Positions 1 to 64,000 of a stretch of 64,000 bases of DNA are shown in pieces. The position numbers and the translations under genes were made by a program. Source of the DNA: a virus. A model generated the notes under the pieces. It saw only the letters and a list, made by a program, of their open reading frames with translations, made no database searches and was not told the origin of the DNA. The stretch lies in the IMG/VR virus record IMGVR_UViG_3300008113_005947, positions 11,326-75,325 of that record. One strand, written 5' to 3'. How positions within the stretch are numbered: the stretch's first letter is position 1; every line of letters starts with the position of its first letter.

Positions 1-426
1 AGCTAGGTTCACACTAAGATTCTTGTATATAACATCGTGTGTAGATATATCAAATATCACTGCATAATTATATTCCGTGTCTACACCGTAAGGAAGACTG
101 ATAATCTTATTGTTATATAGATGACAGCTATAATATTTACCTTTACCATAGAAGTTTAACCTAACATATTCTACGGAATCATCATCAGTATTAACGATTA
201 ATATACTATCCTCATTAAATGGTAGAAAGTATATCTTATTGTCAACTACTGTACCTGTAGTCCATTTCTCGTAACTGTTACTGACATTTAACTTAATGCG
301 TGATACAGTATATGTATTAGGATCTAGTTTCAGCATATAATCTAATGATTCGTCCAATCCATAGGGCGGCATATATATCATACCATTATTAGCTAATGTC
401 CCGTAACTAAATGCTTGTGGTGTCAT
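1..426 (-). CDS. Partial (runs off window start) beta-propeller/Kelch-like repeat protein
   Basis: Not in the ORF track; translated by hand from ATG at 426 (MTPQAFSYGTLANNGMIYMPPYG...KIYFLPFN...KIISLPYG). Open to base 1, with a recurring (K/M)I-x-x-P-(Y/F) motif about every 45-50 aa. Confidence 0.65.
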   Translation of the reverse strand, partial: MTPQAFSYGTLANNGMIYMPPYGLDESLDYMLKLDPNTYTVSRIKLNVSNSYEKWTTGTVVDNKIYFLPFNEDSILIVNTDDDSVEYVRLNFYGKGKYYSCHLYNNKIISLPYGVDTEYNYAVIFDISTHDVIYKNLSVNLA

Positions 427-859
427 ACTTTTTGAATCTTTCTCCAAATTGGCTATATAAATCACTATAGAGTTTATCATATGCTTCTACCTTAGGATAT
501 ATCCCTACGTTGTCCCAGTCTATCATAGTTATATTATTATCATTAATTACGATATTACTAAGCACCCAGTCCCCATGCACAAAGGGCAATGTATCTTCTA
601 TTTGTCCAATACAGAATTTATATATGTTATCTATGAATTTATCTGTATGTTCAAAGGTATTTGCAGTCTTACCCTCAACAACTTTATATTCAATATAATT
701 GTAGCCCGACGATATAACATAGTTCGGAACAACAATGTCTAATATTCGTGCATGTTCTTTGACCCACTCAGTAGATTTGTTGTCCCAGACTTTAATATAG
801 CTATGTCCAGTATAATATACTTTACGCTGTTTAATTGTATTCTCTTTAACTAAAATCAT
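407..859 (-). CDS. Small APH/choline-kinase-like phosphotransferase
   Basis: Catalytic-loop motif HGDWVLSN and metal-binding IDWD. Confidence 0.75.
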   Translation of the reverse strand: MILVKENTIKQRKVYYTGHSYIKVWDNKSTEWVKEHARILDIVVPNYVISSGYNYIEYKVVEGKTANTFEHTDKFIDNIYKFCIGQIEDTLPFVHGDWVLSNIVINDNNITMIDWDNVGIYPKVEAYDKLYSDLYSQFGERFKKYDTTSI

Positions 860-1865
860 AATATTGTCCTAACTCCGGAAGATAATCTAATATATTGATA
901 GCACGATTTTTGTCTAGGGTTTTCACACTATTAATAAACATTGTGGTTTCATTAACATACTCTCCCATACTGTAGTTTTTAATATCTTGTCTATGCTTTT
1001 CGTTACTGTTATTCAAGGATAGATATGAAGGGTGAGACAAGATGTTTTCATAAATCTTAATGTTATATCTAGCAAAATAGTCGTTGTACTCATCCATACG
1101 TAATACGTTTAATATCTGTACAGTTGGGCTGACGCTAACGTCAAACCCACAATCAATAGCTATCTCTAGGTTATTGATTATCTCTGAAAACTTGCTACCA
1201 TAACGTATATAATCATTGACGGATCCAACCCCGTCTATGCTATAGCACATGTTTACATAATTAAACTCTTTTAATATGTCTAAAAGTTTCTTATTATATA
1301 ATGTGCCGTTTGTATTAAATCTTAATTTAATATTTCTGTCTAATTTATTGATAAACTTATCTAGGTTCTTGACCATAAAAGGTTCGCCACCGGTTAGATA
1401 TATCTCACGCAATGTAGATATACTTGTGATTTGTTTCACAGCCTCTTCGCTATACCAATTATAATCAGTTGAGTCTATTTCTATCCAGGGGCTAGTCTTT
1501 CCCAAACTCTTATGTTCCTGCATTATGCTACTACTGCTACTAGGATTGCACATATTACACCGTAGATTACATTGGTTGCTGAATCGTATATCTAAATGAC
1601 TTATGCCCGGTCCATAATGTTCAGGTCTTTGTCGCATACTAACTTTACCTAAACTCTCATCTATTCTGCAACTACTACATGCATCGGGAAATATACCCCT
1701 ACTTAATAACTGTTTAGCATTTAATAGTTTAGTACTTTTAGTCCACTGTTCTATAGTATGAGTTTTAATATTAATATCAGTAGACGGCTCCATGCTTTTA
1801 CAACAGAATCTATATTCCCCATTGGTTCTAATGCAAACATGATGGTCCAGGTATTTACAATTCAT
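846..1865 (-). CDS. Radical SAM protein with N-terminal Cys-rich (twitch/SPASM-like) segment
   Basis: CxxxCxxC (CNLRCNMC), GGEP and NTNGT motifs; N-terminal C..CC..CxxC. Confidence 0.9.
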   Translation of the reverse strand: MNCKYLDHHVCIRTNGEYRFCCKSMEPSTDINIKTHTIEQWTKSTKLLNAKQLLSRGIFPDACSSCRIDESLGKVSMRQRPEHYGPGISHLDIRFSNQCNLRCNMCNPSSSSSIMQEHKSLGKTSPWIEIDSTDYNWYSEEAVKQITSISTLREIYLTGGEPFMVKNLDKFINKLDRNIKLRFNTNGTLYNKKLLDILKEFNYVNMCYSIDGVGSVNDYIRYGSKFSEIINNLEIAIDCGFDVSVSPTVQILNVLRMDEYNDYFARYNIKIYENILSHPSYLSLNNSNEKHRQDIKNYSMGEYVNETTMFINSVKTLDKNRAINILDYLPELGQYYDFS

Positions 1866-1869
1866 CAGA

Positions 1870-1877
1870 TATTTATA
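1870..1877 (-). promoter_or_regulatory. T4-type late promoter TATAAATA
   Basis: Exact TATAAATA 4 nt upstream of the radical SAM ATG, in the divergent intergenic gap. Confidence 0.6.
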
Positions 1878-1893
1878 GACTAGACTTTAATCC

Positions 1894-1901
1894 ATTAAAT
1901 A
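1894..1901 (+). promoter_or_regulatory. Late-promoter-like ATTAAATA
   Basis: 5 nt upstream of the ATG at 1907; mirrors the minus-strand motif. Confidence 0.45.
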
Positions 1902-1906
1902 TCATT

Positions 1907-2626
1907 ATGCACTTCCCTCAAGAATTAACAGACTATTTCTCAACACACAGAGAAAATCAATTTAAAGCCAAATACCCAGACTTCTTTGACCCTAAATGGG
2001 TAGTAACAGAAAGTCAATGGCCATGGTTTAGGCTAAGCATATTTGATAATATGCCCTGGAAACAAATGCACGATGAAGCAGAGAAATTAATAGATAAATT
2101 TTATGTACACCGTGACGATTATGGTATGGGCTGGCGCAGTCTTACAATACATGGATTAAATGAGGATACACAAAGTTTAGACAGTTATGGATCTAATCGT
2201 ATTGAAACATTAAAGAAATTAGATTATACATGGGTAGCAGATGAATGTCCTACAGTTAAGAAGTTTTTAACAGAGGTATGGCCTGCTGAGTATCTTAATC
2301 GTGTACGTTTTATGTTATTGGAGCCCGGTGGTTATATATTACCGCATCAGGATAGGCCAGACGACCAGAAAAGATTAAGCGTCTGTAATATCAGTTTAAA
2401 TCACCCGGAAGGATGTGAAATGATTATGAAGAATCAGGGCATAGTTCCTTTTAGTGATAGTGGTAGTGCAATGTTATTAGATATATCTAACGAACATGCA
2501 TATATTAATAACAGCGACAAGCCAAGACTTCATATGATTATTCATTATGAAATTGGAAATAGATTACGTGATTTCTTTTATGTATTGCGTCATAGTTACT
2601 ATACAAATAGGATGAACAATGCGTGA
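1907..2626 (+). CDS. Asp/Asn beta-hydroxylase-like 2OG-Fe(II) oxygenase
   Basis: RVRFMLLEPGGYILPHQD...HAYIN...RLHMI gives the HxD...H triad plus the 2OG-binding Arg. Confidence 0.85.
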   Translation: MHFPQELTDYFSTHRENQFKAKYPDFFDPKWVVTESQWPWFRLSIFDNMPWKQMHDEAEKLIDKFYVHRDDYGMGWRSLTIHGLNEDTQSLDSYGSNRIETLKKLDYTWVADECPTVKKFLTEVWPAEYLNRVRFMLLEPGGYILPHQDRPDDQKRLSVCNISLNHPEGCEMIMKNQGIVPFSDSGSAMLLDISNEHAYINNSDKPRLHMIIHYEIGNRLRDFFYVLRHSYYTNRMNNA

Positions 2627-4106
2627 TTGGAACAGTATAACTTACGACCGTTATCTAAGCGATAACAAACTAGACACTAAAGTGGGTCATGGCATATTAG
2701 ATATAAGCCGTGATATTGATAGTGATTTTGTTAGAAAACGCACGTTTGACATGACCTTTTGGATGGTCAATCAATGTCTTAAAATGGGGCATGGAAGCTA
2801 TCGTGGATTTAATGAAAGCGTAAAAGAATTACTAAATGAGAGTTTAAATAGTGGCGATGAGATATGCATTATTCAATGTCAGGGAATGATGAGTTTAAGA
2901 CTAGCGCATATAGTTACTGAAAGCACAATATATTTTAGAAATAATCCAAATCATTTTGTAATTGGACATATAATGAATCGCAAGGGTAGATATCCTGGGA
3001 TACATCGTCAGTTATTAATTGTTAATTTACGTGTCTGGGAACAATTAGGAAAGCCTGAATATTTAGAGAACGGACATTATTGGGACCGCAAGTTTAGTGG
3101 AGAAGATTTTATTGTAAGTGATAATAAGATATCCAGCGACTATGCGCCTGAGTATATTATACGCAATAGTGTACATAATAAGACTGAATATAGTAGCACA
3201 GAAGATGGAAGTAATTGGGTTGATATTGCACTATCTAATGATATTCCAATACATAATCTAAGTTTAGATATGCGTGAGTGCAAATGCTTTTTATATCCCT
3301 ACGAGGAAACAGATAAGATAGAGCGTGTTTGGAATAATCTACAGAATGAACAATTGGTAGATAGCTTAAGTAACTACTCAACTAGAGCATGGATGCGTAA
3401 GCAAGCATATCAGGAGTTTATTGAAAAGGATCGTGTTTATGCATTTAATACAGAGAGATTAAGTGCTGAGGGTGTACGTAGCCCGGGACCAATTGACAGT
3501 TTATTCTGTGCAGCCGCAGGGTTTAAACCATTAGCATTATTACGTAATAATCAGTTCCACGAGAATACAGTTGTGCATTATTTTGATTGGTGCAACAGCA
3601 GTTTGAATTTTAAAAAGCATTTACTAGAAACATGGGACGGACTTGAGTTTGATAAATGGTTAATTGAGCATGATTTAAAGTATAATTTCAGTAGCACATA
3701 TCGTGGAAATTATAAAGAGTTTTGGGACCTAGAAATATCTAAAGAGTTTCATAGTGTTGAACAGTTTAAAGAACTATGGGATAGATATAGAAAACTAGAA
3801 CATCATTATCATGTTATTGACATTGTTAATGAGCCTGAAAAACTGTTTGACATAGTTAATAAACATGCAGGCAATCGTGTATTATGGACTACAAATATCT
3901 GGGCTAGTCTAGCATTACACTGGAACGTTGAGCCAGAGTTATTAGAAGAAAAATATCTAAACTTTGAGAAATATATACCAGATGATTTAATATTATATGG
4001 ACAAGATTATATGGCACGTGACTTGCGTAGTCGTGTATTTGACGGATTTAAATTGACACATCCTCGTTACAGTACAGAAAATAAATACATTAACATGGGA
4101 ATTTAA
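2619..4106 (+). CDS. Hypothetical two-domain enzyme (possible glycosyltransferase-like N-terminus, SAM/Rossmann-like C-terminus)
   Basis: 495-aa ORF in the operon; CAAAGFKP...VVHYFD resembles Rossmann motifs I/II; assignment weak. Confidence 0.35.
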   Translation: MRDWNSITYDRYLSDNKLDTKVGHGILDISRDIDSDFVRKRTFDMTFWMVNQCLKMGHGSYRGFNESVKELLNESLNSGDEICIIQCQGMMSLRLAHIVTESTIYFRNNPNHFVIGHIMNRKGRYPGIHRQLLIVNLRVWEQLGKPEYLENGHYWDRKFSGEDFIVSDNKISSDYAPEYIIRNSVHNKTEYSSTEDGSNWVDIALSNDIPIHNLSLDMRECKCFLYPYEETDKIERVWNNLQNEQLVDSLSNYSTRAWMRKQAYQEFIEKDRVYAFNTERLSAEGVRSPGPIDSLFCAAAGFKPLALLRNNQFHENTVVHYFDWCNSSLNFKKHLLETWDGLEFDKWLIEHDLKYNFSSTYRGNYKEFWDLEISKEFHSVEQFKELWDRYRKLEHHYHVIDIVNEPEKLFDIVNKHAGNRVLWTTNIWASLALHWNVEPELLEEKYLNFEKYIPDDLILYGQDYMARDLRSRVFDGFKLTHPRYSTENKYINMGI

Positions 4107-4826
4107 ATGAATAGAATAATCAAAAACTACGATGTAATTAGTAACGAGTTCTTATATGAGACTGATGACTGGGATTTAGTTGAATTAAACTATACACTAG
4201 ACATTGATAAACTCACAGACTGGTATAAACAACTAAGCACAGACTTTGAGTATATGCGTTTTATGTTTGATAAGTTCCCAGAAAAACTAGAATTATCTAT
4301 CAGTAAACGAATGGTTGAAGAAGGCTATTGCGGATATTATTGTGGACCTATTGATGGTATTACATTAGCATGGCCAGAAGAAAGATATGAACCTCTTCCC
4401 CCGCCCGCTCAAGCAAACAGTGATATCTTCCCCGAAGTCAAGTATGATACATTTATTGACGATGCTAAAATAATGACTAAATTTCGTGCAGGATATCTAC
4501 AAGAAATGGTAGATATATTGGGTGAGGATAGCTTCCGTCAAGCTATTATTACTACGCATTATCCTGGCATGTATATTCGTCAGCATATTGACAGCAAGGT
4601 ATTGAAACTACATATCCCGGTAGAAACAAATAGTAATGCATTGTTTCATTTTGGGGAGAACAAAGAACGTAGTTATCATATGCAGTTGGGTAAGATTTAT
4701 CTATTGAATACAAATGATTGGCACGGAACTACAAACGAGAGTGACACAAAGCGTAGTCATATAATCACTAGAATTATACCTGAACATGTACAATATGTGC
4801 TTGGATTAAAGAATGAGAATTATTGA
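4107..4826 (+). CDS. Asp/Asn beta-hydroxylase-like 2OG-Fe(II) oxygenase
   Basis: HID...KLHIP...HGTTN...RSHII. Confidence 0.85.
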   Translation: MNRIIKNYDVISNEFLYETDDWDLVELNYTLDIDKLTDWYKQLSTDFEYMRFMFDKFPEKLELSISKRMVEEGYCGYYCGPIDGITLAWPEERYEPLPPPAQANSDIFPEVKYDTFIDDAKIMTKFRAGYLQEMVDILGEDSFRQAIITTHYPGMYIRQHIDSKVLKLHIPVETNSNALFHFGENKERSYHMQLGKIYLLNTNDWHGTTNESDTKRSHIITRIIPEHVQYVLGLKNENY

Positions 4827-5553
4827 GAATTACGATAACATACCATTAGAAAAGATAATGGGTGACGAATGGGACCTGATAGTATTAAACAAGAAGGTTG
4901 ATAAAGAAAAACTCTTAGACTGGTACAATACAATAGAATCTACATTAATAGAGAATAAATGCAATTTGCATGTTAATAGAGAACTATTAAAGGGCTATGA
5001 CAAGTATTATACAGGGAAAGAACGTGACTATGAGTATGATACAAATGCAGGGCCATTAAGATATCTAAACAGTTATCAGATAACATGGCCTGTACAGAGA
5101 ACAGGACCGTTGCCCCCGCCCTGGGCATGTAACATTGAATTGTTTCCTGAATTAAAACAATATGTAGATGATAACAACGAGATAAACAAAGACATTGATT
5201 ACGTTAATTGGGTCTATTTAAATCAGTATATATTTGGGGAGTTTAAGAACATATTGGAAGACTTTGGATATAAGTATTTCCGTAATGTTAGAATCGCACA
5301 GCATTTAAATGGTTGCGAATTACCCGTACATACTGATGGATATGTTGTACGTATGCATATACCTATTACTACTGACGATAGTTATTTTTATTGGGGAGAG
5401 AATAAAGAAAGACAATATAAATTATTGCCCGGGAATATCTATATAATCAATACTAAATTACCGCATTCTACTAGCAATCATGGCCCAGTACGTGCTAACA
5501 TTATATTTGATTTAGACCCAGATGATATAATGGAATTTATATGCATAAAATGA
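4813..5553 (+). CDS. Asp/Asn beta-hydroxylase-like 2OG-Fe(II) oxygenase
   Basis: HTD...RMHIP...HSTSN...RANII. Confidence 0.85.
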   Translation: MRIIENYDNIPLEKIMGDEWDLIVLNKKVDKEKLLDWYNTIESTLIENKCNLHVNRELLKGYDKYYTGKERDYEYDTNAGPLRYLNSYQITWPVQRTGPLPPPWACNIELFPELKQYVDDNNEINKDIDYVNWVYLNQYIFGEFKNILEDFGYKYFRNVRIAQHLNGCELPVHTDGYVVRMHIPITTDDSYFYWGENKERQYKLLPGNIYIINTKLPHSTSNHGPVRANIIFDLDPDDIMEFICIK

Positions 5554-6200
5554 AACGATATATTGAACAGCATGAACCTATAGATTTGGGCTTTGTTGTT
5601 AAGAAGTTATTCACAGTAGATGTTGATAGAATACGTAGTTGGTATAGCGATTTAGAACGTGACTACGGTGATTGGAAGTTTATTATTGGAGAGAATCATC
5701 ATGTGTGGGCTGAGCCAATTGTAGACTTAACGGGGACTACAGGGCATATATTACCCGACGATGCATATTATTATACATTATGTTGGAATAGTGACGAGCC
5801 TGGCCCAAAGCCGTTTGAGCAAGGACAAGCTAAACCAGAGTATAAAGATGATGACAATGATGAATTAAATCCTAGAATGTGCTTTAATGGTTATGCATTA
5901 GAGTTGGTTCGTAATATGAACATGCGTAGTAAAAAATGGTTAGTAACTATACATACTCCGGGCACTAAATTAATCACTCACCAGGATGCTACAGATAAGA
6001 TACGTGTGCATATTCCTATATATACTAACACAGACAGTAATTGGATTATTGATGGTGTTGAATATCACATGGAGCCTGGATATGCATATCTAGTTAATAC
6101 TACATTACCCCATAGCGTAGAGAACAAGGGCACAAGTAATCGTATACATTTATACGGGAAAGTATGGACAGAGGATTATATTGATAGTAAAAGTTTATAA
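5541..6200 (+). CDS. Asp/Asn beta-hydroxylase-like 2OG-Fe(II) oxygenase
   Basis: HQD...RVHIP...HSVEN...RIHL. Confidence 0.85.
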   Translation: MHKMKRYIEQHEPIDLGFVVKKLFTVDVDRIRSWYSDLERDYGDWKFIIGENHHVWAEPIVDLTGTTGHILPDDAYYYTLCWNSDEPGPKPFEQGQAKPEYKDDDNDELNPRMCFNGYALELVRNMNMRSKKWLVTIHTPGTKLITHQDATDKIRVHIPIYTNTDSNWIIDGVEYHMEPGYAYLVNTTLPHSVENKGTSNRIHLYGKVWTEDYIDSKSL

Positions 6201-6627
6201 CATGAATCAGTTTCTGAATATGCATTATACTGATAATAATGTAGATTCATTTGAACAAGAATATTTCATATGCGTACATAGCAACGGGTGGGTACATAGT
6301 ATCAGTCACTTTGATATGCCACATAATAACGTACTAGACATTAAATTTGATGATGTTGATAGTGACGGGACCAAACATGTACAGTGGTTTGGGGGAACAA
6401 CAAAGGAAATTACTGTTAAAAAATTGACAGTTGACCAAGCTAAAGAAATTGTAGAATTTATAGATAAAGTACCAAATGACGCAACGTTACATATATATTG
6501 CGCTAAGGGTAAAAGCCGTAGCACTGCAATAGCTAAATTTGTTGAGGAATATAGAAACAACAGTACATTAGATATTAGTCATAACCAGTATGTATATACT
6601 ATGTTGAGGGAAATAGTTCATGTTTGA
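6181..6627 (+). CDS. Cys-based (PTP/dual-specificity) phosphatase
   Basis: CX5R loop HIYCAKGKSRS; upstream FDD acid loop; start codon uncertain. Confidence 0.8.
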   Translation: MIVKVYNMNQFLNMHYTDNNVDSFEQEYFICVHSNGWVHSISHFDMPHNNVLDIKFDDVDSDGTKHVQWFGGTTKEITVKKLTVDQAKEIVEFIDKVPNDATLHIYCAKGKSRSTAIAKFVEEYRNNSTLDISHNQYVYTMLREIVHV

Positions 6628-7846
6628 TTTTACTATTAAAAGATTGGATAATATCAAGTTCAATGTCAATGAATTAATACAGTATTTTAACAAGATAGAA
6701 TCAGATTACCAACATCTATGCTGGCGTGCTAAAGACAGTAATATAGACAGAATGACACACAAGATTGAGGGTGTATATAGTTGGGCGATACAAACTAATC
6801 TTAAGGATATTAATAAACCCTGCCCACCCTATCATATTGAACATAGTGACGAAATATCAGACAATAATAACTTTGATACTCCTACAGAGTTAATCTTTGG
6901 GTTTGGACAAAAGATTATTGATACATTTCCCAGAGTTCGTCAGACTGTTATTAGTTGTCATCCAGCGGATACATTTATTGATACGCATACAGACAATGAC
7001 GAGTTTATTAAGATACATATCCCAATTAAAGCTAATGATAATAGCTATTTTATATTCGGGGAAGAGAAACATAATCTACAAGTAGGACATGCTTATCTAG
7101 TTAATACTACGTTACCTCATAGTACTAACAATTTAGGAGATAGTGACAGATGCCATTTGATATTTAAGATACACCCAGAGGATATAGACAGTATTATACA
7201 TGATGAGTATATACTTGATGACAGATTATTTGATTTTGATATACTAGAATTACCCAATTTTAAATTTGATTTAAATGAATTAAGAGACTATTATAGTATA
7301 GTTACTAAGAGCAATTTAAGATTTGAATTACCTGCTATTGACAAAAACAATGACATTAGAAACTATCCACCCAACTATGAATATAGCGTGGGTATATTTG
7401 GATATGGTATACAGAGTAACTTAGATGATGTAACAAAGCCATTAGAGCCACCGGGTAATTACAAGCAGAAGTCCAAGAACAAAAAGTCAATCAATCGTAC
7501 AGTATTATGTACTGGGTTCGCACAGAAAATACTAGACATATTTCCCTATTGTGAAGAATTAGGTATCACCGGGCATCCAAGTAAAACGCAACTACACCCG
7601 CATGTAGATAAGGACGTACATTTTAGAATACATTTACCCGTGTACACTAACGATAGTGCTGAGTTTAATTATGACAAAACTTATATATTAGAAGCGGGTA
7701 AAGCATATCTAGTGAATACAAAGCGTACTCATAGTACTAATAATAAAGGTGATAGTGACAGAATTCATTTAATGTTTAAAGTACCAATTGGACATGTCAA
7801 TAAAATAATTCACTCAACATATAATCTCTTAAATATTAGTCAATAG
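6620..7846 (+). CDS. Tandem two-domain Asp/Asn beta-hydroxylase-like oxygenase
   Basis: Two complete sets: HTD...HSTNN...RCHL and HVD...HSTNN...RIHL. Confidence 0.85.
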   Translation: MFDFTIKRLDNIKFNVNELIQYFNKIESDYQHLCWRAKDSNIDRMTHKIEGVYSWAIQTNLKDINKPCPPYHIEHSDEISDNNNFDTPTELIFGFGQKIIDTFPRVRQTVISCHPADTFIDTHTDNDEFIKIHIPIKANDNSYFIFGEEKHNLQVGHAYLVNTTLPHSTNNLGDSDRCHLIFKIHPEDIDSIIHDEYILDDRLFDFDILELPNFKFDLNELRDYYSIVTKSNLRFELPAIDKNNDIRNYPPNYEYSVGIFGYGIQSNLDDVTKPLEPPGNYKQKSKNKKSINRTVLCTGFAQKILDIFPYCEELGITGHPSKTQLHPHVDKDVHFRIHLPVYTNDSAEFNYDKTYILEAGKAYLVNTKRTHSTNNKGDSDRIHLMFKVPIGHVNKIIHSTYNLLNISQ

Positions 7847-7854
7847 GAGATTAC

Positions 7855-8298
7855 ATGGATACTACATTAAGAACATTTGTAAAGACATTAAGCTATAGAA
7901 TTACAGCCGCATTAACTGTTTTTATTCTAAGTATTGTGTTAAGTTATGGAGCAGGGTTTGGACTTAAATTTTTAATTATTACATTAACGTTTGGGTTCGT
8001 ATTATTTTTCATCCACGAACGTGTATGGAATTTAGTTAAATGGGCTAAGGATGGTATTTATGATACCAAAAGACGTAGTATTGCTAAAACAGTTACGTGG
8101 AGAATTATGAGTTTCATTGCACTGTTTATTGTGGGTATGACACTAGGACTTAGTAGCAACGATGCATTTTGGTGGACTATTATTAACAACATATCATTTG
8201 TGTTAATACATTATCTACATGAACGTGTATGGAATAAGATTACTTGGGGCAAGACTGAACATACAGTTGTCGTTGGCGATAGTATTCTGCAACATTAA
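7855..8298 (+). CDS. DUF2061-like membrane protein (two tandem repeats)
   Basis: Two copies of R-xx-x-KT-xx-(Y/W)RI...HERVWN with hydrophobic helices; AGGAG RBS. Confidence 0.7.
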   Translation: MDTTLRTFVKTLSYRITAALTVFILSIVLSYGAGFGLKFLIITLTFGFVLFFIHERVWNLVKWAKDGIYDTKRRSIAKTVTWRIMSFIALFIVGMTLGLSSNDAFWWTIINNISFVLIHYLHERVWNKITWGKTEHTVVVGDSILQH

Positions 8299-8821
8299 CA
8301 CGCCATACATTTTGTCTTGTATTATATAAGACAGTATCAGAGAGGTATATATCCCATATACCTCTTTTTGCTATATGGGGCATAAGAATCTTATCCATGC
8401 GACTACTGTGTCCATTGTTACTATCTATAATATTTGATGTAATATAAAACTCACTATCAGGCTCTATACTTAATACTAGATTTAATTGTAGATATAACAA
8501 CTCTCTAAAGTGTATGATTAATTCATACGGGTTAGTACTAAACTTAGGAGTGTAACCAGGAAGTTGCGCCCCTCTAAACAAACAGCGCCATGCCTTATCG
8601 TTTATCTCGGGCATTCTATGTACGCCCGCAATTGTGAAAATTTTATCGTTGTCTAGTCCGACAAAAAATTGACCATAGGGCATGGTCATTTTGTCTAGTT
8701 TAATGGATTCAAAACTAACGTTATTGTGATAGTTTAATTCACTACACGTATCACAAAATACCTTAAGTCTATCTATATCACTATCAAATAGTTCCCGGTA
8801 TAGTCTTCCAGGTTGTTCCAT
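8240..8821 (-). CDS. Hypothetical protein, possible GNAT-fold acyltransferase
   Basis: Strand pattern FFVGLDNDKIFTIAGV...WRCLFRGAQLP resembles GNAT beta2-beta4; overlaps the AMP-binding gene. Confidence 0.4.
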   Translation of the reverse strand: MEQPGRLYRELFDSDIDRLKVFCDTCSELNYHNNVSFESIKLDKMTMPYGQFFVGLDNDKIFTIAGVHRMPEINDKAWRCLFRGAQLPGYTPKFSTNPYELIIHFRELLYLQLNLVLSIEPDSEFYITSNIIDSNNGHSSRMDKILMPHIAKRGIWDIYLSDTVLYNTRQNVWRVNVAEYYRQRQLYVQSCPK

Positions 8822-9443
8822 TTGCTTGTGTCTTTCTTTTTAAGAATGTATGATTCTCTACGTCAAATATATCCCCTGTATAGAAGTCATTAATGACACA
8901 CTCACCCTCTTCGGTGAATCGTATATTATATCCTTCACGGGGTACAAAATCAAAGATACCGTTGTTATGCGCTACAAATACAGGGGGTGGATTTTCAGTA
9001 CTACCATACCAATTTGCTACAGTTTTTACCCCACGCTTTCTTAAATCGTCAATCATTTCTTGTGGTACATTTTGACTACCCATCATCATATAACGTACAC
9101 AACTTAAGTCAGTATTATGCCATTCTTTTGTTCCGTTCAGTACATTAACATGATTTGGTATCAATGCAATAATAGTAGGTCTATATTTGTTAAACAGTTT
9201 AGTATATACATATGGATCAAAATTTGATGTGATAAGTTTGGCACCGGACAATTGTGCAGGTAGTGCAGTTATAGTATAATGTGCAATCACATTAGGCGGA
9301 AATATATCTAATACAACATCATCCTTAGTCATATTACATTCACGTATGCTACGTTTAGCACATTGATAAATGTATTCCCAATTGTGATTTATTTCCTTAG
9401 GTTCTTTAGTGCTACCTGAGGTAAAAAGTATTAGACTGCTCAT
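8784..9443 (-). CDS. Minimal AMP-binding (adenylate-forming) enzyme
   Basis: ANL motifs LFTSGSTKEPK, YGSTE and YTGD in only 219 aa. Confidence 0.8.
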   Translation of the reverse strand: MSSLILFTSGSTKEPKEINHNWEYIYQCAKRSIRECNMTKDDVVLDIFPPNVIAHYTITALPAQLSGAKLITSNFDPYVYTKLFNKYRPTIIALIPNHVNVLNGTKEWHNTDLSCVRYMMMGSQNVPQEMIDDLRKRGVKTVANWYGSTENPPPVFVAHNNGIFDFVPREGYNIRFTEEGECVINDFYTGDIFDVENHTFLKRKTQANGTTWKTIPGTI

Positions 9444-10273
9444 AGTGATTTTAATATCATGTTGTGTGCGATGTTGTGTATACCAATGCCTGGATGACCT
9501 GTATACGTACTATCTAACAATCTAATATCACGGGCATAACAGAAATTAATATCGTCACTATTGGTATCAACGTCAATTACATTAGGGACATTCTGTTTTG
9601 CAAAACTATCATCCTTCTCAAAACTAACTTCAACTAGTTTTATACCCAATCGTTTACAAGTAGATTGTATCATATGTTGATAGATATTTGCCTCTTGATA
9701 ATAGAAGTCAGCATCACGCATCTTATTATACAGTTCTATTTGGTTATTGTAAACATCATCGGGTAGATGTTTTCCATAGCATAGTACAAACTTGTCTTTA
9801 ATATAGAATGTATATCCTGTACAGGGAGCATACTCCATTATTAATATTTTGGGTAGTTTGTATCCACAGTTAATTAAATTAAAAAAGTTAATTGCTTGAG
9901 TTTTACAACTGTATGTTGCGCCCGAGCAATTAACATAATCTAGGTTAAGTTCTTTAGATAGAGTATTACTGAATCTATCATCTTCATGTAAACCTATACC
10001 CAATGAGTAACTTGTGCCGCTAAAGAATATATAGTTATCATCTACGTCAGCTAGGTTCTTTTTCATTCGTAACCCATCACTATTAAAGTTATAGATTATT
10101 TCTTTATTAGAATAAACCCAATCTGTTCTATTCTTTAAGTTACGTTCAAATAATTGTTCGCTATCAGTACCATAAAAGTTTGATACTATATTAGGAACCA
10201 TAGACTCATGTCTATAGGGGAATGAGTCTAATGGAAGTTCTGTTACAGTGTTTAATACAACTTTGGTTTTCAT
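9440..10273 (-). CDS. SGNH-hydrolase-like protein
   Basis: FSGTSYSLG (block I-like) and C-terminal GHPG (block V-like). Confidence 0.5.
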   Translation of the reverse strand: MKTKVVLNTVTELPLDSFPYRHESMVPNIVSNFYGTDSEQLFERNLKNRTDWVYSNKEIIYNFNSDGLRMKKNLADVDDNYIFFSGTSYSLGIGLHEDDRFSNTLSKELNLDYVNCSGATYSCKTQAINFFNLINCGYKLPKILIMEYAPCTGYTFYIKDKFVLCYGKHLPDDVYNNQIELYNKMRDADFYYQEANIYQHMIQSTCKRLGIKLVEVSFEKDDSFAKQNVPNVIDVDTNSDDINFCYARDIRLLDSTYTGHPGIGIHNIAHNMILKSL

Positions 10274-11007
10274 TAGCTGACATGTAGACTATCAATACTT
10301 AACAAGTGGTCAACTGCTGAGTCACCGGGATTGTTATGTATCATAACCCAATAGTCATCATCACGGTTTACAGCCGCATGCGGAATAGCTGTGTTATATA
10401 GATAGACTTTGCCTGGCTCCATGAAATATTCACGTTCCAAATCTTCACCAAAGAACCAATGTGATCCTGATGATGACTGTAATTGTACATGCATTCTAAT
10501 TAGAAAGTCAGGCGGTTCAACATCTGTATGTTTCTTTAAGCCAGTATCTTTACCAAAGCGTAACAGTCGTGTTACATTGAATGTACCTTCAGGGAATGTA
10601 TCATACATCTCTTTATATGCACCATAGAAATACTTGTCTAAATTAACAGAATTTTTTTCAATATCAGGATCCATTGCTTCTGGAAACTGTTCTTCATTAG
10701 CAAGATATGCACTAGGTATAACACCATCATGTTGAACAGGCCATTGCAATGTCCATTGCTCGGCAGCACCCCATGTGTTCTCACCCAGCCACCATGATAC
10801 TAAAGGTTGATATCTTTGCTTAACATAAGGAGTCATTTTATCTGCTGAAAAGATAAATGCTGAATGCATATTATTTGCTACAACTTCTTCATACCAGCCC
10901 ATTAGTTTTTCTGTATTCACAGTAACAGGCAATTCAATATAGTCCCAGTCATAGTTTTCTAGTAACTTAGTGGTTAACCCCTTAGGGTTTTTCATAAAAC
11001 GTTCCAT
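10273..11007 (-). CDS. Asp/Asn beta-hydroxylase-like 2OG-Fe(II) oxygenase (divergent)
   Basis: HTD...RMHV...HAAVN; Trp where paralogues have the final Arg. Confidence 0.75.
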   Translation of the reverse strand: MERFMKNPKGLTTKLLENYDWDYIELPVTVNTEKLMGWYEEVVANNMHSAFIFSADKMTPYVKQRYQPLVSWWLGENTWGAAEQWTLQWPVQHDGVIPSAYLANEEQFPEAMDPDIEKNSVNLDKYFYGAYKEMYDTFPEGTFNVTRLLRFGKDTGLKKHTDVEPPDFLIRMHVQLQSSSGSHWFFGEDLEREYFMEPGKVYLYNTAIPHAAVNRDDDYWVMIHNNPGDSAVDHLLSIDSLHVS

Positions 11008-11016
11008 GCTGTATCC

Positions 11017-11865
11017 TTAGAATATAATCTTATATGAAGTCAATCTAGTAATAGTATCAGAGAAACGTTCATCTTCTACTACAGGAACTAAATCAGTGGG
11101 TTGTTCGTTCTCAATTGGTATTGCTAGAATATTACTGACACCGCCCATACCGAATGGGTTGTTCTCAGATTTCTTATATGTTTCTGCAACTGGTTTAGTT
11201 CTACACGTAACCCAATATTGTTTATAATCTTTTGAGTCTAACCACTTGTAGCACTTAGTCCATACTTCATAATCAATTGCTTCATAGAAGATTGTAGGAC
11301 GATGCGCTTTAATCGTTTTGATTGATCCTTTAAGTACATCTAACTCTGCACCCTCTACGTCAATTTTCATTAATGTAACTGGTACATCTTTTAAGTCATC
11401 TAGTTCGTCTAACTTAATTGTAGGTACTTCAATTCCTTCTTCTTTGATTCCAACTTCACCATAATTGCTTATAATGTTTTCGTCAAAATCACTCATAATC
11501 ATAGTGCCATTTTTACTACTCAATGCAGTATTGTATAGTTTGATTGGCTTTTCTCTACAATTGTATGCGGCAACAGTAAAATGATTTGGATGTGGTTCAA
11601 AGCCCATAATATTACATCCTACTGTTTTGTGTATTGCTAATGCATGATAACCTATGTTAGTCCCGATATCTAAGTAAGTAGATTCAGGAGTTAAATAACG
11701 TGCCATGATTTGTACTTCAGCATCGCAATACTCGCCGAATATTGCGATTGCCGCACTTACAATACTGTCGTTTTTATAGATAACCATTTCTCCTGCCTTA
11801 CTATCAGTAAGTGCTAGATTTGGTTTCAATCGGTCAAAATTTTCGTTGATATTTAGTGTGGTCAT
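11017..11865 (-). CDS. FkbM-family SAM methyltransferase
   Basis: YLDIGTNIG, GFEP, MKIDVEGAE. Confidence 0.9.
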   Translation of the reverse strand: MTTLNINENFDRLKPNLALTDSKAGEMVIYKNDSIVSAAIAIFGEYCDAEVQIMARYLTPESTYLDIGTNIGYHALAIHKTVGCNIMGFEPHPNHFTVAAYNCREKPIKLYNTALSSKNGTMIMSDFDENIISNYGEVGIKEEGIEVPTIKLDELDDLKDVPVTLMKIDVEGAELDVLKGSIKTIKAHRPTIFYEAIDYEVWTKCYKWLDSKDYKQYWVTCRTKPVAETYKKSENNPFGMGGVSNILAIPIENEQPTDLVPVVEDERFSDTITRLTSYKIIF

Positions 11866-11914
11866 ATATTATGTATCATAACTAGACCTAGCTAAAATTT
11901 TTTTGTGTTGACGA

Positions 11915-12451
11915 TTATTTTTTACTATAAAAAATATGGTTACCAATCTTCTTAACTTGACGATAGGGCCATGCAGGGTCTACATGTAACGCATGAAAGA
12001 ATAATACACTTTTGGGTATTACTTCCTTATACATGTCAAACACTAACACTTCATATGCAATTTGAAATGCTTGTTTATATTTAGGGTCATGTTCATTCGG
12101 TTTACCCGGATTCTCACATACCCAACTAAATTGACATACTTTGACTTTCTCGTCATAACCTCTGTCAACATAAATGACTTGATTTATAACTTTGCAAGGT
12201 GTAGTAGCAAATCCATGATTTACTCTGTTAACTACTACTCTAGCAACAGCCGCTTGACCTGTAACAGATTCTGCACGTGCCTCATAAAATATGTTAGTTG
12301 CCATGCATTTAACTTGCGCTAAGTCTACAGATTTTATAATTTTGTTTACTACATCTGTATTCGGTTGCGTATTGTTAGATACAAATACGCTCAATAATAT
12401 TAAAGGTATGATAAAGTATACCTTAAATAGGTCTTGTAATGTGTGCTTCAT
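11915..12451 (-). CDS. SleB-like cell wall hydrolase with N-terminal membrane anchor
   Basis: CMATNIFYEARAE, VVVNRV, CQFSW, IGNHIFY; AAGGAG RBS. Confidence 0.9.
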   Translation of the reverse strand: MKHTLQDLFKVYFIIPLILLSVFVSNNTQPNTDVVNKIIKSVDLAQVKCMATNIFYEARAESVTGQAAVARVVVNRVNHGFATTPCKVINQVIYVDRGYDEKVKVCQFSWVCENPGKPNEHDPKYKQAFQIAYEVLVFDMYKEVIPKSVLFFHALHVDPAWPYRQVKKIGNHIFYSKK

Positions 12452-12504
12452 ATTACTCCTTTCTACTTAGGTTGTGTATTATACAACCATTGTTAGTTAA
12501 GCAC

Positions 12505-12540
12505 TATGATTTTGAGTTTTAATTTAAAATCAAAATCATA
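12505..12540. repeat. 11-bp perfect inverted repeat (hairpin; possible terminator or operator)
   Basis: TATGATTTTGA-N14-TCAAAATCATA overlapping the stop codon of the 682-aa gene. Confidence 0.5.
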
Positions 12541-14584
12541 ACATGTCCCAACAGTCGCAGTTACAGAGTATTACATCTTCTACTGCTTGGTCAGGTGATA
12601 ATACTGACACATCGGCTGGTTGAATCAGGATGCTTAAGTTTGTCGGTATTAACGTTGTTTCGGAAGATCCTGCGAAACTTCCGGGTGTTATAGCCGCACC
12701 AGTATCTATTGGTATATCTAGTAGTGTGAGGCTATTGGGGTATCCTGGTATAGGGGAGTCTGCTAGTGTGGATCCTGATACCCTAGGCAAAACAATTTCA
12801 ACACTGCCGGATATATTATTATCCTGTTCTATTCCTGTTAAGCCTAACCGTTGTGCGTTTCTTGCTTCACGCATGGACGCAATTAAATTAATTCCTCCTT
12901 CATTAGTAATGTTTGCAATATTTTCTAGTACTTGTGCCGGTCCTTTAAGTTCCGTTTCTACTGCATATTGTTTTAAACTATCTATGAATGCTACTGTGTC
13001 TGCGGGTGTGGTCTGTAAATCTGCTATGCCGGGCAATGCTAACAATCTAGCATTTTCTTCTTTATTAAATAATGTACCAATTATATTGTACGTAGTGTTT
13101 AGTGATGCCGCTTGTGCTGAATTGGCACCTTGAATCAATGCAATTTCAGTATTTGCTTGTCCTATCAATGTGGGTAACGTTGACTCATACGGTCCTGGTC
13201 CACTCACTAAACTTAGAATATTAACATAGATTCCAGTAAGAGTTGTACTTTGTAAACCAGCTATTTTTTGTTGTAATGTTTGCCATGGATAATGTAAACT
13301 AGTCATACATCCAAAGAAGTCACACATATTATAAACACCATTGATACTCGAACCTTTAGCTAAAGCTGTTGATGCATTGTTTGCAAGAGTCACATTAGTG
13401 GGTATGTTAGTACCGCCTACAGCAAGTCCATTAATGTTTTCTAAGTTCATAACAACCTGACTGAATTTTTCAATCTTCATTGATTGTATATTTCTTATCT
13501 GTAACATTGCTACTCTAAATGCGTCCGCAGAAAAGGCTACATCTTCTGGTATTAGATTGAGTAATCTATCACCGATGCCAATATCGTTTTTAATATCAAC
13601 TTGCCCGTCTTTAAAAGTAAGATAATATGTTTTACTATTTGTAGGCAATGCTATACTGTTATACTGAGGATATGTTAATGATTTGTAACTATTAGGAAAT
13701 AACATTTTAACATTTAATAAATCTGCTAATGATTCTAATCCTTCTGTTTGTACATTCAATGGTATAAGTACATCAGTTAAATCAGTGTCAATAACAATAC
13801 AAAATGCACCGTATATTAATTTCTCTTGTTCAACTGAAGCAGGATTACCATTTGTGATATTAGTTACTTCAGTAGACGATAAACCTGCACTTAGTAGTGC
13901 AATGTTTACTGCTCTAGTAATTGCTTTGTTTTTGTATAAAATTCTAAGTAAATTAGATGGACTACCAAACTTGTCTATTGTTGTTAAGTCAATTACTTTG
14001 CCGGTTGCTATTAGGTCTTGTCCCCAGTAGAATGTACTTAGATTTACTCCTGTTATGTCAGCAGTAATCAAATCGTTCATATTACTGTATATGCCATTCA
14101 GATAAGTGGGTGCATTGTTGATTGCTTTAATCACAGAGTTTAACTGTTGCATCTTACTAAATGAGGTGGCAAACGTATTTAGGAAATCACTATAACTTCC
14201 ATTATTAATATAAAATTCTTTGTACGCTTGATATGCAGGTAGTCTTAGCCATCCATATCGTGTAATAGCTCCAATATAAGTATTTGTATAAGTTGTCGGC
14301 GGTGCAAGACCTAATGCAGGTATTGTTGCACTACCTATACTAATTAAACTATTGTATGTTGATTGAGATATTTGCGTTGTTGGATTAGGACCTATTAATG
14401 CGTAGGCTGCGTTGATAGCTTGACTTAAGTTGTTTAAAGAAGTGGTGCTTACTATTGTTCCAGGAGTATAGTTATTAGTTGCAGTACTAGAACCCATATA
14501 CGTAACGGCATCTGGGTTTATTCTAAAACCTATGTCATTAACGAATGCGCCTAATGTGTTTAGTGTAAGCGGTGTATAACTCAT
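12536..14584 (-). CDS. Hypothetical 682-aa protein, probably virion or baseplate associated
   Basis: ATGA-coupled directly behind PAAR; T/N/S/A-rich; C-terminal CNCDCW. Confidence 0.5.
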   Translation of the reverse strand: MSYTPLTLNTLGAFVNDIGFRINPDAVTYMGSSTATNNYTPGTIVSTTSLNNLSQAINAAYALIGPNPTTQISQSTYNSLISIGSATIPALGLAPPTTYTNTYIGAITRYGWLRLPAYQAYKEFYINNGSYSDFLNTFATSFSKMQQLNSVIKAINNAPTYLNGIYSNMNDLITADITGVNLSTFYWGQDLIATGKVIDLTTIDKFGSPSNLLRILYKNKAITRAVNIALLSAGLSSTEVTNITNGNPASVEQEKLIYGAFCIVIDTDLTDVLIPLNVQTEGLESLADLLNVKMLFPNSYKSLTYPQYNSIALPTNSKTYYLTFKDGQVDIKNDIGIGDRLLNLIPEDVAFSADAFRVAMLQIRNIQSMKIEKFSQVVMNLENINGLAVGGTNIPTNVTLANNASTALAKGSSINGVYNMCDFFGCMTSLHYPWQTLQQKIAGLQSTTLTGIYVNILSLVSGPGPYESTLPTLIGQANTEIALIQGANSAQAASLNTTYNIIGTLFNKEENARLLALPGIADLQTTPADTVAFIDSLKQYAVETELKGPAQVLENIANITNEGGINLIASMREARNAQRLGLTGIEQDNNISGSVEIVLPRVSGSTLADSPIPGYPNSLTLLDIPIDTGAAITPGSFAGSSETTLIPTNLSILIQPADVSVLSPDQAVEDVILCNCDCWDML

Positions 14585-14862
14585 GGAACATGTACATCAG
14601 GACTACCCTCAACGATACTATGACCGCAACTGTTTCCTGAACCTATTCTTAGTACTGGTACGCCCTCTGCAAATACAGTTGGACTACCTGCAGTTGTTGA
14701 CGCCGCCCTATGCGGGGGATGTGGATTACCCCACGGCGCATGTGATGATATCTGACTAACGTGCAACCCTACAGGTATTCCATTAGCAATAACCGTACTG
14801 GCACCGCGCATAATTGCGCCCCCTGTTTGATTTTTATCACCCTTGCGACTTAACTTTGCCAT
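14581..14862 (-). CDS. PAAR-domain spike-tip protein (T4 gp5.4-like)
   Basis: GASTVIANGIPV and GSPTVFAEGVPVLRIG repeats; His/Cys metal ligands (HPPH, CGH). Confidence 0.9.
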   Translation of the reverse strand: MAKLSRKGDKNQTGGAIMRGASTVIANGIPVGLHVSQISSHAPWGNPHPPHRAASTTAGSPTVFAEGVPVLRIGSGNSCGHSIVEGSPDVHVP

Positions 14863-14863
14863 G

Positions 14864-15157
14864 TTATCCTAATATTAATTTCTTTTCTGGTAATTGAATA
14901 CCAGTGGTTGCTTCAATATATTTCATTTTTACACTATCTTCGGTTGTAGTATAAAAGGCAACACTATTAGTATTTAGCGTAACTTTAGCTCCAGGTTCTC
15001 CGGTAAACATGCTAGGAACTAGTCCTATACCCTTTTGACTAGGTGCAACGCTTACAGGTTCTTCAATAATTAGATTATCACGTGTAATCTCAACTATTTT
15101 TGCAATCAATTCTTCTCCGCTGTTCAATTTGAACGTATATACTTGTCCGACTTCCAT
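14864..15157 (-). CDS. Hypothetical protein, possible Sm-like fold
   Basis: VYTFKLNSGEELIAKI beta-hairpin pattern. Confidence 0.45.
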   Translation of the reverse strand: MEVGQVYTFKLNSGEELIAKIVEITRDNLIIEEPVSVAPSQKGIGLVPSMFTGEPGAKVTLNTNSVAFYTTTEDSVKMKYIEATTGIQLPEKKLILG

Positions 15158-15387
15158 TATGTGCTTTCTGTTAATTTTGTTTTGAGTTCTGTAAACCCTC
15201 CGATTAATTCTCCGTCTAGGAAAATCTGCGGTACTGTTCGGGCATTTGGAACTGCATCTAGTAGTTCTTCTTTAGTATATCCGTCTCCGATTTTACGTTC
15301 TTCAAACTGTATACCTTTACTTTTTAATAATGCCTTAGCTTGGTCGCAATAAGGGCAGTGGTACTTACTCCATACGATTGCTTTCAT
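15157..15387 (-). CDS. grxC: Glutaredoxin
   Basis: CPYC, TVPQIF and IGG motifs; next to the RNR genes. Confidence 0.92.
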   Translation of the reverse strand: MKAIVWSKYHCPYCDQAKALLKSKGIQFEERKIGDGYTKEELLDAVPNARTVPQIFLDGELIGGFTELKTKLTEST

Positions 15388-15388
15388 A

Positions 15389-15823
15389 TTATTGTCCTAA
15401 TAGTCTTTTCATTGTTCTTACATGTACTCTATCTTTTTCTTTTTCATCTTCGGGTAATTGATTATACGGTACATGTTGTGCGGCATTATAATCTGCCTTT
15501 GGATTACGTCTCATCCATTGAATATGAATAAACTCAGCAGCCTTTTCCTCATCATTAGGAAATTGTTTTACTGCTTGAAGTGCCGCTTGCCCTGCGGCTA
15601 AGTTTTCTTTCTGCCAATCAGGATGAATTTTATTAAAAGACTGATTGATATCACCTTCACTTCCATCGCTGTTCTTTTTGATTCTAGGCTTTGTGCCTGT
15701 AGGATCATAATTTTTTCGCCATTCTTCGTGCGCTAAACTAGCAAATTGTGTAACAGGATCTTCATTGATTTGCATAGCTTCATTAATCATGTTCAATTGT
15801 TTTCTAATATCTTTTTCTATCAT
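15389..15823 (-). CDS. RyR-domain-like protein
   Basis: Two repeats: AHEEWR...FNKIHPDWQKEN and IHIQWM...VPYNQLPEDEKEKDR. Confidence 0.65.
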   Translation of the reverse strand: MIEKDIRKQLNMINEAMQINEDPVTQFASLAHEEWRKNYDPTGTKPRIKKNSDGSEGDINQSFNKIHPDWQKENLAAGQAALQAVKQFPNDEEKAAEFIHIQWMRRNPKADYNAAQHVPYNQLPEDEKEKDRVHVRTMKRLLGQ

Positions 15824-16932
15824 AATACTGGCAACTCCTCATAATCTACTTCATCACTCATAACACCAATAACATAGTTAGTTGATTCTGTTTCTTGTAA
15901 CGCACTTTGTTTCTTGTTAATGTTCACGTGTTTGTTGAACCATGGAATAGGACTGTGCTTTGGATGATTCTCATTATATTTAATACCAATATCTTTCAGT
16001 CTAGTAAATGCTGTATAGTCTACAAAGTCTTTAAGAATATCTGCGTTCAATCCAATCACAACACCTTTACTGAATAGATAGTCTGCCCATTCTTTTTCTT
16101 CACGTATAACATCCATATACAATTCATATACTTCACGTTCACATTCTTGTTTTGCTACAATGAATCTTGGGTCATCTTTAACTACGTTATTGATTAACCA
16201 AGCTGTCCATTCTGTATGCAACAATTCGTCTTGCAATATCAAGGAGATAATGTTTCCGTTACCAATGTAAATCTTGTTCTCTACCATAGCAAGACTAGTT
16301 GCAAAACTAACCATAAAGCGTAATGCTTCTAATGCGTAACTAGCATTCAATGCTAACCAAATTGCTTTGATATGTTCTTCTTCACGAACCATACCTGTCA
16401 TTTCACTGCTTAATTCTTTATGGCAATTTATTCTATGTAGTTCATCATAATATTTACCTACACTGCTAGACATTTCTACGATTTCTTTGGTATCGTGAAT
16501 TTTATTAAATTCTTCCTTAGGCACACCATATACGTTCCTAATAATATGACTGTAAGATTTTGAGTGAATATTAGTCTCAAAGAAACTCCAATTACTAACT
16601 AATGCTTCCAGTTCAGGAATACTAATGACTGGACTGAATACTTGACTTGGTGCACGACCCTGAATACTATCAAGTGCAGTTTGTCTCAATAGGTTGCTAG
16701 TAAAGATATGCTTGATTGCATCACTACTATCCTTGTGGTCTATCTTATCTTTTGTTAATGATATTTCTTCTGGCACCCAAAAGAAACCACGTGCTGTTTC
16801 TTCATACTTGGCTAGTCTCGGATACTTAACTTCTTCAAAACGTTGCACTGTCACAGGACCTTCTGGGTCTAGAAACATTGTACGCTTTAGATAATTAGTC
16901 TGTTTACTTAAATTATATTGTTCTTTACTCAT
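15820..16932 (-). CDS. nrdB: Ribonucleotide reductase class Ia beta subunit
   Basis: FFWVPEEI; ligands LDSIQ, ETNIH, radical Tyr (HSKSY), LEALRF, DELLH; C-terminal QETE..NY. Confidence 0.97.
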   Translation of the reverse strand: MSKEQYNLSKQTNYLKRTMFLDPEGPVTVQRFEEVKYPRLAKYEETARGFFWVPEEISLTKDKIDHKDSSDAIKHIFTSNLLRQTALDSIQGRAPSQVFSPVISIPELEALVSNWSFFETNIHSKSYSHIIRNVYGVPKEEFNKIHDTKEIVEMSSSVGKYYDELHRINCHKELSSEMTGMVREEEHIKAIWLALNASYALEALRFMVSFATSLAMVENKIYIGNGNIISLILQDELLHTEWTAWLINNVVKDDPRFIVAKQECEREVYELYMDVIREEKEWADYLFSKGVVIGLNADILKDFVDYTAFTRLKDIGIKYNENHPKHSPIPWFNKHVNINKKQSALQETESTNYVIGVMSDEVDYEELPVL

Positions 16933-17156
16933 TAATCACCATAATATTCTATATTCAATCCGCCCTCATCATCAACATGCACACCGCATACATCAGAATC
17001 ATTAAGAGCATTTAGTATCATTTCTCTATCTTCATCATCTATTTTAACAGGTTTATCTACTTTATAATAATACAAGAGATAATTAATTTTATCCTGTAAT
17101 GTCATATCATCTGTAAATTTTTCTATAAGAGGCATTATAACACACAACTTTCGCAA
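16932..17156 (-). CDS. Small acidic hypothetical protein between nrdA and nrdB
   Basis: ORF fills the gap; the real start may be the downstream ATG (MPLIEK) at the nrdA stop. Confidence 0.55.
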   Translation of the reverse strand: MRKLCVIMPLIEKFTDDMTLQDKINYLLYYYKVDKPVKIDDEDREMILNALNDSDVCGVHVDDEGGLNIEYYGD

Positions 17157-19465
17157 TATTCATCTTCATCGGGCTCCTTGATAGGTTGAAAGTAAACTAC
17201 ATTGTTTGCTTCTTCCTGTAGACTTGCTTTACTACCCACTTTATTAATCAAACTATAATAGATAGTTTTAATTCCCCATTTGTATGCAAGCATTAGATTC
17301 TTAGCAATCACTGTTCCGGGTACTTTACCTTCAGCAAAGTATGCAGGATTGTAAAAAGTGTTAGTACTTAGACTTTGGTCAATGTATACTGCCAACACTG
17401 CTGATGTTTTCAAATACTCTACACAATCTTTTTGATCCCACATCAATTGATAGCGATTCTTTAAACGTCTGTACTCTGGCACGACTTGTACAAACGAACC
17501 AGCCTTTGATTCCTTTACAGAAATCAATTCCATCGGCATTTCAATTCCGTTGGTGGAGTTTAACACAACTGAACTGGATTCGACCGGTGCCACGGCCATT
17601 AAAGTTGCATTACGAATGCCATACTTCAATAATTTTTCACGTAGACTTTCCCAATCCATACTAGGACTAAAGTCTGTCAATTCATTAACACCTTTGCTTC
17701 TACGTTCCCAGGGGAATATACCCTGACCATAGAATGTGTGTTGACTACGTTGACATGCACCTCGTTCTTGTGCTAGTTCTACGCTTGTTTCAGTTAGATA
17801 GTATGCTTGATGTTCCATCCAACGTTTTACTTCTGCTAATGCTTCTGGCGTGCCGTATTTGTAACTACGCTTTGCATGCCAGTATGCTAAATTTGTAACC
17901 CCTACACCAAGAGGTTCGAAATCTAAGTTAGCTAACTTACTCTGAACACTGAGGAAGTCTTGGTAGCTAAGGAGATTACTTAAACTTCTGACTAATACTC
18001 TACATGCCTTACGCATTTCTTGGGGAGTTTTAAACGCACCCCAGTTCACACTGCCTAATGTACATAATGCAATGCGACCTGCCTCGTCTTCAATACGTTG
18101 AAAAGGTTTTGTAGGTAATAGTATTTCTTGGCATAAGTTACTCTGATAAATCGGATCAAGTTTAGTATCAAACGGACCCTGATTAATTACGTTATCAATG
18201 AATACTAGATAGATACGACCGGTGTCAGTACGTTCTTTTAGTATTCCATTTTTAAATATTTCTACTGCGGGCAACACTTTCTTTTTGATGCCGCGCTTAT
18301 TTTCATACATTGTATAAAGTTTTTCAAATTCTTCACTGTCACGATAATATGCTTCATATAAGTCTGGTACATCATGTGGATCAAACAATGTAATGTTTTC
18401 ATTCTTAGCAAAACGATTAAAGAACATTTTGTTGACTACAACACTGTAATCCATTTGACGCACACGTGTTTCTTCTGTACCTTGATTGTTCTTTAATACA
18501 ATCAAATCTTCAAACTGATAGTGCCATACTGGGAATGTAACTGTGCAACTAGCATTACGCACACCACCTTGACTGCAACTACGCAAGTCACCAAACCATT
18601 TCTTTAAGAAAGGAATCATACCAGTATGCTTAATCTCACCATTACGAATGGGTGCACCTAGTGGGCGAATGCGACCAATCTCTAATCCTATGCCAGCACG
18701 TTTACTAGCATACTTTGCCATCATTTCTCCGGCAGCGAATATACTGTCAAGTGTATCATCGCTAGAAATAAGTACACAGCTAGAAAACTGCTTAGTAGTA
18801 GTGCCAAGACCAGCGAGAACGGGGGTAGCAAGAGTAAAGTGGCCATCACTTGCACATTCGTAATATTCTTTGACATACTTTAATCTCTTTTCTTTTGGTT
18901 CATTGTGGAAAGCAGTGGCGGCTGCTATCGCATACCTTACTTGAGGACTTTCATATAATTGACCAGTAGCACGGTTCTGCACCAAGTACTTTTCTGCTAA
19001 TTGTGCGATAGCCGCATAAGTGTAATTTTCGTCCTTGCTGTGGTCAATAAACAAATCAATGATATCCCATTCATCCTTTGTATACCAATCTAATAATTCA
19101 CTAGTGTACATACTAGCGTCAACGTTAGTTTTGACAATATCATAAAGTGGGGGAGGAGTGTATGTGCCGTATACGCTTTTACGTAGCATTGACACTTTCT
19201 GACGTCCTGCTACATATTGATAATTAACATTGTTAATGTCAGGGTTCTCTGTTTCATCAATCAAATTTACCATTGCTTTAAGCAATAGTTCGTCAATTGT
19301 TTCAGTGCTTATTCCATCATGTAATTCGATTTGTGCTTTAATCTCAATCATACTTGGACTAACGTTATCTATGCCCTTGCAATCATGTGCTACTTGTCTC
19401 TGTATTTTTGCTATATCTAGTGGTACGCTTTCACCACTTCGTTTAACTACATTAATATTGTTCAT
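17135..19465 (-). CDS. nrdA: Ribonucleotide reductase class Ia alpha subunit with ATP cone
   Basis: VVKRSG ATP cone; SSCV, SNLCQEI, LCTL, TIYY and C-terminal CESC. Confidence 0.97.
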   Translation of the reverse strand: MNNINVVKRSGESVPLDIAKIQRQVAHDCKGIDNVSPSMIEIKAQIELHDGISTETIDELLLKAMVNLIDETENPDINNVNYQYVAGRQKVSMLRKSVYGTYTPPPLYDIVKTNVDASMYTSELLDWYTKDEWDIIDLFIDHSKDENYTYAAIAQLAEKYLVQNRATGQLYESPQVRYAIAAATAFHNEPKEKRLKYVKEYYECASDGHFTLATPVLAGLGTTTKQFSSCVLISSDDTLDSIFAAGEMMAKYASKRAGIGLEIGRIRPLGAPIRNGEIKHTGMIPFLKKWFGDLRSCSQGGVRNASCTVTFPVWHYQFEDLIVLKNNQGTEETRVRQMDYSVVVNKMFFNRFAKNENITLFDPHDVPDLYEAYYRDSEEFEKLYTMYENKRGIKKKVLPAVEIFKNGILKERTDTGRIYLVFIDNVINQGPFDTKLDPIYQSNLCQEILLPTKPFQRIEDEAGRIALCTLGSVNWGAFKTPQEMRKACRVLVRSLSNLLSYQDFLSVQSKLANLDFEPLGVGVTNLAYWHAKRSYKYGTPEALAEVKRWMEHQAYYLTETSVELAQERGACQRSQHTFYGQGIFPWERRSKGVNELTDFSPSMDWESLREKLLKYGIRNATLMAVAPVESSSVVLNSTNGIEMPMELISVKESKAGSFVQVVPEYRRLKNRYQLMWDQKDCVEYLKTSAVLAVYIDQSLSTNTFYNPAYFAEGKVPGTVIAKNLMLAYKWGIKTIYYSLINKVGSKASLQEEANNVVYFQPIKEPDEDEYCESCVL

Positions 19466-19911
19466 TGTACACCTTGAATTTTTTGTTTTATTTTTGATAC
19501 GTCTACGTGACGTTTGATGGTAAAATCGCTTAGTGTATTACTTAGTACCGTATTCGGCCAGTAATTAAGTACATATTTTGCACGGTCAACTAGGACTAAT
19601 ACCACATCATTGCCCGTTTTATCTGTTGCTTCAACCAATTCTATATCATCTATATCTGTTAGAAGTAAAGTATAACATATTCCTAATGCTTTTGCAATAG
19701 AACAATAGGTATTTTCTACCAAAAGTTCCCAAGGATCAGGCCATATATGACTATCTAAAATATGCAAATGGTGATTAACTAATGGGGCCTGTTGCCAAAA
19801 ACTGTCTATTAAAATACACTTATCTAGTGTGTTTAATTTTTCGGCTTTCGTTCTTAAATCATGCCAACTTTGCAGTCTGGATTCATAATTATGTTGAAAT
19901 ATATTAAACAC
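19462..19911 (-). CDS. Hypothetical protein (weak transglutaminase-like/BTLCP resemblance)
   Basis: WPDPWELL..TYCSIAKALGICYTL; coupled to nrdA by an ATGA overlap. Confidence 0.4.
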   Translation of the reverse strand: MFNIFQHNYESRLQSWHDLRTKAEKLNTLDKCILIDSFWQQAPLVNHHLHILDSHIWPDPWELLVENTYCSIAKALGICYTLLLTDIDDIELVEATDKTGNDVVLVLVDRAKYVLNYWPNTVLSNTLSDFTIKRHVDVSKIKQKIQGVQ

Positions 19912-20622
19912 TTACCACTCTAATTTGTCGTTTCTTTTTGTTGTTCTACCTTCAAATGGTCTAGCGGCAATTGTAGTATCTGCTTTGTCACTCATAATGT
20001 CGTATGCATATACACCCTGATGTGTGATAGTGAATAAATCTGCTCTCATCATAATATCTAAAGGGGCACAAATACCAAACTTTAAAACATGACTCAATAG
20101 ATTTTTTGCCATAGACGGATCAATAGCGTATGCATGGGCACGACAAATAAATAGGTAGTTATGTCCTTCACTAGCGTGTGGGGGTATGGGATATATTTTC
20201 CAACCTTGGTGCGTCCACTCGCTACCACCTAGATATACAATTGTGTTATAGCTTTGCATCTCCTCAAACTTTTTAATCATAACTGCGTCATGTTCTAGTA
20301 TGACTATAGGTTTATCAATATTGGCGCAGTGTTCCCATAAACTAATGTGACTTAATGCACATGCCACTTCACCACGTGTTAAATAGTGGTCAGTGATTTT
20401 CATCATGTTCATTAGTTTATCATTTTTTAAATGCTCTGGAGCTGTAATCACACCGGGGGTTCCGATACCATTATATGCTTCCCAAACAGTATACGGCATG
20501 CCAATTTGACTGCAACTTTCTTGGCATCTGGCGCTGTACATTTCACTGTTCTTGTTACCTTTAACAGTAATTATGTAAGCATTCTCTACTTGTGTAGTAT
20601 TGGTTCTAAATAAATTTAACAT
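19912..20622 (-). CDS. Glycosyltransferase family 25-like
   Basis: GEVACALSHISLW, VILEHDA, AHAYAI, PLD. Confidence 0.85.
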   Translation of the reverse strand: MLNLFRTNTTQVENAYIITVKGNKNSEMYSARCQESCSQIGMPYTVWEAYNGIGTPGVITAPEHLKNDKLMNMMKITDHYLTRGEVACALSHISLWEHCANIDKPIVILEHDAVMIKKFEEMQSYNTIVYLGGSEWTHQGWKIYPIPPHASEGHNYLFICRAHAYAIDPSMAKNLLSHVLKFGICAPLDIMMRADLFTITHQGVYAYDIMSDKADTTIAARPFEGRTTKRNDKLEW

Positions 20623-21224
20623 ATTTTTTCAAAAGCTGTTTGCCATGGATCAGGAACTTTAATTGGTTTGACGTTATGCCAATTGCATTGTATAAAACTT
20701 TCAATAGCCATTCTTGGAGCCATTTGTGCAGATTCAGTGCCGTTCTTATCTTTAAATTTCCAAACAGTAGCATCATCACACAACATAACTCCACCAGGAA
20801 CTAGTAGTTTAAACGCTAGTACTAAATCTGTCAATACTCCGGCTGCCCTATGGTCACCGTCAATGTAAATTAATTGGGCCCTAACGCCACGATTGATTAA
20901 ATCAATTAATCCATCTTCACTATGCTTGCGGATATATTCTACATTCTTATGTTTGCATTCGTTCAAATTATATGTGAAGTTGTTATGTATAACTAGAGGA
21001 TCTTCACTCATATCATTACTGCCCACATGAGGATCGACAGCATAGATTTTAAGATTAGGATTGTGTGGCGTTAGGTTATCTGCTACCCAAAAAGTTGTAT
21101 TACCTTCAAAGACACCTACTTCAATATAAGTTTCAGGTAATCCATATATGTTTATGAGATGGGCGATGTTCTGCATAGAGCCCGCCCCACCACAACTAAA
21201 ATCCATTGTGATTCTATATGACAT
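20616..21224 (-). CDS. Class I SAM methyltransferase (Methyltransf_24-like)
   Basis: IEVGVFEG, AVDP, IYIDGDH, LVPGGVMLCDD. Confidence 0.9.
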   Translation of the reverse strand: MSYRITMDFSCGGAGSMQNIAHLINIYGLPETYIEVGVFEGNTTFWVADNLTPHNPNLKIYAVDPHVGSNDMSEDPLVIHNNFTYNLNECKHKNVEYIRKHSEDGLIDLINRGVRAQLIYIDGDHRAAGVLTDLVLAFKLLVPGGVMLCDDATVWKFKDKNGTESAQMAPRMAIESFIQCNWHNVKPIKVPDPWQTAFEKIC

Positions 21225-23002
21225 TAACGACCTAGTCCACCAAAGTTTGTAGTATCGTCATTGCTAGTTAATTTCAATGGTTGTTGAAGTTTATCTTCTA
21301 CTACCTTTTCGTACTCGCTAAAATCTATACGACCAGGCTTATGTACTTGAATCAAATATTTTGTACTAACTGCAACATTATTAAAATGATTCAATGCATA
21401 GTTAAGTTCTTCTTGTCCTATTTCTCTGCTACGTAGTCTTTCTTGCCAAGGTTTAGTATAATCAAATTGCATATCGCAAATTTCAATATCAACATCTTGT
21501 TCAAATGCAGTAGCACTCTCAGTACCTTCTGTTTGTAATTTTTCCAACAACATGCGTTTATTAAACATGTTAAACATGCCCATAGTAATTACACGCTTAT
21601 GGTCTGGATCATCTAATGCAGTATCACTACGCCAGTGTGGACTTTGTACTTCCCAAATAGCGCCATTGTGACTGATACGATACATTTCTTTCATTGCCTT
21701 GATAAAGTCACTGCTAGTGTCACCCAGATGTTCTATAATATCTTTAGCAACAATATGGTCAAATTCATTATCTTCAAAAGGCCAAGGGAAACTATTCAAA
21801 TCAACAATCTTATCTGGTTTTACTGTAGGACTAATGTCAACATTAACAAATCCATCAATTTTCTTAAGACCACATCCCAAATTCAATCGTTTAGGTACAC
21901 GATCCTCATCAGGCATATCAATATGTTGTAGATTGAATTTTTCTTCTAATTCTGTATACAATGTTTGAAATGTATCGTTCCACTTACTTTTAGTTGTTTG
22001 TCTAAACAGTCTAACTGTTTCATAGTAAGGTGATCCGCGATTCTCAGGACTCTTATATGTCCATGTGTGATAAGGTAGTACGGGTACTAGTACCCAAGTT
22101 TCTTTACCCATACCAGCCGCAATGTGTGCAATACTTGTACAACTTGTGATAACAATATCCAAATTACTGATTGCTGCCATTGTATCTTCCCAACTAATTA
22201 AGAAGTGTTGTAAGTCAGTTACTCCTGCAGGCAAACTGATTAGGTTATGATCCTTTTGTAAACTATAGATTTGTAGTTCGGGATACTTTGCCAAGTTAGT
22301 GATGAAGTTCTCTGGGAAGCGTCTAAACTGTTGATGTTCAAACTTTGGATTACCTGCCCAACGAATGCCAACTTTAATCTTGTCACTGTTAATCATGCTC
22401 TTCCAAATCTCAACACTATCACTGCGTGGTGTTAAGTATGGTTTGCTTGGGAAGTTATCAAATGTATGACCTGACACCCATCCAGCACTAAAGCCTGGCA
22501 CCCAGTAATCGTGTGATACAGTACTTGCTTGGTTGCGTAATATAACTTTATCTACGCCTTCAATACGTTCAAATACACTTACTAATTCTGGTGCAGCCGC
22601 AATATAAACTTTATCTGCACCGTTGTTCTTAAAGCTAGTCGCAAAACGACTGTGAATAATTTCATCACCATAACCACCTTCTAGTGATACGATAATGCTT
22701 TTACCTTTAATACTATGTTGGTCTGGATTAAAAATTGGTGCGTCTGTACGCAATGGTGGGCTACCATATACATTTAGAAAACGTCCATTTTCTAAATACT
22801 GACAACCTTTTTGATATTCTCCGTCTTGTATTAAGAACCAACCTCTATTAAAACAATGACGCATCCAAATGTCTTGGGTGTTTTTACCATTCGGGTCAAG
22901 AATCTTTTCAGGTCCGATATTTTCTAGTTTGTCACTTAATACTCTTGCTTCTTCGTGTCTGCCCTCTAACTGGAGCTTCAACATCTCATCTATTTCATGC
23001 AT
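21224..23002 (-). CDS. Fusion: TPR-like/GT-B (GT9-like) glycosyltransferase plus C-terminal SAM methyltransferase
   Basis: EGGYGDEI, KVGIRWAGNP, LDIVITSCTSIAHIAAGMGK; then RLNLGCG...NVDI...IIEHL. Confidence 0.8.
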   Translation of the reverse strand: MHEIDEMLKLQLEGRHEEARVLSDKLENIGPEKILDPNGKNTQDIWMRHCFNRGWFLIQDGEYQKGCQYLENGRFLNVYGSPPLRTDAPIFNPDQHSIKGKSIIVSLEGGYGDEIIHSRFATSFKNNGADKVYIAAAPELVSVFERIEGVDKVILRNQASTVSHDYWVPGFSAGWVSGHTFDNFPSKPYLTPRSDSVEIWKSMINSDKIKVGIRWAGNPKFEHQQFRRFPENFITNLAKYPELQIYSLQKDHNLISLPAGVTDLQHFLISWEDTMAAISNLDIVITSCTSIAHIAAGMGKETWVLVPVLPYHTWTYKSPENRGSPYYETVRLFRQTTKSKWNDTFQTLYTELEEKFNLQHIDMPDEDRVPKRLNLGCGLKKIDGFVNVDISPTVKPDKIVDLNSFPWPFEDNEFDHIVAKDIIEHLGDTSSDFIKAMKEMYRISHNGAIWEVQSPHWRSDTALDDPDHKRVITMGMFNMFNKRMLLEKLQTEGTESATAFEQDVDIEICDMQFDYTKPWQERLRSREIGQEELNYALNHFNNVAVSTKYLIQVHKPGRIDFSEYEKVVEDKLQQPLKLTSNDDTTNFGGLGR

Positions 23003-23036
23003 GTTTTTCCTCTTTTATAAAGTAATGTAGATACAC

Positions 23037-23044
23037 TACTTATT
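23037..23044 (-). promoter_or_regulatory. Late-promoter-like AATAAGTA
   Basis: Intergenic, upstream of the AGAGGA RBS of the GT/MT fusion gene. Confidence 0.4.
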
Positions 23045-23059
23045 CAGGAAAAACACTGT

Positions 23060-26000
23060 TTATATATTTTTTATGAAGCCACCGCCAGTGCCACCACTAC
23101 CCACTGTAGAAGGTGATGATACTACCGAAGAACCTATTTGTATTGGGCTAGACACATATACAGCATAACTATTTGTTCCGGATTGATGTAAATCGTTTCT
23201 TCCCCAGAAGTATAATGCATTGTTAGTATCAGTAATCAAACTGAATTCATTACCTGCACGAACTTGTGTCCAGCTACCGGAAGCTACTACTACTGGACTA
23301 CTATTTATTATTCCAGTTAAACCAGTATTCACTTGCACCGGGCTTGATTTATTTACAGTGGTATTATCACCCATCCCTCCGTATGTATTAAATCCCCAAA
23401 GCCATATTTGTGAGAATTTATCTATATAACCACCAACGTTGCCGCTTTGTGCTATACTAACAACATTACCTGATGCTGTTATTTGTACTGGACTACTGCG
23501 ATATATCGTAGTATTATCACCTAATTCTCCTTGAAGATTATAGCCCCATGCCCATAAGTTATTATTGATATCTATAGCAAATGCATTCTCTACATTAGTA
23601 CCTTTAGATACTACTTGTTTAAATAAACTTGAACTTGCTACTTGTACTGGACTACTTCTACGAACAGTATTGTTATCACCTACACCCCCGTTTTGACCAA
23701 GACCTGTAGCAAATATTTGTCCAGTAGCTCTTAAAAGATATATGTTATTGATGCTAGCTGCCACTTGTATATGCTTTTCAGTACCAATTTGATATGGACT
23801 ACTTCTATCAATAGTAGTGTTGTCTCCCAACTGACCGTAAATATTTCTACCCCAAGACCAGGCTATGTTATCAGTATCAAGTGCAACGGTGAAGCCACTA
23901 TCGCTAACTGCAACTTGCAACCAACGTTTACTTGCAAATACTTGTACTGGGCTACTGCGTGATATAATAGTGGCATCACCCAATTGACCAGCACTATTAT
24001 CACCCCATGCCCACAATGTATTATCTGGTTTAATTGCAAAAACAAAAGTTTGTACATAAGTCGCGGCACAGACTGATGCCCAAGAACCTGGTATTTGTAC
24101 AGGGCTACTTCTAGCAATTCTATCTCCCTGTACTAATTGTCCTGCGGCGTTTTGGCCCCAGGCCCATAATGTATAATTTGTTTTAATAGCATAAGTAGCG
24201 CCTGCTGTGGCGTAACTAGCGCAGTCAACTATAATCCAGCTTCCGCCACCGGATACCTGTACAGGACTACTACGTGTTATTGTAGTGTTATCTCCCAATA
24301 CTCCATAATTGTTATAGCCGGTAGCCCATAATGTTCCGTCGTTTCTAATTGCATGTCTGACATAGCCACCACCACCACTGCCGCCACTATATTGCCATCC
24401 TGCATTATTACCAGCACCAATACCAATTGGCATAGGATTTACTCCGGCTGAACTTCCCCATCCAAATAGTCTACTATCTCTAGTTATGCCTAATGTATGA
24501 CTATAACCAGCACTAACTTGTGACCAACTACTATTGCCTATTTGATTTATCCCTGCTATATAAGTTTGACTTAAGCCGCCAACAGTTATAGGTGTACTTG
24601 TTGTTGTCACCGTTGAGTTATCAGCTAATTGACCAAGACCGTCAGTTCCCCAGACATATAATAGACCATCAGTTTTCAGAGCCGTTACATAGGACGCTCC
24701 CACGCCCACCGTAATAAAACTTAAACCTATTGTAGTTCTAAGTTTGTTAGGATATATGAATGGATTTTGGCCTACAGTATTAATTTGTACTGGGCCAGCA
24801 ATTAATCCAGTAGTATTATTTCCTATATTACCTACTGGATTATTTCCCCATGCAAATAATAATCCATCACTTCTTATAGCACTTACATAAATTGCATCAT
24901 AATATGCAGTAGGCGTTCTACCTACAATTGGATAGGTATTATAGTTTGCAATTTTTGCGACTGATACTGCAATCCAGCTACTTGTTCCTATTTGCACAGG
25001 ACTACTGCGATATATTGTAGTATTATTACCTAATTGACCATTGGGGCCATTATTTCCCCAAGCCCATAATGTAAAATCTGCTTTAATAGCAAATGTTGTG
25101 CCACCACCAGTTGATACTGCAATCCAGCTACTTGTTCCTATTTGTACAGGACTAGAATAAAAAGCAAACGTATTTGCTGTATACACTGAATCAAGTTGAA
25201 CTGGGCTACTTTTTGACACAACCGTGTTATCTCCGAGTTGACCCGTAAGACCATTGCCCCATACAAACAATCTGTTAGTAGTACCATCATTCAATAGACC
25301 GATAGCAACACCATTATTACCAGTACCAGACCCGATAGATACCCAACTACTTGTACCTATTTGCACAGGACTACTACGTGTGATTGTAGTGCCATCACCT
25401 AGCTGACCAACATTACCAAGTCCCCAAGACCATATTGTACCAGTTGTTGTTCTAGCTATGTATGAGCCGGCGCTACTAAAAATTGATACAATTTGTGTAA
25501 AGGAATACCCGGACATAATTTGCACTGGACTACTACGATACAATAGATGATTTGAATCATCTCCAAATTCTCCATAATTATTCCATCCACCTATGTTGTA
25601 TAATTGTCCTAATGTATTAATTGCGGCTTTAGTATATACTGCTATTGCTACACTACTCCAATTATTATTAGAACCAATTTGCACAGGGCTACTACGTGAT
25701 ACGGTAGTACCATCGCCTAATTGACCATACGTGTTATCACCCCATGCCCACAATGTACCATCAGTTTTTATTGCGAGTACACCTTGCGTCCCGGCGCCTT
25801 GTCCACCTTGGGCGGCAGCAGTAGTCCAGCTACCTAAAATTTGTACTGGTCTACTACGTGATATAGTATCATTTTGACCCAATTGTCCGTATAAATTTTG
25901 ACCCCACGCCCACAATGTGTTGTCATCCATTATAGCTATCTGCATTGCTCCAGAATCTGCACCAACACTAAATATCTGCGTCCAACTTGTACCATTAGTA

Positions 26001-29000
26001 CCTATTTGCACAGGACTACTACGAGCGATAGTAGTACCATCACCAAATTGACCTACGTTACTATTTCTACCACCTATAGAAATTAAAAATCCCTTTGTAG
26101 TAATAGCAAATACTGCGATGCCGCCGTCATTGGTCGGAGTACCACTAGATGCTAAAACATACGATGTAGTAGCACTTAATTGTACAGGGCTACTACGATT
26201 TAATGTATCATTTAATCCAAGTGCTCCTGTCAGATTTCTGCCCCATACGTAAAGTAAATTGTTTCTTATAGCTGTAGAAATAGTACCGGCTACAGCATAA
26301 CTCCAAGTATCACTACCCATTTGTACTGGACTACTGCGGCTTATTGTTGTATTATCACCTAATTGCCCATATGAATTATTTCCCCATGTCCATACTGTAC
26401 CATCTGTTGCTAAAGCTAATGTATACTGGCCAGTACCAGATCCGTCTTGACTTCCCATTGTAGCCATAATCCAACTATTAGCCGTTCCTACTTGTACCGG
26501 GCTACTACGGCGTATTGTTGTATTAGTACCTAATTCTCCTTGAGTATTTTCTCCGCATACATATAACTTACCTAAAATGTCAATCATTCTAAAGCCTTCA
26601 CCGGCCGCTATAAAAGTAAAACTACTAGTAGTCATAATTTGAATCGGGCTTGATTTATTAACAAAGGTGTTATCACCCAGCTGTCCATTATTATTAAGTC
26701 CCCATACAAATAATTGACCTAATTTGTTTATAGCTGCCATACCACCTAAACTATTGCCACCAGATACAGCAAGTTTTGACCAAATTGCTAATGCACCTAT
26801 TTGTACAGGGCTACTACGATTTACTGTAGTGCCATCACCTACTTGCCCAAATGAATTGCTTCCCCAACCCCATAAGGTGCCATCTATTCGTATGGCATGG
26901 GCGCAGCCTGCGGCAGCACTAATCACAAGCCAACTACTAGTACCTACTTGTACTGGGCTACTACGTGATATAATATCATTTTGACCTAGCTGGAGACCTG
27001 CTCCCCAGGCCCAAATACTACCATCATACCTTAATCCCATAGTAAGTGCGTTACCTGCAGATATATCTTTCCATATGTTAGGATTTAAAATTTGTACTGG
27101 TTGACTGCGATTTATAGTTGTACCATCACCTAATTGACCCTGGTTATTATAACCCCATGACCATAAATTATATGAAGTATCAATAGCTAGTTTATGCCCA
27201 GTACTAGTGTAATTTGTAGATGCTAATTGTAACCAACTACCACCCACTTGTACAGGATTACTTCTGTTAATAGTATCATTCTGACCTAATTGTCCGTATA
27301 CATTACCACCCCATACATATAATTGTTTTGTTGAGTTAAGAATGTACCCGCCGGAATTGTAGTCACGCAAAGTATCACCGGCAACTATACCTAAGCTACC
27401 AAAATAATTGCTTCCCCAACCCCATAATGTACCGTCTGGTTTAATACCAAAACTATTTCTAGCTCCAGCTGAAATCACACTCCAACTACTTGTGCCTATT
27501 TGCGTTGGACTGCTTATTAAATTATTTGATGTAGCGGCTATTACAGTAAAATCAAAATCCACTGCAACAGGCCATGATTGATTAGTGGTGATTCCTATTA
27601 CACCTACTGGTGGATTGCCCCATGCAAATAATTGTCCATCTGGTGCAATAGCATGAGATTTTAAATATCCTGCACTAACATATGACCATTCATTTCCACC
27701 AACACCTACATAAAAATTATTTGCAGCCACTCCACCAATAGTTGAAACTTGTACAGGGCTACTGCGATTAGATAATGATGAGTCACCTAGTTGACCACTA
27801 GTGTTTAATCCCCAAGCCCATAATGTATTATCTGCACGTATTGCTACATTATGTGATAACCCTGCAGATATCATTTTCCATGAAGGTAGCATTATCAAAG
27901 TACCAACTTGTACTGGACTACTACGGCTAATTGTGGTATTATCACCCAGTTGACCTACAGCATTAATACCCCAAGTCCATATTGTGTTGTCTTGTCTGAG
28001 TGCCATTGTGTGAGAGCCACCTACGGATATCTGAGTCCAACTACTTGTACCTATTTGTATTGGACTGCTACGATTTAATGTATCGCCAAAGCCAAGTTGA
28101 CCCACTGCATTATTTCCCCAAGTCCATAATCTACCTACAGTGTCAATAGCACCTACGTGCAATGCTCCAGTAGTAATTAATGTATTTGTTCCTATGCTTG
28201 TAGGTAAGACTGTAAAGCTAAACCCTGTAAGAATCTGTACGGGACTACTACGATTAATTGTAGTGTTATCTCCTAACTGTCCATTGGCATTATATCCCCA
28301 TGCATATAGTTGACCTGATGTATTAATTGCGTATGTTGTCGCTCCCGCAATGACTCTAAACCAATTAGCTAATGCACCTATTTGTACTGGGCTTGATTTT
28401 GAATTAACCGTATTGTCACCTAAACCACCTACATTATTGTATCCCCAACCCCATAGTGTACCATCTGTTCTGATACCTAGCATGTTGCTATGACCTATAG
28501 TCACTGATGTCCAGCTACCTGCTAGTTGTACAGGGCTACTACGATTTATCGTGTCACCAAAGCCTAATTGACCTGCAGTATTAAGACCCCAAACAAACAA
28601 TCTACGTGAAGAAGTAATTGCGTACCCTACGCCATCTGCTGAGTTAGTACCAGTCTCAACGTATATTTCAGGTGCAGTATTATTGCCTAACTGACTTGTA
28701 GTATTTTCTCCCCAACCATATAATAGACCTTGGGTATTCAATGCAAAGGCATGATAATTTCCTGCAATTACTTGATTGAAACTGGTTGTATTATTAATTT
28801 TATTAGGTACTGCTGTGTACAAAATAGATGATGTACCTATTTGTACAGGACTACTTCTTGTGATTGTAGTACCATCACCAAGTTGGCCGTTAGAATTAAT
28901 CCCAAACGCATCAAGCATGTAATTTGATTTTAACGCTAACCCAAAAGTTGAGCCAAAAGTAAATGTACCTATCTGAGTATAACTTGATGCCCAACGTAGT

Positions 29001-32000
29001 TGTGTTGGACTTGATTTACTAACTGTAGTATTATCACCCAACTGCCCGTATGTATTAACTCCCCAGGCGTATAATAAACCAGATGCATCTATTATCCATG
29101 TCGCTTGTTCGTTATTACATGCTATTGCTAACAAAGGCATATTATATGGGAATAAGCTACTTGATAAACTAGCACTTCCGACTTGTACAGGGCTACTACG
29201 GTCTACTGAAGTACCATCACTAAAACTATAATTATTATTACGACCCCAAGCCCACACAGAACTATTAGTTCTTATACCTATCATGTTTGTAGTAGCCCAT
29301 ACACTAGTCCAACTACCTGTAATTTGAGTTGGATTACTTCGATTCAATGTATCATTAACACCCAATGATCCAACACTATTATTTCCCCATGCATACAATG
29401 TACCAATGGTTGTTATAGCTGCCATTTGATTTACACCCAATGACATTTGATTTAATGCTAAACCACCTGCTACCTGTACAGGACTACTTCTACTTACAGT
29501 ACTGTTATCACCTAACTGACCACTATCATTAGCACCCATAGCCCATATTACATTTCCCGTTGTGCCTGCTGCCTTGAAATTGTTACTATATGTATAGTTA
29601 GGTAAGAAACTCCAAGTTGTTAATAATCCTACTTGTGTGGGAGCACTTCTATTAGCCGTATCTCCCAATCCCAATGATCCTGTGCTATTGTTGCCCCAAG
29701 TATATAATGTTCCTGTACTAGTAACAGCAATGCCATGACCTATTTGTGTCCAACTGACACTAGGAGAAGTAATTTGTACCGGATTACTTTTGTTTATTGT
29801 GGTATTATCACCTATTGCGCCCGAACTATTATCACCCCAAATATATAAATTATTAGTGCTAGTTGTTAATGCAAATGCAGTTGATCCGTTAGTTCTTACA
29901 ACTTTAGTCCAAGTATTCAATGTACCAACTTGTACTGGGCTACTTCTATCAATCGTATCATTTAATCCAAGTTGTCCAAGATTATTTCTACCCCAAGCCC
30001 ATAATGTTCCAGTTGTTGAACCTACAATCATTTTAATTGCTAATGTCCAATCGGTGCCTCCACCTACCTGTGCCCATGAACTACCACCAACTTGTACAGG
30101 GCTACTACGTGATATGGTTGTTCCATCACCGAATTGACCTGAATTATTATTTCCCCATGCCCATAATGTATAATCATTTTTAATAGCGTAAGTATAATTA
30201 TTGGCTGATTTAACACTTATCCAACTTGAAGCACTACCATCGAATGTAGGCAATTGTGTGGGACTATAAGCAATAGTAGCATCAGTACCAGCTAAGACTA
30301 CAGGACTACTCTTATTAACAGTAGTGGTGTCACCAAGTAGGCCTGTGCTATTTACACCCCATACATAAGCTAATCCGCTAGCTGATGGCCAGAAACAACC
30401 AAATGTATATCTAGTCCAAGTTGTATAATCTCTAAATCTTACTCCGCCCAACAATGTTATTGTGTTAGATGTTGTTGCAACTCCTGTCCAATTGGCTGCG
30501 CCACTCATACTACCCCAGTAGTATAAGAAATTATTTTGAGACAATGCAAATGCACCATAGTACCAGCCGTATACAGCTTTCCATGATGTTGTAATAGATG
30601 ATCCTATTTGTACAGGGCTTGACGCATCAGTTGAAGTATCATCACCAATATATCCACCGGTTGCACCTTGATTATTTCTGCCCCATCCCCACATAGTGCC
30701 ATCAGTTTTAATACCGTACATATTAAAGTTGCCAGTATTGCCAGCACCATTCATACTTACCATAGTCCAACTACCTGCAATTTGCACTGGACTACTACGT
30801 GATATAGTACTATTATCTCCTAATTGACCATACGTGTTAACACCCCATGTCCATAACGTACTATCAGTTTTAATTGCGGCTACTTGATTGCTTGCAGGAT
30901 TAGTATATAATGCTAACCAAGTTGTATCACTACCTATTTGTACAGGGCTTGATTTACTAACATTAGTGTTATCACCTATTACACCATCAGTATTAACTCC
31001 CCAGCCCCATAGTTGACCTAGCGAATTTATAGCGTGTGCACCGGCATACCAACCGTCTGTGTTTGTCCAATTAGTTTTAACACCTATTTGTACAGGACTA
31101 CTACGTGATATAGTAGTTCCGTCACCTAACGTTCCACCTGTAGCATTTCCCCAACCCCATAATGTTCCATCGACTCTGATAGCATGAATATGATTTACAC
31201 CTATACTTACTTGTGTCCATAAAGAACTTCCTATTTGTATTGGACTTGATTTACTAACGGTAGTGTTATCACCTAACTCACCTGAACTATTGTCCCCCAC
31301 TGCCCACAATGTTAAATTGCCTTTAATCCATTGTGTAAATCCTTTTGTAAATGTGTTAGTATCAAATCCACCTTTGCTAGCAATACTTTGATAATCAGCA
31401 CCTTGCAATAATCCTAAAGAACCACTAGAAGCTGTTCCCCATGTAAACAATCTACTATTACTATCAATTGCAAACATATTATTATTGCCAGCAGACACAG
31501 TAGACCAATTGCTATTTCCTAGTTGAGTAGGACTCATTATCATCTTTCTAGGTCCACTAGCTACTAATGTAGGCACGCTTTTACTAACAGCAGTATTATC
31601 ACCTAATTCGCCACTTGTGCCCAAGCCCATAGAATACAATAATGAATCTTTGATAAACATTATAGTAGTTTGTGTTAAGAAATTACTATAATTATTAGAA
31701 AGTAAGAAAGTTCCACCTGAACCCATAGATGTTATTTGTACAGGACTACTACGTGATGTAGTAGTACCATCACCTAACTGACCACTAGTGTTTAATCCCC
31801 AAGCCCACAGTGTATTATCGGTACTACGCACAGCTAGGATACTTTGAGAATATACTCCAATTTGTGAAAAACTATTACCTGTTCCTATTTGTATCGGACT
31901 ACTCTTGTTAACTGTAGTACTATCACCTATCATACCGTCATTATTATATCCAGTACCCCATAATGTTCCATCAGTTTTTAATAGGTATGTAGTATATCCC

Positions 32001-35000
32001 TCATTTGACCCTATTGCGGTATAACTTCCTGCAAGTTGTATAGGACTACTCTTATTGACAATTGTTCCGTCACCCAATTGACCAGCACTATTGCCTCCCC
32101 ATGTATATACTGTGCCGTCAGTTCTTAATCCAACTGAATGACTCAGGCCTAAAGAAATCTGACTCCAGCTACCTGAAATTTGTACAGGGCTACTACGACT
32201 AATCGTATCACCTAGACCTAGTTGTCCTAAATTATTATATCCCCAAGTCCATAATGTAGCATCATCTTTTATGACCATAGTACGGAATTGTGATGTAGCA
32301 ACTTGTGTAAAACTAGAACCTGCAAATATTTGTTGAATCTCATGTGCTGTGTTTACCCCAACCTGAGTCCAACTACTTTGTGTTGCGGCATTCCCTAAAC
32401 CAAGTTCAGATGTTGCATTATAACCAGCCGCATATAATTTATTGTCAGTAAGTGTCATTGTAGTACCACTTAATCCACCAAGTGATACTTTTTGCACGTT
32501 AGTTCTCATTTGTGCAGGATATCCTCTTGACACAGTTGTACCATCTCCATACTGAGACCAGGTATTATTTCCTACCATCCATAATGAATTATCTGCTCTT
32601 ATTAATGCTACATAACTAGAACCAGCAGATGTAACTTGTATCCAACTACTAGTACCTACCTGTACAGGGCTACTACGTGAAGCATCAATACCAACTTGTG
32701 TTGGGCCACTTCTATTCGTATTAGTTGTACTACCTAAAAGTGCCCCAATACCCCATAGTTCTAATGCATATTGGTCTCCCCATAAAATAGCATTAGCCTG
32801 TCCGACACCATATTTGTGAGGTAGGGTAATAGCATTCAATTGAGTAAATGATGTAGGATATATTGCAGACATTTGTACTGGACTGCTACGTGAAATAATA
32901 GTATTATCACCTACTTGACCCCAAATATTCCATCCCCATGCCCAAAGAGTATTATCTATTCTCAATGCACTAACTAAGAATTGACCAGTTTGCACTTGAC
33001 TCCAACTACTTGTTCCCACTTGTGAAGGACTGCTACGATTTAGTGTATCACCAAACCCCAACTGCCCTACGTTATTAATACCCCAAGTATATAATCTACC
33101 TAGATTATCTATAGCCACACTACTATCCCATGCGGTACCTATAGCTACATATGATACTGAAGATGTTATTTGTACTGGACTACTTCTATTAATAGTAGTG
33201 CCATCACCCAACTGACCACTAGTGTTTAATCCCCATGCCCATAGTTTAGAGTTACTATCAAGAGCCACAAAAAAACTTTGACCTGCATGAACATCTATCC
33301 AACTATTACCTATACCTATTTGCACAGGTTGACTACGTGTTACCGTATCACCAAAACCCAATTGTCCTACGTTATTTCTACCACTAGTAAATAAATTAAA
33401 GGCGGTATTTATATATGCGGCTTCAGTGTTTCCTATGGCTGCTCTGCGATAATTACCGCCTCCGCCAATGTTAACAGGACTGGATCTAGATATAGTTTCA
33501 TTAGTTCCAAACTGTCCATACTGATTGTTTCCCCAACCCCATAATGAAGTATCACTACGTATGGCAGCTACAGCACTTCCACCGGCAGCAATAAAAGTAT
33601 AACTTGCACCAGTATGAATTTGTATAGGTGACAAACGTTGTACAGTTAAACCATCACCTAACACTCCTGACTCATTGGTGCCCCAAGAATATAATCTTCC
33701 TAACCTATCGGCAGCTATTGCTGAGTTACCTAAAGTAAATGCTATAGTGTTCCATGCTATACCTGATGCAATTGTTGGCGCGGCACTTGTAGCCGCGCTA
33801 GTGCTTACGCCTGCACCCCATGTAAATAATTTATAATCAGTATTGATAGCAAAAACGTTTTGTGTAGCACCAGAGCCACCAATAAATAACCAGCTACCTG
33901 CAATTTGTACTGGACTACTTCTTGTGATTGTGGTGCTATCCCCTAATTGACCTAATGAATTCATACCCCAAGCCCATAGTGTATTATCACTACGGATAGC
34001 TAATGTAGTATTATTATTTCCGTCAGTAGTCGCTACAAGTACAACTGAGCTCCACTTGTATGCACCAAGTTGTACCGGACTACTACGATTAATTGTACTT
34101 CCGTCACCCAGTTGACCATTATTGTTTAATCCCCAAGAAAACAAATATCCATCTTTTCTAATTGCTAAGGTGGTATTTGCGCCTAGTGTTACTTGAGTCC
34201 AACTACTTGTTCCTATTCTAGTAATCCAACTTTTATTAACAGTAGTGCCATCACCGATTTGTCCGCTAGCGTTATAACCCCAAACAAATAATGTGCCGTT
34301 ACTATTAATTGCAGCCATGTGGAAGGCACCGGGCATGGCAGTTGCAATAGAATTCCAATTAGTAAAGAATAGACTATTAGTAGGTCTAAAACTTAAAGTA
34401 TTATCATATGTAACAACTGTTGGGCTTGCTTGTGGTGTCGCCGTAGTACCTATACCCATTTGTCCAAAACTATTATTACCCCATGCAAACAATACCCCAT
34501 CATTACGTAATGCATATGTACTCTGATATCCTACAGTTACGCTAGTCCAAGAATAAGTTTGTTCAGGTATTGTATAATAATTTTCACCACTACTATTATT
34601 AGTATTAGATGTTCCCCATGCAAACAATTTACCAGTATTTGTTATAGCATATGTTCCCCTAGTACTTGCCGCAACTTTAGAAAATTTAAGGTCAGTGTTT
34701 ATCGCTAATCCTACTTGTGTGGGGCTAGAAACACTAGCTATAACAGGATCATATATATTTCCACCATATCTTAATTGGTTAAGTAATTGGGCCCAAGTCC
34801 AAAGAGTGCCGTCTGAATCAATAGCATATTGTCCATTATTTGCCGAGTAACCGATGCCACCACTAAAAATCCATGATAGAGGATTATATGTACCTAGTTG
34901 GCCACCTACATTCGACCCCCAAGTATATAATTTATTATTTCTTATACCTATGCCTGAATTCGAATGCACACTAATCATAGTCCAAGAACTATTAGAAACT

Positions 35001-38000
35001 TGTACTGGTGTGAAATTTTTTCTATATATTAATGGGTACCCAGATTGTCCATAATCAGTGGTTGCCCACGCCCAATTAAATAATGTTCCGTCATTTTTTA
35101 TTAAAGTTATCCAATTTGGTGAGCTGAATGCATATCCTGTCACATCTATAAAACTACCAGACAAAGCAGTAAGTTGCACTGGGCTACTACGTGATATAGT
35201 AGTGCCATCTCCTAATTGATTAAGTGAGCTTCCACTAGCACCCCATGACCATACAGTACCATTAGTTTGTAAACCTATAGTTACAGTTCCTATAGGAACT
35301 ACTTTACTCCATGTATACTGGGCTCCTATTTGTACTGGACTGCTACGTGATATAGTATCATTTAGTCCTAATTCTTTAGCACCCCATGCATATAATTCAC
35401 CAGCTGAATTAATTGCTGTTGCAAAACTCATACCTGCACTTATAGCAGACCACGATTGATTTACTGTTTGAGTTATTTGTACAGGACTACTACGAGGGAA
35501 TCCATCACCATATCCTAATTGTCCTGAACTATTTTGTCCCCATGCAAATAAACTTCCGAATGGATCTATAGCTAATGCAAAATTTTCTCCGGCTGCAACT
35601 GATGTCCAATAACTAGTACCTATTTGTACTGGACTACTACGTTGTATTGTAGTACTATCACCTAATTGTCCGTACCAATTATCTCCACCAACACCCCATA
35701 ATGTACCGTCTAGACGTATTTGATATTGAGTAAGACCTCCGCCTGTTGCTAATTGTATCCAGCTATGTGTACCGTTAATGCCCGATTCGGCTGTAGCAAG
35801 AGTTCTAAATCCGGCTATTATCCAAAGTGATCCGTCAGTTTGTATTCCGAAATTAGCTCCAAAGGTAGAGGAATCATTGCTTGCAATAGCAATACTTTGC
35901 CAATTAGATGCACCAATTTGTACAGGACTACTCCTACTTACAAAAGTTCCGTCTCCTAAGTAACCAGCTGATGATCCCCATGCAAATAATTTATTGTCTG
36001 ACCGTATTGCAAAAACTGACCCTGCAATTGAGTTTGGACCTGTTGCTCCAAACACACTTTTCCAACTATTATTACCTACTTGGGTTAGTGTGTTCCTATT
36101 TACTGTATCATTTAAACCTAATTGACCATAAGTATTGGGCCCTGCACTAAATAAAATACCATCATATCTTATTGCATAGATGTTAGCGGGGCCGCAACCT
36201 ATTTGAATCCAACTATCATTTGAAATTTGTACTGGGCTACTACGATTGATAGTACTTCCGTCACCTAAATTTCCACCTCCATTCCATCCCCATGCAAAAA
36301 GAAAACCTGTATTAGCTTCTAAAGCAATTACATGTAATGAGCCGGTATCTACTTTACTAAATGTTCTGCTAGATGCAATTTGAACTGGACTACTACGGTT
36401 AGCTATACTATTATCACCTACAGAACCATAAAAATTATATCCCCATGCATACAATCTACCTGCTGAATCTAAAGCAACAGTAAAGTTTTGGCTATTTCTT
36501 ACAAAACTCCAATTATTATTAGTACCAATCTGTATAGGACTACTACGAGTTATAGTGGTTCCGTCACCTAACTGACCTTCAAAATTTCTACCCCAGCCCC
36601 ACAATGTACCGTTTGTTTTGATAGCCATTAAATGAGATTCACCCGCCGATATAACAGACCATGATGCTATATCTGTTATATTATTTCTTGCAAGTTGACC
36701 AAATTGATTATTACCACTAGAAAATAATAATCCATTAATATCTATTCCTAATGAAAAATTATTTCCCGCGGATACAACATTCCAACTACTTGTCCCAACT
36801 TGTAATGGGCTATTTGTTGATGTTACCGTGTTTAAGAACAATTGACCCTGATTATTATTCCCCCAAGCCCATAATGTTTTATCACTGCGAATTGCTAACG
36901 TATGATTAGTACCTGCACTTATTGCTGTCCAACTACTTGTTCCAAGTTGTGTTGGACTATTAAACAATAATGTTCCACCTACTTGTACCGGGCTAGACCT
37001 AGTTGAACCTGCAGTAACTAGACCCGAAATAATATAATTATCGCCCTGACCACTGTCACCTCCCCAGGCCCATAAATTGTAAGAGGTATCAAGTGCCATC
37101 ATACCGCGTTGGGTGTTAACTAACTGAAGCCAATTTGAAGTTCCGAGTACTTGAGTAGGATTTGATTTATTAATAGTAGTACCATCACCTAGTTGACCAA
37201 AAGTCGAATTAAGTCCCCATCCTATTACTTTTCCTGAACTATCAATAGCAGAATGATGACTTTGTGTAGATTTTACTGCTACGCTAGAAACACCATTAGC
37301 TATTTGTACAGGATCACTTCTTGAAATTACTGTTCCATCACCTACTGTGCCTATAATATTAGTGCCCCAACCATATAATGTACGATTGGTATTTAAAGCA
37401 TAAGAATTATTTAAGCCAGCACCAACACCACTCCAATTAGATAAAAATCCTAACTGTACAGGGGTGCTACGACTTATAATGTTACCGTGACCTAATTCAC
37501 CATTAAGATTGTAACCATGTGACCACAATGTTCTATCATTTCTTATTGCTAATGTGAATTCAAGACCTAATGCAACATCATTAAATTTGACACTTACTGA
37601 AACTTGTACAGGGCTACTTCTAGCAATAAGAGTGTTGTCTCCAATTTGACCAGCACTGTTTGACCCCCACATAAAAAGATTACTGTTTACGTCAATTGCC
37701 GCTGTAGTTCCCTGTCCCAAACTAGTGTTTCCGGGATTGGCTCTTACTAATGTCCAACTACTTGATCCTACTTGAACTGGACTTGACTTACTAACAGTAG
37801 TATTGTCCCCTAGTTGTCCTTGTGCATTATAACCCCAACTGAATAATCTACCATTTATATCTATTGCAAAGGAAGTGCTAGGACCGGCAGCTATGAAAGA
37901 CCAACTGCTATTTCCTATTTGCACTGGGCTAATACTATTACTAACATCACCTTTACCCAACTGACCTGTAGTATTTTCACCCACAGCCCATAAAGTGTTG

Positions 38001-38413
38001 TCTTGTCTTAGTAGTAATGTATGAGTCCATCCAGTAGCTATAGATTTCCATCCAGCATAATTAAATATACCACCTAAACCTAATTGATTAGATGTGTTAC
38101 TACCCCAAACATACATTAAATTGTCACTACGTAATGCAAGACTATGACTAGCACCAGCATTAATATTATTCCAACTATATCCTAAACCAATCTGTACAGG
38201 ACTACTACGTGTGAGATATGTACCATCACCCAACTGTCCTGAAGAATTCAAACCCCATGCATATAGCAAGTTGTTACTTTTTATAGCCAAAGCATGAGAA
38301 CCACCTACACTAAGCTGTTTCCAGCTGGTGCCTATTTGTATAGGGCTTAACGAATATTGAGTAGTGTAACCGGCAACCTGTGTTAAACTTGAACGGTTTG
38401 TATTAATACTCAT
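23060..38413 (-). CDS. Giant RCC1/BLIP-II-repeat beta-propeller protein, part 3 (5117 aa, about 96 repeats)
   Basis: About 50-aa repeat SWxxVSAGxxHxxAIxxDGTLWxWGxNxxGQLGDxTxxxRSSPVQI; ATGA overlap with the upstream gene. Confidence 0.92.
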   Translation of the reverse strand: MSINTNRSSLTQVAGYTTQYSLSPIQIGTSWKQLSVGGSHALAIKSNNLLYAWGLNSSGQLGDGTYLTRSSPVQIGLGYSWNNINAGASHSLALRSDNLMYVWGSNTSNQLGLGGIFNYAGWKSIATGWTHTLLLRQDNTLWAVGENTTGQLGKGDVSNSISPVQIGNSSWSFIAAGPSTSFAIDINGRLFSWGYNAQGQLGDNTTVSKSSPVQVGSSSWTLVRANPGNTSLGQGTTAAIDVNSNLFMWGSNSAGQIGDNTLIARSSPVQVSVSVKFNDVALGLEFTLAIRNDRTLWSHGYNLNGELGHGNIISRSTPVQLGFLSNWSGVGAGLNNSYALNTNRTLYGWGTNIIGTVGDGTVISRSDPVQIANGVSSVAVKSTQSHHSAIDSSGKVIGWGLNSTFGQLGDGTTINKSNPTQVLGTSNWLQLVNTQRGMMALDTSYNLWAWGGDSGQGDNYIISGLVTAGSTRSSPVQVGGTLLFNSPTQLGTSSWTAISAGTNHTLAIRSDKTLWAWGNNNQGQLFLNTVTSTNSPLQVGTSSWNVVSAGNNFSLGIDINGLLFSSGNNQFGQLARNNITDIASWSVISAGESHLMAIKTNGTLWGWGRNFEGQLGDGTTITRSSPIQIGTNNNWSFVRNSQNFTVALDSAGRLYAWGYNFYGSVGDNSIANRSSPVQIASSRTFSKVDTGSLHVIALEANTGFLFAWGWNGGGNLGDGSTINRSSPVQISNDSWIQIGCGPANIYAIRYDGILFSAGPNTYGQLGLNDTVNRNTLTQVGNNSWKSVFGATGPNSIAGSVFAIRSDNKLFAWGSSAGYLGDGTFVSRSSPVQIGASNWQSIAIASNDSSTFGANFGIQTDGSLWIIAGFRTLATAESGINGTHSWIQLATGGGLTQYQIRLDGTLWGVGGDNWYGQLGDSTTIQRSSPVQIGTSYWTSVAAGENFALAIDPFGSLFAWGQNSSGQLGYGDGFPRSSPVQITQTVNQSWSAISAGMSFATAINSAGELYAWGAKELGLNDTISRSSPVQIGAQYTWSKVVPIGTVTIGLQTNGTVWSWGASGSSLNQLGDGTTISRSSPVQLTALSGSFIDVTGYAFSSPNWITLIKNDGTLFNWAWATTDYGQSGYPLIYRKNFTPVQVSNSSWTMISVHSNSGIGIRNNKLYTWGSNVGGQLGTYNPLSWIFSGGIGYSANNGQYAIDSDGTLWTWAQLLNQLRYGGNIYDPVIASVSSPTQVGLAINTDLKFSKVAASTRGTYAITNTGKLFAWGTSNTNNSSGENYYTIPEQTYSWTSVTVGYQSTYALRNDGVLFAWGNNSFGQMGIGTTATPQASPTVVTYDNTLSFRPTNSLFFTNWNSIATAMPGAFHMAAINSNGTLFVWGYNASGQIGDGTTVNKSWITRIGTSSWTQVTLGANTTLAIRKDGYLFSWGLNNNGQLGDGSTINRSSPVQLGAYKWSSVVLVATTDGNNNTTLAIRSDNTLWAWGMNSLGQLGDSTTITRSSPVQIAGSWLFIGGSGATQNVFAINTDYKLFTWGAGVSTSAATSAAPTIASGIAWNTIAFTLGNSAIAADRLGRLYSWGTNESGVLGDGLTVQRLSPIQIHTGASYTFIAAGGSAVAAIRSDTSLWGWGNNQYGQFGTNETISRSSPVNIGGGGNYRRAAIGNTEAAYINTAFNLFTSGRNNVGQLGFGDTVTRSQPVQIGIGNSWIDVHAGQSFFVALDSNSKLWAWGLNTSGQLGDGTTINRSSPVQITSSVSYVAIGTAWDSSVAIDNLGRLYTWGINNVGQLGFGDTLNRSSPSQVGTSSWSQVQTGQFLVSALRIDNTLWAWGWNIWGQVGDNTIISRSSPVQMSAIYPTSFTQLNAITLPHKYGVGQANAILWGDQYALELWGIGALLGSTTNTNRSGPTQVGIDASRSSPVQVGTSSWIQVTSAGSSYVALIRADNSLWMVGNNTWSQYGDGTTVSRGYPAQMRTNVQKVSLGGLSGTTMTLTDNKLYAAGYNATSELGLGNAATQSSWTQVGVNTAHEIQQIFAGSSFTQVATSQFRTMVIKDDATLWTWGYNNLGQLGLGDTISRSSPVQISGSWSQISLGLSHSVGLRTDGTVYTWGGNSAGQLGDGTIVNKSSPIQLAGSYTAIGSNEGYTTYLLKTDGTLWGTGYNNDGMIGDSTTVNKSSPIQIGTGNSFSQIGVYSQSILAVRSTDNTLWAWGLNTSGQLGDGTTTSRSSPVQITSMGSGGTFLLSNNYSNFLTQTTIMFIKDSLLYSMGLGTSGELGDNTAVSKSVPTLVASGPRKMIMSPTQLGNSNWSTVSAGNNNMFAIDSNSRLFTWGTASSGSLGLLQGADYQSIASKGGFDTNTFTKGFTQWIKGNLTLWAVGDNSSGELGDNTTVSKSSPIQIGSSLWTQVSIGVNHIHAIRVDGTLWGWGNATGGTLGDGTTISRSSPVQIGVKTNWTNTDGWYAGAHAINSLGQLWGWGVNTDGVIGDNTNVSKSSPVQIGSDTTWLALYTNPASNQVAAIKTDSTLWTWGVNTYGQLGDNSTISRSSPVQIAGSWTMVSMNGAGNTGNFNMYGIKTDGTMWGWGRNNQGATGGYIGDDTSTDASSPVQIGSSITTSWKAVYGWYYGAFALSQNNFLYYWGSMSGAANWTGVATTSNTITLLGGVRFRDYTTWTRYTFGCFWPSASGLAYVWGVNSTGLLGDTTTVNKSSPVVLAGTDATIAYSPTQLPTFDGSASSWISVKSANNYTYAIKNDYTLWAWGNNNSGQFGDGTTISRSSPVQVGGSSWAQVGGGTDWTLAIKMIVGSTTGTLWAWGRNNLGQLGLNDTIDRSSPVQVGTLNTWTKVVRTNGSTAFALTTSTNNLYIWGDNSSGAIGDNTTINKSNPVQITSPSVSWTQIGHGIAVTSTGTLYTWGNNSTGSLGLGDTANRSAPTQVGLLTTWSFLPNYTYSNNFKAAGTTGNVIWAMGANDSGQLGDNSTVSRSSPVQVAGGLALNQMSLGVNQMAAITTIGTLYAWGNNSVGSLGVNDTLNRSNPTQITGSWTSVWATTNMIGIRTNSSVWAWGRNNNYSFSDGTSVDRSSPVQVGSASLSSSLFPYNMPLLAIACNNEQATWIIDASGLLYAWGVNTYGQLGDNTTVSKSSPTQLRWASSYTQIGTFTFGSTFGLALKSNYMLDAFGINSNGQLGDGTTITRSSPVQIGTSSILYTAVPNKINNTTSFNQVIAGNYHAFALNTQGLLYGWGENTTSQLGNNTAPEIYVETGTNSADGVGYAITSSRRLFVWGLNTAGQLGFGDTINRSSPVQLAGSWTSVTIGHSNMLGIRTDGTLWGWGYNNVGGLGDNTVNSKSSPVQIGALANWFRVIAGATTYAINTSGQLYAWGYNANGQLGDNTTINRSSPVQILTGFSFTVLPTSIGTNTLITTGALHVGAIDTVGRLWTWGNNAVGQLGFGDTLNRSSPIQIGTSSWTQISVGGSHTMALRQDNTIWTWGINAVGQLGDNTTISRSSPVQVGTLIMLPSWKMISAGLSHNVAIRADNTLWAWGLNTSGQLGDSSLSNRSSPVQVSTIGGVAANNFYVGVGGNEWSYVSAGYLKSHAIAPDGQLFAWGNPPVGVIGITTNQSWPVAVDFDFTVIAATSNNLISSPTQIGTSSWSVISAGARNSFGIKPDGTLWGWGSNYFGSLGIVAGDTLRDYNSGGYILNSTKQLYVWGGNVYGQLGQNDTINRSNPVQVGGSWLQLASTNYTSTGHKLAIDTSYNLWSWGYNNQGQLGDGTTINRSQPVQILNPNIWKDISAGNALTMGLRYDGSIWAWGAGLQLGQNDIISRSSPVQVGTSSWLVISAAAGCAHAIRIDGTLWGWGSNSFGQVGDGTTVNRSSPVQIGALAIWSKLAVSGGNSLGGMAAINKLGQLFVWGLNNNGQLGDNTFVNKSSPIQIMTTSSFTFIAAGEGFRMIDILGKLYVCGENTQGELGTNTTIRRSSPVQVGTANSWIMATMGSQDGSGTGQYTLALATDGTVWTWGNNSYGQLGDNTTISRSSPVQMGSDTWSYAVAGTISTAIRNNLLYVWGRNLTGALGLNDTLNRSSPVQLSATTSYVLASSGTPTNDGGIAVFAITTKGFLISIGGRNSNVGQFGDGTTIARSSPVQIGTNGTSWTQIFSVGADSGAMQIAIMDDNTLWAWGQNLYGQLGQNDTISRSRPVQILGSWTTAAAQGGQGAGTQGVLAIKTDGTLWAWGDNTYGQLGDGTTVSRSSPVQIGSNNNWSSVAIAVYTKAAINTLGQLYNIGGWNNYGEFGDDSNHLLYRSSPVQIMSGYSFTQIVSIFSSAGSYIARTTTGTIWSWGLGNVGQLGDGTTITRSSPVQIGTSSWVSIGSGTGNNGVAIGLLNDGTTNRLFVWGNGLTGQLGDNTVVSKSSPVQLDSVYTANTFAFYSSPVQIGTSSWIAVSTGGGTTFAIKADFTLWAWGNNGPNGQLGNNTTIYRSSPVQIGTSSWIAVSVAKIANYNTYPIVGRTPTAYYDAIYVSAIRSDGLLFAWGNNPVGNIGNNTTGLIAGPVQINTVGQNPFIYPNKLRTTIGLSFITVGVGASYVTALKTDGLLYVWGTDGLGQLADNSTVTTTSTPITVGGLSQTYIAGINQIGNSSWSQVSAGYSHTLGITRDSRLFGWGSSAGVNPMPIGIGAGNNAGWQYSGGSGGGGYVRHAIRNDGTLWATGYNNYGVLGDNTTITRSSPVQVSGGGSWIIVDCASYATAGATYAIKTNYTLWAWGQNAAGQLVQGDRIARSSPVQIPGSWASVCAATYVQTFVFAIKPDNTLWAWGDNSAGQLGDATIISRSSPVQVFASKRWLQVAVSDSGFTVALDTDNIAWSWGRNIYGQLGDNTTIDRSSPYQIGTEKHIQVAASINNIYLLRATGQIFATGLGQNGGVGDNNTVRRSSPVQVASSSLFKQVVSKGTNVENAFAIDINNNLWAWGYNLQGELGDNTTIYRSSPVQITASGNVVSIAQSGNVGGYIDKFSQIWLWGFNTYGGMGDNTTVNKSSPVQVNTGLTGIINSSPVVVASGSWTQVRAGNEFSLITDTNNALYFWGRNDLHQSGTNSYAVYVSSPIQIGSSVVSSPSTVGSGGTGGGFIKNI

Positions 38414-41400
38414 GTACCGTCCCCCAGTTGTCCATTGCTGTTGTTACCAAATGTATATACTGAACCATCAGATTTTTCTATTATGTTATGATTGTATCCA
38501 GCACTTATTAGTGTATAACTAGAACTACTAATTTGCACTGGACTACTTCTATTTATCGTAGAAGAATCGCCGACTTGTCCATTTACATTGTAACCCCAAG
38601 CAAATAACAATCCTGAGGAATTTTTTGCTAAACTATGATTTTCTCCTGAACTTACACTACTCCAACTATCTGTACCTATCTGTACGGGACTACTTCTATA
38701 ATAATTACCATAATCAACTGATCCAATTTGTACTGGACTGCTTGCGTTGGCTGCGGCAACAAATGACATACCGGCTAATTTATACTGTACACCGTATGTA
38801 TTTGTATTGTTTTGTCCCAATTGACCGGTAGTATTTAATCCTGATGCTACCATCTTATAACCTAATACAGGATCATTAGACATAACTGCTGTTATATGTG
38901 AACCACCTGATGCTAGTAGGGTAAAGTTATATGTGCTTAATTGTACTGGACTAATTCTATCCGTAGTACTTCCATCTGATAATATTGAACTTGAACCACC
39001 ATTGGATCCCCATGCAAACAAGCTATTATTAGATAAGATACCATATGCAAAAGAATAACCTGCAGATACAGTACTCCAATTACTGTTACCTACCTGTGTA
39101 GGACTACTTCTATTTTGAAGTAAAGAAATTTGTACTGAGTTTATTGATCCTAGTTGTACTGGACTGCTACGATTTACGTTTTGATTATCACCTAATGAAA
39201 CCCATCCAGCTGAGTTGAAACCCCATGACCAAACTAGTTCTTGATTTTGTGCTGTAGCGCCTGATATCGTTGTTGTAGCAAAGGTACTATCATATCCTAA
39301 AGATAATTTACTCCAAATAATTAAAGGTAAGTTGCCAACCCATGATGAAATTATTTGCACAGGACTACTACGTGATACAGTTGTAAAATCTCCTAGTTGT
39401 CCTTCATTATTACGACCCCACATCCACAGTACACCACTTGTTGATATAGCACCTGAATGTGAACTTCCTGCAGAAATAACAGACCAGCTACCTGCAATTT
39501 GTACCGGGCTACTACGTGATATAGTAGTATTATCTCCCAATTGGCCAGTACTATTACTTCCCCATGACCATAGTGTATTATCAGTTTTCAATCCTAATGC
39601 ATGTGTTGTTGGGGTGACAAATCCTGTAAAGTTAGAAGCATTTATCTGAGTCCAACTACCTGGTATTTGACTAGGTGTATATTCAATATATCCTGTTGAC
39701 AATTGTACTGGACTACTTTTGTTAATAACGGTATTATCTCCTAATTGACCAACACTATTTGATCCTACTGTAAATATTGACCCTGATGAATTTCTAAATG
39801 CGGCATATGAACTTCTCACCGATACAATAGTATTGTTAGTTGAAGAACCTACTTGTCTTGGTTGGAATTGGGTGCGGCTGGCCAGTGCAAAGTTATTTCC
39901 TGTTTGACCAACATTATTACTTCCCCATGACCATAATGTACCATCTGTCTTAACAGCAAATTGATTGTTCACACTAAAATTGTCATTACCGAAACCTACT
40001 TGTGTCCATGAACCTGCAATTTGTACTGGAATAGGTTGAAACATAGATAACGATAAAACGCCGGACCACACTGCACCTGTGATTGACTTATTAGTAAGAG
40101 TTAAATCACCTAATTGACCTGTTGTGTTAAGTCCCCAAGCCCACATTTTTCCAGTTGGTTCGTTTGAAACTAGTATATAGTTTCTTTCAAAACCACTGAA
40201 CAGTTGTATAAATGAGGCGCTGTTGGCAGTATTTAAACTAAGTAGCTGTACAGGGCTACTACGACTAACTGTTGATGAATCACCTACTTGACCACTATTA
40301 TTTCTACCCCAAGCAAATACTAGATAGTCTGTCCTTACTGCTGTAGTAGAACGGTCTGTAGTTGCCAATGTAATCCAACTAGCGTCAGTTCTCACTTGTA
40401 CTGGACTACTACGATGCACTGTGTCATTAAGTACTCCTAATTCTCCGTTGTTGTTAGCACCCCATGCAAATAATTGTCCTAATGTATTTAAATATGCAAA
40501 TCCATTAGCATACGGACGCATTTGTGATACGTTTGCAAAACCTGATGTAACTTGTACCGGGCTACTACGATTCACGGTAGTATTTGATGCAAGCTGTCCA
40601 AGACTATTACTACCCCAAGTCCAATATGTACCATCGTTTTTCAATGCCATACTCATTGCGGCACCGCCCCAGATATTTGTCCAGGTACCTGCAAGTTGCA
40701 CTGGACTACTTCTACTGGCAGTAGAACTATCACCTAACTGACCGTTACTATTAATTCCCCATGCCCATAATGTACCATCTGTCTTAATAGCTAACATATG
40801 AAAGTTTGACCTGCCTGTCATAAGAACAGACCAACTACCGGCTATTTGAGTTGGGCTACTACGTGATATAGTATCACTTTGACCTAATTGACCATCGGTA
40901 TTACTACCCCATGCCCATAATGTAGCGTCATCTTTTATACCAAAAGATGCACTGTTTGGTGCGTTTGTATTAGCACCTGCAACTAGGGTCCATCTTCTTA
41001 CTCCACCTGCTGTAAGTACAATAGGACTAGATTTAGTAACTATGGTGTTATCTCCTAATGCACCAGCAGTACCTAATCCATACATGTATAATGTATTATC
41101 CCCCCTTAGAGCCATAGTATGACTATCTGAACCGGCTATTTGTGTGAAGCTATAAGTAATTCCCAATGCCTGATATTCGTTATATCCCCATACCCATAAT
41201 GTACTATCTGATTTAATTGCCGCACTACTGTACTGTCCTGCAGTGACTTGTGTAAAACTAGAACCAACTTCTAATTGAATTGGTCTAGGAGCCCACAATC
41301 TATAAACAACATTGTTACTAATAGTGAAGGGATATAATGTTGTGCTACCCAGATAATAATTACCTGCCGCAGATACCTGTACCGGGCTACTACGATTTAT

Positions 41401-44400
41401 TGTAGTGTTGGTGCCCATAGCTCCTATTGAACCATTACCCCAAGTCCATGCAATACCATTATTATCGACACCGGTAATTGTTTGTGCGCCTTGAGATGAG
41501 AATGTATATGATATTGGGGTTCCTATACCTGTGCCCGGACTTCCCGATTGTGTATAAACGAAATTGGTAGCTATCTGTACTGGACTGCTACGTGAAACGG
41601 TAGTGTTGTCACCCACAAGTCCAAGACTTGTACTCCAGCCCCAACCATGTAATGCTAATGATGCTTTGTTTGATGAATATTGAACACCAAAGAATCCTCC
41701 GTTATTTGTACCACTACTCTGGTCTGCGTATCCATAAACCTGAGTCCAGCTGTTAGCACCTATTTGTACTGGACTACTTCTAGCTACTGTATCATTTTGT
41801 CCACAAGATCCATTAGTGTTTACGCCCCATGCAAATAATCTTCCAACACTATCAATTGCTGCCATGCCACCTTGTGTTGTAGCAACTGCACTCCATGTAC
41901 TAGCACCTATTTGTACAGGACTACTACGGTTTACTGTATCATTCAACCCTAAACCACCTGCACCATTCGCCCCACTGTTAAGTCCCCAAGACCATAATGT
42001 GCCACCGGTTTTAATTCCTAAAGCCATATCTCGTTTAATACTGATAGTAACCCAACTACCAGGCACTTGTACAGGACTGCTACGATTAACAGTATCATTT
42101 AAACCTAACACACCTGATGTGTTTAACCCCCACATATACAATCTACCATCATTAGTTATTGCGGCAGTTACTTCACCAACTTGTGATGTTGTAAAGAAAT
42201 TGAAAGTTAATCCTGTTGTCCCTGCTACTTGAACTGGACTACTTCTAGCGACAGTAGTTAAATCTCCTATTTCTCCATTGGTATTACTTCCCCAACTCCA
42301 CAGTGTACCGTTTGATTTCATAGCATGTGTAGTTGACGTTGTTGTGTTATATCCTGCACTTTCTGATTTTACCCATAGATTATCTGTTGCAGTTCCTAGA
42401 ATACCTGGAATGTTATTATCAGCAGTACTATTATTACCCATTTGACCAAAGTTATTTCGTCCCCAAGTCCATAGATATCCGTCATTTGTAACTCCTGATC
42501 CAGCACCATATGTTAGCCAATGTTGTCTAAGGGCTGTTCCGCCAGTTAACTGCAATAATCCATTATTGCCCCAACCATACAATTGTCCTGTTGTTCTTAG
42601 TGCAAGTGTATGTGATGTACCCGGTGCCACTTGACTCCAATTTGTAATACTACTAGCTACTTGTACTGGACTACTTCTATTAATAGTAGTACCGTCACCA
42701 ACAGCATATAAAGTATTAGCACCCCAGGCCCATAATGTACCGTCAGTTTTTATAGCATAAGTTACTTCAAATCCAGCTGACACATAAGTATAACTACCTG
42801 CAACTTGTACCGGACTAAGATAAGTTGTAGTATTATTTTGACCTAATTGACCTGAATTATTTTTGCCCCAAGTAAATAATCTCCCTGAAGCGTCAATTGC
42901 CGCAACATGGCTCCAACCAGTTGCTACGCTAGTCCAACTACTATTTCCTATTTGTAGTGGATATGAAATATTAGTAGAGGGAAGAGCGTCACCAAAGCCT
43001 AATTGACCAATATTGTTGTTCCCCCAAGAAAATAATTTACCATCACTACGTATTGCTATCATAAATCCAGTATTGTCTGCACTATTTGCACCGGCACTTA
43101 TTGTAGTCCATGAATATGTTGTTGATAGACTTCTTCCTAATTGTCCAAAGTCATTTGCTCCCCAACTCCATAATGTACCGTCGGCTTTTAATGCTAACGT
43201 AAAATTAGATCCTACACTTATTGCAGTCCATGAACTAGTGCCTATTTGTACAGGGCTTGAAAGTAATTGAGTTGCGTATATATCGGTTCCAAATTGACCG
43301 TAAATATTATTACCCCAAGCCCATAATGTATTATCACTCTTAATAGCCAATGAAGTGAAACCACCATAACCAGAAGATACGGATAACCATGAACTATTAC
43401 CTATTTGTATAGGATTACTTCTTGCTATAGCACTACCGCCTGTATTATCACCTAATTGACCATACCGATTATCACCCATAGAATATAATTTATCATTTTG
43501 ATTAATCAATAGCGATGATAATCCACCACCGGATACGTCTTTAAAAAATAATGATCCGGCTTGTACAGCCGTAACTACGGAATTGGCAACAGTACCTAAT
43601 CCTAATTGACCATTGGCATTATTACCCCATGCAAATGTTGCATAATCTTCTCTTATTGCAAATCCGTTATAATAGCCACCTGCTACTAGTTTTCTAATAG
43701 TTGATACATATCCCAATTGTCCAACAGTATTAGAACCCCATGTAAATAATTTACTAGTAGTTGTAATTCCTGTACTAAAATCAACTCCAGCAGATACTAC
43801 ACTCCAACTGCTACTACCTATTTGTAGGGGATTATTTATTGTACTATAACTTAGTGATCCAACTTGTACTGGACTACTACGGTTTACGTTAGTATTATCA
43901 CCTACAGAACCATTTGCGTTTGAGCCCCAAGCAAAAAATCTACCAGCAGTATCAATTGCCGATGATACAAAATTATTACATGCTACAGCTGACCATGTGC
44001 TTGCACCAACTTGTACAGGGCTACTACGACTAATCGTAGTGTTTTGACCTAGTTGACCCCCATCATTTCTGCCCCATGACCATAAGAAATAACTAGAATC
44101 TAATGCTATTGTAAGTGAAAGACCTAATCCAAGTTTATACCACGTTTTGCCAACACCTGCTTGAACAGGACTACTTTTGTTAATAGTGGTACTATCACCT
44201 ATTTGACCAAAATTATTATATCCCCAAATCCATAATGTATTATCAGATTTAATACCACCTGATATGCCGTTTCCTGCAGTTATACTAGTCCAATTACCTG
44301 AAATTTGTACTGGACTACTACGTGCGGCAGTAGTACCATCACCTATCTGGCCAAATGTATTATTGCCCCATGCCCATAATGTATTGTCTGCTTTTCTTGC

Positions 44401-47400
44401 TAAAAATGTTCTTCCACCTGCGGCGCTGTTTGCTCCTTTGCCTCCTACTACCTCTACAAAAGTAGTTCCGGCAAGTACTTGTACCGGGCTACTACGAGTG
44501 ACTGTGGTTGCACCATTGTCGCCATATATACCACCAAACCATTGACCCCATACATATATAGTATTATCTGTTTTTATACCTAACGTAGTTTCGGCAGTTA
44601 CTGCAACAATAGACCAACTGCCACCACCGGATACCTGTACAGGACTGCTTCTATAAGTTACAGTATTATCACCCAACTGTGCGTTACTGTTTGCGCCCCA
44701 TCCCCATAATGTTCCGTCTGACTTGATTCCGAATGTGAAATAATCAACAGGGAATACACCTTCACCGCTAGCTACTATCATAGTCCAACTACCTGCAACT
44801 TGTACTGGGCTACTTCTACGAATAGTAGTGTTATCTCCTAGTGACCCGCTAGGATTATTATCTCCCCACATAAATAATTGTCCGGCACCGACAGTATCTG
44901 ATAAAATATATCCATTAGTATTGCCGCCGCCTACTAACAACATTGATATAGTTTTTGGAGTATTATATCCCACTTGTCCAGTATCATTCTTACCCCAAGC
45001 ATACAGTTTACTAGTGTTATCTATTGCAAGTACATGTGACGCTCCTGCACTTACACTAGTCCAAGATTTAGCACCAAGTTGAATAGGTACACTACGTGTT
45101 ACTGTATCTCCTTGACCCAATTGATATACAGAATTAAGACCCCAGGTAAATAATCTACTAGAAGTATCAATGGCACTACTATAACTTAATGAAGCTGATA
45201 TTTTAATGAACTCGTTAGAATACCCATTGGATAAAAATATAGGACTTGACCGTGCTACAGTATCACCTAAACCCAATGCACCAAATGTATTATTACCCCA
45301 TACATACAGTTTATTCTGTCCATCACGTATCATCATAGAGCCACGATTGATATATGCTTCTTTTAAATTTCCAGTAAAAGGCAATGCAACAACACTACTT
45401 CCTATTTGCACAGGGCTACTAGTATTAGCACCCGAAGATGTTATTAAGCTGTTACTTGTGTTTGTGCCCCAGCCCCAAATTGTATTATCGCTTCTTCTTG
45501 CTAGTGCTGTTCCACCACCACTAGCGTTTAATGTACCCTGTAAATCAACCCATCTATTATCTGCAATTGTTCCTAATTGTACCGGACTACTTTTATTAAC
45601 TATGTCACCTAATCCTAAAACACCGGTGGCGCCTTGACCCCATGTGAATATGTATCCGTTACCTATTGCACCTGCTGAATATTCACCTAAATTAGTAACA
45701 CCAGTAAATGTTATATTACTGAAAGGTGTAGCTACTTGTACAGGACTACTACGAGATAATGTAGTGCCATCACCTATTGTACCGTATGTTTGGTTTCCGC
45801 CCCAACCATATATTACGTTGTTAGTATCACTAGCAATGAAGGCAGCATTAGATGAAAATCCAAATCCATTAACTGGACCTATAATATAATTCCAGTTAGT
45901 TGATGTTCCCACCTGTACAGGACTTGATTTAGTAACAGTAGTACCATCACCCAACAATCCACCATCTCCATATCCCCATGTCCATAATGTTCCGTCAGTT
46001 TTTATTGCCGCGCTTGAACTTATTCCTGCCGCTATAACAGAAAAATCACTTAATGATAATACTTGAGTTGGGCTACTGCGTGAGACAGTACTAGTTAATC
46101 CTAATTGCCCTACGTTATTCATTCCCCAACCCCAAATTTTATTACCAGTAAGCGCAAGTATATGACGCCATCCTGTAACTACCTGGCTAAATGAAGATAA
46201 TCCTACACCAACACCTCCATTTAATTGCACTGGACTTGATTTACTAACAGTAGTACCATCACCTATTTTTCCATCACCACCATTACCCCATACAAATAAT
46301 AATCCACCTACTTTTATACCTACTGTAAAGGCATTGCCTGCACCTAATGCATTATAACCATATACACTAGTCCAACTACCTGCAATTTGCACTGGACTAC
46401 TACGTGATACAGTAGTACCATCACCTAACTGACCCTGGTTATTATCACCCCATAAGAATAATCTACTATCTGTTGTTATTGCCCCATACACACCTTTAGT
46501 AAGACTAGCCCAATTAGTATTAGTACCTAGTTGTACAGGACTACTGCGACTAATTGTAGTTCCATCACCTAAATACCCCGCACTATTAAATCCCCAGGCC
46601 CATAATGTGCCATCATTTCTGATAGCCATGACTGCACCTGATACTACTGATACAGCGGACCATAAAGTACCACTATTAATTTGTATAGGACTGCTACGTG
46701 ATACCGTAGAGCCATCACCAAAAGTTCCTTCAGCATTTCTTCCCCAACCCCACAGTGAGCCACCGCTTAAAAAGAATGTAGTTGTGTCTGTTGTTAAACT
46801 TGCAGTGTTTACGTTATAACTTAATTTAACGCCTATTTGTACTGGGCTACTTCTACGAATAGTAGCACTATTGTCACCAACTTGCCCAAAATCATTAAAT
46901 CCCCAACCCCACAATGAGTTATCACTTTTGATACCATATCTATTATATGCAGTATAGGCAATAGTTGGTATATAGTTCCAAGTACCAGCTAATTGCGTTG
47001 GCGCACTACGACTTGCTGTTGAAGTATCTCCAACTTGTCCATATATATTATTTCCCCATGCAAAGTATACACCGGTATTAGTAAGTGCTGTGCCTGCACT
47101 AATTTGAGTAATACTTAAGGCAGCAAAAGTTGCAATTTGTACTGGACTACTTTTTGCTACAGTCGTACTATCTCCAATCGCTCCGCTAGAGTTGCTTCCC
47201 CAAGCCCAAAGATTACCATTACCTGTAGTCAGTGCATATGTGGTGTCCTCCATTGTTTTTGCTACTAATGCCCATGAAGTTAATGCACCAACTTGGACAG
47301 GACTACTTCTATTAATTGTATCTCCTAACCCGAGTTGTCCTGCATTATTATATCCCCATGTCCATAATGTACCATCACTTTTAACTGCGGCGCCGTGAAA

Positions 47401-47727
47401 GCCACCACCACCTATTGACACCCAGTAAGGTGCAAAAATTTGTATTGGGCTTAATCTAGTTGTATTAGTACCATCACCTACTTGGAAGGCTGCATTACCG
47501 CCCCATCCCCATAATGTATAATCAGACCTGATTCCCAAAGTATGATTCGCTCCGGCACTTACATTAAGCCAACTTGATGTACCTAGTTGTATTGGACTTG
47601 ATTTACTAGCAGTGGTATTATCACCTAATTGTCCTGATGTGTTATCCCCCCAGGCCCACAAGGTGCCGTCACTTCTGACTGCCATACTATGAGAAGATCC
47701 GTTACTAATAGTTGTCCAACTTAACAT
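38410..47727 (-). CDS. Giant RCC1/BLIP-II-repeat beta-propeller protein, part 2 (3105 aa, about 58 repeats)
   Basis: Same repeat; starts at a repeat boundary and ends mid-repeat (GQLGDGT*); TAATG overlap with the upstream gene. Confidence 0.92.
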   Translation of the reverse strand: MLSWTTISNGSSHSMAVRSDGTLWAWGDNTSGQLGDNTTASKSSPIQLGTSSWLNVSAGANHTLGIRSDYTLWGWGGNAAFQVGDGTNTTRLSPIQIFAPYWVSIGGGGFHGAAVKSDGTLWTWGYNNAGQLGLGDTINRSSPVQVGALTSWALVAKTMEDTTYALTTGNGNLWAWGSNSSGAIGDSTTVAKSSPVQIATFAALSITQISAGTALTNTGVYFAWGNNIYGQVGDTSTASRSAPTQLAGTWNYIPTIAYTAYNRYGIKSDNSLWGWGFNDFGQVGDNSATIRRSSPVQIGVKLSYNVNTASLTTDTTTFFLSGGSLWGWGRNAEGTFGDGSTVSRSSPIQINSGTLWSAVSVVSGAVMAIRNDGTLWAWGFNSAGYLGDGTTISRSSPVQLGTNTNWASLTKGVYGAITTDSRLFLWGDNNQGQLGDGTTVSRSSPVQIAGSWTSVYGYNALGAGNAFTVGIKVGGLLFVWGNGGDGKIGDGTTVSKSSPVQLNGGVGVGLSSFSQVVTGWRHILALTGNKIWGWGMNNVGQLGLTSTVSRSSPTQVLSLSDFSVIAAGISSSAAIKTDGTLWTWGYGDGGLLGDGTTVTKSSPVQVGTSTNWNYIIGPVNGFGFSSNAAFIASDTNNVIYGWGGNQTYGTIGDGTTLSRSSPVQVATPFSNITFTGVTNLGEYSAGAIGNGYIFTWGQGATGVLGLGDIVNKSSPVQLGTIADNRWVDLQGTLNASGGGTALARRSDNTIWGWGTNTSNSLITSSGANTSSPVQIGSSVVALPFTGNLKEAYINRGSMMIRDGQNKLYVWGNNTFGALGLGDTVARSSPIFLSNGYSNEFIKISASLSYSSAIDTSSRLFTWGLNSVYQLGQGDTVTRSVPIQLGAKSWTSVSAGASHVLAIDNTSKLYAWGKNDTGQVGYNTPKTISMLLVGGGNTNGYILSDTVGAGQLFMWGDNNPSGSLGDNTTIRRSSPVQVAGSWTMIVASGEGVFPVDYFTFGIKSDGTLWGWGANSNAQLGDNTVTYRSSPVQVSGGGSWSIVAVTAETTLGIKTDNTIYVWGQWFGGIYGDNGATTVTRSSPVQVLAGTTFVEVVGGKGANSAAGGRTFLARKADNTLWAWGNNTFGQIGDGTTAARSSPVQISGNWTSITAGNGISGGIKSDNTLWIWGYNNFGQIGDSTTINKSSPVQAGVGKTWYKLGLGLSLTIALDSSYFLWSWGRNDGGQLGQNTTISRSSPVQVGASTWSAVACNNFVSSAIDTAGRFFAWGSNANGSVGDNTNVNRSSPVQVGSLSYSTINNPLQIGSSSWSVVSAGVDFSTGITTTSKLFTWGSNTVGQLGYVSTIRKLVAGGYYNGFAIREDYATFAWGNNANGQLGLGTVANSVVTAVQAGSLFFKDVSGGGLSSLLINQNDKLYSMGDNRYGQLGDNTGGSAIARSNPIQIGNSSWLSVSSGYGGFTSLAIKSDNTLWAWGNNIYGQFGTDIYATQLLSSPVQIGTSSWTAISVGSNFTLALKADGTLWSWGANDFGQLGRSLSTTYSWTTISAGANSADNTGFMIAIRSDGKLFSWGNNNIGQLGFGDALPSTNISYPLQIGNSSWTSVATGWSHVAAIDASGRLFTWGKNNSGQLGQNNTTTYLSPVQVAGSYTYVSAGFEVTYAIKTDGTLWAWGANTLYAVGDGTTINRSSPVQVASSITNWSQVAPGTSHTLALRTTGQLYGWGNNGLLQLTGGTALRQHWLTYGAGSGVTNDGYLWTWGRNNFGQMGNNSTADNNIPGILGTATDNLWVKSESAGYNTTTSTTHAMKSNGTLWSWGSNTNGEIGDLTTVARSSPVQVAGTTGLTFNFFTTSQVGEVTAAITNDGRLYMWGLNTSGVLGLNDTVNRSSPVQVPGSWVTISIKRDMALGIKTGGTLWSWGLNSGANGAGGLGLNDTVNRSSPVQIGASTWSAVATTQGGMAAIDSVGRLFAWGVNTNGSCGQNDTVARSSPVQIGANSWTQVYGYADQSSGTNNGGFFGVQYSSNKASLALHGWGWSTSLGLVGDNTTVSRSSPVQIATNFVYTQSGSPGTGIGTPISYTFSSQGAQTITGVDNNGIAWTWGNGSIGAMGTNTTINRSSPVQVSAAGNYYLGSTTLYPFTISNNVVYRLWAPRPIQLEVGSSFTQVTAGQYSSAAIKSDSTLWVWGYNEYQALGITYSFTQIAGSDSHTMALRGDNTLYMYGLGTAGALGDNTIVTKSSPIVLTAGGVRRWTLVAGANTNAPNSASFGIKDDATLWAWGSNTDGQLGQSDTISRSSPTQIAGSWSVLMTGRSNFHMLAIKTDGTLWAWGINSNGQLGDSSTASRSSPVQLAGTWTNIWGGAAMSMALKNDGTYWTWGSNSLGQLASNTTVNRSSPVQVTSGFANVSQMRPYANGFAYLNTLGQLFAWGANNNGELGVLNDTVHRSSPVQVRTDASWITLATTDRSTTAVRTDYLVFAWGRNNSGQVGDSSTVSRSSPVQLLSLNTANSASFIQLFSGFERNYILVSNEPTGKMWAWGLNTTGQLGDLTLTNKSITGAVWSGVLSLSMFQPIPVQIAGSWTQVGFGNDNFSVNNQFAVKTDGTLWSWGSNNVGQTGNNFALASRTQFQPRQVGSSTNNTIVSVRSSYAAFRNSSGSIFTVGSNSVGQLGDNTVINKSSPVQLSTGYIEYTPSQIPGSWTQINASNFTGFVTPTTHALGLKTDNTLWSWGSNSTGQLGDNTTISRSSPVQIAGSWSVISAGSSHSGAISTSGVLWMWGRNNEGQLGDFTTVSRSSPVQIISSWVGNLPLIIWSKLSLGYDSTFATTTISGATAQNQELVWSWGFNSAGWVSLGDNQNVNRSSPVQLGSINSVQISLLQNRSSPTQVGNSNWSTVSAGYSFAYGILSNNSLFAWGSNGGSSSILSDGSTTDRISPVQLSTYNFTLLASGGSHITAVMSNDPVLGYKMVASGLNTTGQLGQNNTNTYGVQYKLAGMSFVAAANASSPVQIGSVDYGNYYRSSPVQIGTDSWSSVSSGENHSLAKNSSGLLFAWGYNVNGQVGDSSTINRSSPVQISSSSYTLISAGYNHNIIEKSDGSVYTFGNNSNGQLGDGT

Positions 47728-50700
47728 TATGTATTATTTCCTATCTGTCCAAACGTATTATCACCCCATGTAAATAAATTACCATACGCATCAATTGCAT
47801 TGCTACTATTATTAGTAGCGGCAATATACTTATATATCTTAGTACCTACTTGCATCGGACTACTTCTAGGTAATAAGCTACTATTATTTAACCCGCCGTT
47901 AAGATTGGCTCCCCATGTCCATATTGTACCATTTTGTGCCAATGCTACACTATAACTTTTGCCTGCTTGGACATCTGTCCAATTGCCTGATACTTGTACT
48001 GGACTTGATTTAGTAACAGTAGTACCATCACCTAATTGTCCATTACTATTTGTACCCCATGTCCATAGTGTATTATCGATTCTAATTGCTGTAGTGAAAT
48101 TATCAGATACACTACCTATTATCCAACTATTTGTTCCAATCTGCAATGGGCTACTTCTATTAGACGTTGTTATATCTCCTAATTGTCCGAATCCATTATA
48201 GCCCCACATATATAATCTACCCAAAGCATCTATTGCCATGCTAGTTGACATACTAGCATTAACAAATGCCCAGCTACTTAATAGTCCTATACGAACTGGT
48301 CTATCATAAAAATTTCCTTTTCCTGTACCCATTTGTACAGGGCTACTGCGTGAAAGAACATCATTAAATTGTCCCAATTTTCCAGAGTCGCCTTGACCAG
48401 TCACCATAGTAGTATCATTCAATACACCAAATATATTAACACTGCCTGCATATAAATTAGTAAAGCTAAATGATCCTACTTGCACCGGGCTACTTCTAGA
48501 TAGAGTATCATTTTGTCCTAACTGTCCCCAAGTATTATCTCCCCATGCCCATATTGTTCCATCAGTTCTTAATGCACTAGAGAAACTATAACCTGCACTT
48601 ATTTGAGTATAACTGCTAGAATTTAATTGTATAGGGGATGGTACTATAGTTTTTAGTGCTGTATCTATTTGTACAGGACTACTTCTTGAAATTACAGTAC
48701 CATCACCTAGTTGTCCTGAACTATTCGACCCGAATGTAAATAATACTCCCGCAGAATTTATATATCCTGCTTGATTTTCTATACCACTAATTAAATCTGT
48801 GTTAGGAAGCTGTTTATATGTTCCAGAAAGTACAATGGGACTTGATTTATTAACTGTGGTATCATCACCTAGTTGACCTAATTGATTACGACCCCATCCA
48901 TACACTACACCACCACTAGTTCCGAGTACCGTAGTTGCAAATGCAGTTACGTCAGTCCAACTACCAGGTACTTGCACTGGGCTACTTCTAGCTGTTGTAT
49001 TATTTTGTCCTAATTGTCCGTATAAATTTTGACCCCATGACCATAAAGTATTATTAGATTGTAATGCTACTACACCATATAAAGTAGATACAACTTTAGT
49101 CCAAATATTCAATGTACCAACTTGTACTGGGCTACTTCTATTAATTGTAGTTCCACTACCTAAATTTCCATTGACATTGAGACCCCAGGTCCACAGTGTG
49201 CCATCTGTTTTTACTATAGCTACATATGATAAACCTTGACAAACTGAACTTATGCCACCGCCAAATATTTGCACAGGACTACTACGACTAATTGTACTAT
49301 TATTCCCTAGTTGACCTACGGAGTTACTACCCCAAGCATACAATCCACCATTACTTGTTAAACCTATTGTGTTTCCATTTGTAGTATAAATTTTAGTCCA
49401 ATTGAGAGCAGTTCCTATTTGTATCGGACTACTGCGATATATTGTAGTATTATCACCTAGTTGTCCAATATTATTGTATCCCCATCCATAAAGAACACCA
49501 GAAAAATCTACTGCAAACATACTTGCAGAACCAAAATCACCACCTAAGGTTCCTAAAAAGCTAAATGACATTGTACTAACTTGCACTGGACTACTTTTTG
49601 ACACTGTAGTACCATCGCCATATGACGGCGTTGTAACGCCTACAGTTGAACCCCATGCATATAAGTATCCACCATTTTTTAATCCAAAAGTAGTAGAACC
49701 CATTGATACTTGTAGCCAACTATTAGAAGAAGTTATAGTTGCAAGTTGACCGAATGTATTACTACCCCAAAGATATAAGCTATTATTAATCAAACCCATA
49801 ACGTGTGAACTGCCTGCGGCAATTTGAGTCCAACTACTTGTTCCTATTTGTATAGGGCTACTACGATAACCCATATTAGATTCTAAGTTATTTGCTAATA
49901 CTCCAAATGTTCCATTGCCCCAACTCCATAATGTACCATTACTCTTAGTAGCGATAGTAAAATCACTTTTTATACTTACTAAATTCCAACTACCACTAGT
50001 TTGTATTGGGATTGAACGAGTGACTGTAGTATTATCACCAACTTGGCCACTAGAGTTAAGTCCCCATACAAATAATCTCTTGTCTGTTGTTATTGCGGCA
50101 CTAAAAGATGCGCCGGCGGTTATTAAACTCCAGCTACTATTACCAACTTGTAACGGGCTGTTTCTAGCTGAGGCTGAACTTCCAGTACTTGTTTGTGTTG
50201 GGCTACCTTTATCAACTGTAGTATTATCACCCAATTGACCTGTAGTGTTAAGTCCCCATGTATTAAAATTACTAAGAACATCTAGTCCATAAGAACTATA
50301 TGCACCTGTAGAAACATAAGTCCAACTGCTAGTACTTACTAAAGAAATTTCTCTAACTGCTGTATTTACTATCTGTACAGGATTACTTCTTGCTATAGTA
50401 GTACCATCACCCAACTCACCATTTTTGTTTCCACCAAATGCAATTGCATATCCTTGGCTAGAATAAGCTATAGTATGAAACTGAGTGTCAGTACTTGCAG
50501 GAATGCCAGCACCACCTGCATATACTTGAGTAAATGATATACCTGTAGATATTTGTACAGGACTACTTGTATTGTTTATTGTATTATTACCCAACTGTCC
50601 TGCAGAATTCAAACCCCAGGTAAATAATCTACCTAGGCTGGTAATCCCGACTGAATGAAAGGTTCCAACAGAAATATTAGTCCAATTACTGTTACCTACC

Positions 50701-53700
50701 TGTACAGGACTACTTCTATTAATTGTATCTTCTAATCCAAGTTGTCCTACATCATTTCTTCCCCATGCATATAATCCATTATTAAGTTGAATTGCTAAAG
50801 TGTGACCACCACTATTGCCGCCGGTTGATACTGCAATCCAGCTACTTGTTCCTATTTGCACAGGGCTACTACGATTAATTGTGGTGTTGTCACCTATTTG
50901 ACCAAGGGAGTTGGAGCCTGAAGCAAATAATCTATAATTAGCATCAATTACCACTGATGTTGAGTCCCCGGCTGATATAACAATCCAAGAACTAGAACTT
51001 ATTTGTACTGGACTGCTACGACTTACTGTTGTAGTGTCACCCAACTGTCCACTGGTATTTAATCCCCAAGCCCATAATGTACCGGTAATATTAGTTGCCA
51101 ATACATGCGTAGTTTTTACACTTACTTTTGTCCAGCTACCTGCAATTTGTACCGGGCTACTGCGTGATACTGTAGTACCATCACCTAATTGTCCACTGGT
51201 ATTTAATCCCCAACCCCATAATGTATTATCTGGTTTGATTGCAAATATCGTATCTTTATTGACTGAAGAAGAAATCGCTATCCAACTGCTTGTGCCTATT
51301 TGTACTGGACTACTGCGTGATACAGTTGTAGTATTATCAAGAAATACACCATTTGATGCTTTACCCCATTGCCACAATGAATAATCAAGTCTAGTTGCTA
51401 ACCCAGTACTAATGAGACTAAACGAATTACCAGAACCTACTTGACTAAATGAGTTAGCTCCCCAACCATATAATAAACCAGTTGTAGTTATAGCTAATGC
51501 ATGTGATTCACTTGCAGTAACACTAGACCAACTAGTTGATGTACCTATTTGTATCGGACTTGATTTACTAACAGTAGTATTATCACCTAATTGATATGAA
51601 GTGTCATCACCCCATGCATACAATTTTCCATCAGTTGTAATTCCATATGAAGCATTATAATTACTTGCAATAACAGACCAATTGCTAGTTCCTAATTGTA
51701 CTGGACTGCTACGACTTACTGTTGTACTGTCACCCAACTGTCCTACATTATTATATCCCCATGTAAGTAATTTAGTTGTAGAATTTATTGCTGTGGTAAA
51801 TCCATCTCCTGTGGTAGACCCGGCTATATTATAAGGATTTAATGTTGTTACTGCCGGTGTACCTGTTGTAAAATATGCGGGATTACCAACTTCATTTAAC
51901 TGCCATCTTGCACTTGAATTACTATAATAAGTAGTATAGGTGTCCATGTAATAATAAGGCAATGCTATACCTGAATAATTATACTGACCTATACCCAATC
52001 CTGCATATTGAACAGTACCTGATATACTTGCGGGTGCGCCAGCACCGGTTGAACCTACTTGATTATAATTATATGGTATTCTAGCTGGTGTAAAACTAGC
52101 ATTATACATTGCTTGACCGGATATAATACGAAGTCCGTGGATATAACCGTTCCAATATGAATTTGAGGCTCCGCCTCCATTGGCACCAATAACTAATATT
52201 GTTTGTACTGTAATAGCAGTAAGTGTCGTAGTACCAGTTAAGGTTTGGCTTATACCATTAATGTATATTGATATTGCTCCGGCATTTACACTAATTGCAA
52301 TATGAGTCCATGTACTAGCTGATATAGCATTTACTGTTACCGTGCTTGTAGTTCCGCCGGCACCGCCTATATTTAATAATCCATACTCAACTTGTCTACT
52401 ACTATTTATACTAACAGCAAAATTATTAGTAGATGCTGTGCCACTATTTCCTGCAATTACGGATCTTACCGCACCGCCGGTATAATAAACCCAAGCCTCA
52501 AACGTGTAGGTATTAGCCAATGCTGTTGGTATACCAGTACCTGTATACCAACTAGATGATCCGTTAAAACTTACACTATATGCTTGAATAGTAGTATCAG
52601 GTTTGCCACCTGCAGAAACAAGATTCCAATTAGTTTCTGATCCTATCTGTGTAGGGGTACTACGATTAATCGTTGTTCCATCACCTAGTTGACCATTACT
52701 ATTATTTCCCCAGGCATATAATCTACTAAAAGGACTACTTATTGCTACACTATGACTTGATCCTGCAAATATTTGTGTATATTTTACTAGTGTTTCGTTT
52801 GTTCCTGCCAAATATGTTGTGAAGGGTGAAGGTGCTCCTGTATATCTCGGTGAACCGGCGCTGGTAATAGTTCTACTATTAGCACTATCTACGGCTGGAT
52901 TTGTTTGCAATGTTAATAATACAACTTGACCAGCAGTTATTGCCGCAGTATTTGCACCGCCGTATGGATTAGCAGACTGTGTTAATTGTAATGGACCAGT
53001 TGGTGTTGTAAAATTCACTGAGGCAGCATACACAATACTATTAGTAAATCTAAGATTGTTTATCAATCCTCTAAAATTTACTCTAGGATGTCCAAAATAT
53101 GATCCAATCCATGTTTTATTAAATGCTACTGTACCACTAGTAACGTAATTAGCCCAGGTAGCACTTGCTAACCAGACACCATTAATATATGCATGTGTGA
53201 GTGTAGTATTTCTCACTATCGCAAGATGGTACCATGTATTAACACTTAAACTTGCGCTGAAATTAGTAGTTGCAAAACTGTGTTGAAGTGCTAGTGTTGA
53301 GCGGCCAGTTGATGAATTATTATAATACGTTTGTATAGAATTATTATTGACCACTAGTACCCAACTCAAAACACCATTAGTCCAATCACCAAAAGAAAAT
53401 ATTGGTTGCGGGAAATCAAAGTCTGTTGCGTAAAAGAAACATTCAAGTGTTTTACTTGTTGTGTTAAAATCAAAGGTAGAACCTGTTGCGCCGCTTTCAG
53501 CAAGACTAAAATTATTCTGTGTTATTGAATTAGTTAATGGATATTGATTGAATACTGCTGATATAGTTGCTGATGATGGTGATACACCTGCACTAATTTG
53601 TGTTGGACTACTACGTGTGATATATGTACCATCACCTAGTTGTCCACTACTATTATCACCCCATGCATATAGTGTACCATCAACTCTTAATGCCAGTGAA

Positions 53701-56700
53701 TGAGTTGAGCCTGCTGAAACACTAGTAAAACTAAATGCACTTCCTTGACCAGTGGCAGCAATTTGTACAGGGCTACTACGATTAATTGTGGTGTTGTCAC
53801 CTATTTGGCCAAGCTGATTATTTCCCCAACCCCATACAGTATAATCACTACGTAATGCTACTGTATGAGATAATCCAGATGCTATTCTTGTCCAACTTAA
53901 CCCCGATAATTGTCCATTGTTACTTGCACCCCAGCTAAATAATTTTCCATCAGAACTTATGGCTAGAGAATGAAAGTTACCTGCTGCCACTTGACTCCAA
54001 CTTCTTCCTATTCCAACTAATACCGGGCTACTCTTATTAACAGTAGTTGTATCTCCTAATTGACCTACAGAATTAATTCCCCATGCATATAATGTGCCGT
54101 CATTTTTAATAGCTAATACATGTGATTCGCCTACAGAAATTTTATTCCAGTAATTATTTAAAAATGCAGGGAATGCTATATACATAGGATCTAGCTGAGT
54201 ACCCCATCCGTATAAGTATTTGTCTTTTGATACACCTAAAGTATGATAAGTGCCTGCACTAACTGATATCCAACTACTTGTACCAATTTGTACAGGACTA
54301 GATACGTTAGAATATGCAGGAACTAATACTGGACTACTTCTATTAACAGTGTCTCCTAAACCCAATTGTCCTTCTACATTATAACCCCATACATATAATC
54401 CATTATCCCTGAACGCTCCGTTATTAGGAAAACCCACTGCTTGGGGAGGTAGATTAACAATTTTAGTTAAATCCCAATTTGATCCAATTTGTACTGGACT
54501 ACTTCGCCGTGAAGATCCAGCACTATCTATATATCCGCCTTCACCGACTAAATTTCCCCCCCAACTGTATAAATAGCCATAAGTGTCAACTGCAAGAAAT
54601 CCGGCAGTACCACCTCCTTCGAATGCACGTACACTAATCCAACTACCGGCTATTTGTACCGGACTACTTCTATTAATTGTATCATTTTGACCTAATTCTC
54701 CTTGAGCATTTCTACCCCAAACCCATAATGTATTATCTATTCTTATGGCTCCGGTTGCGTTGGTCGAGGCACTTATGTATGTCCAGCTACTTGTTCCTAT
54801 TTGTATTGGGCTACTACGTGATATTGTAGTACCATCACCTAGTTGACCATTACTATTGTTTCCAAACGAGAATAGCGCACCGTCAACTCTTAATGCATGA
54901 GTAACGCCATTAATTAGCGAAACCATTGTCCAACTACTAGTACTTATTTGTACAGGGCTACTACGAGAAACTACATCCCCTGTTCCAAGTTGGCCGAAGC
55001 CATTACTACCCCATATCCACATCTTATAATTAACATCTATGGCTGCCCCAGTGCCTGAGCCAGCATATAATTTAGTAAATAAACCTGAATTTATAATAGG
55101 TGTGGGTATGGTCCTGCTACTCACAGTATTGTCACCCAACTGTCCACTGGAATTTAATCCCCAACCGTAACATCTACCATCTTCTGTAATACCTAATGTA
55201 AAGCGACTTCCTGTAGATATTGATTTCCATTTAAGTAGCCCATAATCACCAGAACTTGCGCCAGACACACCAACTTGTACAGGATTACTCCTATATACAG
55301 CGCCCACTCCTATTTGACCATCGAGATTGTATCCCCATCCCCACAATGTACCATCATTTCTAATAGCCATAGTGTGGTCTGATATTGCTACACAAGACCA
55401 TCCTACATACGGAGTTGGTCCTGTACTTGGTCCTATTCCCAATTGACCATTCATGTTAAAACCCCAGGCCCACAAGCTGCCGTCACTACGTATTGCTACT
55501 GTATGGCTTGCGCCTCCTGTTATTGAAGTCCAGCTATTACTACCTATTTGTACTGGACTACTACGATTTAATGTTGTACTATCACCCAATTGTCCACTAT
55601 CATTTGCGCCCCATGCAAATAATGCACCGTCACTTCTAATTGCTATTACATGATTTCCACCATCACGTAATGCTATCCAATTAAGATCCGTTGCTACACT
55701 ATTAATACCTAATTGTCCGTAATTATTAACACCCCATGAAAATAATGCACCATCACTTCTAACAGCTATTGTATGTGAGCCACCTGAACTTACAGCAGAC
55801 CAACTACTGTTTCCAATCTGTACTGGACTACTACGTTGTATCGTAGTACTATCGCCTAATTGCCCATATGGATTCAATCCCCATGCAAATAGTTTATTTT
55901 CTGTAGTAATAGCTAATGTGTCAAATTTGCCAGCACAAATATATGTGTAACTACTTGACCCTACTTTACCTAATACTGCTTGGAAATTAGGATTAAATGT
56001 ACCTACTTGTGCAGGACTACTACGATTGTCTGCCCCGACGCCACCTCCTATGCTGTATAATTGCCCAACAGAGTTAAGATAATATGTTCCCCATGCGGAT
56101 ATAGTAACACCTTTACTTGCAGGTGTACCAAAATTGCCCACCTGAACAGGACTTGAATAATGTGCTGTTGTATTACCTAAACCCAATTGTCCACCTGCAT
56201 TATAACCCCAAGTAAATAAGTTATTATTAGCATCTACTGCAATTGTAAAAAATCCAGTTCCTGAAGTATTAAAATTTGAAGCTACTTGTGACCAACTACT
56301 ATAACCAATTTGAGTTGGGTTAGACCTATATAAGCCAGTAAAATTAAAGCCAAAATCGCCAAAGTCATCTCTACCCCATGCAAATAATAAACCAAGAGAA
56401 GTTATACCGTATACAGCATAACTACCTGACACCATAGACCAACTTAACTGTCCTACCTGTACAGGCTGGCTACGATTAATTGTTGTTCCATCACCTAATG
56501 AGCCGTATGTTTGATTGTATCCCCATCCCCACAGTGATGAGTTTGCTGATTTTATTGCAAAGCCGCCACCGTAGCGTCCAAAAACTTTTTGATATCCTGT
56601 ACCAATTTGTACGGGACTGCTTTTATTTGTTATTGTGCCATCACCTAGTGCACCTGCAGTAGCTATACCGGTAGCAAATAATCTACCATTAATATCTATC

Positions 56701-57587
56701 ATATATGTTGCGGGAAGTGAGGATGCGGCATCACCTACCGAGGCTGCAACTTGAATATAACTACTTGTACCAATTTGCACCGGACTACTACGTGCAACAG
56801 TAGTACCATCACCCAACTGTCCAGAGGTATTTGCACCCCAACTCCATAAACTTCCGTCACTTCTAATAGCATGACTGGTTGATTGGCCGGCGGCTATTTG
56901 TGAATAGCTATTTCCGGTACCTAATTGTACTGGGCTACTTCTATTAATAGTATCAGCTAGGCCCAATTGACCGTGTACGTTAGAACCCCAAGTCCATAAG
57001 CTACCATCGCTTTTTAATGCTACAACATGGCTGTCACCACTAACCATTTGAACATATGATATTCTAGCACCTAATTGACCTGCAGTATCTGCACCCCAAG
57101 TCCATAAACTACCATCACTCTTTAATGCAACATTATGATATCCACCAGCATTTACACTAGTCCAACTTTTGTTGCCTGAAATTTGTACTGGATAACTTCT
57201 ATTAATTAGAGATGCATCTGCTAGTTGACCATAGTTGTTTAGTCCCCATCCCCATAGTGTGTAATCTTTATCTATAGCTACTGTATGATAATTACCTGCA
57301 CTAACTGCAATCCAACTAATTGTGCTAGCAATTTGCACAGGACTGCTTCTATCTAGTGTAGTATTATCGCCCAATTGACCTAAACTGTTAGACCCCCAAG
57401 CAAATAATATACCATCACTACGTACTGCTACAGTATGTGTGCCACCTGCGGCAATTTGACTCCAACTGTAATATTGAGGAGATGTTGCACCTATTTGACC
57501 ATAGGTGTTGTCACCCCACATGAATAAATTAGTTGCCGAGCCTGAAGCTGCCTGTACTGCAAGTAAACGCCACGCTAAGGAGCTCAT
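47727..57587 (-). CDS. Giant RCC1-repeat protein with two LamG/concanavalin-A-like domains, part 1 (3286 aa, about 55 repeats)
   Basis: Same repeat; short N-terminal helix MSSLAWRLLAVQAASG; GAGGAGG RBS; ends mid-repeat (GQIGNNT*). Confidence 0.92.
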   Translation of the reverse strand: MSSLAWRLLAVQAASGSATNLFMWGDNTYGQIGATSPQYYSWSQIAAGGTHTVAVRSDGILFAWGSNSLGQLGDNTTLDRSSPVQIASTISWIAVSAGNYHTVAIDKDYTLWGWGLNNYGQLADASLINRSYPVQISGNKSWTSVNAGGYHNVALKSDGSLWTWGADTAGQLGARISYVQMVSGDSHVVALKSDGSLWTWGSNVHGQLGLADTINRSSPVQLGTGNSYSQIAAGQSTSHAIRSDGSLWSWGANTSGQLGDGTTVARSSPVQIGTSSYIQVAASVGDAASSLPATYMIDINGRLFATGIATAGALGDGTITNKSSPVQIGTGYQKVFGRYGGGFAIKSANSSLWGWGYNQTYGSLGDGTTINRSQPVQVGQLSWSMVSGSYAVYGITSLGLLFAWGRDDFGDFGFNFTGLYRSNPTQIGYSSWSQVASNFNTSGTGFFTIAVDANNNLFTWGYNAGGQLGLGNTTAHYSSPVQVGNFGTPASKGVTISAWGTYYLNSVGQLYSIGGGVGADNRSSPAQVGTFNPNFQAVLGKVGSSSYTYICAGKFDTLAITTENKLFAWGLNPYGQLGDSTTIQRSSPVQIGNSSWSAVSSGGSHTIAVRSDGALFSWGVNNYGQLGINSVATDLNWIALRDGGNHVIAIRSDGALFAWGANDSGQLGDSTTLNRSSPVQIGSNSWTSITGGASHTVAIRSDGSLWAWGFNMNGQLGIGPSTGPTPYVGWSCVAISDHTMAIRNDGTLWGWGYNLDGQIGVGAVYRSNPVQVGVSGASSGDYGLLKWKSISTGSRFTLGITEDGRCYGWGLNSSGQLGDNTVSSRTIPTPIINSGLFTKLYAGSGTGAAIDVNYKMWIWGSNGFGQLGTGDVVSRSSPVQISTSSWTMVSLINGVTHALRVDGALFSFGNNSNGQLGDGTTISRSSPIQIGTSSWTYISASTNATGAIRIDNTLWVWGRNAQGELGQNDTINRSSPVQIAGSWISVRAFEGGGTAGFLAVDTYGYLYSWGGNLVGEGGYIDSAGSSRRSSPVQIGSNWDLTKIVNLPPQAVGFPNNGAFRDNGLYVWGYNVEGQLGLGDTVNRSSPVLVPAYSNVSSPVQIGTSSWISVSAGTYHTLGVSKDKYLYGWGTQLDPMYIAFPAFLNNYWNKISVGESHVLAIKNDGTLYAWGINSVGQLGDTTTVNKSSPVLVGIGRSWSQVAAGNFHSLAISSDGKLFSWGASNNGQLSGLSWTRIASGLSHTVALRSDYTVWGWGNNQLGQIGDNTTINRSSPVQIAATGQGSAFSFTSVSAGSTHSLALRVDGTLYAWGDNSSGQLGDGTYITRSSPTQISAGVSPSSATISAVFNQYPLTNSITQNNFSLAESGATGSTFDFNTTSKTLECFFYATDFDFPQPIFSFGDWTNGVLSWVLVVNNNSIQTYYNNSSTGRSTLALQHSFATTNFSASLSVNTWYHLAIVRNTTLTHAYINGVWLASATWANYVTSGTVAFNKTWIGSYFGHPRVNFRGLINNLRFTNSIVYAASVNFTTPTGPLQLTQSANPYGGANTAAITAGQVVLLTLQTNPAVDSANSRTITSAGSPRYTGAPSPFTTYLAGTNETLVKYTQIFAGSSHSVAISSPFSRLYAWGNNSNGQLGDGTTINRSTPTQIGSETNWNLVSAGGKPDTTIQAYSVSFNGSSSWYTGTGIPTALANTYTFEAWVYYTGGAVRSVIAGNSGTASTNNFAVSINSSRQVEYGLLNIGGAGGTTSTVTVNAISASTWTHIAISVNAGAISIYINGISQTLTGTTTLTAITVQTILVIGANGGGASNSYWNGYIHGLRIISGQAMYNASFTPARIPYNYNQVGSTGAGAPASISGTVQYAGLGIGQYNYSGIALPYYYMDTYTTYYSNSSARWQLNEVGNPAYFTTGTPAVTTLNPYNIAGSTTGDGFTTAINSTTKLLTWGYNNVGQLGDSTTVSRSSPVQLGTSNWSVIASNYNASYGITTDGKLYAWGDDTSYQLGDNTTVSKSSPIQIGTSTSWSSVTASESHALAITTTGLLYGWGANSFSQVGSGNSFSLISTGLATRLDYSLWQWGKASNGVFLDNTTTVSRSSPVQIGTSSWIAISSSVNKDTIFAIKPDNTLWGWGLNTSGQLGDGTTVSRSSPVQIAGSWTKVSVKTTHVLATNITGTLWAWGLNTSGQLGDTTTVSRSSPVQISSSSWIVISAGDSTSVVIDANYRLFASGSNSLGQIGDNTTINRSSPVQIGTSSWIAVSTGGNSGGHTLAIQLNNGLYAWGRNDVGQLGLEDTINRSSPVQVGNSNWTNISVGTFHSVGITSLGRLFTWGLNSAGQLGNNTINNTSSPVQISTGISFTQVYAGGAGIPASTDTQFHTIAYSSQGYAIAFGGNKNGELGDGTTIARSNPVQIVNTAVREISLVSTSSWTYVSTGAYSSYGLDVLSNFNTWGLNTTGQLGDNTTVDKGSPTQTSTGSSASARNSPLQVGNSSWSLITAGASFSAAITTDKRLFVWGLNSSGQVGDNTTVTRSIPIQTSGSWNLVSIKSDFTIATKSNGTLWSWGNGTFGVLANNLESNMGYRSSPIQIGTSSWTQIAAGSSHVMGLINNSLYLWGSNTFGQLATITSSNSWLQVSMGSTTFGLKNGGYLYAWGSTVGVTTPSYGDGTTVSKSSPVQVSTMSFSFLGTLGGDFGSASMFAVDFSGVLYGWGYNNIGQLGDNTTIYRSSPIQIGTALNWTKIYTTNGNTIGLTSNGGLYAWGSNSVGQLGNNSTISRSSPVQIFGGGISSVCQGLSYVAIVKTDGTLWTWGLNVNGNLGSGTTINRSSPVQVGTLNIWTKVVSTLYGVVALQSNNTLWSWGQNLYGQLGQNNTTARSSPVQVPGSWTDVTAFATTVLGTSGGVVYGWGRNQLGQLGDDTTVNKSSPIVLSGTYKQLPNTDLISGIENQAGYINSAGVLFTFGSNSSGQLGDGTVISRSSPVQIDTALKTIVPSPIQLNSSSYTQISAGYSFSSALRTDGTIWAWGDNTWGQLGQNDTLSRSSPVQVGSFSFTNLYAGSVNIFGVLNDTTMVTGQGDSGKLGQFNDVLSRSSPVQMGTGKGNFYDRPVRIGLLSSWAFVNASMSTSMAIDALGRLYMWGYNGFGQLGDITTSNRSSPLQIGTNSWIIGSVSDNFTTAIRIDNTLWTWGTNSNGQLGDGTTVTKSSPVQVSGNWTDVQAGKSYSVALAQNGTIWTWGANLNGGLNNSSLLPRSSPMQVGTKIYKYIAATNNSSNAIDAYGNLFTWGDNTFGQIGNNT
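51810..52605 (-). other. LamG/concanavalin-A-like lectin domain 2 (inserted)
   Basis: YSVSFNG, YTFEAWVY, TWTHIAIS, IYING, WNGYIHGLRI; coordinates approximate. Confidence 0.85.
52785..53585 (-). other. LamG/concanavalin-A-like lectin domain 1 (inserted)
   Basis: TLECFFY, NTWYHLAIVRN, AYING, FRGLINNLRFT; coordinates approximate. Confidence 0.8.
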
Positions 57588-58123
57588 TACGCCTCCTCAG
57601 GTTTAACAGGATAGACTACTGTACTTTCATCCAAAAATTCTGGATCATTTTCATATATGGCAGGTAAGTCTCTCAACTCCTGTCTATACGTATTGTACAG
57701 TGCTGTTAGTTGTTCTCCATTAAGTTGCATAACGTCTGCTAATTGAGTAAAATCTGTAGCAGTTAATAAAGTATCTCTTTTCATTCTTAATTGAGCCATA
57801 GCGTCTATATGTCTATTTAGCTTAATTTGAAGTAGCTGTTCTTCGGTTGGTATCACCGGTTCAGGTGGAGTATATATAGGTAAATTAACAACTTCTAAAG
57901 TTTCTATTACTGTATCATTTTCAATTCTATATACTGGATTTCCTAATCGCTGAGTATTAGGATCATATATAGGTACTTCTTTAACTAATGTTCTCCAACC
58001 TAATGAGTATATATAACTCTCATCGGATAGAGCATGAAAATTACTTATGTTTCTCCAGTTATCCGGTAGCAAATCATAAACACCTGTAATTTTATTATCT
58101 TCAATGTGAGCATAATTTGCCAT
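57587..58123 (-). CDS. Tail-fibre assembly chaperone-like protein
   Basis: LRMKRDTLLTATDFTQLAD...YRQELRDLP...YP motif; start moved to ATG 58123 (TAATG overlap with the upstream gene). Confidence 0.75.
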   Translation of the reverse strand: MANYAHIEDNKITGVYDLLPDNWRNISNFHALSDESYIYSLGWRTLVKEVPIYDPNTQRLGNPVYRIENDTVIETLEVVNLPIYTPPEPVIPTEEQLLQIKLNRHIDAMAQLRMKRDTLLTATDFTQLADVMQLNGEQLTALYNTYRQELRDLPAIYENDPEFLDESTVVYPVKPEEA

Positions 58124-58650
58124 TATAAATTCTGCCCAGTAATAAAAGATTGCCAACTAGATCCAGCATCAACTGTAAAAAATACAAATACGTCTTTTTT
58201 TCCACTAGTTGAAGTTATTGTTGGTGCAACATTACTAGGCCATTTAAAACTTGAAGGCCAGGTCACTGCTCTTGCTGTTCCGTCTCCGGTAGTAATAAGC
58301 ACAAAAGAACTAACTCTACCTACAGCTTGTACATTTGTAACAGCCACTAAAGATATGTTGTTGTTTAATAATACTTCAAACAATGTTGCACCACTAATAT
58401 CTAGTGATAGAATATTGTTAGAAATAGTTACTAACTGTCTTTTTTCTGCACTGTTGTTGTTTAATAACAAACCATTTAAGTTTATAGTTCCTTGTAGACC
58501 TACAGTTGAAGTAGCAGGTACAAAAGTCAAATTAGGATTCACATAAGCTGAATTTGTTAACCCAGAAGAAGTAGGTTGCAGGTCAAGATAGTAAGTTGTT
58601 ACATCATTGATTGCAGTCGTTACCTGTAATACACTATTTGTCAATGACAT
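58123..58650 (-). CDS. Short tail-fibre/adaptor-like structural protein
   Basis: C-terminal VTWPSSFKWP..APTITST.GKKDVFVFFT.D.GSSW domain typical of phage fibre C-termini; AAGGAG RBS. Confidence 0.6.
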   Translation of the reverse strand: MSLTNSVLQVTTAINDVTTYYLDLQPTSSGLTNSAYVNPNLTFVPATSTVGLQGTINLNGLLLNNNSAEKRQLVTISNNILSLDISGATLFEVLLNNNISLVAVTNVQAVGRVSSFVLITTGDGTARAVTWPSSFKWPSNVAPTITSTSGKKDVFVFFTVDAGSSWQSFITGQNL

Positions 58651-58659
58651 AAAAACTCC

Positions 58660-61600
58660 TTAAGCCTGAGCTTCAGTCCAAGATGCACGTCCAAATATAT
58701 TAGCTGAACCACTACCAATATTTTGAGCCGTAATAGTGATTACGTCAGGACCATCAGGATAAATACCATTATTAGATAATGCTGATCCGCCACTTAAAAT
58801 ACTAGTACCCATATCACGTATTAAATCTAATTCGACTGATGTTGTTGTAAAACTTGCACCACCTGATGTATTTAAGAAGAATCCATAAATTATTTCGCCA
58901 CCGGAAACAGTTGTGCCCGCAGTATGTGTTATATATTGTGCTAGGCTAGAACCACCTTGACTTTGCCAGTTAGGGGTTGAACTACTTACAGTACCATTCA
59001 ATACCAGGGTCATCAAGAATTGACCGTTTGAGAACACGTCCATCTGTCGTAAAACCATCTGCATACGGTTAACAAGTTCACGTGTTCCTAGTGTGCTGGC
59101 AGTTATACCGTTACTTACTGAGGGTGCAATGCGTAAACTAATAATAGCATTAGTGGTGCCGTTAGAAATTGATAATGCTGTAGTCATACCACGTGTGAAC
59201 ACGAATGATTTATCATCATCAAAACGTCCATCCATAATAACTGAAGTACCCCAGTGACTTATTGTTGGTGAGAAGTCTGGTGCATATATTTCTACCATTG
59301 TCATATTTGTATTAGGTGAACTAACTGTAAATGTTTGTGCTGTAGTTTGTCCCAATGGGGCAAATATTAAGCTAGTTGATCCTCCCGCGCCAGTAGTAGC
59401 ATAATTTAAAGTGATGCTAGTATTTGTTACAAAACTCACAACACCTGCTCCAGGCGGTATATAAGTACCAATTACTTGTTGCCCAATTTGAACTCCACTA
59501 GTGCTAACACCTGTCAATGTCGGACTACCTGTAGTTGCAGTAAATGTTAATGTACCACCTGCAGACGTTCTAGTAAGTCCACTTAAATAAGGATTGAATA
59601 ATATAGTAGAAGAACTAGCACTAAATGTGGCCGCTTGACTCATAGTAACACTAACGTTAGTAGAAATACTATTAACTATTGTACCATAAGGTATACCAAC
59701 ACCTTGTATATATTGTCCTACCACAGTTCCTGTAGTGTTAGCCATTGTAAGTGTAGTACTGCCGGATATAGTATTACCGGTTAAACTTACATCTTGTGAT
59801 TTACCTGTGTACTGTACAAATTCGCTTTGTGTACTATTACGTATCCAAACAGTACCAGGAAGACTTGGTGTAGCATTATACCAATCTAAATGACTTGCTA
59901 CATATGCAGATGACGCTCCGCTAGTTAATGTTTGTGTTAGTAGCGAAGTTCTTGGGAAAGTAGCAACTTCATAACGTGCAGGTAAATTACCTGAACGCAT
60001 ATATGCTTCATAGTTAACGTTATTGTTAATCATTTTGTGACAGTAAATGATGTTTCCATCTCCGCCTCTAAAGCCCCAACGAATAAAACCAGCACCATAC
60101 CATGAATAGTCCATGTAATACATCTGCATTTTACCTATGTCTACTGTAAATCCACTTGGTCCTGTACCATCGACACGGTCTAAATTCCATTGACTTTGCG
60201 GAACTCTAGTTTCAATTGTTTTACTCATAGTAGCATTAGTTAAATTACTAGTGCCCCTATATGGGGGATTTATTGTCAGTGATGTATCACTAGTAATATT
60301 TAATACACGATAACTCATACCTTTGATAACAATGAAATCATTAGGTTGAAGTTGTTTACTAAAATAAGTAGCTACTCCATTAGTCGTTTGTCCGGTAACA
60401 GTAGAATCTCCTGCGTTCACGCTTACAAACCCGGCAATTTGATAAACTGAACTACGTCTTACTGCGTACAAGGTTTGTCCATCAAATTCAAAATATATGC
60501 CGTTCTGGCTATCAAATGTGCCAATTCTACAAGATGCACCATTCCATCCTGTAACACTTAAAACATAAACACCAGTTGCGACAAAAGGTGAAGGTGGTGC
60601 AGACCCTGCAGTATATGTGAATCTATATGGATCTAATACAGTAGCTACTGTAAAGTTACCATTGTAAGCTGTTTCGTTACATCTAGCAACACTAATACTT
60701 GTGCCTGGTTCTAAGTTATGTTGTATTTTTGTAACAACTGTTACGGTGGTGCCAGAAGCAGTGATACTATCAACGTTTAAACTAGGCTTCAATAAAGTAC
60801 CTGTACTAATTTGAATACCTTTACCTGACTGATAGCGGAAATATCTACGAGTCTGACGAATCATTTGTTGATTATGACTTGACGAATTGGTACTGAAAGT
60901 AACACCGCCGTCAAATGGTCTATGATTGAATGTTCCCAATGGTCTGCAATATAAAGTACCACCTGTAATCGTACCCGATGTTGGGTTATTAGTTGCATAG
61001 AATACAAAAACAGTAGGACTAGTTACTGTTGCAACCATCCAACTTCCGTTTGGATTATTTGTTGCGCCGGTAGTGCCGGTTATCGCTATTTCATTTCCAA
61101 TTGACAATCCATGAGGTACGGTAGTAGTTACTGTAATCGCAGTACCTGAGTATGCATAACTAGTTACAGTAATGCTAGCACCAGTAAATATACTTCCAGC
61201 ATATACGCCAGTTACGCCATTGTTAAAAATACTACCTGTAGTACCTGTAAAAACTGCTTTACCGGTGTATGTTGAAGATGTTGAACCGTTGGTAGAATCA
61301 ATTAAGTATAATCCATCAGCACCAGCAAATGTAGAATCTCCGACAAAAACTACTGAGCCGGCAGCCACTGCCCCTGAAGCAAAAGTTAATACATAGCTAC
61401 GACTACCATTAGTAGCATTAATACCAGTAATAGCTAAAGGGGTTGCAACGTTAAAATATGCAAATGGGCGATTATTAATCATAGTTAAACTTTCCCATTT
61501 AGTAGATTGTACTGAATATTCAAAGTCAGTATCAATCAATGCTTGCGGTTGGCTAGTTCTAAATTTGTTAACTGGATCGGTATATACCTCGCTCGGAGTA

Positions 61601-61887
61601 AACTTCTCGTCATACTCATCAATGAGAATTTCTATCTTGTTAGAAGATGCCATACCTGTACATGCATTTTGCAATACTACGGTAGTAAATGTGTTACCAA
61701 CTGTGTCAGTAGTAATAGAATAACTAGTAAATTTGTTATTAGCATCAGAGAAGTTATAAATTACCTGATTGGTTGTTACGTTAGTAATTAACACAATTCT
61801 TTCCCTCAGAATGCCTTGTGGAATTACGATTGTTTTTGATGTTGGGTCAAACGTATAATACGGACTCACTATTGTTTTTCTAGCCAT
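58660..61887 (-). CDS. Large virion structural protein (baseplate/fibre associated)
   Basis: T/S/G-rich; repeated TVTTxxxH(G/N)L beta domains; RQTRRYFRYQSGKG and DYSWYGAG segments; GGAG RBS. Confidence 0.65.
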   Translation of the reverse strand: MARKTIVSPYYTFDPTSKTIVIPQGILRERIVLITNVTTNQVIYNFSDANNKFTSYSITTDTVGNTFTTVVLQNACTGMASSNKIEILIDEYDEKFTPSEVYTDPVNKFRTSQPQALIDTDFEYSVQSTKWESLTMINNRPFAYFNVATPLAITGINATNGSRSYVLTFASGAVAAGSVVFVGDSTFAGADGLYLIDSTNGSTSSTYTGKAVFTGTTGSIFNNGVTGVYAGSIFTGASITVTSYAYSGTAITVTTTVPHGLSIGNEIAITGTTGATNNPNGSWMVATVTSPTVFVFYATNNPTSGTITGGTLYCRPLGTFNHRPFDGGVTFSTNSSSHNQQMIRQTRRYFRYQSGKGIQISTGTLLKPSLNVDSITASGTTVTVVTKIQHNLEPGTSISVARCNETAYNGNFTVATVLDPYRFTYTAGSAPPSPFVATGVYVLSVTGWNGASCRIGTFDSQNGIYFEFDGQTLYAVRRSSVYQIAGFVSVNAGDSTVTGQTTNGVATYFSKQLQPNDFIVIKGMSYRVLNITSDTSLTINPPYRGTSNLTNATMSKTIETRVPQSQWNLDRVDGTGPSGFTVDIGKMQMYYMDYSWYGAGFIRWGFRGGDGNIIYCHKMINNNVNYEAYMRSGNLPARYEVATFPRTSLLTQTLTSGASSAYVASHLDWYNATPSLPGTVWIRNSTQSEFVQYTGKSQDVSLTGNTISGSTTLTMANTTGTVVGQYIQGVGIPYGTIVNSISTNVSVTMSQAATFSASSSTILFNPYLSGLTRTSAGGTLTFTATTGSPTLTGVSTSGVQIGQQVIGTYIPPGAGVVSFVTNTSITLNYATTGAGGSTSLIFAPLGQTTAQTFTVSSPNTNMTMVEIYAPDFSPTISHWGTSVIMDGRFDDDKSFVFTRGMTTALSISNGTTNAIISLRIAPSVSNGITASTLGTRELVNRMQMVLRQMDVFSNGQFLMTLVLNGTVSSSTPNWQSQGGSSLAQYITHTAGTTVSGGEIIYGFFLNTSGGASFTTTSVELDLIRDMGTSILSGGSALSNNGIYPDGPDVITITAQNIGSGSANIFGRASWTEAQA

Positions 61888-61916
61888 TTTTACTCCAGTT
61901 AACTAAGATTATCATA

Positions 61917-61924
61917 TATTTATC
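61917..61924 (-). promoter_or_regulatory. Late-promoter-like GATAAATA
   Basis: Intergenic, 29 nt upstream of the ATG at 61887 that heads the structural operon. Confidence 0.55.
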
Positions 61925-61933
61925 TTACCTAAA

Positions 61934-64000
61934 TTAATACCCGAACATAATATCAGCCGGGCTGAATGGATATTTCTTAACATTTGTACTTGATACCCCT
62001 GACTGTGTTCTGACCATAATATCAGAATTTGTAGGGGGCGGGCTACTAAATGTTATATATCCTGTATCAATAATTGTATAGCCCTTGAAGGCTCCTAATA
62101 CGAAACTTTGCCAAATTACATCAACATTCCATACAAATGCGGGCTGTATAGATCCATTTACTGCAACTAGTATAGAGAACGGGTCGGATAATGTTGACGG
62201 TACTTGATTATATGTAAGTTGGAAAGTACCTCTAGATCCGTCTGCTGAATATGACAAGTCATCAAATTCATATAATCCAGTAGCACCTGTTGCCGCCCAT
62301 GTCAAGTTTCCGGCGCCGTCTGTAACTAAGGTCTCTCCTAGACTACCGCCAGTTATCTTCAAATTAGCGTTAGAATTTAATGTGACTAGACCAGTTACTG
62401 TTAGACTTAGTAAGTTACCCAAACTTGTAATATTTGGCTGGGCCGCTGTTGATATATTACCAACATAGGTGTTTGCAGTTATTACGTTGGCACCAGAAAT
62501 ATTACCACCTGATCCAGATCCTGTAGTAATATTACCCGCAAATAGTGTACCAGTAGTTTTGTTGAATGTTAAGTTAGCATTTCCAGCAAATGAGCCAGCG
62601 TCATTGAACTGAACATATGTGTTAGCTCCGCCCGGTGTGCCACCACCTCCACCTCCACCGGCAGCCCAAGTCAAGTTTCCTGCGCCATCAGTCTGTAAGA
62701 AATAGTTTGCAGTACCGCCTGCGATATGTAAATTGCTTGCATCTCCTAGTGTTACATTTGGTCCAGATAATGATACATTTCCTGTAGCAGTTATACCATA
62801 TGTAGTTAATCCTCCTACACCACTAGTACCTAAAGTTAAATTACCATAAATACCAACATCACCTGATATAGCATTATGACCTGTGACTATTGTTATAGTT
62901 CCAGAACTATCTTGGATATTGCTTGTTTTTACATACCCTGTACCAGTAGCTACTAATCCACCGGATACAGTTAAACCAGTTAATGTACCAACACTTGTAA
63001 TATTTGGCTGTGCATTTGTAAGTACTGTGCCAGCATAAGCCGCATAGTTTGCATTTGCTACAGTACCAGTTAATTGACTACCATTACCAACAAAATAGTT
63101 ACCAGTTATATTTGCATTAGCATCACGTATTACTACTGTGTTTGCGGTAGCCGCCGTCGCTGTATCATACCCATCTAATAAATCAGCATTTAAGTTTGTT
63201 ACTTTGGTAGTTGACGCTACTGTTAAAGGTGCTGTTCCTGTTGCAATATTACTTACTAAGAAGCTAGCGGTTATATTGCCAGCAGTTGCAAAGTTACCGG
63301 ATGTAGTTGTACCAGTTACACTTAAACTTGCTAGTGTTCCTAATGATGTAATATTCGGTTGAGCATTAGTAGTTAATGTACCAGTTAGATAATTAGCACC
63401 TACTAAATTGCCACCTGTAAATGTGTTACTTGCACCCAATGTTGTATCAATTAATGTACCAACTACTGTTATCCCATCCCATAAACGCATCAGTCGCTGT
63501 ACTACCTGTATAATAATGTAGTAGTGTGCCCCTGTCTTTACCATCATTAGTTGTTAACGGATCTCCATTTGGATTGCCGCCCATTTCAATGATTGGATCT
63601 TTAACATTTAATGTTGTTACATTTGCGTATATAGTAGTGCCATTAACAGTTAAATTACCAGTAATAGTAGCGTTGCCGGAAATGCTAGCATTAGTAGCAC
63701 TTAGATTATTACCAGTAATATTTCCATTAGCATCACGTACTACTACTGTATTTGCTGTGGCAGAAGTAGAAGTATCATACCCATCTAATAGGTCTGCATT
63801 TAAGTTTGTTACTGTGGTATTACTTGTTACTGTTAATGGAGCAGTACCTGATGCCACATTACTTACTAAGAAACTAGCAGTTACATTACCTGCTGTTGCA
63901 AAATTACCGGATGTAGTTGTACCGGTTACAGTTAAACTTGTTAGTGTACCTAAACTAGTAATATTTGGTTGAGCATTAGTAGTTAAGGTACCTGTTATAT
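61934..64000 (-). pseudogene. Tail-fibre-like repeat protein, 5' end beyond the window, frameshifted near 63470
   Basis: Upstream frame is open from 63998 to a stop at 63447; the downstream frame (to 61934) continues the same AQPNITS(L/V)G repeats. The N-terminus of the 537-aa ORF is an out-of-frame reading of the upstream part. Confidence 0.65.
63110..63995. repeat. Direct repeat of about 270 bp, 610-bp offset
   Basis: e.g. GTATCATACCCATCTAATA at about 63162 and 63772; both copies encode TTNAQPNITSLGTL...NLNADLLDGYDT...RDAN. Confidence 0.85.

Follow-up and report, generated by a model that had tools for sequence, protein, structure and literature searches.

Three abutting RCC1 genes, here A, B and C, appear to encode proteins in which whole seven-bladed propellers are inserted after the GQLG motif of a parent blade, recursively, several levels deep and across genes. 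All three lie in the window, meaning the whole 64,000-nt stretch of DNA analysed, and coordinates are positions in it. We base the nesting of whole propellers on blade counts that peak at seven, on the recurrence of this number after inserts are collapsed, and on an AlphaFold2 ring that falls on a bracketed unit. The full proposal includes insertion of permuted propellers, resumption of their parents, 5-6 tiers, chains joined in trans and a role as an adhesin; we give it a probability of roughly 70%. No prior description of a nested or recursive RCC1 propeller architecture was found in the literature searched.

Gene organization and blade content

RCC1 blades, together with two LamG domains, make up the three proteins from end to end (Table 1). 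Our own 47-column repeat HMM places 55, 58 and 96 blades in A, B and C, which reproduces the total of 209 in a preliminary description made from the sequence. Pfam models RCC1, RCC1_2 and WD40_RLD match throughout proteins A and B, the two covered by the Pfam scan, with scores above the curated cut-offs (A and B, respectively: PF00415, 1083 and 1060 bits; PF13540, 751 and 632 bits; PF25390, 1602 and 1807 bits), so sequence profiles assign both to the RCC1 repeat / RCC1-like domain superfamily. Protein C is covered by PF00415 matches over its frame and by the repeat HMM; a scan of the virus's own genome gave 150 PF00415 matches over genes A, B and C.

Protein A also contains two Laminin_G_3 domains by Pfam, the second of which sits within blade A29, between NWNLVSAGG and DGFTTAI. 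No trimeric shaft repeats, N-terminal adaptor or recognisable virion attachment domain were found in A, B or C. Gene A ends with GQIGNNT-stop, directly after a GQLG-type loop. In gene B the start, MLSW, is a blade's strand b and the end is GQLGDGT-stop. In gene C two SSPVQIG-type strands precede the first blade and two more close the C-terminus. Blade C20 is fused, and at this site a 99%-identical relative is longer by 42 aa, equivalent to one blade and one open (defined below) more, so individual propellers in the window copy need not all be intact.

Table 1. Positions of the genes, gene junctions, domains and repeat units discussed in the text
Feature	Position	Strand	Description
Tail-fibre-assembly or chaperone-like gene	57587..58156	(-)	Abuts gene A; Phage_tail_APC, phrog_4912
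Gene A	47727..57587	(-)	3286 aa; 55 RCC1 blades and two LamG domains
LamG-like domain 1	52785..53591	(-)	A residues about 1333-1601; between blades A27 and A28
LamG-like domain 2	51831..52604	(-)	A residues about 1662-1919
A/B junction	47725..47729	(-)	TAATG: A stop overlaps B start, frame change
Gene B	38410..47727	(-)	3105 aa; 58 RCC1 blades
Second AlphaFold2 stretch	43699..45579	(-)	B717-1343: parents 15-18, insert 19-25, parent 26
Predicted inserted propeller B19-25	43858..44943	(-)	B residues about 929-1290
Smallest complete multi-level unit	39652..43122	(-)	B1536-2692; 21 blades
B/C junction	38410..38413	(-)	ATGA overlap
Gene C	23060..38413	(-)	5117 aa; 96 RCC1 blades
Fused blade C20 (WGAK/ELG)	35330..35420	(-)	Around C residue 1014

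Open and close tokens

Two irregularities of the repeat act as brackets: an "open" is a blade without a subsequent SSPVQIG segment, and a "close" is two such segments back to back. Every token quoted in the preliminary description was found in the proteins, with opens at A173 (GQLGARI/SY), A1227 (GQLSGL/SW), B1531 (GQLGRSLSTTY/SW) and B2189 (QALGITY/SF) and doubled SSPVQ segments at A1083/1095, C472/484 and C5022/5037. Across the window, the spacings between GQLG and the following blade fall into three modes. The short mode (<=11 aa, 18 cases) has no SSPVQ, the normal mode (14-23 aa) has about 146 cases, and some members of the long mode (>=24 aa) contain two SSPVQ-like strands.

Nine adjacent open-close pairs in the window enclose seven blades (A4-11, A15-22, A42-49, B18-25, B34-41, B42-49, C2-9, C45-52 and C62-69) and one, C70-84, encloses 14. 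The pair A31-39 encloses eight; counting the weak second strand that follows A38 reduces this to seven. An open, GQVGYNTPKTIS/MLLVGGG, precedes the unit B19-25, and a close, RSSPVQVG..INNPLQIG, follows it. In the multi-level unit B1536-2692, blades 31-34, 42 and 50-51 are assigned to parents and blades 35-41 and 43-49 to inserts, and every bracket count is 7.

The same grammar is present in homologues. Among 122 giant RCC1 proteins, with opens and closes called from gap length alone, 82/132 adjacent pairs enclose exactly seven blades, and a shuffled control gave about 8/181 pairs with any multiple of seven; in independent viral IMG/VR loci the figure is 21/29. When paired units are collapsed iteratively, multiples of seven make up 83/140 pairs, then 12/16, 3/4, 2/2 and 2/2 (19/24 for rounds 2-5 together), compared with 8/181 and then 0.1/1 after shuffling. 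By these counts the inserts hold one propeller's worth of blades and the parents are complete once inserts are removed. The earlier observation, from a manual parse, that nested inserts, with one exception, hold seven blades or a multiple of seven is thus borne out by automated parsing, which is sharply peaked at 7 and shows the same rule again after collapse.

The history of the inserts left little trace. Similarity by offset modulo 7 among the inserted propellers gave no usable signal (mean 0.294 vs about 0.286), a collinear blade similarity search detected no recent duplications and no trace of insert origin, and no close orthologues without a given insert were found between 99% and about 40% identity.

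Bracket parse of the window

A parse of the whole window yields 19 matched pairs, each enclosing 7, 14 or 28 blades, with none wrong. It drew on 4 of 15 optional tokens; four assignments were judgement calls, with A1 and A23 taken as opens and A38 and C39 as closes. Left over are the unmatched closes C44, C95 and C96 and one strand missing at the A/B break. All nine higher-level pairs, formed after collapse, fit multiples of seven. Each of 40 random-position controls had at least seven violations and at most five good pairs. Two bracket pairs cross gene boundaries, and balance is achieved only across genes. The parse is 5-6 tiers deep, fewer than the seven levels first proposed, and its 25 bracketed propellers and 34 top-level blades are consistent with the earlier estimate of about 30 propellers.

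Two other parsing routes were abandoned. A hand parse of C blades 11-44 gave counts of 8 and 11 and was replaced by a systematic search over optional tokens. A stack parse with a strict PSSM for the second SSPVQ missed degenerate closes and corrupted the upper levels; a rule using gap length only, with iterative collapse, was sturdier.

Predicted structures

DSSP on both AlphaFold models assigns SSPVQIG to a strand, the first of each blade, and GQLG to a loop between blades. The SSPVQ motif is thus a blade strand and not the back half of the repeat, as had been supposed. With this assignment, the stretch between an open and the close that follows it corresponds to a predicted seven-bladed propeller shut by its last strand, and an insert would be a velcro-closed, circularly permuted propeller in an inter-blade loop.

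The model of B717-1343, built on an alignment selected using the same token pattern, has a mean pLDDT of 80.5 and contains a predicted closed propeller of seven four-stranded blades at the bracketed unit B19-25. Whole RCC1-like propellers align to this model only at residues 206-579, which is the bracketed unit. Across UVR8, RCC1 and the RLDs of HERC2, 320-352 residues align with rmsd 1.9-2.6 and Z 38-49; UVR8 is matched over 346-352 residues (rmsd 1.9-2.4, Z 48-49) and RCC1 at Z about 40. The UVR8 alignment spans both the last SSPVQVG strand (model residues 567-575) and the first blade, itself without strand a.

The other model, of the 21-blade unit B1536-2692, is poor (mean pLDDT 65.7, pTM 0.35); it was made from a scrambled alignment that had whole homologues as its 27 rows. 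VIA-align recovered from it an arc of 4-5 blades (rmsd 2.1-4.9) along with rings that were distorted, the inserts lying at an rmsd of about 11 to RCC1. A complex prediction pairing B717-1343 with B2866-3004, whose two blades should complete the parent, scored 0.31 against a mark of 0.32.

Proposed architecture

In our proposal each structural blade is built from strand a (SSPVQIG), strand b (SWxxISAG), strand c (HTLAI) and strand d (LWAWG), and leads into the loop xNxxGQLGDGTTxxR. A propeller complete in itself would then read bcd-(a-bcd)x6-a, its final strand a filling in the first blade in a 1+3 velcro closure, which would leave the two chain ends side by side. Such circularly permuted units would be placed in the post-GQLG loop of another propeller's blade, and the host propeller would resume after the insert with its own strand a, so that an open (no strand a) and a close (two in a row) would flank each insert. 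Repeated insertion, also within inserts, would give 5-6 tiers with about 25 bracketed and about 5 top-level propellers. That interrupted parents re-join into complete propellers is suggested by the counts.

The strongest competing explanation is that the brackets are scars of recombination, in which seven-blade cassettes entered older arrays and the parents are no longer rings and serve as linkers or open arcs. Neither AlphaFold2 model has a re-closed parent, the recent 42-aa deletion that fused a blade shows that the arrays tolerate recombination, and repeat-HMM scores are slightly lower for parent blades (median 45.5, versus 54.5). Without selection for ring completeness, however, later indels would be expected to blur the multiples of seven, and these persist at each parent's own level for up to five collapse rounds in many independent proteins and in all 19 window pairs. 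Parent blades also retain all consensus motifs, and the 12-blade model gives pLDDT 79-89 for the blade that follows the insert. We consider scars unlikely, and prefer parents that resume as rings.

A string of about 30 consecutive seven-bladed propellers, with tokens marking a switch between N- and C-terminal closing strands, is far less probable still. Long token-free runs do exist (B1-18), and the bacterial-type giants (56, 56, 56, 56, 42, 42, 42 and 49 blades, zero opens) are plain strings of 6-8 propellers. In the poor model, blade 35 extends the arc of blades 31-34, yet the rmsd then rises from about 2.1-2.6 to about 4.9. Such a string requires strict alternation of opens and closes and token distances that are all multiples of seven, and is contradicted by the token statistics: opens occur in runs in the window (e.g. 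at B26, B30 and B34), single blades carry tokens on both sides (B26, B42), and in the 122 giants the distance from close to open is 1, 2, 3, 4 or 5 blades in 53, 20, 10, 7 and 6 cases and seven blades in only 2. The predominance of distances of 1-3 blades rules out a plain string. The preliminary description had set its nested parse against consecutive windows of seven repeats, and the ring in the B717-1343 model comprises blades 19-25 and not 15-21, in favour of nesting. Open linkers of 0-4 aa are also common and, we infer from their length, could not connect to the inner strand position of an adjacent blade within one ring.

Junctions between genes

In the nested architecture, the chain would have been cut twice at the GQLG/strand-a blade boundary to give separate, translationally coupled genes. 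Both junctions are canonical stop-start overlaps with ATG, and no slippery heptamer is evident at either. Repeat phase is unbroken over the B/C junction, where GQLGDGT-stop is followed by MSINTNRSSLTQVAG. Cuts at this boundary imply that at least one propeller (A2-4, A12-13, B57-58 and the N-terminal C strand) would be completed between chains, and such a propeller would hold A, B and C together. Bracket balance likewise points to assembly between the three chains. A single object of more than 1 MDa with all 209 blades, as first suggested, would require A, B and C to co-assemble.

A single chain of 11.5 kaa, with the junctions bypassed by frameshifting or read-through or created by assembly errors, would fit the continuous repeat phase at both junctions and the brackets that balance only across genes, but is very improbable given the standard overlaps and frame change, the B/C split retained with identical B end and C start in the 99%-identical relative, the 28/122 giants that end directly after GQLG and 22/122 that start with strand a, and a similar gene cut in one other viral locus (L016). 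The recurrence of gene cuts at blade boundaries suggests a simple path to obligate hetero-oligomers via a split propeller.

Genomic context and possible role

The gene abutting gene A upstream matches phrog_4912, phrog_8716 and PF16778, and further upstream are tail-fibre-like genes. The RCC1 genes therefore lie where a tail fibre or receptor-binding protein is expected, in a fibre module with an adjacent assembly chaperone, and the synteny with a tail-fibre-assembly gene recurs in 9/10 other viral loci tested. An RCC1-domain protein with an RCC1/BLIP-II signature, GAP_001, was detected by mass spectrometry in virions of the jumbo phage GAP32 (PMC5259590). From synteny and the LamG domains we predict that the products of A, B and C are probably a virion fibre or adhesin. 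In this role the structure would be carried on the virion as part of the tail-fibre module, with the LamG domains as its lectin-like tips; it is these domains and the tail-fibre synteny that suggest a host-capture appendage. A wider picture, in which recursive self-insertion is real, the three chains form a dendritic particle of ~1.27 MDa locked in trans, and this particle is a new and widespread type of host-capture organelle of aquatic myoviruses beside their fibres, is tentative, and we put it a little short of even odds.

The bracket grammar recurs beside a tail-fibre-assembly gene in many uncultured viral contigs and so may mark an unrecognised adhesion class of aquatic myoviruses, relevant to host range. 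If the architecture is correct, self-insertion 5-6 tiers deep would be a novel route to very large proteins, in which a single simple repeat builds up a surface that is rigid, branched and multivalent. Such proteins would make a useful test case for folding, namely for how interrupted parents wait while their inserts fold.

Comparison with known systems

To our knowledge, in nearly all natural proteins the domains follow one another in a linear string, and insertions go no more than one level deep. The repeat family and the seven-bladed fold (modelled for the insert B19-25) are shared with RCC1, UVR8, the RLDs of HERC2, RPGR and BLIP-II. The RLDs described so far form one contiguous propeller or a short series, whereas the propellers of A, B and C are predicted to be circularly permuted at a blade hairpin, mutually inserted and about 30 in number. 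The likeness to RCC1-like domains implies no guanine-nucleotide-exchange or photoreceptor role.

Giant bacterial RCC1-array surface proteins (for instance P0093, P0104 and P0114, homologues with a T9SS sorting tail), recovered in the same homologue search, have the same blade and thousands of residues. Their arrays of 42, 49 or 56 blades lack opens, and the bracket grammar belongs to the phage-type proteins. In integrin alpha the I-domain, and in RLD1 of HERC1 a SPRY domain, leaves and re-enters the propeller via one loop, making the propeller discontinuous in sequence; DDB1, SF3b130 and CPSF160 are triple propellers. These cases have a single insertion level or interlocked neighbours, whereas in A, B and C the fold would be inserted into itself through 5-6 tiers.

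Completion of a propeller by a strand or blade of another chain, which binds subunits together, occurs in Sec13 with Nup145C or Sec31 and in Seh1 with Nup85. By comparison, A, B and C are cut at GQLG/strand a between neighbouring genes, and their completion in trans is predicted from bracket balance. Among propellers of phage particles, the C-terminal propeller of phiKZ gp131 (PDB 4gbf) matches the modelled insert at Z 19.5. Both gp131 and GAP_001 of GAP32 are far smaller than A, B and C, and nesting is unreported in them.

Giant genes, blade anatomy and probable repeat turnover

The IMG/VR viral record is 75,325 bases long and 21% complete (CheckV). It contains three adjoining minus-strand open reading frames, A (3286 aa), B (3105 aa) and C (5117 aa). 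Pfam matches to RCC1, RCC1_2 and WD40_RLD occur throughout A and B, and A also contains two Laminin_G_3 (LamG) domains. C exceeds the length limit of that scan, and PF00415 matches span its entire frame. A repeat HMM of 47 columns, derived from the window's own repeats, finds 55, 58 and 96 blades in A, B and C, reproducing the total of 209 repeats in the preliminary description.

Gaps between the end of GQLG and the following SWxxISAG have a trimodal length distribution. An open junction has a gap of 11 aa or less and no SSPVQ segment (18 cases), the normal gap is 14-23 aa (about 146 cases), and a subset of the long gaps (24 aa or more) has two SSPVQ-like segments, which we call a close. Every open and close quoted in the preliminary description was found in the sequences. 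Because DSSP assigns SSPVQIG to a beta strand and GQLG to a loop in both AlphaFold2 models, the predicted blade is a (SSPVQIG), b (SW..ISAG), c (HTLAI) and d (LWAWG), then the loop xNxxGQLGDGTTxxR. Read from an open to the following close, the sequence is bcd-(a-bcd)x6-a, which would form a propeller of seven blades, the first of them completed by the last strand. In series, such propellers would have invisible boundaries, which would explain token-free runs such as B1-18 (blades 1-18 of B). A propeller unit within the post-GQLG loop of another blade would be expected to show as an open and then a close.

The homologue P0005 is 99.1% identical to C and differs only by 2 substitutions and one 42-aa indel. 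C has a hybrid fused blade (…YAWGAK joined to ELGLND…) where P0005 is 42 aa longer, with one more blade and one more open. Judged from sequence, the fused blade resembles the product of an in-frame deletion that recently occurred between repeats; possibly it is an assembly collapse. The 42-aa difference indicates that arrays alter through inter-repeat recombination, and rings need not all be perfect.

Blade counts and proposed nesting

A rule based on gap length only, with no hand curation, was applied to A, B and C and to 119 metagenome giant homologues (7567 blades). Exactly 7 blades lie between adjacent open and close in 82 of 132 pairs, and in 21 of 29 pairs in a set of 59 ORFs that come from 77 independent IMG/VR loci. 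When verified inserts were taken out and newly adjacent pairs counted again, multiples of 7 made up 12/16, 3/4, 2/2 and 2/2 pairs (rounds 2-5); with shuffled token positions the figures were 8/181 (round 1) and 0.1/1 (round 2). A simple chain of propellers closed in either of two ways would require alternating tokens at multiples of 7 and is excluded, since in the 122 giants a close is followed by an open after 1, 2, 3, 4 or 5 blades in 53, 20, 10, 7 and 6 cases, and opens also come in runs.

For the window, 37 confident and 15 optional tokens were parsed by exhaustive search. The best parse takes up four of the optional tokens, reading A1 and A23 as opens and both A38 and C39 as closes, and has 19 matched pairs with own-level content always 7, 14 or 28 blades and 0 wrong, the assignment of degenerate tokens involving judgement. 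Three closes are unmatched (C44, C95 and C96). Forty random-position controls with the same tokens yielded no fewer than 7 violations and no more than 5 good pairs each. The parse has 5-6 tiers and comprises about 25 bracketed propellers, with 34 blades at the top level. Interrupted parents show no decay of their blades, which have a median HMM score of 45.5 versus 54.5 for insert blades, a difference due in part to the lack of strand a in openers.

Parsed units and neighbouring features of the window
Feature	Blades or residues	Window position (strand)	Remark
Inserts without further insert	A5-11, A16-22, A32-38, A43-49, B19-25, B35-41, B43-49, C3-9, C46-52, C63-69
Double-length inserts	C24-37, C71-84		14 blades
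Interrupted parent	A26-31+39		both LamG domains
Interrupted parent	A24-25+40-42+50-51
Interrupted parent	B31-34+42+50-51
Interrupted parent	B27-30+52-54
Interrupted parent	C12-23+38-39		14 blades
28-blade level	A14, 15, 23, 52-55, B1-18, 26, 55, 56
Gene-spanning parent	A2-4, 12, 13, B57, 58
A, B and C		23060-57587 (-)
A N-terminus		about 57480-57587	first blade without strands a and c
C C-terminus		23060-23200	two strand-a segments and Gly-rich tail
LamG domains	A residues about 1333-1919	51831-53591
Fused blade	C residue 1014	about 35330-35420
Virion structural gene		58660-61887	DNA 72-77% identical to counterparts in T4-like Synechococcus phages
Methyltransferase-like genes (two) and GT25 glycosyltransferase		19912-23002 (-)	directly downstream of giant genes
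GT25 gene		19912-20622 (-)	also 2OG-Fe(II) oxygenase match (PHROGs)
Class Ia ribonucleotide reductase, large and small subunits		15820-19465 (-)	phrog_84, phrog_86; typical of large myoviruses
Aspartyl/asparaginyl beta-hydroxylase-like gene		6620-7846 (+)	cupin domain

Structure prediction

AlphaFold2 was run on B residues 717-1343 (blades 15-18, open, 19-25, close, 26) with a 29-row alignment from the window and IMG/VR loci, chosen by common token pattern. The model has mean pLDDT 80.5 and pTM 0.59. Complete RCC1-like propellers match only model residues 206-579, precisely the bracketed unit: UVR8 aligns over 346-352 of about 370 residues (rmsd 1.9-2.4, Z 48-49), and the RCC1 and HERC2 RLDs have Z about 40. 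The first seven blades of this model do not make a ring, contrary to the second refuting condition of the preliminary description, under which consecutive seven-blade windows would fold at least as well as nested units. The insert boundaries are supported by the prediction. The blade following the insert has pLDDT 79-89; a larger 21-blade unit gave a poor AlphaFold2 model. Many open linkers are only 0-4 aa. From blade counts and linker lengths we infer that interrupted parents re-close, because such linkers would fall short of the inner strand of the neighbouring blade in the same ring.

Gene junctions

The A/B and B/C junctions are overlaps (TAATG and ATGA), each with a frame change. A terminates directly after GQIG and B after GQLGDGT, and C begins with two strand-a segments; the B end and C start are unchanged in a 99%-identical relative. 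Among the 122 giants, 28 terminate directly after GQLG and 22 start with strand a. In another viral locus (L016), one RCC1 ORF ends …GQLGL (stop) and the next starts MPVNSPVLLG…LQPQLVDNSSW, a cut after GQLG and then two strand-a segments that matches the B/C junction. Two bracket pairs of the best parse span genes, so at least one propeller may be shared, and would combine A and B blades with one C strand. The A/B break lacks its expected strand. We infer that gene fission evolved at a blade boundary, with the chains assembling together. The three unmatched closes of C could supply the strands absent at chain starts.

Neighbouring genes and possible role

One LamG domain lies between blades, and the other interrupts a single blade, with strand b (NWNLVSAGG) before it and strand c (DGFTTAI) after it. 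Behind each LamG domain comes one additional strand-like motif that contains SP. A tail-fibre-assembly/chaperone-like gene adjoins A, and two tail-fibre-like genes and a virion structural protein (phrog_5838) are upstream on the coding strand. A tail-fibre-assembly-like or tail-fibre gene adjoins the giant RCC1 gene in 9 of 10 other viral loci tested. Virions of jumbo phage GAP32 contain an RCC1-domain protein (PMC5259590). The giant proteins have no recognisable attachment domain. The most likely candidate role is that of a multivalent adhesin carried on the virion, with lectin-like LamG domains.

The downstream methyltransferase-like products are a 592-aa protein with a methyltransferase domain and a Methyltransf_24 protein; these and GT25 might modify the Ser/Thr-rich repeat loops. 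RCC1 loops are also Asp/Asn-rich (GDNTT), and a link to the hydroxylase- and oxygenase-like genes is speculation.

Comparison with bacterial-type giants

We found no description of propeller-in-propeller nesting, or of the architecture of the giant RCC1 phage protein family, in a literature search of incomplete coverage. Eight bacterial-type giants serve as an internal control: P0093, P0104, P0114 and P0054 have 56 blades, P0072, P0107 and P0112 have 42, and P0042 has 49. Because these counts are exact multiples of 7 and open junctions are nearly absent, the nesting grammar is limited to a subset of the family, apparently the phage-borne one. The bacterial-type proteins carry a T9SS tail or other cell-surface or secretion domains and are ordinary propeller strings, unlike the proposed nesting of the phage type.

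What the first reader, a model, noticed from the sequence alone, without database searches (positions are those of the whole stretch)
23060..23125. C-terminus of gene 3 supplies the half-blade missing from the N-terminus of gene 1, 34 kb away
Seen: gene 1's first repeat starts at NLFMWG (about 57530) without the preceding xxVSAGxxHxxAIK strands. Gene 3 ends, after root blade 7, with that kind of half-repeat (STVGSGGTGGGFIKNI*). Established: RCC1 propellers close by a 'velcro' blade made from N- and C-terminal halves. Inference: here the velcro closure is intermolecular and locks the whole tree.
Basis: partly seen in the sequence, partly recalled or inferred. Interest (0 to 1): 0.8.

Follow-up and report, generated by a model that had tools for sequence, protein, structure and literature searches.

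The report
Split closing blade of a phage propeller-tree
The last 22 residues of the third giant RCC1-repeat gene of this phage are a conserved half-blade that fits the lone first strand of the first gene, so the root propeller of a three-chain, roughly 30-propeller protein is probably closed between chains. Physical pairing of the strands was not shown.

Summary
Gene 1 (47727-57587, minus strand) begins with a 17-residue leader and then directly a blade C strand (NLFMWG). Gene 3 (23060-38413) ends 22 residues after its last D strand. In the window alone this tail is not significantly repeat-like. Five distinct homologous tails show it is an A strand plus a B strand that stops at the B-C turn.

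My own bracket parse supports nested seven-bladed propellers, in the window and in two homologous phage loci. The root propeller has six full blades in gene 3 plus one split blade.

- Strands A and B come from the gene 3 C-terminus.
- Strand C comes from the gene 1 N-terminus.

Single-gene relatives carry the same leader-plus-C start and A-B end in one chain. The gene junctions are conserved coupling overlaps, so the closure is most likely between chains.

Strand pairing was not shown: the complex prediction gave no verdict. The closest precedents are the RCC1 velcro and the Sec13-Sec16 mixed blade.

Earlier notes of this scan on this same genome already described the nesting and the gene splits. 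I retested both here.

The parts
23063..23128 (-). Gene 3 C-terminal tail, residues 5096-5117. It is a half-blade: an A strand plus a B strand ending at the B-C turn. Proposed strands A and B of the split root blade.
   Evidence: The phase and motif are conserved in five distinct homologous tails.
23060..23062 (-). Stop codon of gene 3.
23129..23275 (-). Root blade 7: the last complete blade of gene 3, residues 5047-5095.
23276..23302 (-). Orphan D strand (SSPVVVASG) that closes root blade 6 after an inserted seven-blade propeller.
   Evidence: The same pattern (open blade, 7 blades, double D) is seen in all six homolog lineages.
24419..24532 (-). Root blade 6, strands A-C only (an open blade), gene 3 residues 4628-4665.
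24536..24559 (-). Orphan D strand (IAGINQIG) assigned to root blade 5.
   Evidence: The orphan D is clear in the homologs.
36677..36790 (-). Root blade 5, strands A-C only (open), gene 3 residues 542-579.
36788..36937 (-). Root blade 4, complete, gene 3 residues 493-542.
36938..36961 (-). Orphan D strand (NSPTQLGT) that closes root blade 3 after seven inserted blades.
38060..38176 (-). Root blade 3, strands A-C only (open), gene 3 residues 80-118.
38177..38326 (-). Root blade 2, complete, gene 3 residues 30-79.
38327..38359 (-). Second D strand at the gene 3 N-terminus (QYSLSPIQIGT). Proposed strand D of the split root blade, closing the open first blade of gene 1.
   Evidence: It is conserved in G001 and L015.
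38369..38401 (-). First D strand at the gene 3 N-terminus (TNRSSLTQVAG). It completes the D-less last blade of gene 2.
38413..38523 (-). Last blade of gene 2, strands A-C only. The gene ends in the C-D loop at an ATGA overlap with gene 3.
57489..57536 (-). Gene 1 residues 18-33: a lone C strand plus the GQIG loop. Proposed strand C of the split root blade.
57465..57488 (-). An 8-residue linker (ATSPQYYS) running straight into the next A strand. This is an 'open' junction, not a D strand.
   Evidence: The homologs have no SP motif here.
57537..57587 (-). Gene 1 leader, residues 1-17. It is a conserved hydrophobic N-terminal motif, modelled as a helix at low confidence in a relative.
57587..58156 (-). 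Phage tail assembly chaperone gene, coupled to gene 1 by a TAATG overlap.
47727..57587 (-). Gene 1, 3286 aa: RCC1 repeats plus two LamG-like inserts.
38410..47727 (-). Gene 2, 3105 aa: RCC1 repeats.
23060..38413 (-). Gene 3, 5117 aa: RCC1 repeats. It holds six of the seven root blades.

Best explanation
The three giant genes encode one nested tree of seven-bladed RCC1-type propellers, cut into three chains at surface loops.

The root propeller has six ordinary blades, all in gene 3. Its seventh blade is made from three separated pieces.
- Strands A and B are the last 22 residues of gene 3.
- Strand C is gene 1 residues about 18-25.
- Strand D is the second D strand at the start of gene 3.

Everything else in genes 1 and 2 hangs in the C-D loop of this blade. 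In a single-chain relative this would be the ordinary RCC1 'velcro' closure between the N-terminus and the C-terminus.

Here the genes are separate, so the closing blade is a 3+1 mixed blade. The first strand of gene 1 is clamped between the two ends of gene 3.

Shown: the sequence grammar and its conservation. Inferred: that the strands pair in the assembled protein, and that this ties the chains together.
For: 1. Termini. Gene 1 starts at the C strand of the repeat profile. The gene 3 tail follows a D strand and ends at the B-C turn.

2. Conservation. Four distinct first-gene N-termini share the pattern leader + LYMWG...GQLG + an 8-10 residue linker + [YF][YF]SW, with no D strand. Six last-gene tails share the A-B pattern.

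3. Grammar. I treated D-less blades as open brackets and extra D strands as close brackets.
- Every closed group in the window holds 7, 14 or 21 blades.
- In every parse that satisfies this rule, gene 1's first blade is open. It has exactly 7 children: g1-2, g1-3, g1-4, g1-12, g1-13, g2-57 and g2-58. It is closed by the second N-terminal D strand of gene 3.
- Genes 1 and 2 together have 113 C strands, which is 1 + 16x7.
- The homologous system G001 parses the same way: 92 = 1 + 13x7 blades, and 7 children.
- The last gene in L015 has root blades 1, 2, 3, 4, 40 and 48, which with the split blade makes 7.
- None of about 1.2 million random valid bracketings of that gene gave all six groups a multiple of 7.

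4. Cis relatives.
- P0005, P0006, P0007 and P0009 start with leader + C strand and end with A-B.
- Their C-strand counts are 42, 42, 28 and about 28. The last is 25 found by the profile plus 3 inferred from long gaps.
- P0052 (743 aa) is a one-chain miniature: leader, open C strand, 7 blades, double D, 6 blades, A-B tail.

5. AlphaFold2 model of P0052 (mean pLDDT 80.5).
- Residues 40-391 form a complete propeller. It matches UVR8 at Z 52.8, rmsd 1.6, 347 residues aligned.
- Six further blades follow.
- The tail forms two strands (728-733 and 737-742) at pLDDT above 80.
- Residues 21-25 are modelled as a strand.

6. Separate genes. The gene 2/3 type junction ACATGAGT, with GGRGA 8-13 nt upstream, is conserved in the window, G001, L015 and L021. 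L015 and L021 have no G-run at this junction.

7. Precedent. Sec16 gives three strands and Sec13 gives one strand of a closing blade in trans (PMC2922654).
Against: No tool result shows the strands in contact.

The tail of the window alone is not significantly repeat-like. It is Gly-rich and 3-5 residues longer than the homologous tails.

In the model of the isolated gene 3 C-terminal fragment, the tail is coil with pLDDT below 50. All root-level parts of that fragment were equally poor, because their partner blades were missing.

In the P0052 model, the orphan D region (residues 390-405) is low-confidence coil, the C strand reaches only pLDDT 50-70, and I could not read coordinates.

My count of gene 3 is one blade short: 96 found against 97 needed. 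One inner group has 20 members instead of 21.

The 17-residue leader of gene 1 has no assigned place.

Token calls for degenerate blades were partly manual.
Confidence: 0.6

Rival explanations
1. The half-blade and the lone C strand are evolutionary leftovers of a once single gene. They no longer pair. The root ring stays open, or closes with a three-strand or defective blade. The gene 1 N-terminus (leader plus strand) does something else, such as docking to the virion or to the chaperone.
For: The window's tail is degenerate and Gly-rich, and is not significantly repeat-like. The tail is coil in the fragment model. The conserved leader has no role in the propeller model. One blade is unaccounted for in gene 3.
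Against: The phase, length and motif of the tail are conserved across six lineages that are only 36-45% identical over the last 500 residues. The first-gene start is conserved across four lineages. A useless remnant would be expected to drift in length or be lost. The root level counts exactly 6 + 1 in three systems.
Confidence: 0.2
2. The three reading frames are joined during translation (by a frameshift at the overlaps), or the splits are assembly errors. There would then be one polypeptide of about 11,500 residues, and the closure would be the ordinary intramolecular RCC1 velcro.
For: The gene 2/3 junction needs only a -1 shift. It lies 6 codons after a G5 run in the window. The reading continues in phase with the repeat. 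G001 has genes 1 and 2 as one 4821-aa gene.
Against: The gene 2/3 type junction ACATGAGT is conserved in four loci together with an SD-like GGRGA. L015 and L021 have no G-run there. The -1 frame is open for only 10 codons upstream. At the gene 1/2 junction neither frame encodes a joining segment, and the second frame has a stop 3 codons before its ATG. The chaperone/gene 1 junction uses the same TAATG overlap.
Confidence: 0.08
3. The tail is an extra ('orphan') D strand like the other double-D sites (SSPIQIG ... SSPSTVG). It closes some open blade rather than supplying strands A and B.
For: In the window the tail reads SSPSTVG nine residues after SSPIQIG, like the other close sites. The best short-window profile offset for this piece is at the D strand.
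Against: None of the five distinct homologous tails has the SP motif. They read as A strands. No bracket parse of the window accepts a closing D at this position. Cis relatives end in unmistakable A-B strands.
Confidence: 0.03
4. There is no nesting. The genes encode plain tandem propellers, each closed locally, so the N-terminal strand pairs with an A-B pair seven blades downstream and the tail pairs with a C-D pair seven blades upstream.
For: Some 14-blade relatives (P0017, P0089, P0005) show no open or close signatures and could be tandem.
Against: The window has many D-less blades and matching extra D strands, with 7, 14 or 21 blades between them. Chance does not produce this pattern. In the P0052 model, residues 40-391 form a complete propeller that excludes the preceding C strand.
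Confidence: 0.04

Closest known systems
RCC1-like domain propellers (RCC1, UVR8, HERC2 RLD3, RPGR RLD, RCC2)
   Same: Same repeat family: the Pfam RCC1, RCC1_2 and RLD models hit far above their cut-offs. Seven blades per propeller. A relative's propeller matches UVR8 at Z 52.8. The chain starts with the C strand and ends with strands A and B. From my own knowledge of the human RCC1 sequence, it also begins at a C strand and ends ...VSSGGQHTVLLVK.
   Different: Known members are single propellers closed within one chain. Here the two halves of the closing blade lie on the first and the last of three chains, 34 kb apart. The C-D loop of that blade carries about 16 further propellers.
Sec13 completed in trans by Sec16, Sec31 or Nup145C (insertion blade)
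   Same: An open propeller is closed by strands from another chain. In Sec13-Sec16 the closing blade is a 3+1 mix: three strands from Sec16 and the outermost from Sec13 (PMC2922654). That is the same strand arithmetic as proposed here.
   Different: That is a WD40-type propeller from eukaryotic coat and pore proteins, with no sequence relation. The donated unit is a contiguous blade from a helical partner. Here the single donated strand is the inner-middle C strand, and both partners are propeller arrays from one split gene.
Single-chain nested relatives found here (P0052 743 aa, P0063, P0007 1512 aa, P0006 2683 aa)
   Same: Same leader, same open first blade, same A-B end. C-strand counts are multiples of seven.
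   Different: They are encoded by one gene, so closure is within the chain.

Membership tests
RCC1-like domain (RLD) propeller | Repeats match the RCC1 / RLD profile models above the curated cut-offs. | tested here: met
   Gene 1 scores PF25390 1601.8 bits, PF00415 1083 bits and PF13540 751 bits. There are 150 PF00415 matches over the three genes.
RCC1-like domain (RLD) propeller | Seven four-stranded blades per propeller. | tested here: met
   Bracketed groups hold 7, 14 or 21 blades in the window, G001 and L015. The relative P0052, residues 40-391, aligns to UVR8 at Z 52.8, rmsd 1.6, 347 residues. One inner group of gene 3 counts 20 instead of 21.
RCC1-like domain (RLD) propeller | Velcro closure: the N-terminal C(-D) strands and the C-terminal A-B strands form one blade. 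| tested here: inconclusive
   The phases of both termini fit and are conserved. Strand pairing was not observed. The model of the cis relative has both elements as strands, but coordinates were not readable.
Trans-completed propeller (Sec13-Sec16/Sec31/Nup145C type) | One chain lacks strands of a blade, and another chain carries exactly those strands. | tested here: met
   This was tested at the sequence level only. Gene 3 has A, B and D. Gene 1 has the lone C.
Trans-completed propeller (Sec13-Sec16/Sec31/Nup145C type) | The two chains bind through that blade. | not testable with these tools
   This needs a structure, cross-linking or co-purification.
Trans-completed propeller (Sec13-Sec16/Sec31/Nup145C type) | WD40-type Sec13/Seh1 propeller with an ACE1 partner (homology). 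| tested here: not met
   The repeats are RCC1 type. The resemblance is in mechanism only, not in family.
Phage tail-fibre module protein | Encoded beside tail-fibre and virion structural genes and a tail assembly chaperone. | tested here: met
   PF16778 Phage_tail_APC lies directly upstream and overlaps gene 1. The 1075-aa neighbour matches cyanophage virion structural proteins at 44% identity.
Phage tail-fibre module protein | Presence in the virion. | not tested
   No proteomic data were available.

The most novel reading that the evidence does not exclude
About 11,500 residues on three chains fold into one topologically closed object of 30 nested propellers. Its root ring can close only when the first strand of the first chain is clamped between the two ends of the last chain. 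Root closure would then be the final lock, and a built-in check that all three chains have assembled. The coupled upstream tail-assembly chaperone possibly assists.
Probability: 0.4. Interest if true: 0.8.

Novelty: new variant of a known kind. Interest (0 to 1): 0.6.

Why it matters
If the pairing is real, it extends propeller velcro closure from a within-chain stabiliser to a between-chain lock, in a protein assembly of exceptional size and topology.

It gives a concrete handle on how such a tree folds. The single strand at gene 1 residues 18-25 and the 22-residue tail are small, deletable elements, and their removal should break the assembly.

It also shows that a nested propeller protein tolerates being cut at surface loops. 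The cut between genes 1 and 2 is present here and absent in a close relative. That is of interest for the evolution of split genes and for the design of strand-complemented propellers.

Tried and rejected
1. Four-chain complex prediction of the root pieces (gene 1 residues 1-41, and gene 3 residues 16-114, 481-579 and 4614-5117, each with an alignment). It returned no verdict (score 0.02 against a mark of 0.32), and the controls were not run. It counts neither for nor against binding.

2. AlphaFold2 of gene 3 residues 4614-5117 with 7 sequences. Mean pLDDT was 58. Only the inserted propeller was reasonably modelled. The root parts and the tail were below 50, so it is uninformative about the tail.

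3. Ungapped profile scoring of the tails. No tail was individually significant.

4. My first idea, that the tail is an orphan D strand. I dropped it after comparing the homologs and after the parse.

5. The first bracket search found no solution until the gene 2/gene 3 split blade was allowed zero children.

6. Solutions that treated gene 3 blade 85 as complete gave a six-blade root. I rejected them because all homologs show blade 85 clearly open, and show two real orphan D strands just before it.

7. I could not find the one missing blade of gene 3.

8. A megablast of 6 kb against the phage collection found nothing.

10. The structure search of the P0052 model listed only the inserted propeller. 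It says nothing about the root ring.

11. Model coordinates are not exposed to scripts.

12. Literature searches for nested or inserted propellers, and for RCC1 in phage fibres, found no description of this arrangement. The library is incomplete.
Full report
**Setting**

The window lies in a 75-kb IMG/VR virus record that CheckV estimates as 21% complete. Its neighbours are ribonucleotide reductase genes and proteins most similar to cyanomyovirus virion structural proteins.

Four genes follow one another on the minus strand, joined by coupling overlaps.
- A tail assembly chaperone (PF16778), 57587-58156.
- Gene 1, 47727-57587, 3286 aa.
- Gene 2, 38410-47727, 3105 aa.
- Gene 3, 23060-38413, 5117 aa.
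- The overlaps are TAATG, TAATG and ATGA.

The three giant genes are almost entirely RCC1 repeats. Gene 1 also carries two LamG-like inserts.

**The observation**

The stretch 23063-23128 encodes the last 22 residues of gene 3.

I built a 50-position profile of the local repeat from 28 canonical units. Its strand order is A (SWTxISAG), B (xTLAIKSDG), C (TLWAWG plus the NxxGQLG loop) and D (RSSPVQIG).

On gene 1 the first match begins at residue 18, at profile position 19. That is the C strand. A 17-residue leader with no likeness to strands A or B precedes it.

The tail of gene 3 follows its last D strand and got no profile hit at all. Ungapped scoring of the tail against the profile is not significant (p 0.35-0.8). 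In the window the tail reads SSPSTVG, which looks like the extra D strands found elsewhere in these genes.

**Homologs decide it**

Searching with the downstream 592-aa gene gave ten loci. Eight of them carry the end of the last giant gene. Those ends are five distinct tails besides the window's own.

- None has the SP motif.
- All read as an A strand (for example QVVIAG, NLIDAG, TGAG) followed by G-[YF]-[IL]-[KQP]-N.
- They stop 17-19 residues after the last D strand (22 in the window), at the position of the B-C turn.
- The best profile offset is at positions 1-4 for five of the six tails.

Searching with the chaperone gave loci with three further first-gene starts. All have a hydrophobic leader, then LYMWG...GQLG, then an 8-10 residue linker ending [YF][YF]SW, with no D strand. 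Both halves of the complementarity are therefore conserved. The window's SPQYY and SSPSTVG motifs are coincidences.

**Why the two ends belong to the same blade**

Many blades in these genes stop after the GQLG loop and run straight into a new A strand. Elsewhere a complete blade is followed by a second D strand.

An earlier first-reader note of this scan, on this same genome, proposed reading these as brackets around inserted propellers. I tested that idea myself.

With blades called from profile anchors, and 28 doubtful tokens left free, I made an exhaustive search. It required every closed group to hold a multiple of seven blades, and it found eight parses. All eight agree on genes 1 and 2.
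- The first blade of gene 1 is open.
- It has exactly seven children: gene 1 blades 2, 3, 4, 12 and 13, and gene 2 blades 57 and 58.
- The last child is completed by the first D strand of gene 3.
- The open blade itself is closed by the second D strand of gene 3 (residues about 19-29).

Genes 1 and 2 together have 113 C strands, which is 1 + 16x7.

The homologous system G001 has only two giant genes, of 4821 and 5123 aa. It parses cleanly in the same way: 92 = 1 + 13x7 blades, seven children, and a double D strand at the start of the last gene.

For the root level in gene 3, the unconstrained search preferred a six-blade root. The homologs show that this is wrong. The blade I one search is plainly open in all of them. 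It is followed by seven blades, a double D, one last blade and the tail. Two clear orphan D strands precede it.

With that correction the root holds gene 3 blades 1, 2, 10, 11, 85 and 93 plus the split blade. G001 is identical. In L015 the root holds blades 1, 2, 3, 4, 40 and 48 plus the split blade.

Random valid bracketings of the L015 gene never gave all six groups a multiple of seven, in about 1.2 million trials.

One defect remains. I count 96 blades in gene 3 where 97 are needed, and one inner group has 20 members. Either one degenerate blade escapes my profile or one propeller is irregular.

**Composition of the closing blade**

- Strands A and B come from the gene 3 C-terminus (23063-23128).
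- Strand C comes from the gene 1 N-terminus (57489-57536).
- Strand D comes from the gene 3 N-terminus (38327-38359).

**Relatives with everything in one chain**

I searched the large protein collection with the last 87 residues of gene 3 and then with one of the hits.

- P0005 (2225 aa) and P0006 (2683 aa) each have 42 C strands. P0007 (1512 aa) has 28 and P0009 (1415 aa) about 28.
- All four begin with the same kind of leader plus a C strand, and end in clear A-B strands.
- P0007 parses as four propellers nested one inside the other.
- P0052 (743 aa) is a miniature of the window's plan: leader, open C strand, seven blades, double D, six blades, A-B tail.

AlphaFold2 on P0052 with 28 aligned relatives gave mean pLDDT 80.5.
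- Residues 40-391 form a complete propeller, matching UVR8 at Z 52.8, rmsd 1.6, 347 residues aligned.
- Six four-stranded blades follow.
- The tail forms two strands at pLDDT above 80.
- Residues 21-25 form a strand at pLDDT 50-70.
- The leader is a low-confidence helix.
- The orphan D region is low-confidence coil.

I could not read coordinates, so the pairing itself was not seen. The family plan is nevertheless clear. The start and the end of the chain are the two halves of one blade, as in RCC1.

**Are the genes really separate?**

The gene 2/3 type junction is conserved as ACATGAGT, with GGRGA 8-13 nt upstream, in the window, G001, L015 and L021. L015 and L021 have no G-run that could slip.

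At the gene 1/2 junction neither frame encodes a joining piece. That cut is absent in G001, so cuts come and go in this family.

This favours separate, translationally coupled chains. It implies that assembly between chains is tolerated. A fused product is not excluded without protein data.

**What was not achieved**

- The four-chain complex prediction gave no verdict.
- The fragment model of the gene 3 end was too poor at the root parts to say anything about the tail.

**Comparison with what is known**

Velcro closure by N- and C-terminal strands is the rule in propellers (PMC3797127). Closure in trans is known for Sec13, whose seventh blade has three strands from Sec16 and one from Sec13 (PMC2922654).

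The present case works like these but differs in three ways.
- It is an RCC1-type propeller.
- The partners are the first and last products of a split gene.
- The loop of the closing blade carries more than half of a 30-propeller tree.

Literature searches found no description of such an arrangement.

**Verdict**

- My confidence that the mixed blade forms between chains is 0.6.
- It is a new variant of a known kind of closure, and it depends on the nested architecture reported separately for this genome.

Noticed in passing
window 57537-57587 (gene 1 residues 1-17); also L009, L011, L013 and P0004-P0009, P0012, P0017, P0022, P0052, P0063, P0130: A short hydrophobic N-terminal leader, roughly M-x-L-[LI]-x-x-L-L, precedes the first C strand in many RCC1 giants and 14-blade relatives. 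AlphaFold2 draws it as a helix (residues 3-12 of P0052) at low confidence. Its role is unknown; docking, a channel plug or chaperone recognition are possibilities.
   Followed up: partly
G001 = IMGVR_UViG_3300047560_002167, loci L025/L026, contig 15474-45304: The closest complete homologous system has two giant genes (4821 and 5123 aa) instead of three. The gene 1/2 cut of the window is absent there, while the gene 2/3 cut is conserved to the nucleotide (ACATGAGT).
   Followed up: yes
window about 24560-35900 (gene 3 residues about 840-4613): One inner bracket group counts 20 blades instead of 21, and gene 3 totals 96 blades instead of 97. Either one blade is too degenerate for my profile or one propeller is irregular. 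A candidate region is around residues 2615-2685, where there is a blade with no recognisable D strand.
   Followed up: partly
window about 41260-41365 (gene 2 residues about 2121-2155): About 27 extra residues (the segment between NYYLGS and VVYRLW) lie between a blade's own D strand and the closing D strand RPIQLEVG. The segment looks like three short strands and does not fit the blade count.
   Followed up: no
window about 51830-53590 (gene 1 residues 1333-1920): There are two LamG-like (PF13385) inserts of about 270 residues each. One lies between two blades. The other seems to sit between the A and B strands of a blade. L019, L020 and G001 carry similar inserts at other positions.
   Followed up: no
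window 38413-38436 and the matching junctions in L025, L015, L021: A purine-rich GGRGA lies 8-13 nt before the ATG of the last giant gene. It is built from the Gly-Asp codons of the GQLGD motif, so the repeat's own codons double as a ribosome-binding site.
   Followed up: partly
window 61934-63998: Tail-fibre-like genes repeat the motifs NAQPNITSLGTL and NLNADLLDGYDT. One copy is partly duplicated at the window edge.
   Followed up: no
window 19912-23002: A 592-aa gene with a methyltransferase domain and two further small genes start 57 bp after gene 3. The 592-aa gene is 78-88% identical in ten related loci and always follows the last giant gene.
   Followed up: partly

Follow-up and report, generated by a model that had tools for sequence, protein, structure and literature searches.

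Three adjacent giant genes on the minus strand of a freshwater T4-like phage, which we call g1, g2 and g3, encode an array of RCC1 blades inserted within one another in such a way that the bracketing balances only across all three reading frames: the depth left open is 3 at the end of g1, 2 at the end of g2 and 0 at the end of g3, as claimed in the preliminary description of this DNA. We assign a probability of about 0.6 to the reading that the array forms a tree of approximately 30 RCC1-like propellers, made from separately translated chains that would be locked together by complementation of β-strands and blades. The coordinates of the features within the window, namely the whole stretch of 64,000 nucleotides that was analysed, are collected in table 1. 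The array adjoins tail-fibre-like and chaperone-like genes, and its propeller tree has a hypervariable interior and two lectin-like domains. Megablast searches of deposited phages gave no match to the locus, and no RNA dataset appears among the sequencing runs listed as containing it.

Table 1. Genes, gene junctions, open blades and orphan strands of the propeller array (positions in the window; aa, residues of the encoded protein).
Feature	Position	Strand	Description
Upstream gene	57587..58156	(-)	Phage_tail_APC (tail assembly chaperone) domain; stop overlaps g1 start (TAATG)
g1	47727..57587	(-)	3286 aa; Pfam RCC1 and RCC1-like domain; R1 strands A-C, then propeller A blades 1-5, then propeller C; terminates within blade C7
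g2	38410..47727	(-)	3105 aa; Pfam RCC1 match; eight complete propellers of seven blades each (I, J, K, L, M, N, P, Q), two orphan D strands, A6, A7 strands A-C
g3	23060..38413	(-)	5117 aa; two orphan D strands, R2-R6 bearing 14 nested propellers, C-terminal half-blade
R1, strands before D	57489..57587	(-)	g1 aa 1-33; propeller A directly after
A1, A2, A3 strands A-C	57069..57467	(-)	g1 aa 41-173
Degenerate D strand of A3, A4, A5 strands A-C	55707..56003	(-)	g1 aa 529-627
C7 strands A-C	47730..47846	(-)	g1 end, aa 3248-3286
g1/g2 junction	47725..47729	(-)	TAATG (stop TAA and start ATG, one base in common); in the linker from C7 strand C to the first strand of propeller I
Orphan closer 1 in g2	38722..38769	(-)	aa 2987-3002, MSFVAAANASSPVQIG; assigned as D strand of C7 (A-C in g1)
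Orphan closer 2 in g2	38674..38721	(-)	aa 3003-3018, SVDYGNYYRSSPVQIG; assigned as D strand of A5 (A-C in g1)
A6 and A7 strands A-C	38413..38673	(-)	72% and 55% identity to the two relatives
g2/g3 junction	38410..38413	(-)	ATGA; in the loop between A7 strands C and D
g3 N-terminal orphan D pair	38330..38413	(-)	MSINTNRSSLTQVAG (assigned as D of A7, 38369-38413) and YTTQYSLSPIQIG (assigned as D of R1, 38330-38368)
g3 C-terminal tail	23063..23134	(-)	resembles blade strands A and B, ending in GSGGTGGGFIKNI; kept in two relatives

The nesting follows a strict grammar. Sequences were tokenised with an HMM of strands A-C (token 'O') and with the D strand RSSPVQIG as 'closer', and the tokens were then parsed with a coded stack, independently of the preliminary description; a bracket is here a blade whose strands A-C are set apart from its own strand D. 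This parse produced 209 RCC1 blades and 24 brackets across g1-g3, and all 23 of the brackets that are not empty enclose 7, 14 or 21 blades, as against a maximum of 9 such brackets among 20,000 random valid bracketings. About eight degenerate closers were assigned from gap length with the expected count known (e.g. at g1 529-545, 2407-2420 and 3097-3104). A rule-based parser using gap-length thresholds only recovered five of five g1 closures as sevens; elsewhere it was too noisy, with spurious openings and with counts that were scrambled for g2, g3 and relatives alike, and did not reproduce the parse, so that for the relatives the ends of the arrays, together with a few leaf units, were inspected by eye. 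Twelve nest units align in register with a mean column identity of 41%, and the child propellers are nested in the sequence, strands A-C and D of the parent blade flanking a whole child. A model with velcro closure only, in which every propeller would read C(OC)6O or (OC)7, was discarded, as several consecutive openings precede any extra closer and the very first event is an opening.

How do the gene boundaries cut this structure? Three blades are unclosed at the end of g1, namely the root blade R1 (aa 1-33), A5 (aa 595-627) and C7 (aa 3251-3283), with propeller B lying inside blade A3 and propellers D, E, F, G and H nested in propeller C. The composition previously given for g2, eight whole propellers followed by two consecutive orphan closers and then A6 and A7, and the pair of orphan closers with which g3 was said to open were both recovered by our own stack parse. 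Since the boundaries cut through blades, four blades lack outer strands that are carried by the next protein, and what is absent from one chain is found as unpaired extras on another, with g2 and g3 each bearing two orphan closers. The triple-closer run containing the first of the g2 orphans is also present in relatives. Blade A3 is open in the relative G001 too, and is an ordinary contiguous blade in the relative L089. The root had been described as completed by blades 2-7 of g3; R2-R6 were found (at g3 aa 30, 80, 494, 543 and 5047) together with the C-terminal A-B tail, leaving a root propeller of six recognisable blades and a half-blade. This tail possibly acts as the half-blade that closes the root. 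In the 'velcro' closure of RCC1, strands from both termini make up the closing blade; here an A-B-like half-blade ends g3 and two relatives, and the N-terminus of g1 has a short pre-C segment.

The fold of the units is predicted to be that of RCC1-like propellers. Matches to Pfam RCC1 families exceed the curated cut-offs, with 180.9 bits over seven stretches of g2 aa 1-351 for PF00415 and 254 bits for PF25390, whose cut-off is 150. One nest unit (g3 aa 28-541), modelled with AlphaFold2, gave a pLDDT of 83 and a pTM of 0.73, and its seven inner blades (model residues 88-453) superpose on the whole UVR8 propeller with a Z score of 49.9 and an rmsd of 1.8 Å over 348 of 370 residues. Two elements lie outside the model ring, namely the A-C strands of the outer blade (54-78, pLDDT 85-92) and a strand at 456-463 formed by the extra closer. 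As modelled, the child propeller is a complete seven-blade ring of four-stranded blades resembling that of UVR8. An eight-bladed interpretation, with the outer half-blade and the extra closer forming blade 8 of the child, was rejected on two counts, the loss of the seven-count in the parent frames and the seven blades of the model ring. A larger AlphaFold2 model, computed without alignment for g2 aa 1536-2690 (parent N and children P and Q), had a pLDDT of 28 and was unusable. A complex prediction run without controls, combining g1 1-175, g1 527-632, g2 3003-3105 as the partner and g3 1-78, gave a score of 0.08 (mark 0.32), which speaks neither for nor against binding.

The orphan strands point to assembly by strand complementation. 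From them we infer, as did the preliminary description, that the chains would bind in trans as an obligate complex, with each D strand presumably pairing with its own A-C strands. The main competing explanation, which we consider unlikely, is that the chains stay separate, their open blades remaining three-stranded and their orphan D strands being leftovers of gene splitting that dangle or lie as edge strands on a neighbouring propeller of their own chain. RCC1-like proteins with three-stranded blades do exist, BLIP-II being found among the structural matches of our model, so that an open blade need not be completed, and the g3 blade at aa 2610 has no clear D strand in cis. Moreover, paired closers are 4-8 residues apart, and the D strand that precedes an orphan closer in its own chain could thus be its hairpin partner; binding between the chains, besides, is deduced from sequence. 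Against separate chains, the number of orphan closers equals that of open blades exactly and their nesting order is matched, while the N-terminal closer motif of g3 is kept in six lineages even though g3 has no unpaired A-C strands with which it could combine. The tail of g2 likewise contributes no more than two ring blades, of which one is devoid of its D strand, and is unable to close a propeller by itself. The ends of the array are also its best conserved parts, with an identity between phages of 42-72% as compared with 35-41% in the interior, and 90% for ribonucleotide reductase.

The reading frames and their junctions agree with the preliminary description. At the first of them g1 ends in FTWGDNTFGQIGNNT and g2 starts with MLSWTTIS, while at the second g2 ends in FGNNSNGQLGDGT and g3 starts with MSINTNRSSLTQVAGYTTQYSLSPIQIG. 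The window comes from a viral contig assembled from metagenomic data and about 21% complete, and the cuts might in principle be assembly or sequencing errors, or else, for that between g1 and g2, a break that recently inactivated a metagenomic variant, in keeping with its absence from relatives. This explanation appears very improbable: both cuts are canonical stop/start overlaps located in linkers, and at both junctions contigs from independent studies are identical to our sequence, with no insertions or deletions listed. One independent run reproduces the g1/g2 cut (contig of run X10, 47593-47829, 0 differences), and contigs of three independent runs reproduce the g2/g3 cut. Furthermore, the latter cut recurs in five other lineages (G001/L121, G006, L199, L200 and L202), which have in common an upstream end in GQLGDGT or GQLGDGS at the stop and a downstream start with MS followed by two closers, the overlap being ATGA or TAATG.

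A single polypeptide could nevertheless arise from programmed -1 frameshifting or similar recoding at the junctions, in which case all nesting would be in cis. The downstream gene does lie in the -1 frame at both junctions, g2 relative to g1 and g3 relative to g2, and a run of G (CTGGGGGAC) is found four codons before the g2 stop, with a shorter run at the same place in G001. We judge such recoding quite improbable, as the ATG exactly overlaps the stop in every lineage and the junctions have no canonical X XXY YYZ site. G006 has the different overlap TAATG and lacks the slippery run, and the downstream frame is open for just 10-11 codons before the g3-type start and for 2 codons before the g2 start.

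In evolutionary terms, the two cuts behave differently. The cut between g1 and g2 is seen in this lineage only, two relatives having one uninterrupted gene there (4821 aa and at least 4938 aa, respectively), and it could be a tolerated recent break. No fused form of g2 and g3 was found among the best matches in viral and metagenome contigs; as every sampled relative has this cut, the sampled ancestor had two genes. The proposal of a single ancestral gene of about 11,500 codons is therefore supported for the g1 and g2 portion only, and not across the g2/g3 boundary. When the end of g2 and the start of g3 are virtually joined, the product is colinear with the ends of seven nest units in cis, for which the reference pattern is blade 7 of the child, D of the child, D of the parent and next blade of the parent; the sole difference is that the cut adds about three residues (MSx).

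In the assembly that we favour, namely chains locked by strand and blade complementation, one child propeller, or two or three in tandem, would sit within the C-D loop of a parent blade, with the nesting proceeding to seven levels and comprising approximately 30 seven-bladed propellers. As the gene boundaries fall in a C-D loop or a linker, the chains end in three-stranded blades and the outer D strands are on the next chain. The tail of g2 would supply the D strands of C7 and A5 together with A6 and A7, completing propeller A begun in g1, whereas the N-terminal D pair of g3 would close both A7 at the end of g2 and the root blade R1 at the start of g1. The chains would be made side by side, via the overlapping stop and start codons, and then lock together. 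We propose the term 'double donor-strand clasp' for an arrangement in which two nested propellers of one or more upstream chains are closed at once by the N-terminal strand pair of the giant protein encoded downstream. Separately translated modules would in this way be assembled into a tree comprising some 30 propellers and 11,500 residues, while new gene boundaries could arise at bracket points, as in this lineage, with the assembly retained; we consider the odds of this full scheme to be even.

If the chains do lock via their orphan strands, this would apparently be the first viral propeller completed in trans and the first case of one strand pair closing two nested propellers, and it would illustrate a way of dividing very large repeat proteins into separately made parts with retention of the fold. 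The cuts would also indicate natural split sites for propeller engineering. A role of the tree in the virion or its fibres seems plausible: the hypervariable interior, the two lectin-like domains and the tail-fibre neighbours make it a candidate organ of host adhesion in an abundant group of freshwater phages. With its seven levels and invariably seven blades, the recursion is in itself a striking case of a domain evolving by being inserted into itself again and again.

No description of such an architecture was found in the literature on phage RCC1 proteins and on nested or inserted propeller blades. The array shares its repeat family and fold with RCC1-like propellers such as RCC1, UVR8 and the RLDs of HERC2 (PF00415 and PF25390), but the known members consist of one propeller of about 350-400 aa or of a few distinct domains within one protein, whereas here about 30 propellers are inserted in each other's C-D loops over three reading frames. 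The nearest relatives in cultured phages are the RCC1 proteins of Synechococcus phage S-SRM01 (Kyanoviridae), with 33% identity by tblastn. Their genes adjoin those for the long tail fibre and baseplate, as the array has tail-fibre-like and chaperone-like neighbours, yet they encode single propellers of 344-405 aa with no nesting or split blades annotated. Completion across chains has precedents of other kinds. In chaperone-usher pili an incomplete Ig-like fold is completed by the N-terminal strand of the next subunit, in a homotypic polymerisation that needs a periplasmic chaperone; the principle of donor-strand complementation would be common to the array, while membership in that family is ruled out by its fold, an RCC1 propeller and not an Ig-like pilin. 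In Sec13-Nup145C, Sec13-Sec31 and Seh1-Nup85 the open propeller of one chain is completed by a blade from another, but these are WD40 propellers of eukaryotic coat or pore components to which a whole blade is donated. The phage array would donate single D strands and two blades, with one strand pair closing two nested propellers and with the products of adjacent genes as partners. Finally, DDB1, CPSF160 and SF3B3 have a propeller inserted in the chain of another, the parent being closed by sequence past the insert; they contain three WD40-like propellers at one level in one chain, whereas in the phage array the nesting recurs to seven levels and is cut by gene boundaries.

The three adjacent giant genes g1, g2 and g3 consist almost entirely of RCC1 repeats (Pfam PF00415 and PF25390, both above cut-off), which we parsed with one HMM for strands 1-3 of the repeat (SW..AG..H..AI..DG.LW.WG.N..GQLG; the opener) and another for its fourth strand (..RSSPVQIG; the closer), inspecting all gaps between consecutive openers. 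A usual blade is one opener plus one closer; at 24 places, an opener is followed by the next after 2-11 residues without a closer between them, and at equally many an additional closer lies 4-8 residues past the ordinary one. Read by a stack parse as opening and closing brackets, respectively, these sites arrange 209 blades into a tree of 29 complete seven-blade propellers plus a root (R), with seven levels. All 23 non-empty brackets hold a multiple of seven blades (7 in 19, 14 in two, 21 in two), split blades being counted within their parent's seven and about eight degenerate closers being placed by gap length, with the expected count known beforehand. In none of 20,000 equally large random valid bracketings did more than nine brackets hold such a multiple. 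All ten leaf cases flanked on either side by unmistakable motifs give 7 or 14; a rule-based parser run blind gave too much noise to check the result independently. Two sites have a form of their own: blade Y6 has no recognisable D (fourth) strand in cis and no insert, being either three-stranded or provided with a very degenerate closer, and in g2 a 25-residue stretch (..NYYLGSTTLYPFTISNNVVYRLWA), looking like a miniature degenerate blade outside the count of seven, separates the closer of P7 from the extra closer PRPIQL.

Features of the RCC1 array and its flanks (window coordinates)
Feature	Position	Strand	Details
g1	47727-57587	minus	3286 codons; TAATG overlap with g2 at 47725-47729
g2	38410-47727	minus	3105 codons; ATGA overlap with g3 at 38410-38413
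g3	23060-38413	minus	5117 codons
Laminin_G_3/ConA-like lectin domains	51846-53594 (g1 aa 1332-1914)		two, about 265 aa; between whole blades F2/F3 and F3/F4
Orphan closers, g2	38722-38769; 38674-38721		no opener of their own
Orphan closers, g3	38369-38413; 38330-38368		at the start of g3
Degenerate stretch, g2	41290-41370 (aa about 2119-2146)		between P7 closer and extra closer
Blade Y6, g3	30500-30590 (aa about 2610-2640)		no recognisable D strand
g3 C-terminal half-blade	23063-23134	minus	conserved; apparently just strands A and B (..G(F/Y)IKNI*)
Genes upstream of g1	57587-58650		overlaps at 58123-58156 and TAATG at 57587
Genes directly downstream of g3	19912-23002		GT25 glycosyltransferase, two methyltransferase-domain genes

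Twelve units, each made of a split blade, seven further blades and an extra closer between two parent blades, and taken from the window and from two relatives, can be aligned in register with 41% mean column identity. With this alignment as input, AlphaFold2 modelled g3 residues 28-541 with pLDDT 83 and pTM 0.73, and the seven inner blades (88-453) superpose on the entire propeller of UVR8 (Z 49.9, rmsd 1.8 Å, 348/370 residues), followed by HERC2 and RCC1 as the next structural matches. The child is, as modelled, a closed seven-blade propeller and does not belong to an eight-blade ring: the outer three strands (54-78, confidently modelled) and the extra closer, a strand at 456-463, both lie outside the seven-blade ring.

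As the preliminary description had claimed, the nesting balances only over the three genes together: g1 ends with three brackets unclosed (blades R1, A5 and C7), g2 ends with two, and g3 leaves none. The two orphan closers of g2 lie where that description had placed them, and g3 opens with two more. Of its assignment of root blades 2-7 to g3, root blades are found at residues 30, 80, 494, 543 and 5047, only six being recognisable when R1 is included, besides the C-terminal half-blade of g3. Are the open blades completed at all? In the main rival to completion in trans, there is no interaction between the chains, and the orphan strands are leftovers that the proteins tolerate, as three-stranded RCC1-like blades do exist (BLIP-II, among the structural matches) and one cis blade of the array has no clear D strand. 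However, the orphan closers match the openers exactly in number and position and are conserved in six lineages, and the tail of g2 would by itself be incomplete, with just two ring blades, one without a D strand.

Both gene cuts are real, for 38410-38413 lies within contigs of independent public runs from 2017-2023 (lake water, drinking water, a crustacean-associated sample), and one such contig spans 47593-47829, in each case with zero differences and no insertion or deletion listed at the junction. The search for fused relatives, which the preliminary description had proposed, found the related phages G001 and G006 to have two genes only, the upstream one being uninterrupted (4821 aa and at least 4938 aa, respectively); by this sequence comparison, the g1/g2 cut is specific to the window's lineage. 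The g2/g3 cut recurs in both and in three metagenome lineages (L199, L200 and L202), and the best matches from viral and metagenome collections included no fused form. In all five lineages the upstream gene ends in ..GQLGDG[TS]* and the downstream one starts with MS.., followed by two closers 5-8 residues apart, the second with proline. Frameshift fusion of the reading frames is unlikely: the stop is overlapped by ATG in every lineage (ATGA in four of the five others, TAATG in G006), G006 has no slippery run and the downstream frame is open just 2-11 codons ahead of the start. Translation of the chains as separate but coupled products agrees with the overlaps and with the G-rich or AGGA stretches that lie 7-15 nt upstream.

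Joined virtually, the end of g2 and the start of g3 are colinear with seven cis nest-unit ends, and differ from them solely in that the cut adds about three residues (MSx). The gene boundary sits exactly where a cis chain passes from the last child blade to the pair D(child)-turn-D(parent), and g3 begins with this pair. Under completion in trans, the first strand of the pair would supply the missing part of A7, at the C-terminus of g2, and the second strand that of R1, at the N-terminus of g1; these two ends lie on a single chain in the relatives with two genes. The tail of g2, reading D(K7)-D(C7)-D(A5) and then A6 and A7, would close propeller A, started in g1. The root may be closed in the 'velcro' style of RCC1, by the half-blade ending g3 meeting the N-terminus of g1.

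In evolutionary terms, blades A1-A4 are contiguous in the related contig L089 (10565-15661), where A3 is an ordinary blade; A3 is opened in G001 and in the window phage, which has a whole propeller inside it. This comparison agrees with the insertion of propellers into blades, and the A3 loop is a place where whole propellers were gained or lost between relatives. Since doubled closers and closer-less blades also occur in other viral RCC1 arrays (unrelated IMG/VR contigs L133, L176, L123 and L131), nesting may be widespread among environmental phages. The locus is hypervariable: array interiors have 35-41% identity between phages (window versus L094/L095 and L118-L120 of G006), scarcely above the similarity between repeats, versus 42-72% for array ends, 90% for the ribonucleotide reductase of window and G006, and 75-85% for the flanking genes of G001. 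The upstream part of the array measures 6391 aa in the window (g1 plus g2) versus 4821 aa in a relative, and the downstream gene 5117 aa versus 5123 and 4363 aa.

The window lies within a 75-kb IMG/VR viral contig from a freshwater phage, kin of T4-like cyanophages; a neighbouring virion structural protein (phrog_5838) has 45% identity to its S-RSM4 counterpart, and other flanking products include tail-fibre-like proteins, a Phage_tail_APC chaperone-like protein, ribonucleotide reductase, a GT25 glycosyltransferase and methyltransferases. Overlaps also join g1 to the Phage_tail_APC gene and the latter to the tail-fibre-like gene, so that five genes form a single chain of overlapping reading frames. 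The lectin-like pair, hosted by nested propeller F, contains the sole non-RCC1 domains across g1-g3. The glycosyltransferase and methyltransferase genes downstream keep their synteny in G001 and G006; given the Ser/Thr-rich repeat loops, their products may modify the array. Genomic context, namely the tail-fibre and chaperone-like neighbours, the lectin-like inserts, the extreme divergence and the gene order of cultured phage S-SRM01, in which single RCC1 propeller genes adjoin tail-fibre genes, suggests that the array is an adhesive appendage of the virion.

Our literature search found no account of recursive nesting of same-family propellers, of nested blades cut by gene boundaries or of two propellers served by a single strand pair. 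Single elements have counterparts in known systems: the fold family is common to RCC1-like proteins, and propellers are inserted into propellers in DDB1-type proteins as they are here. In Sec13-Nup145C and Seh1-Nup85, a propeller is completed by strands of its partner, as we propose from sequence for the array, and in chaperone-usher pili the fold is completed by the N-terminal strand of the next subunit, the same principle of donation that we propose for g3.
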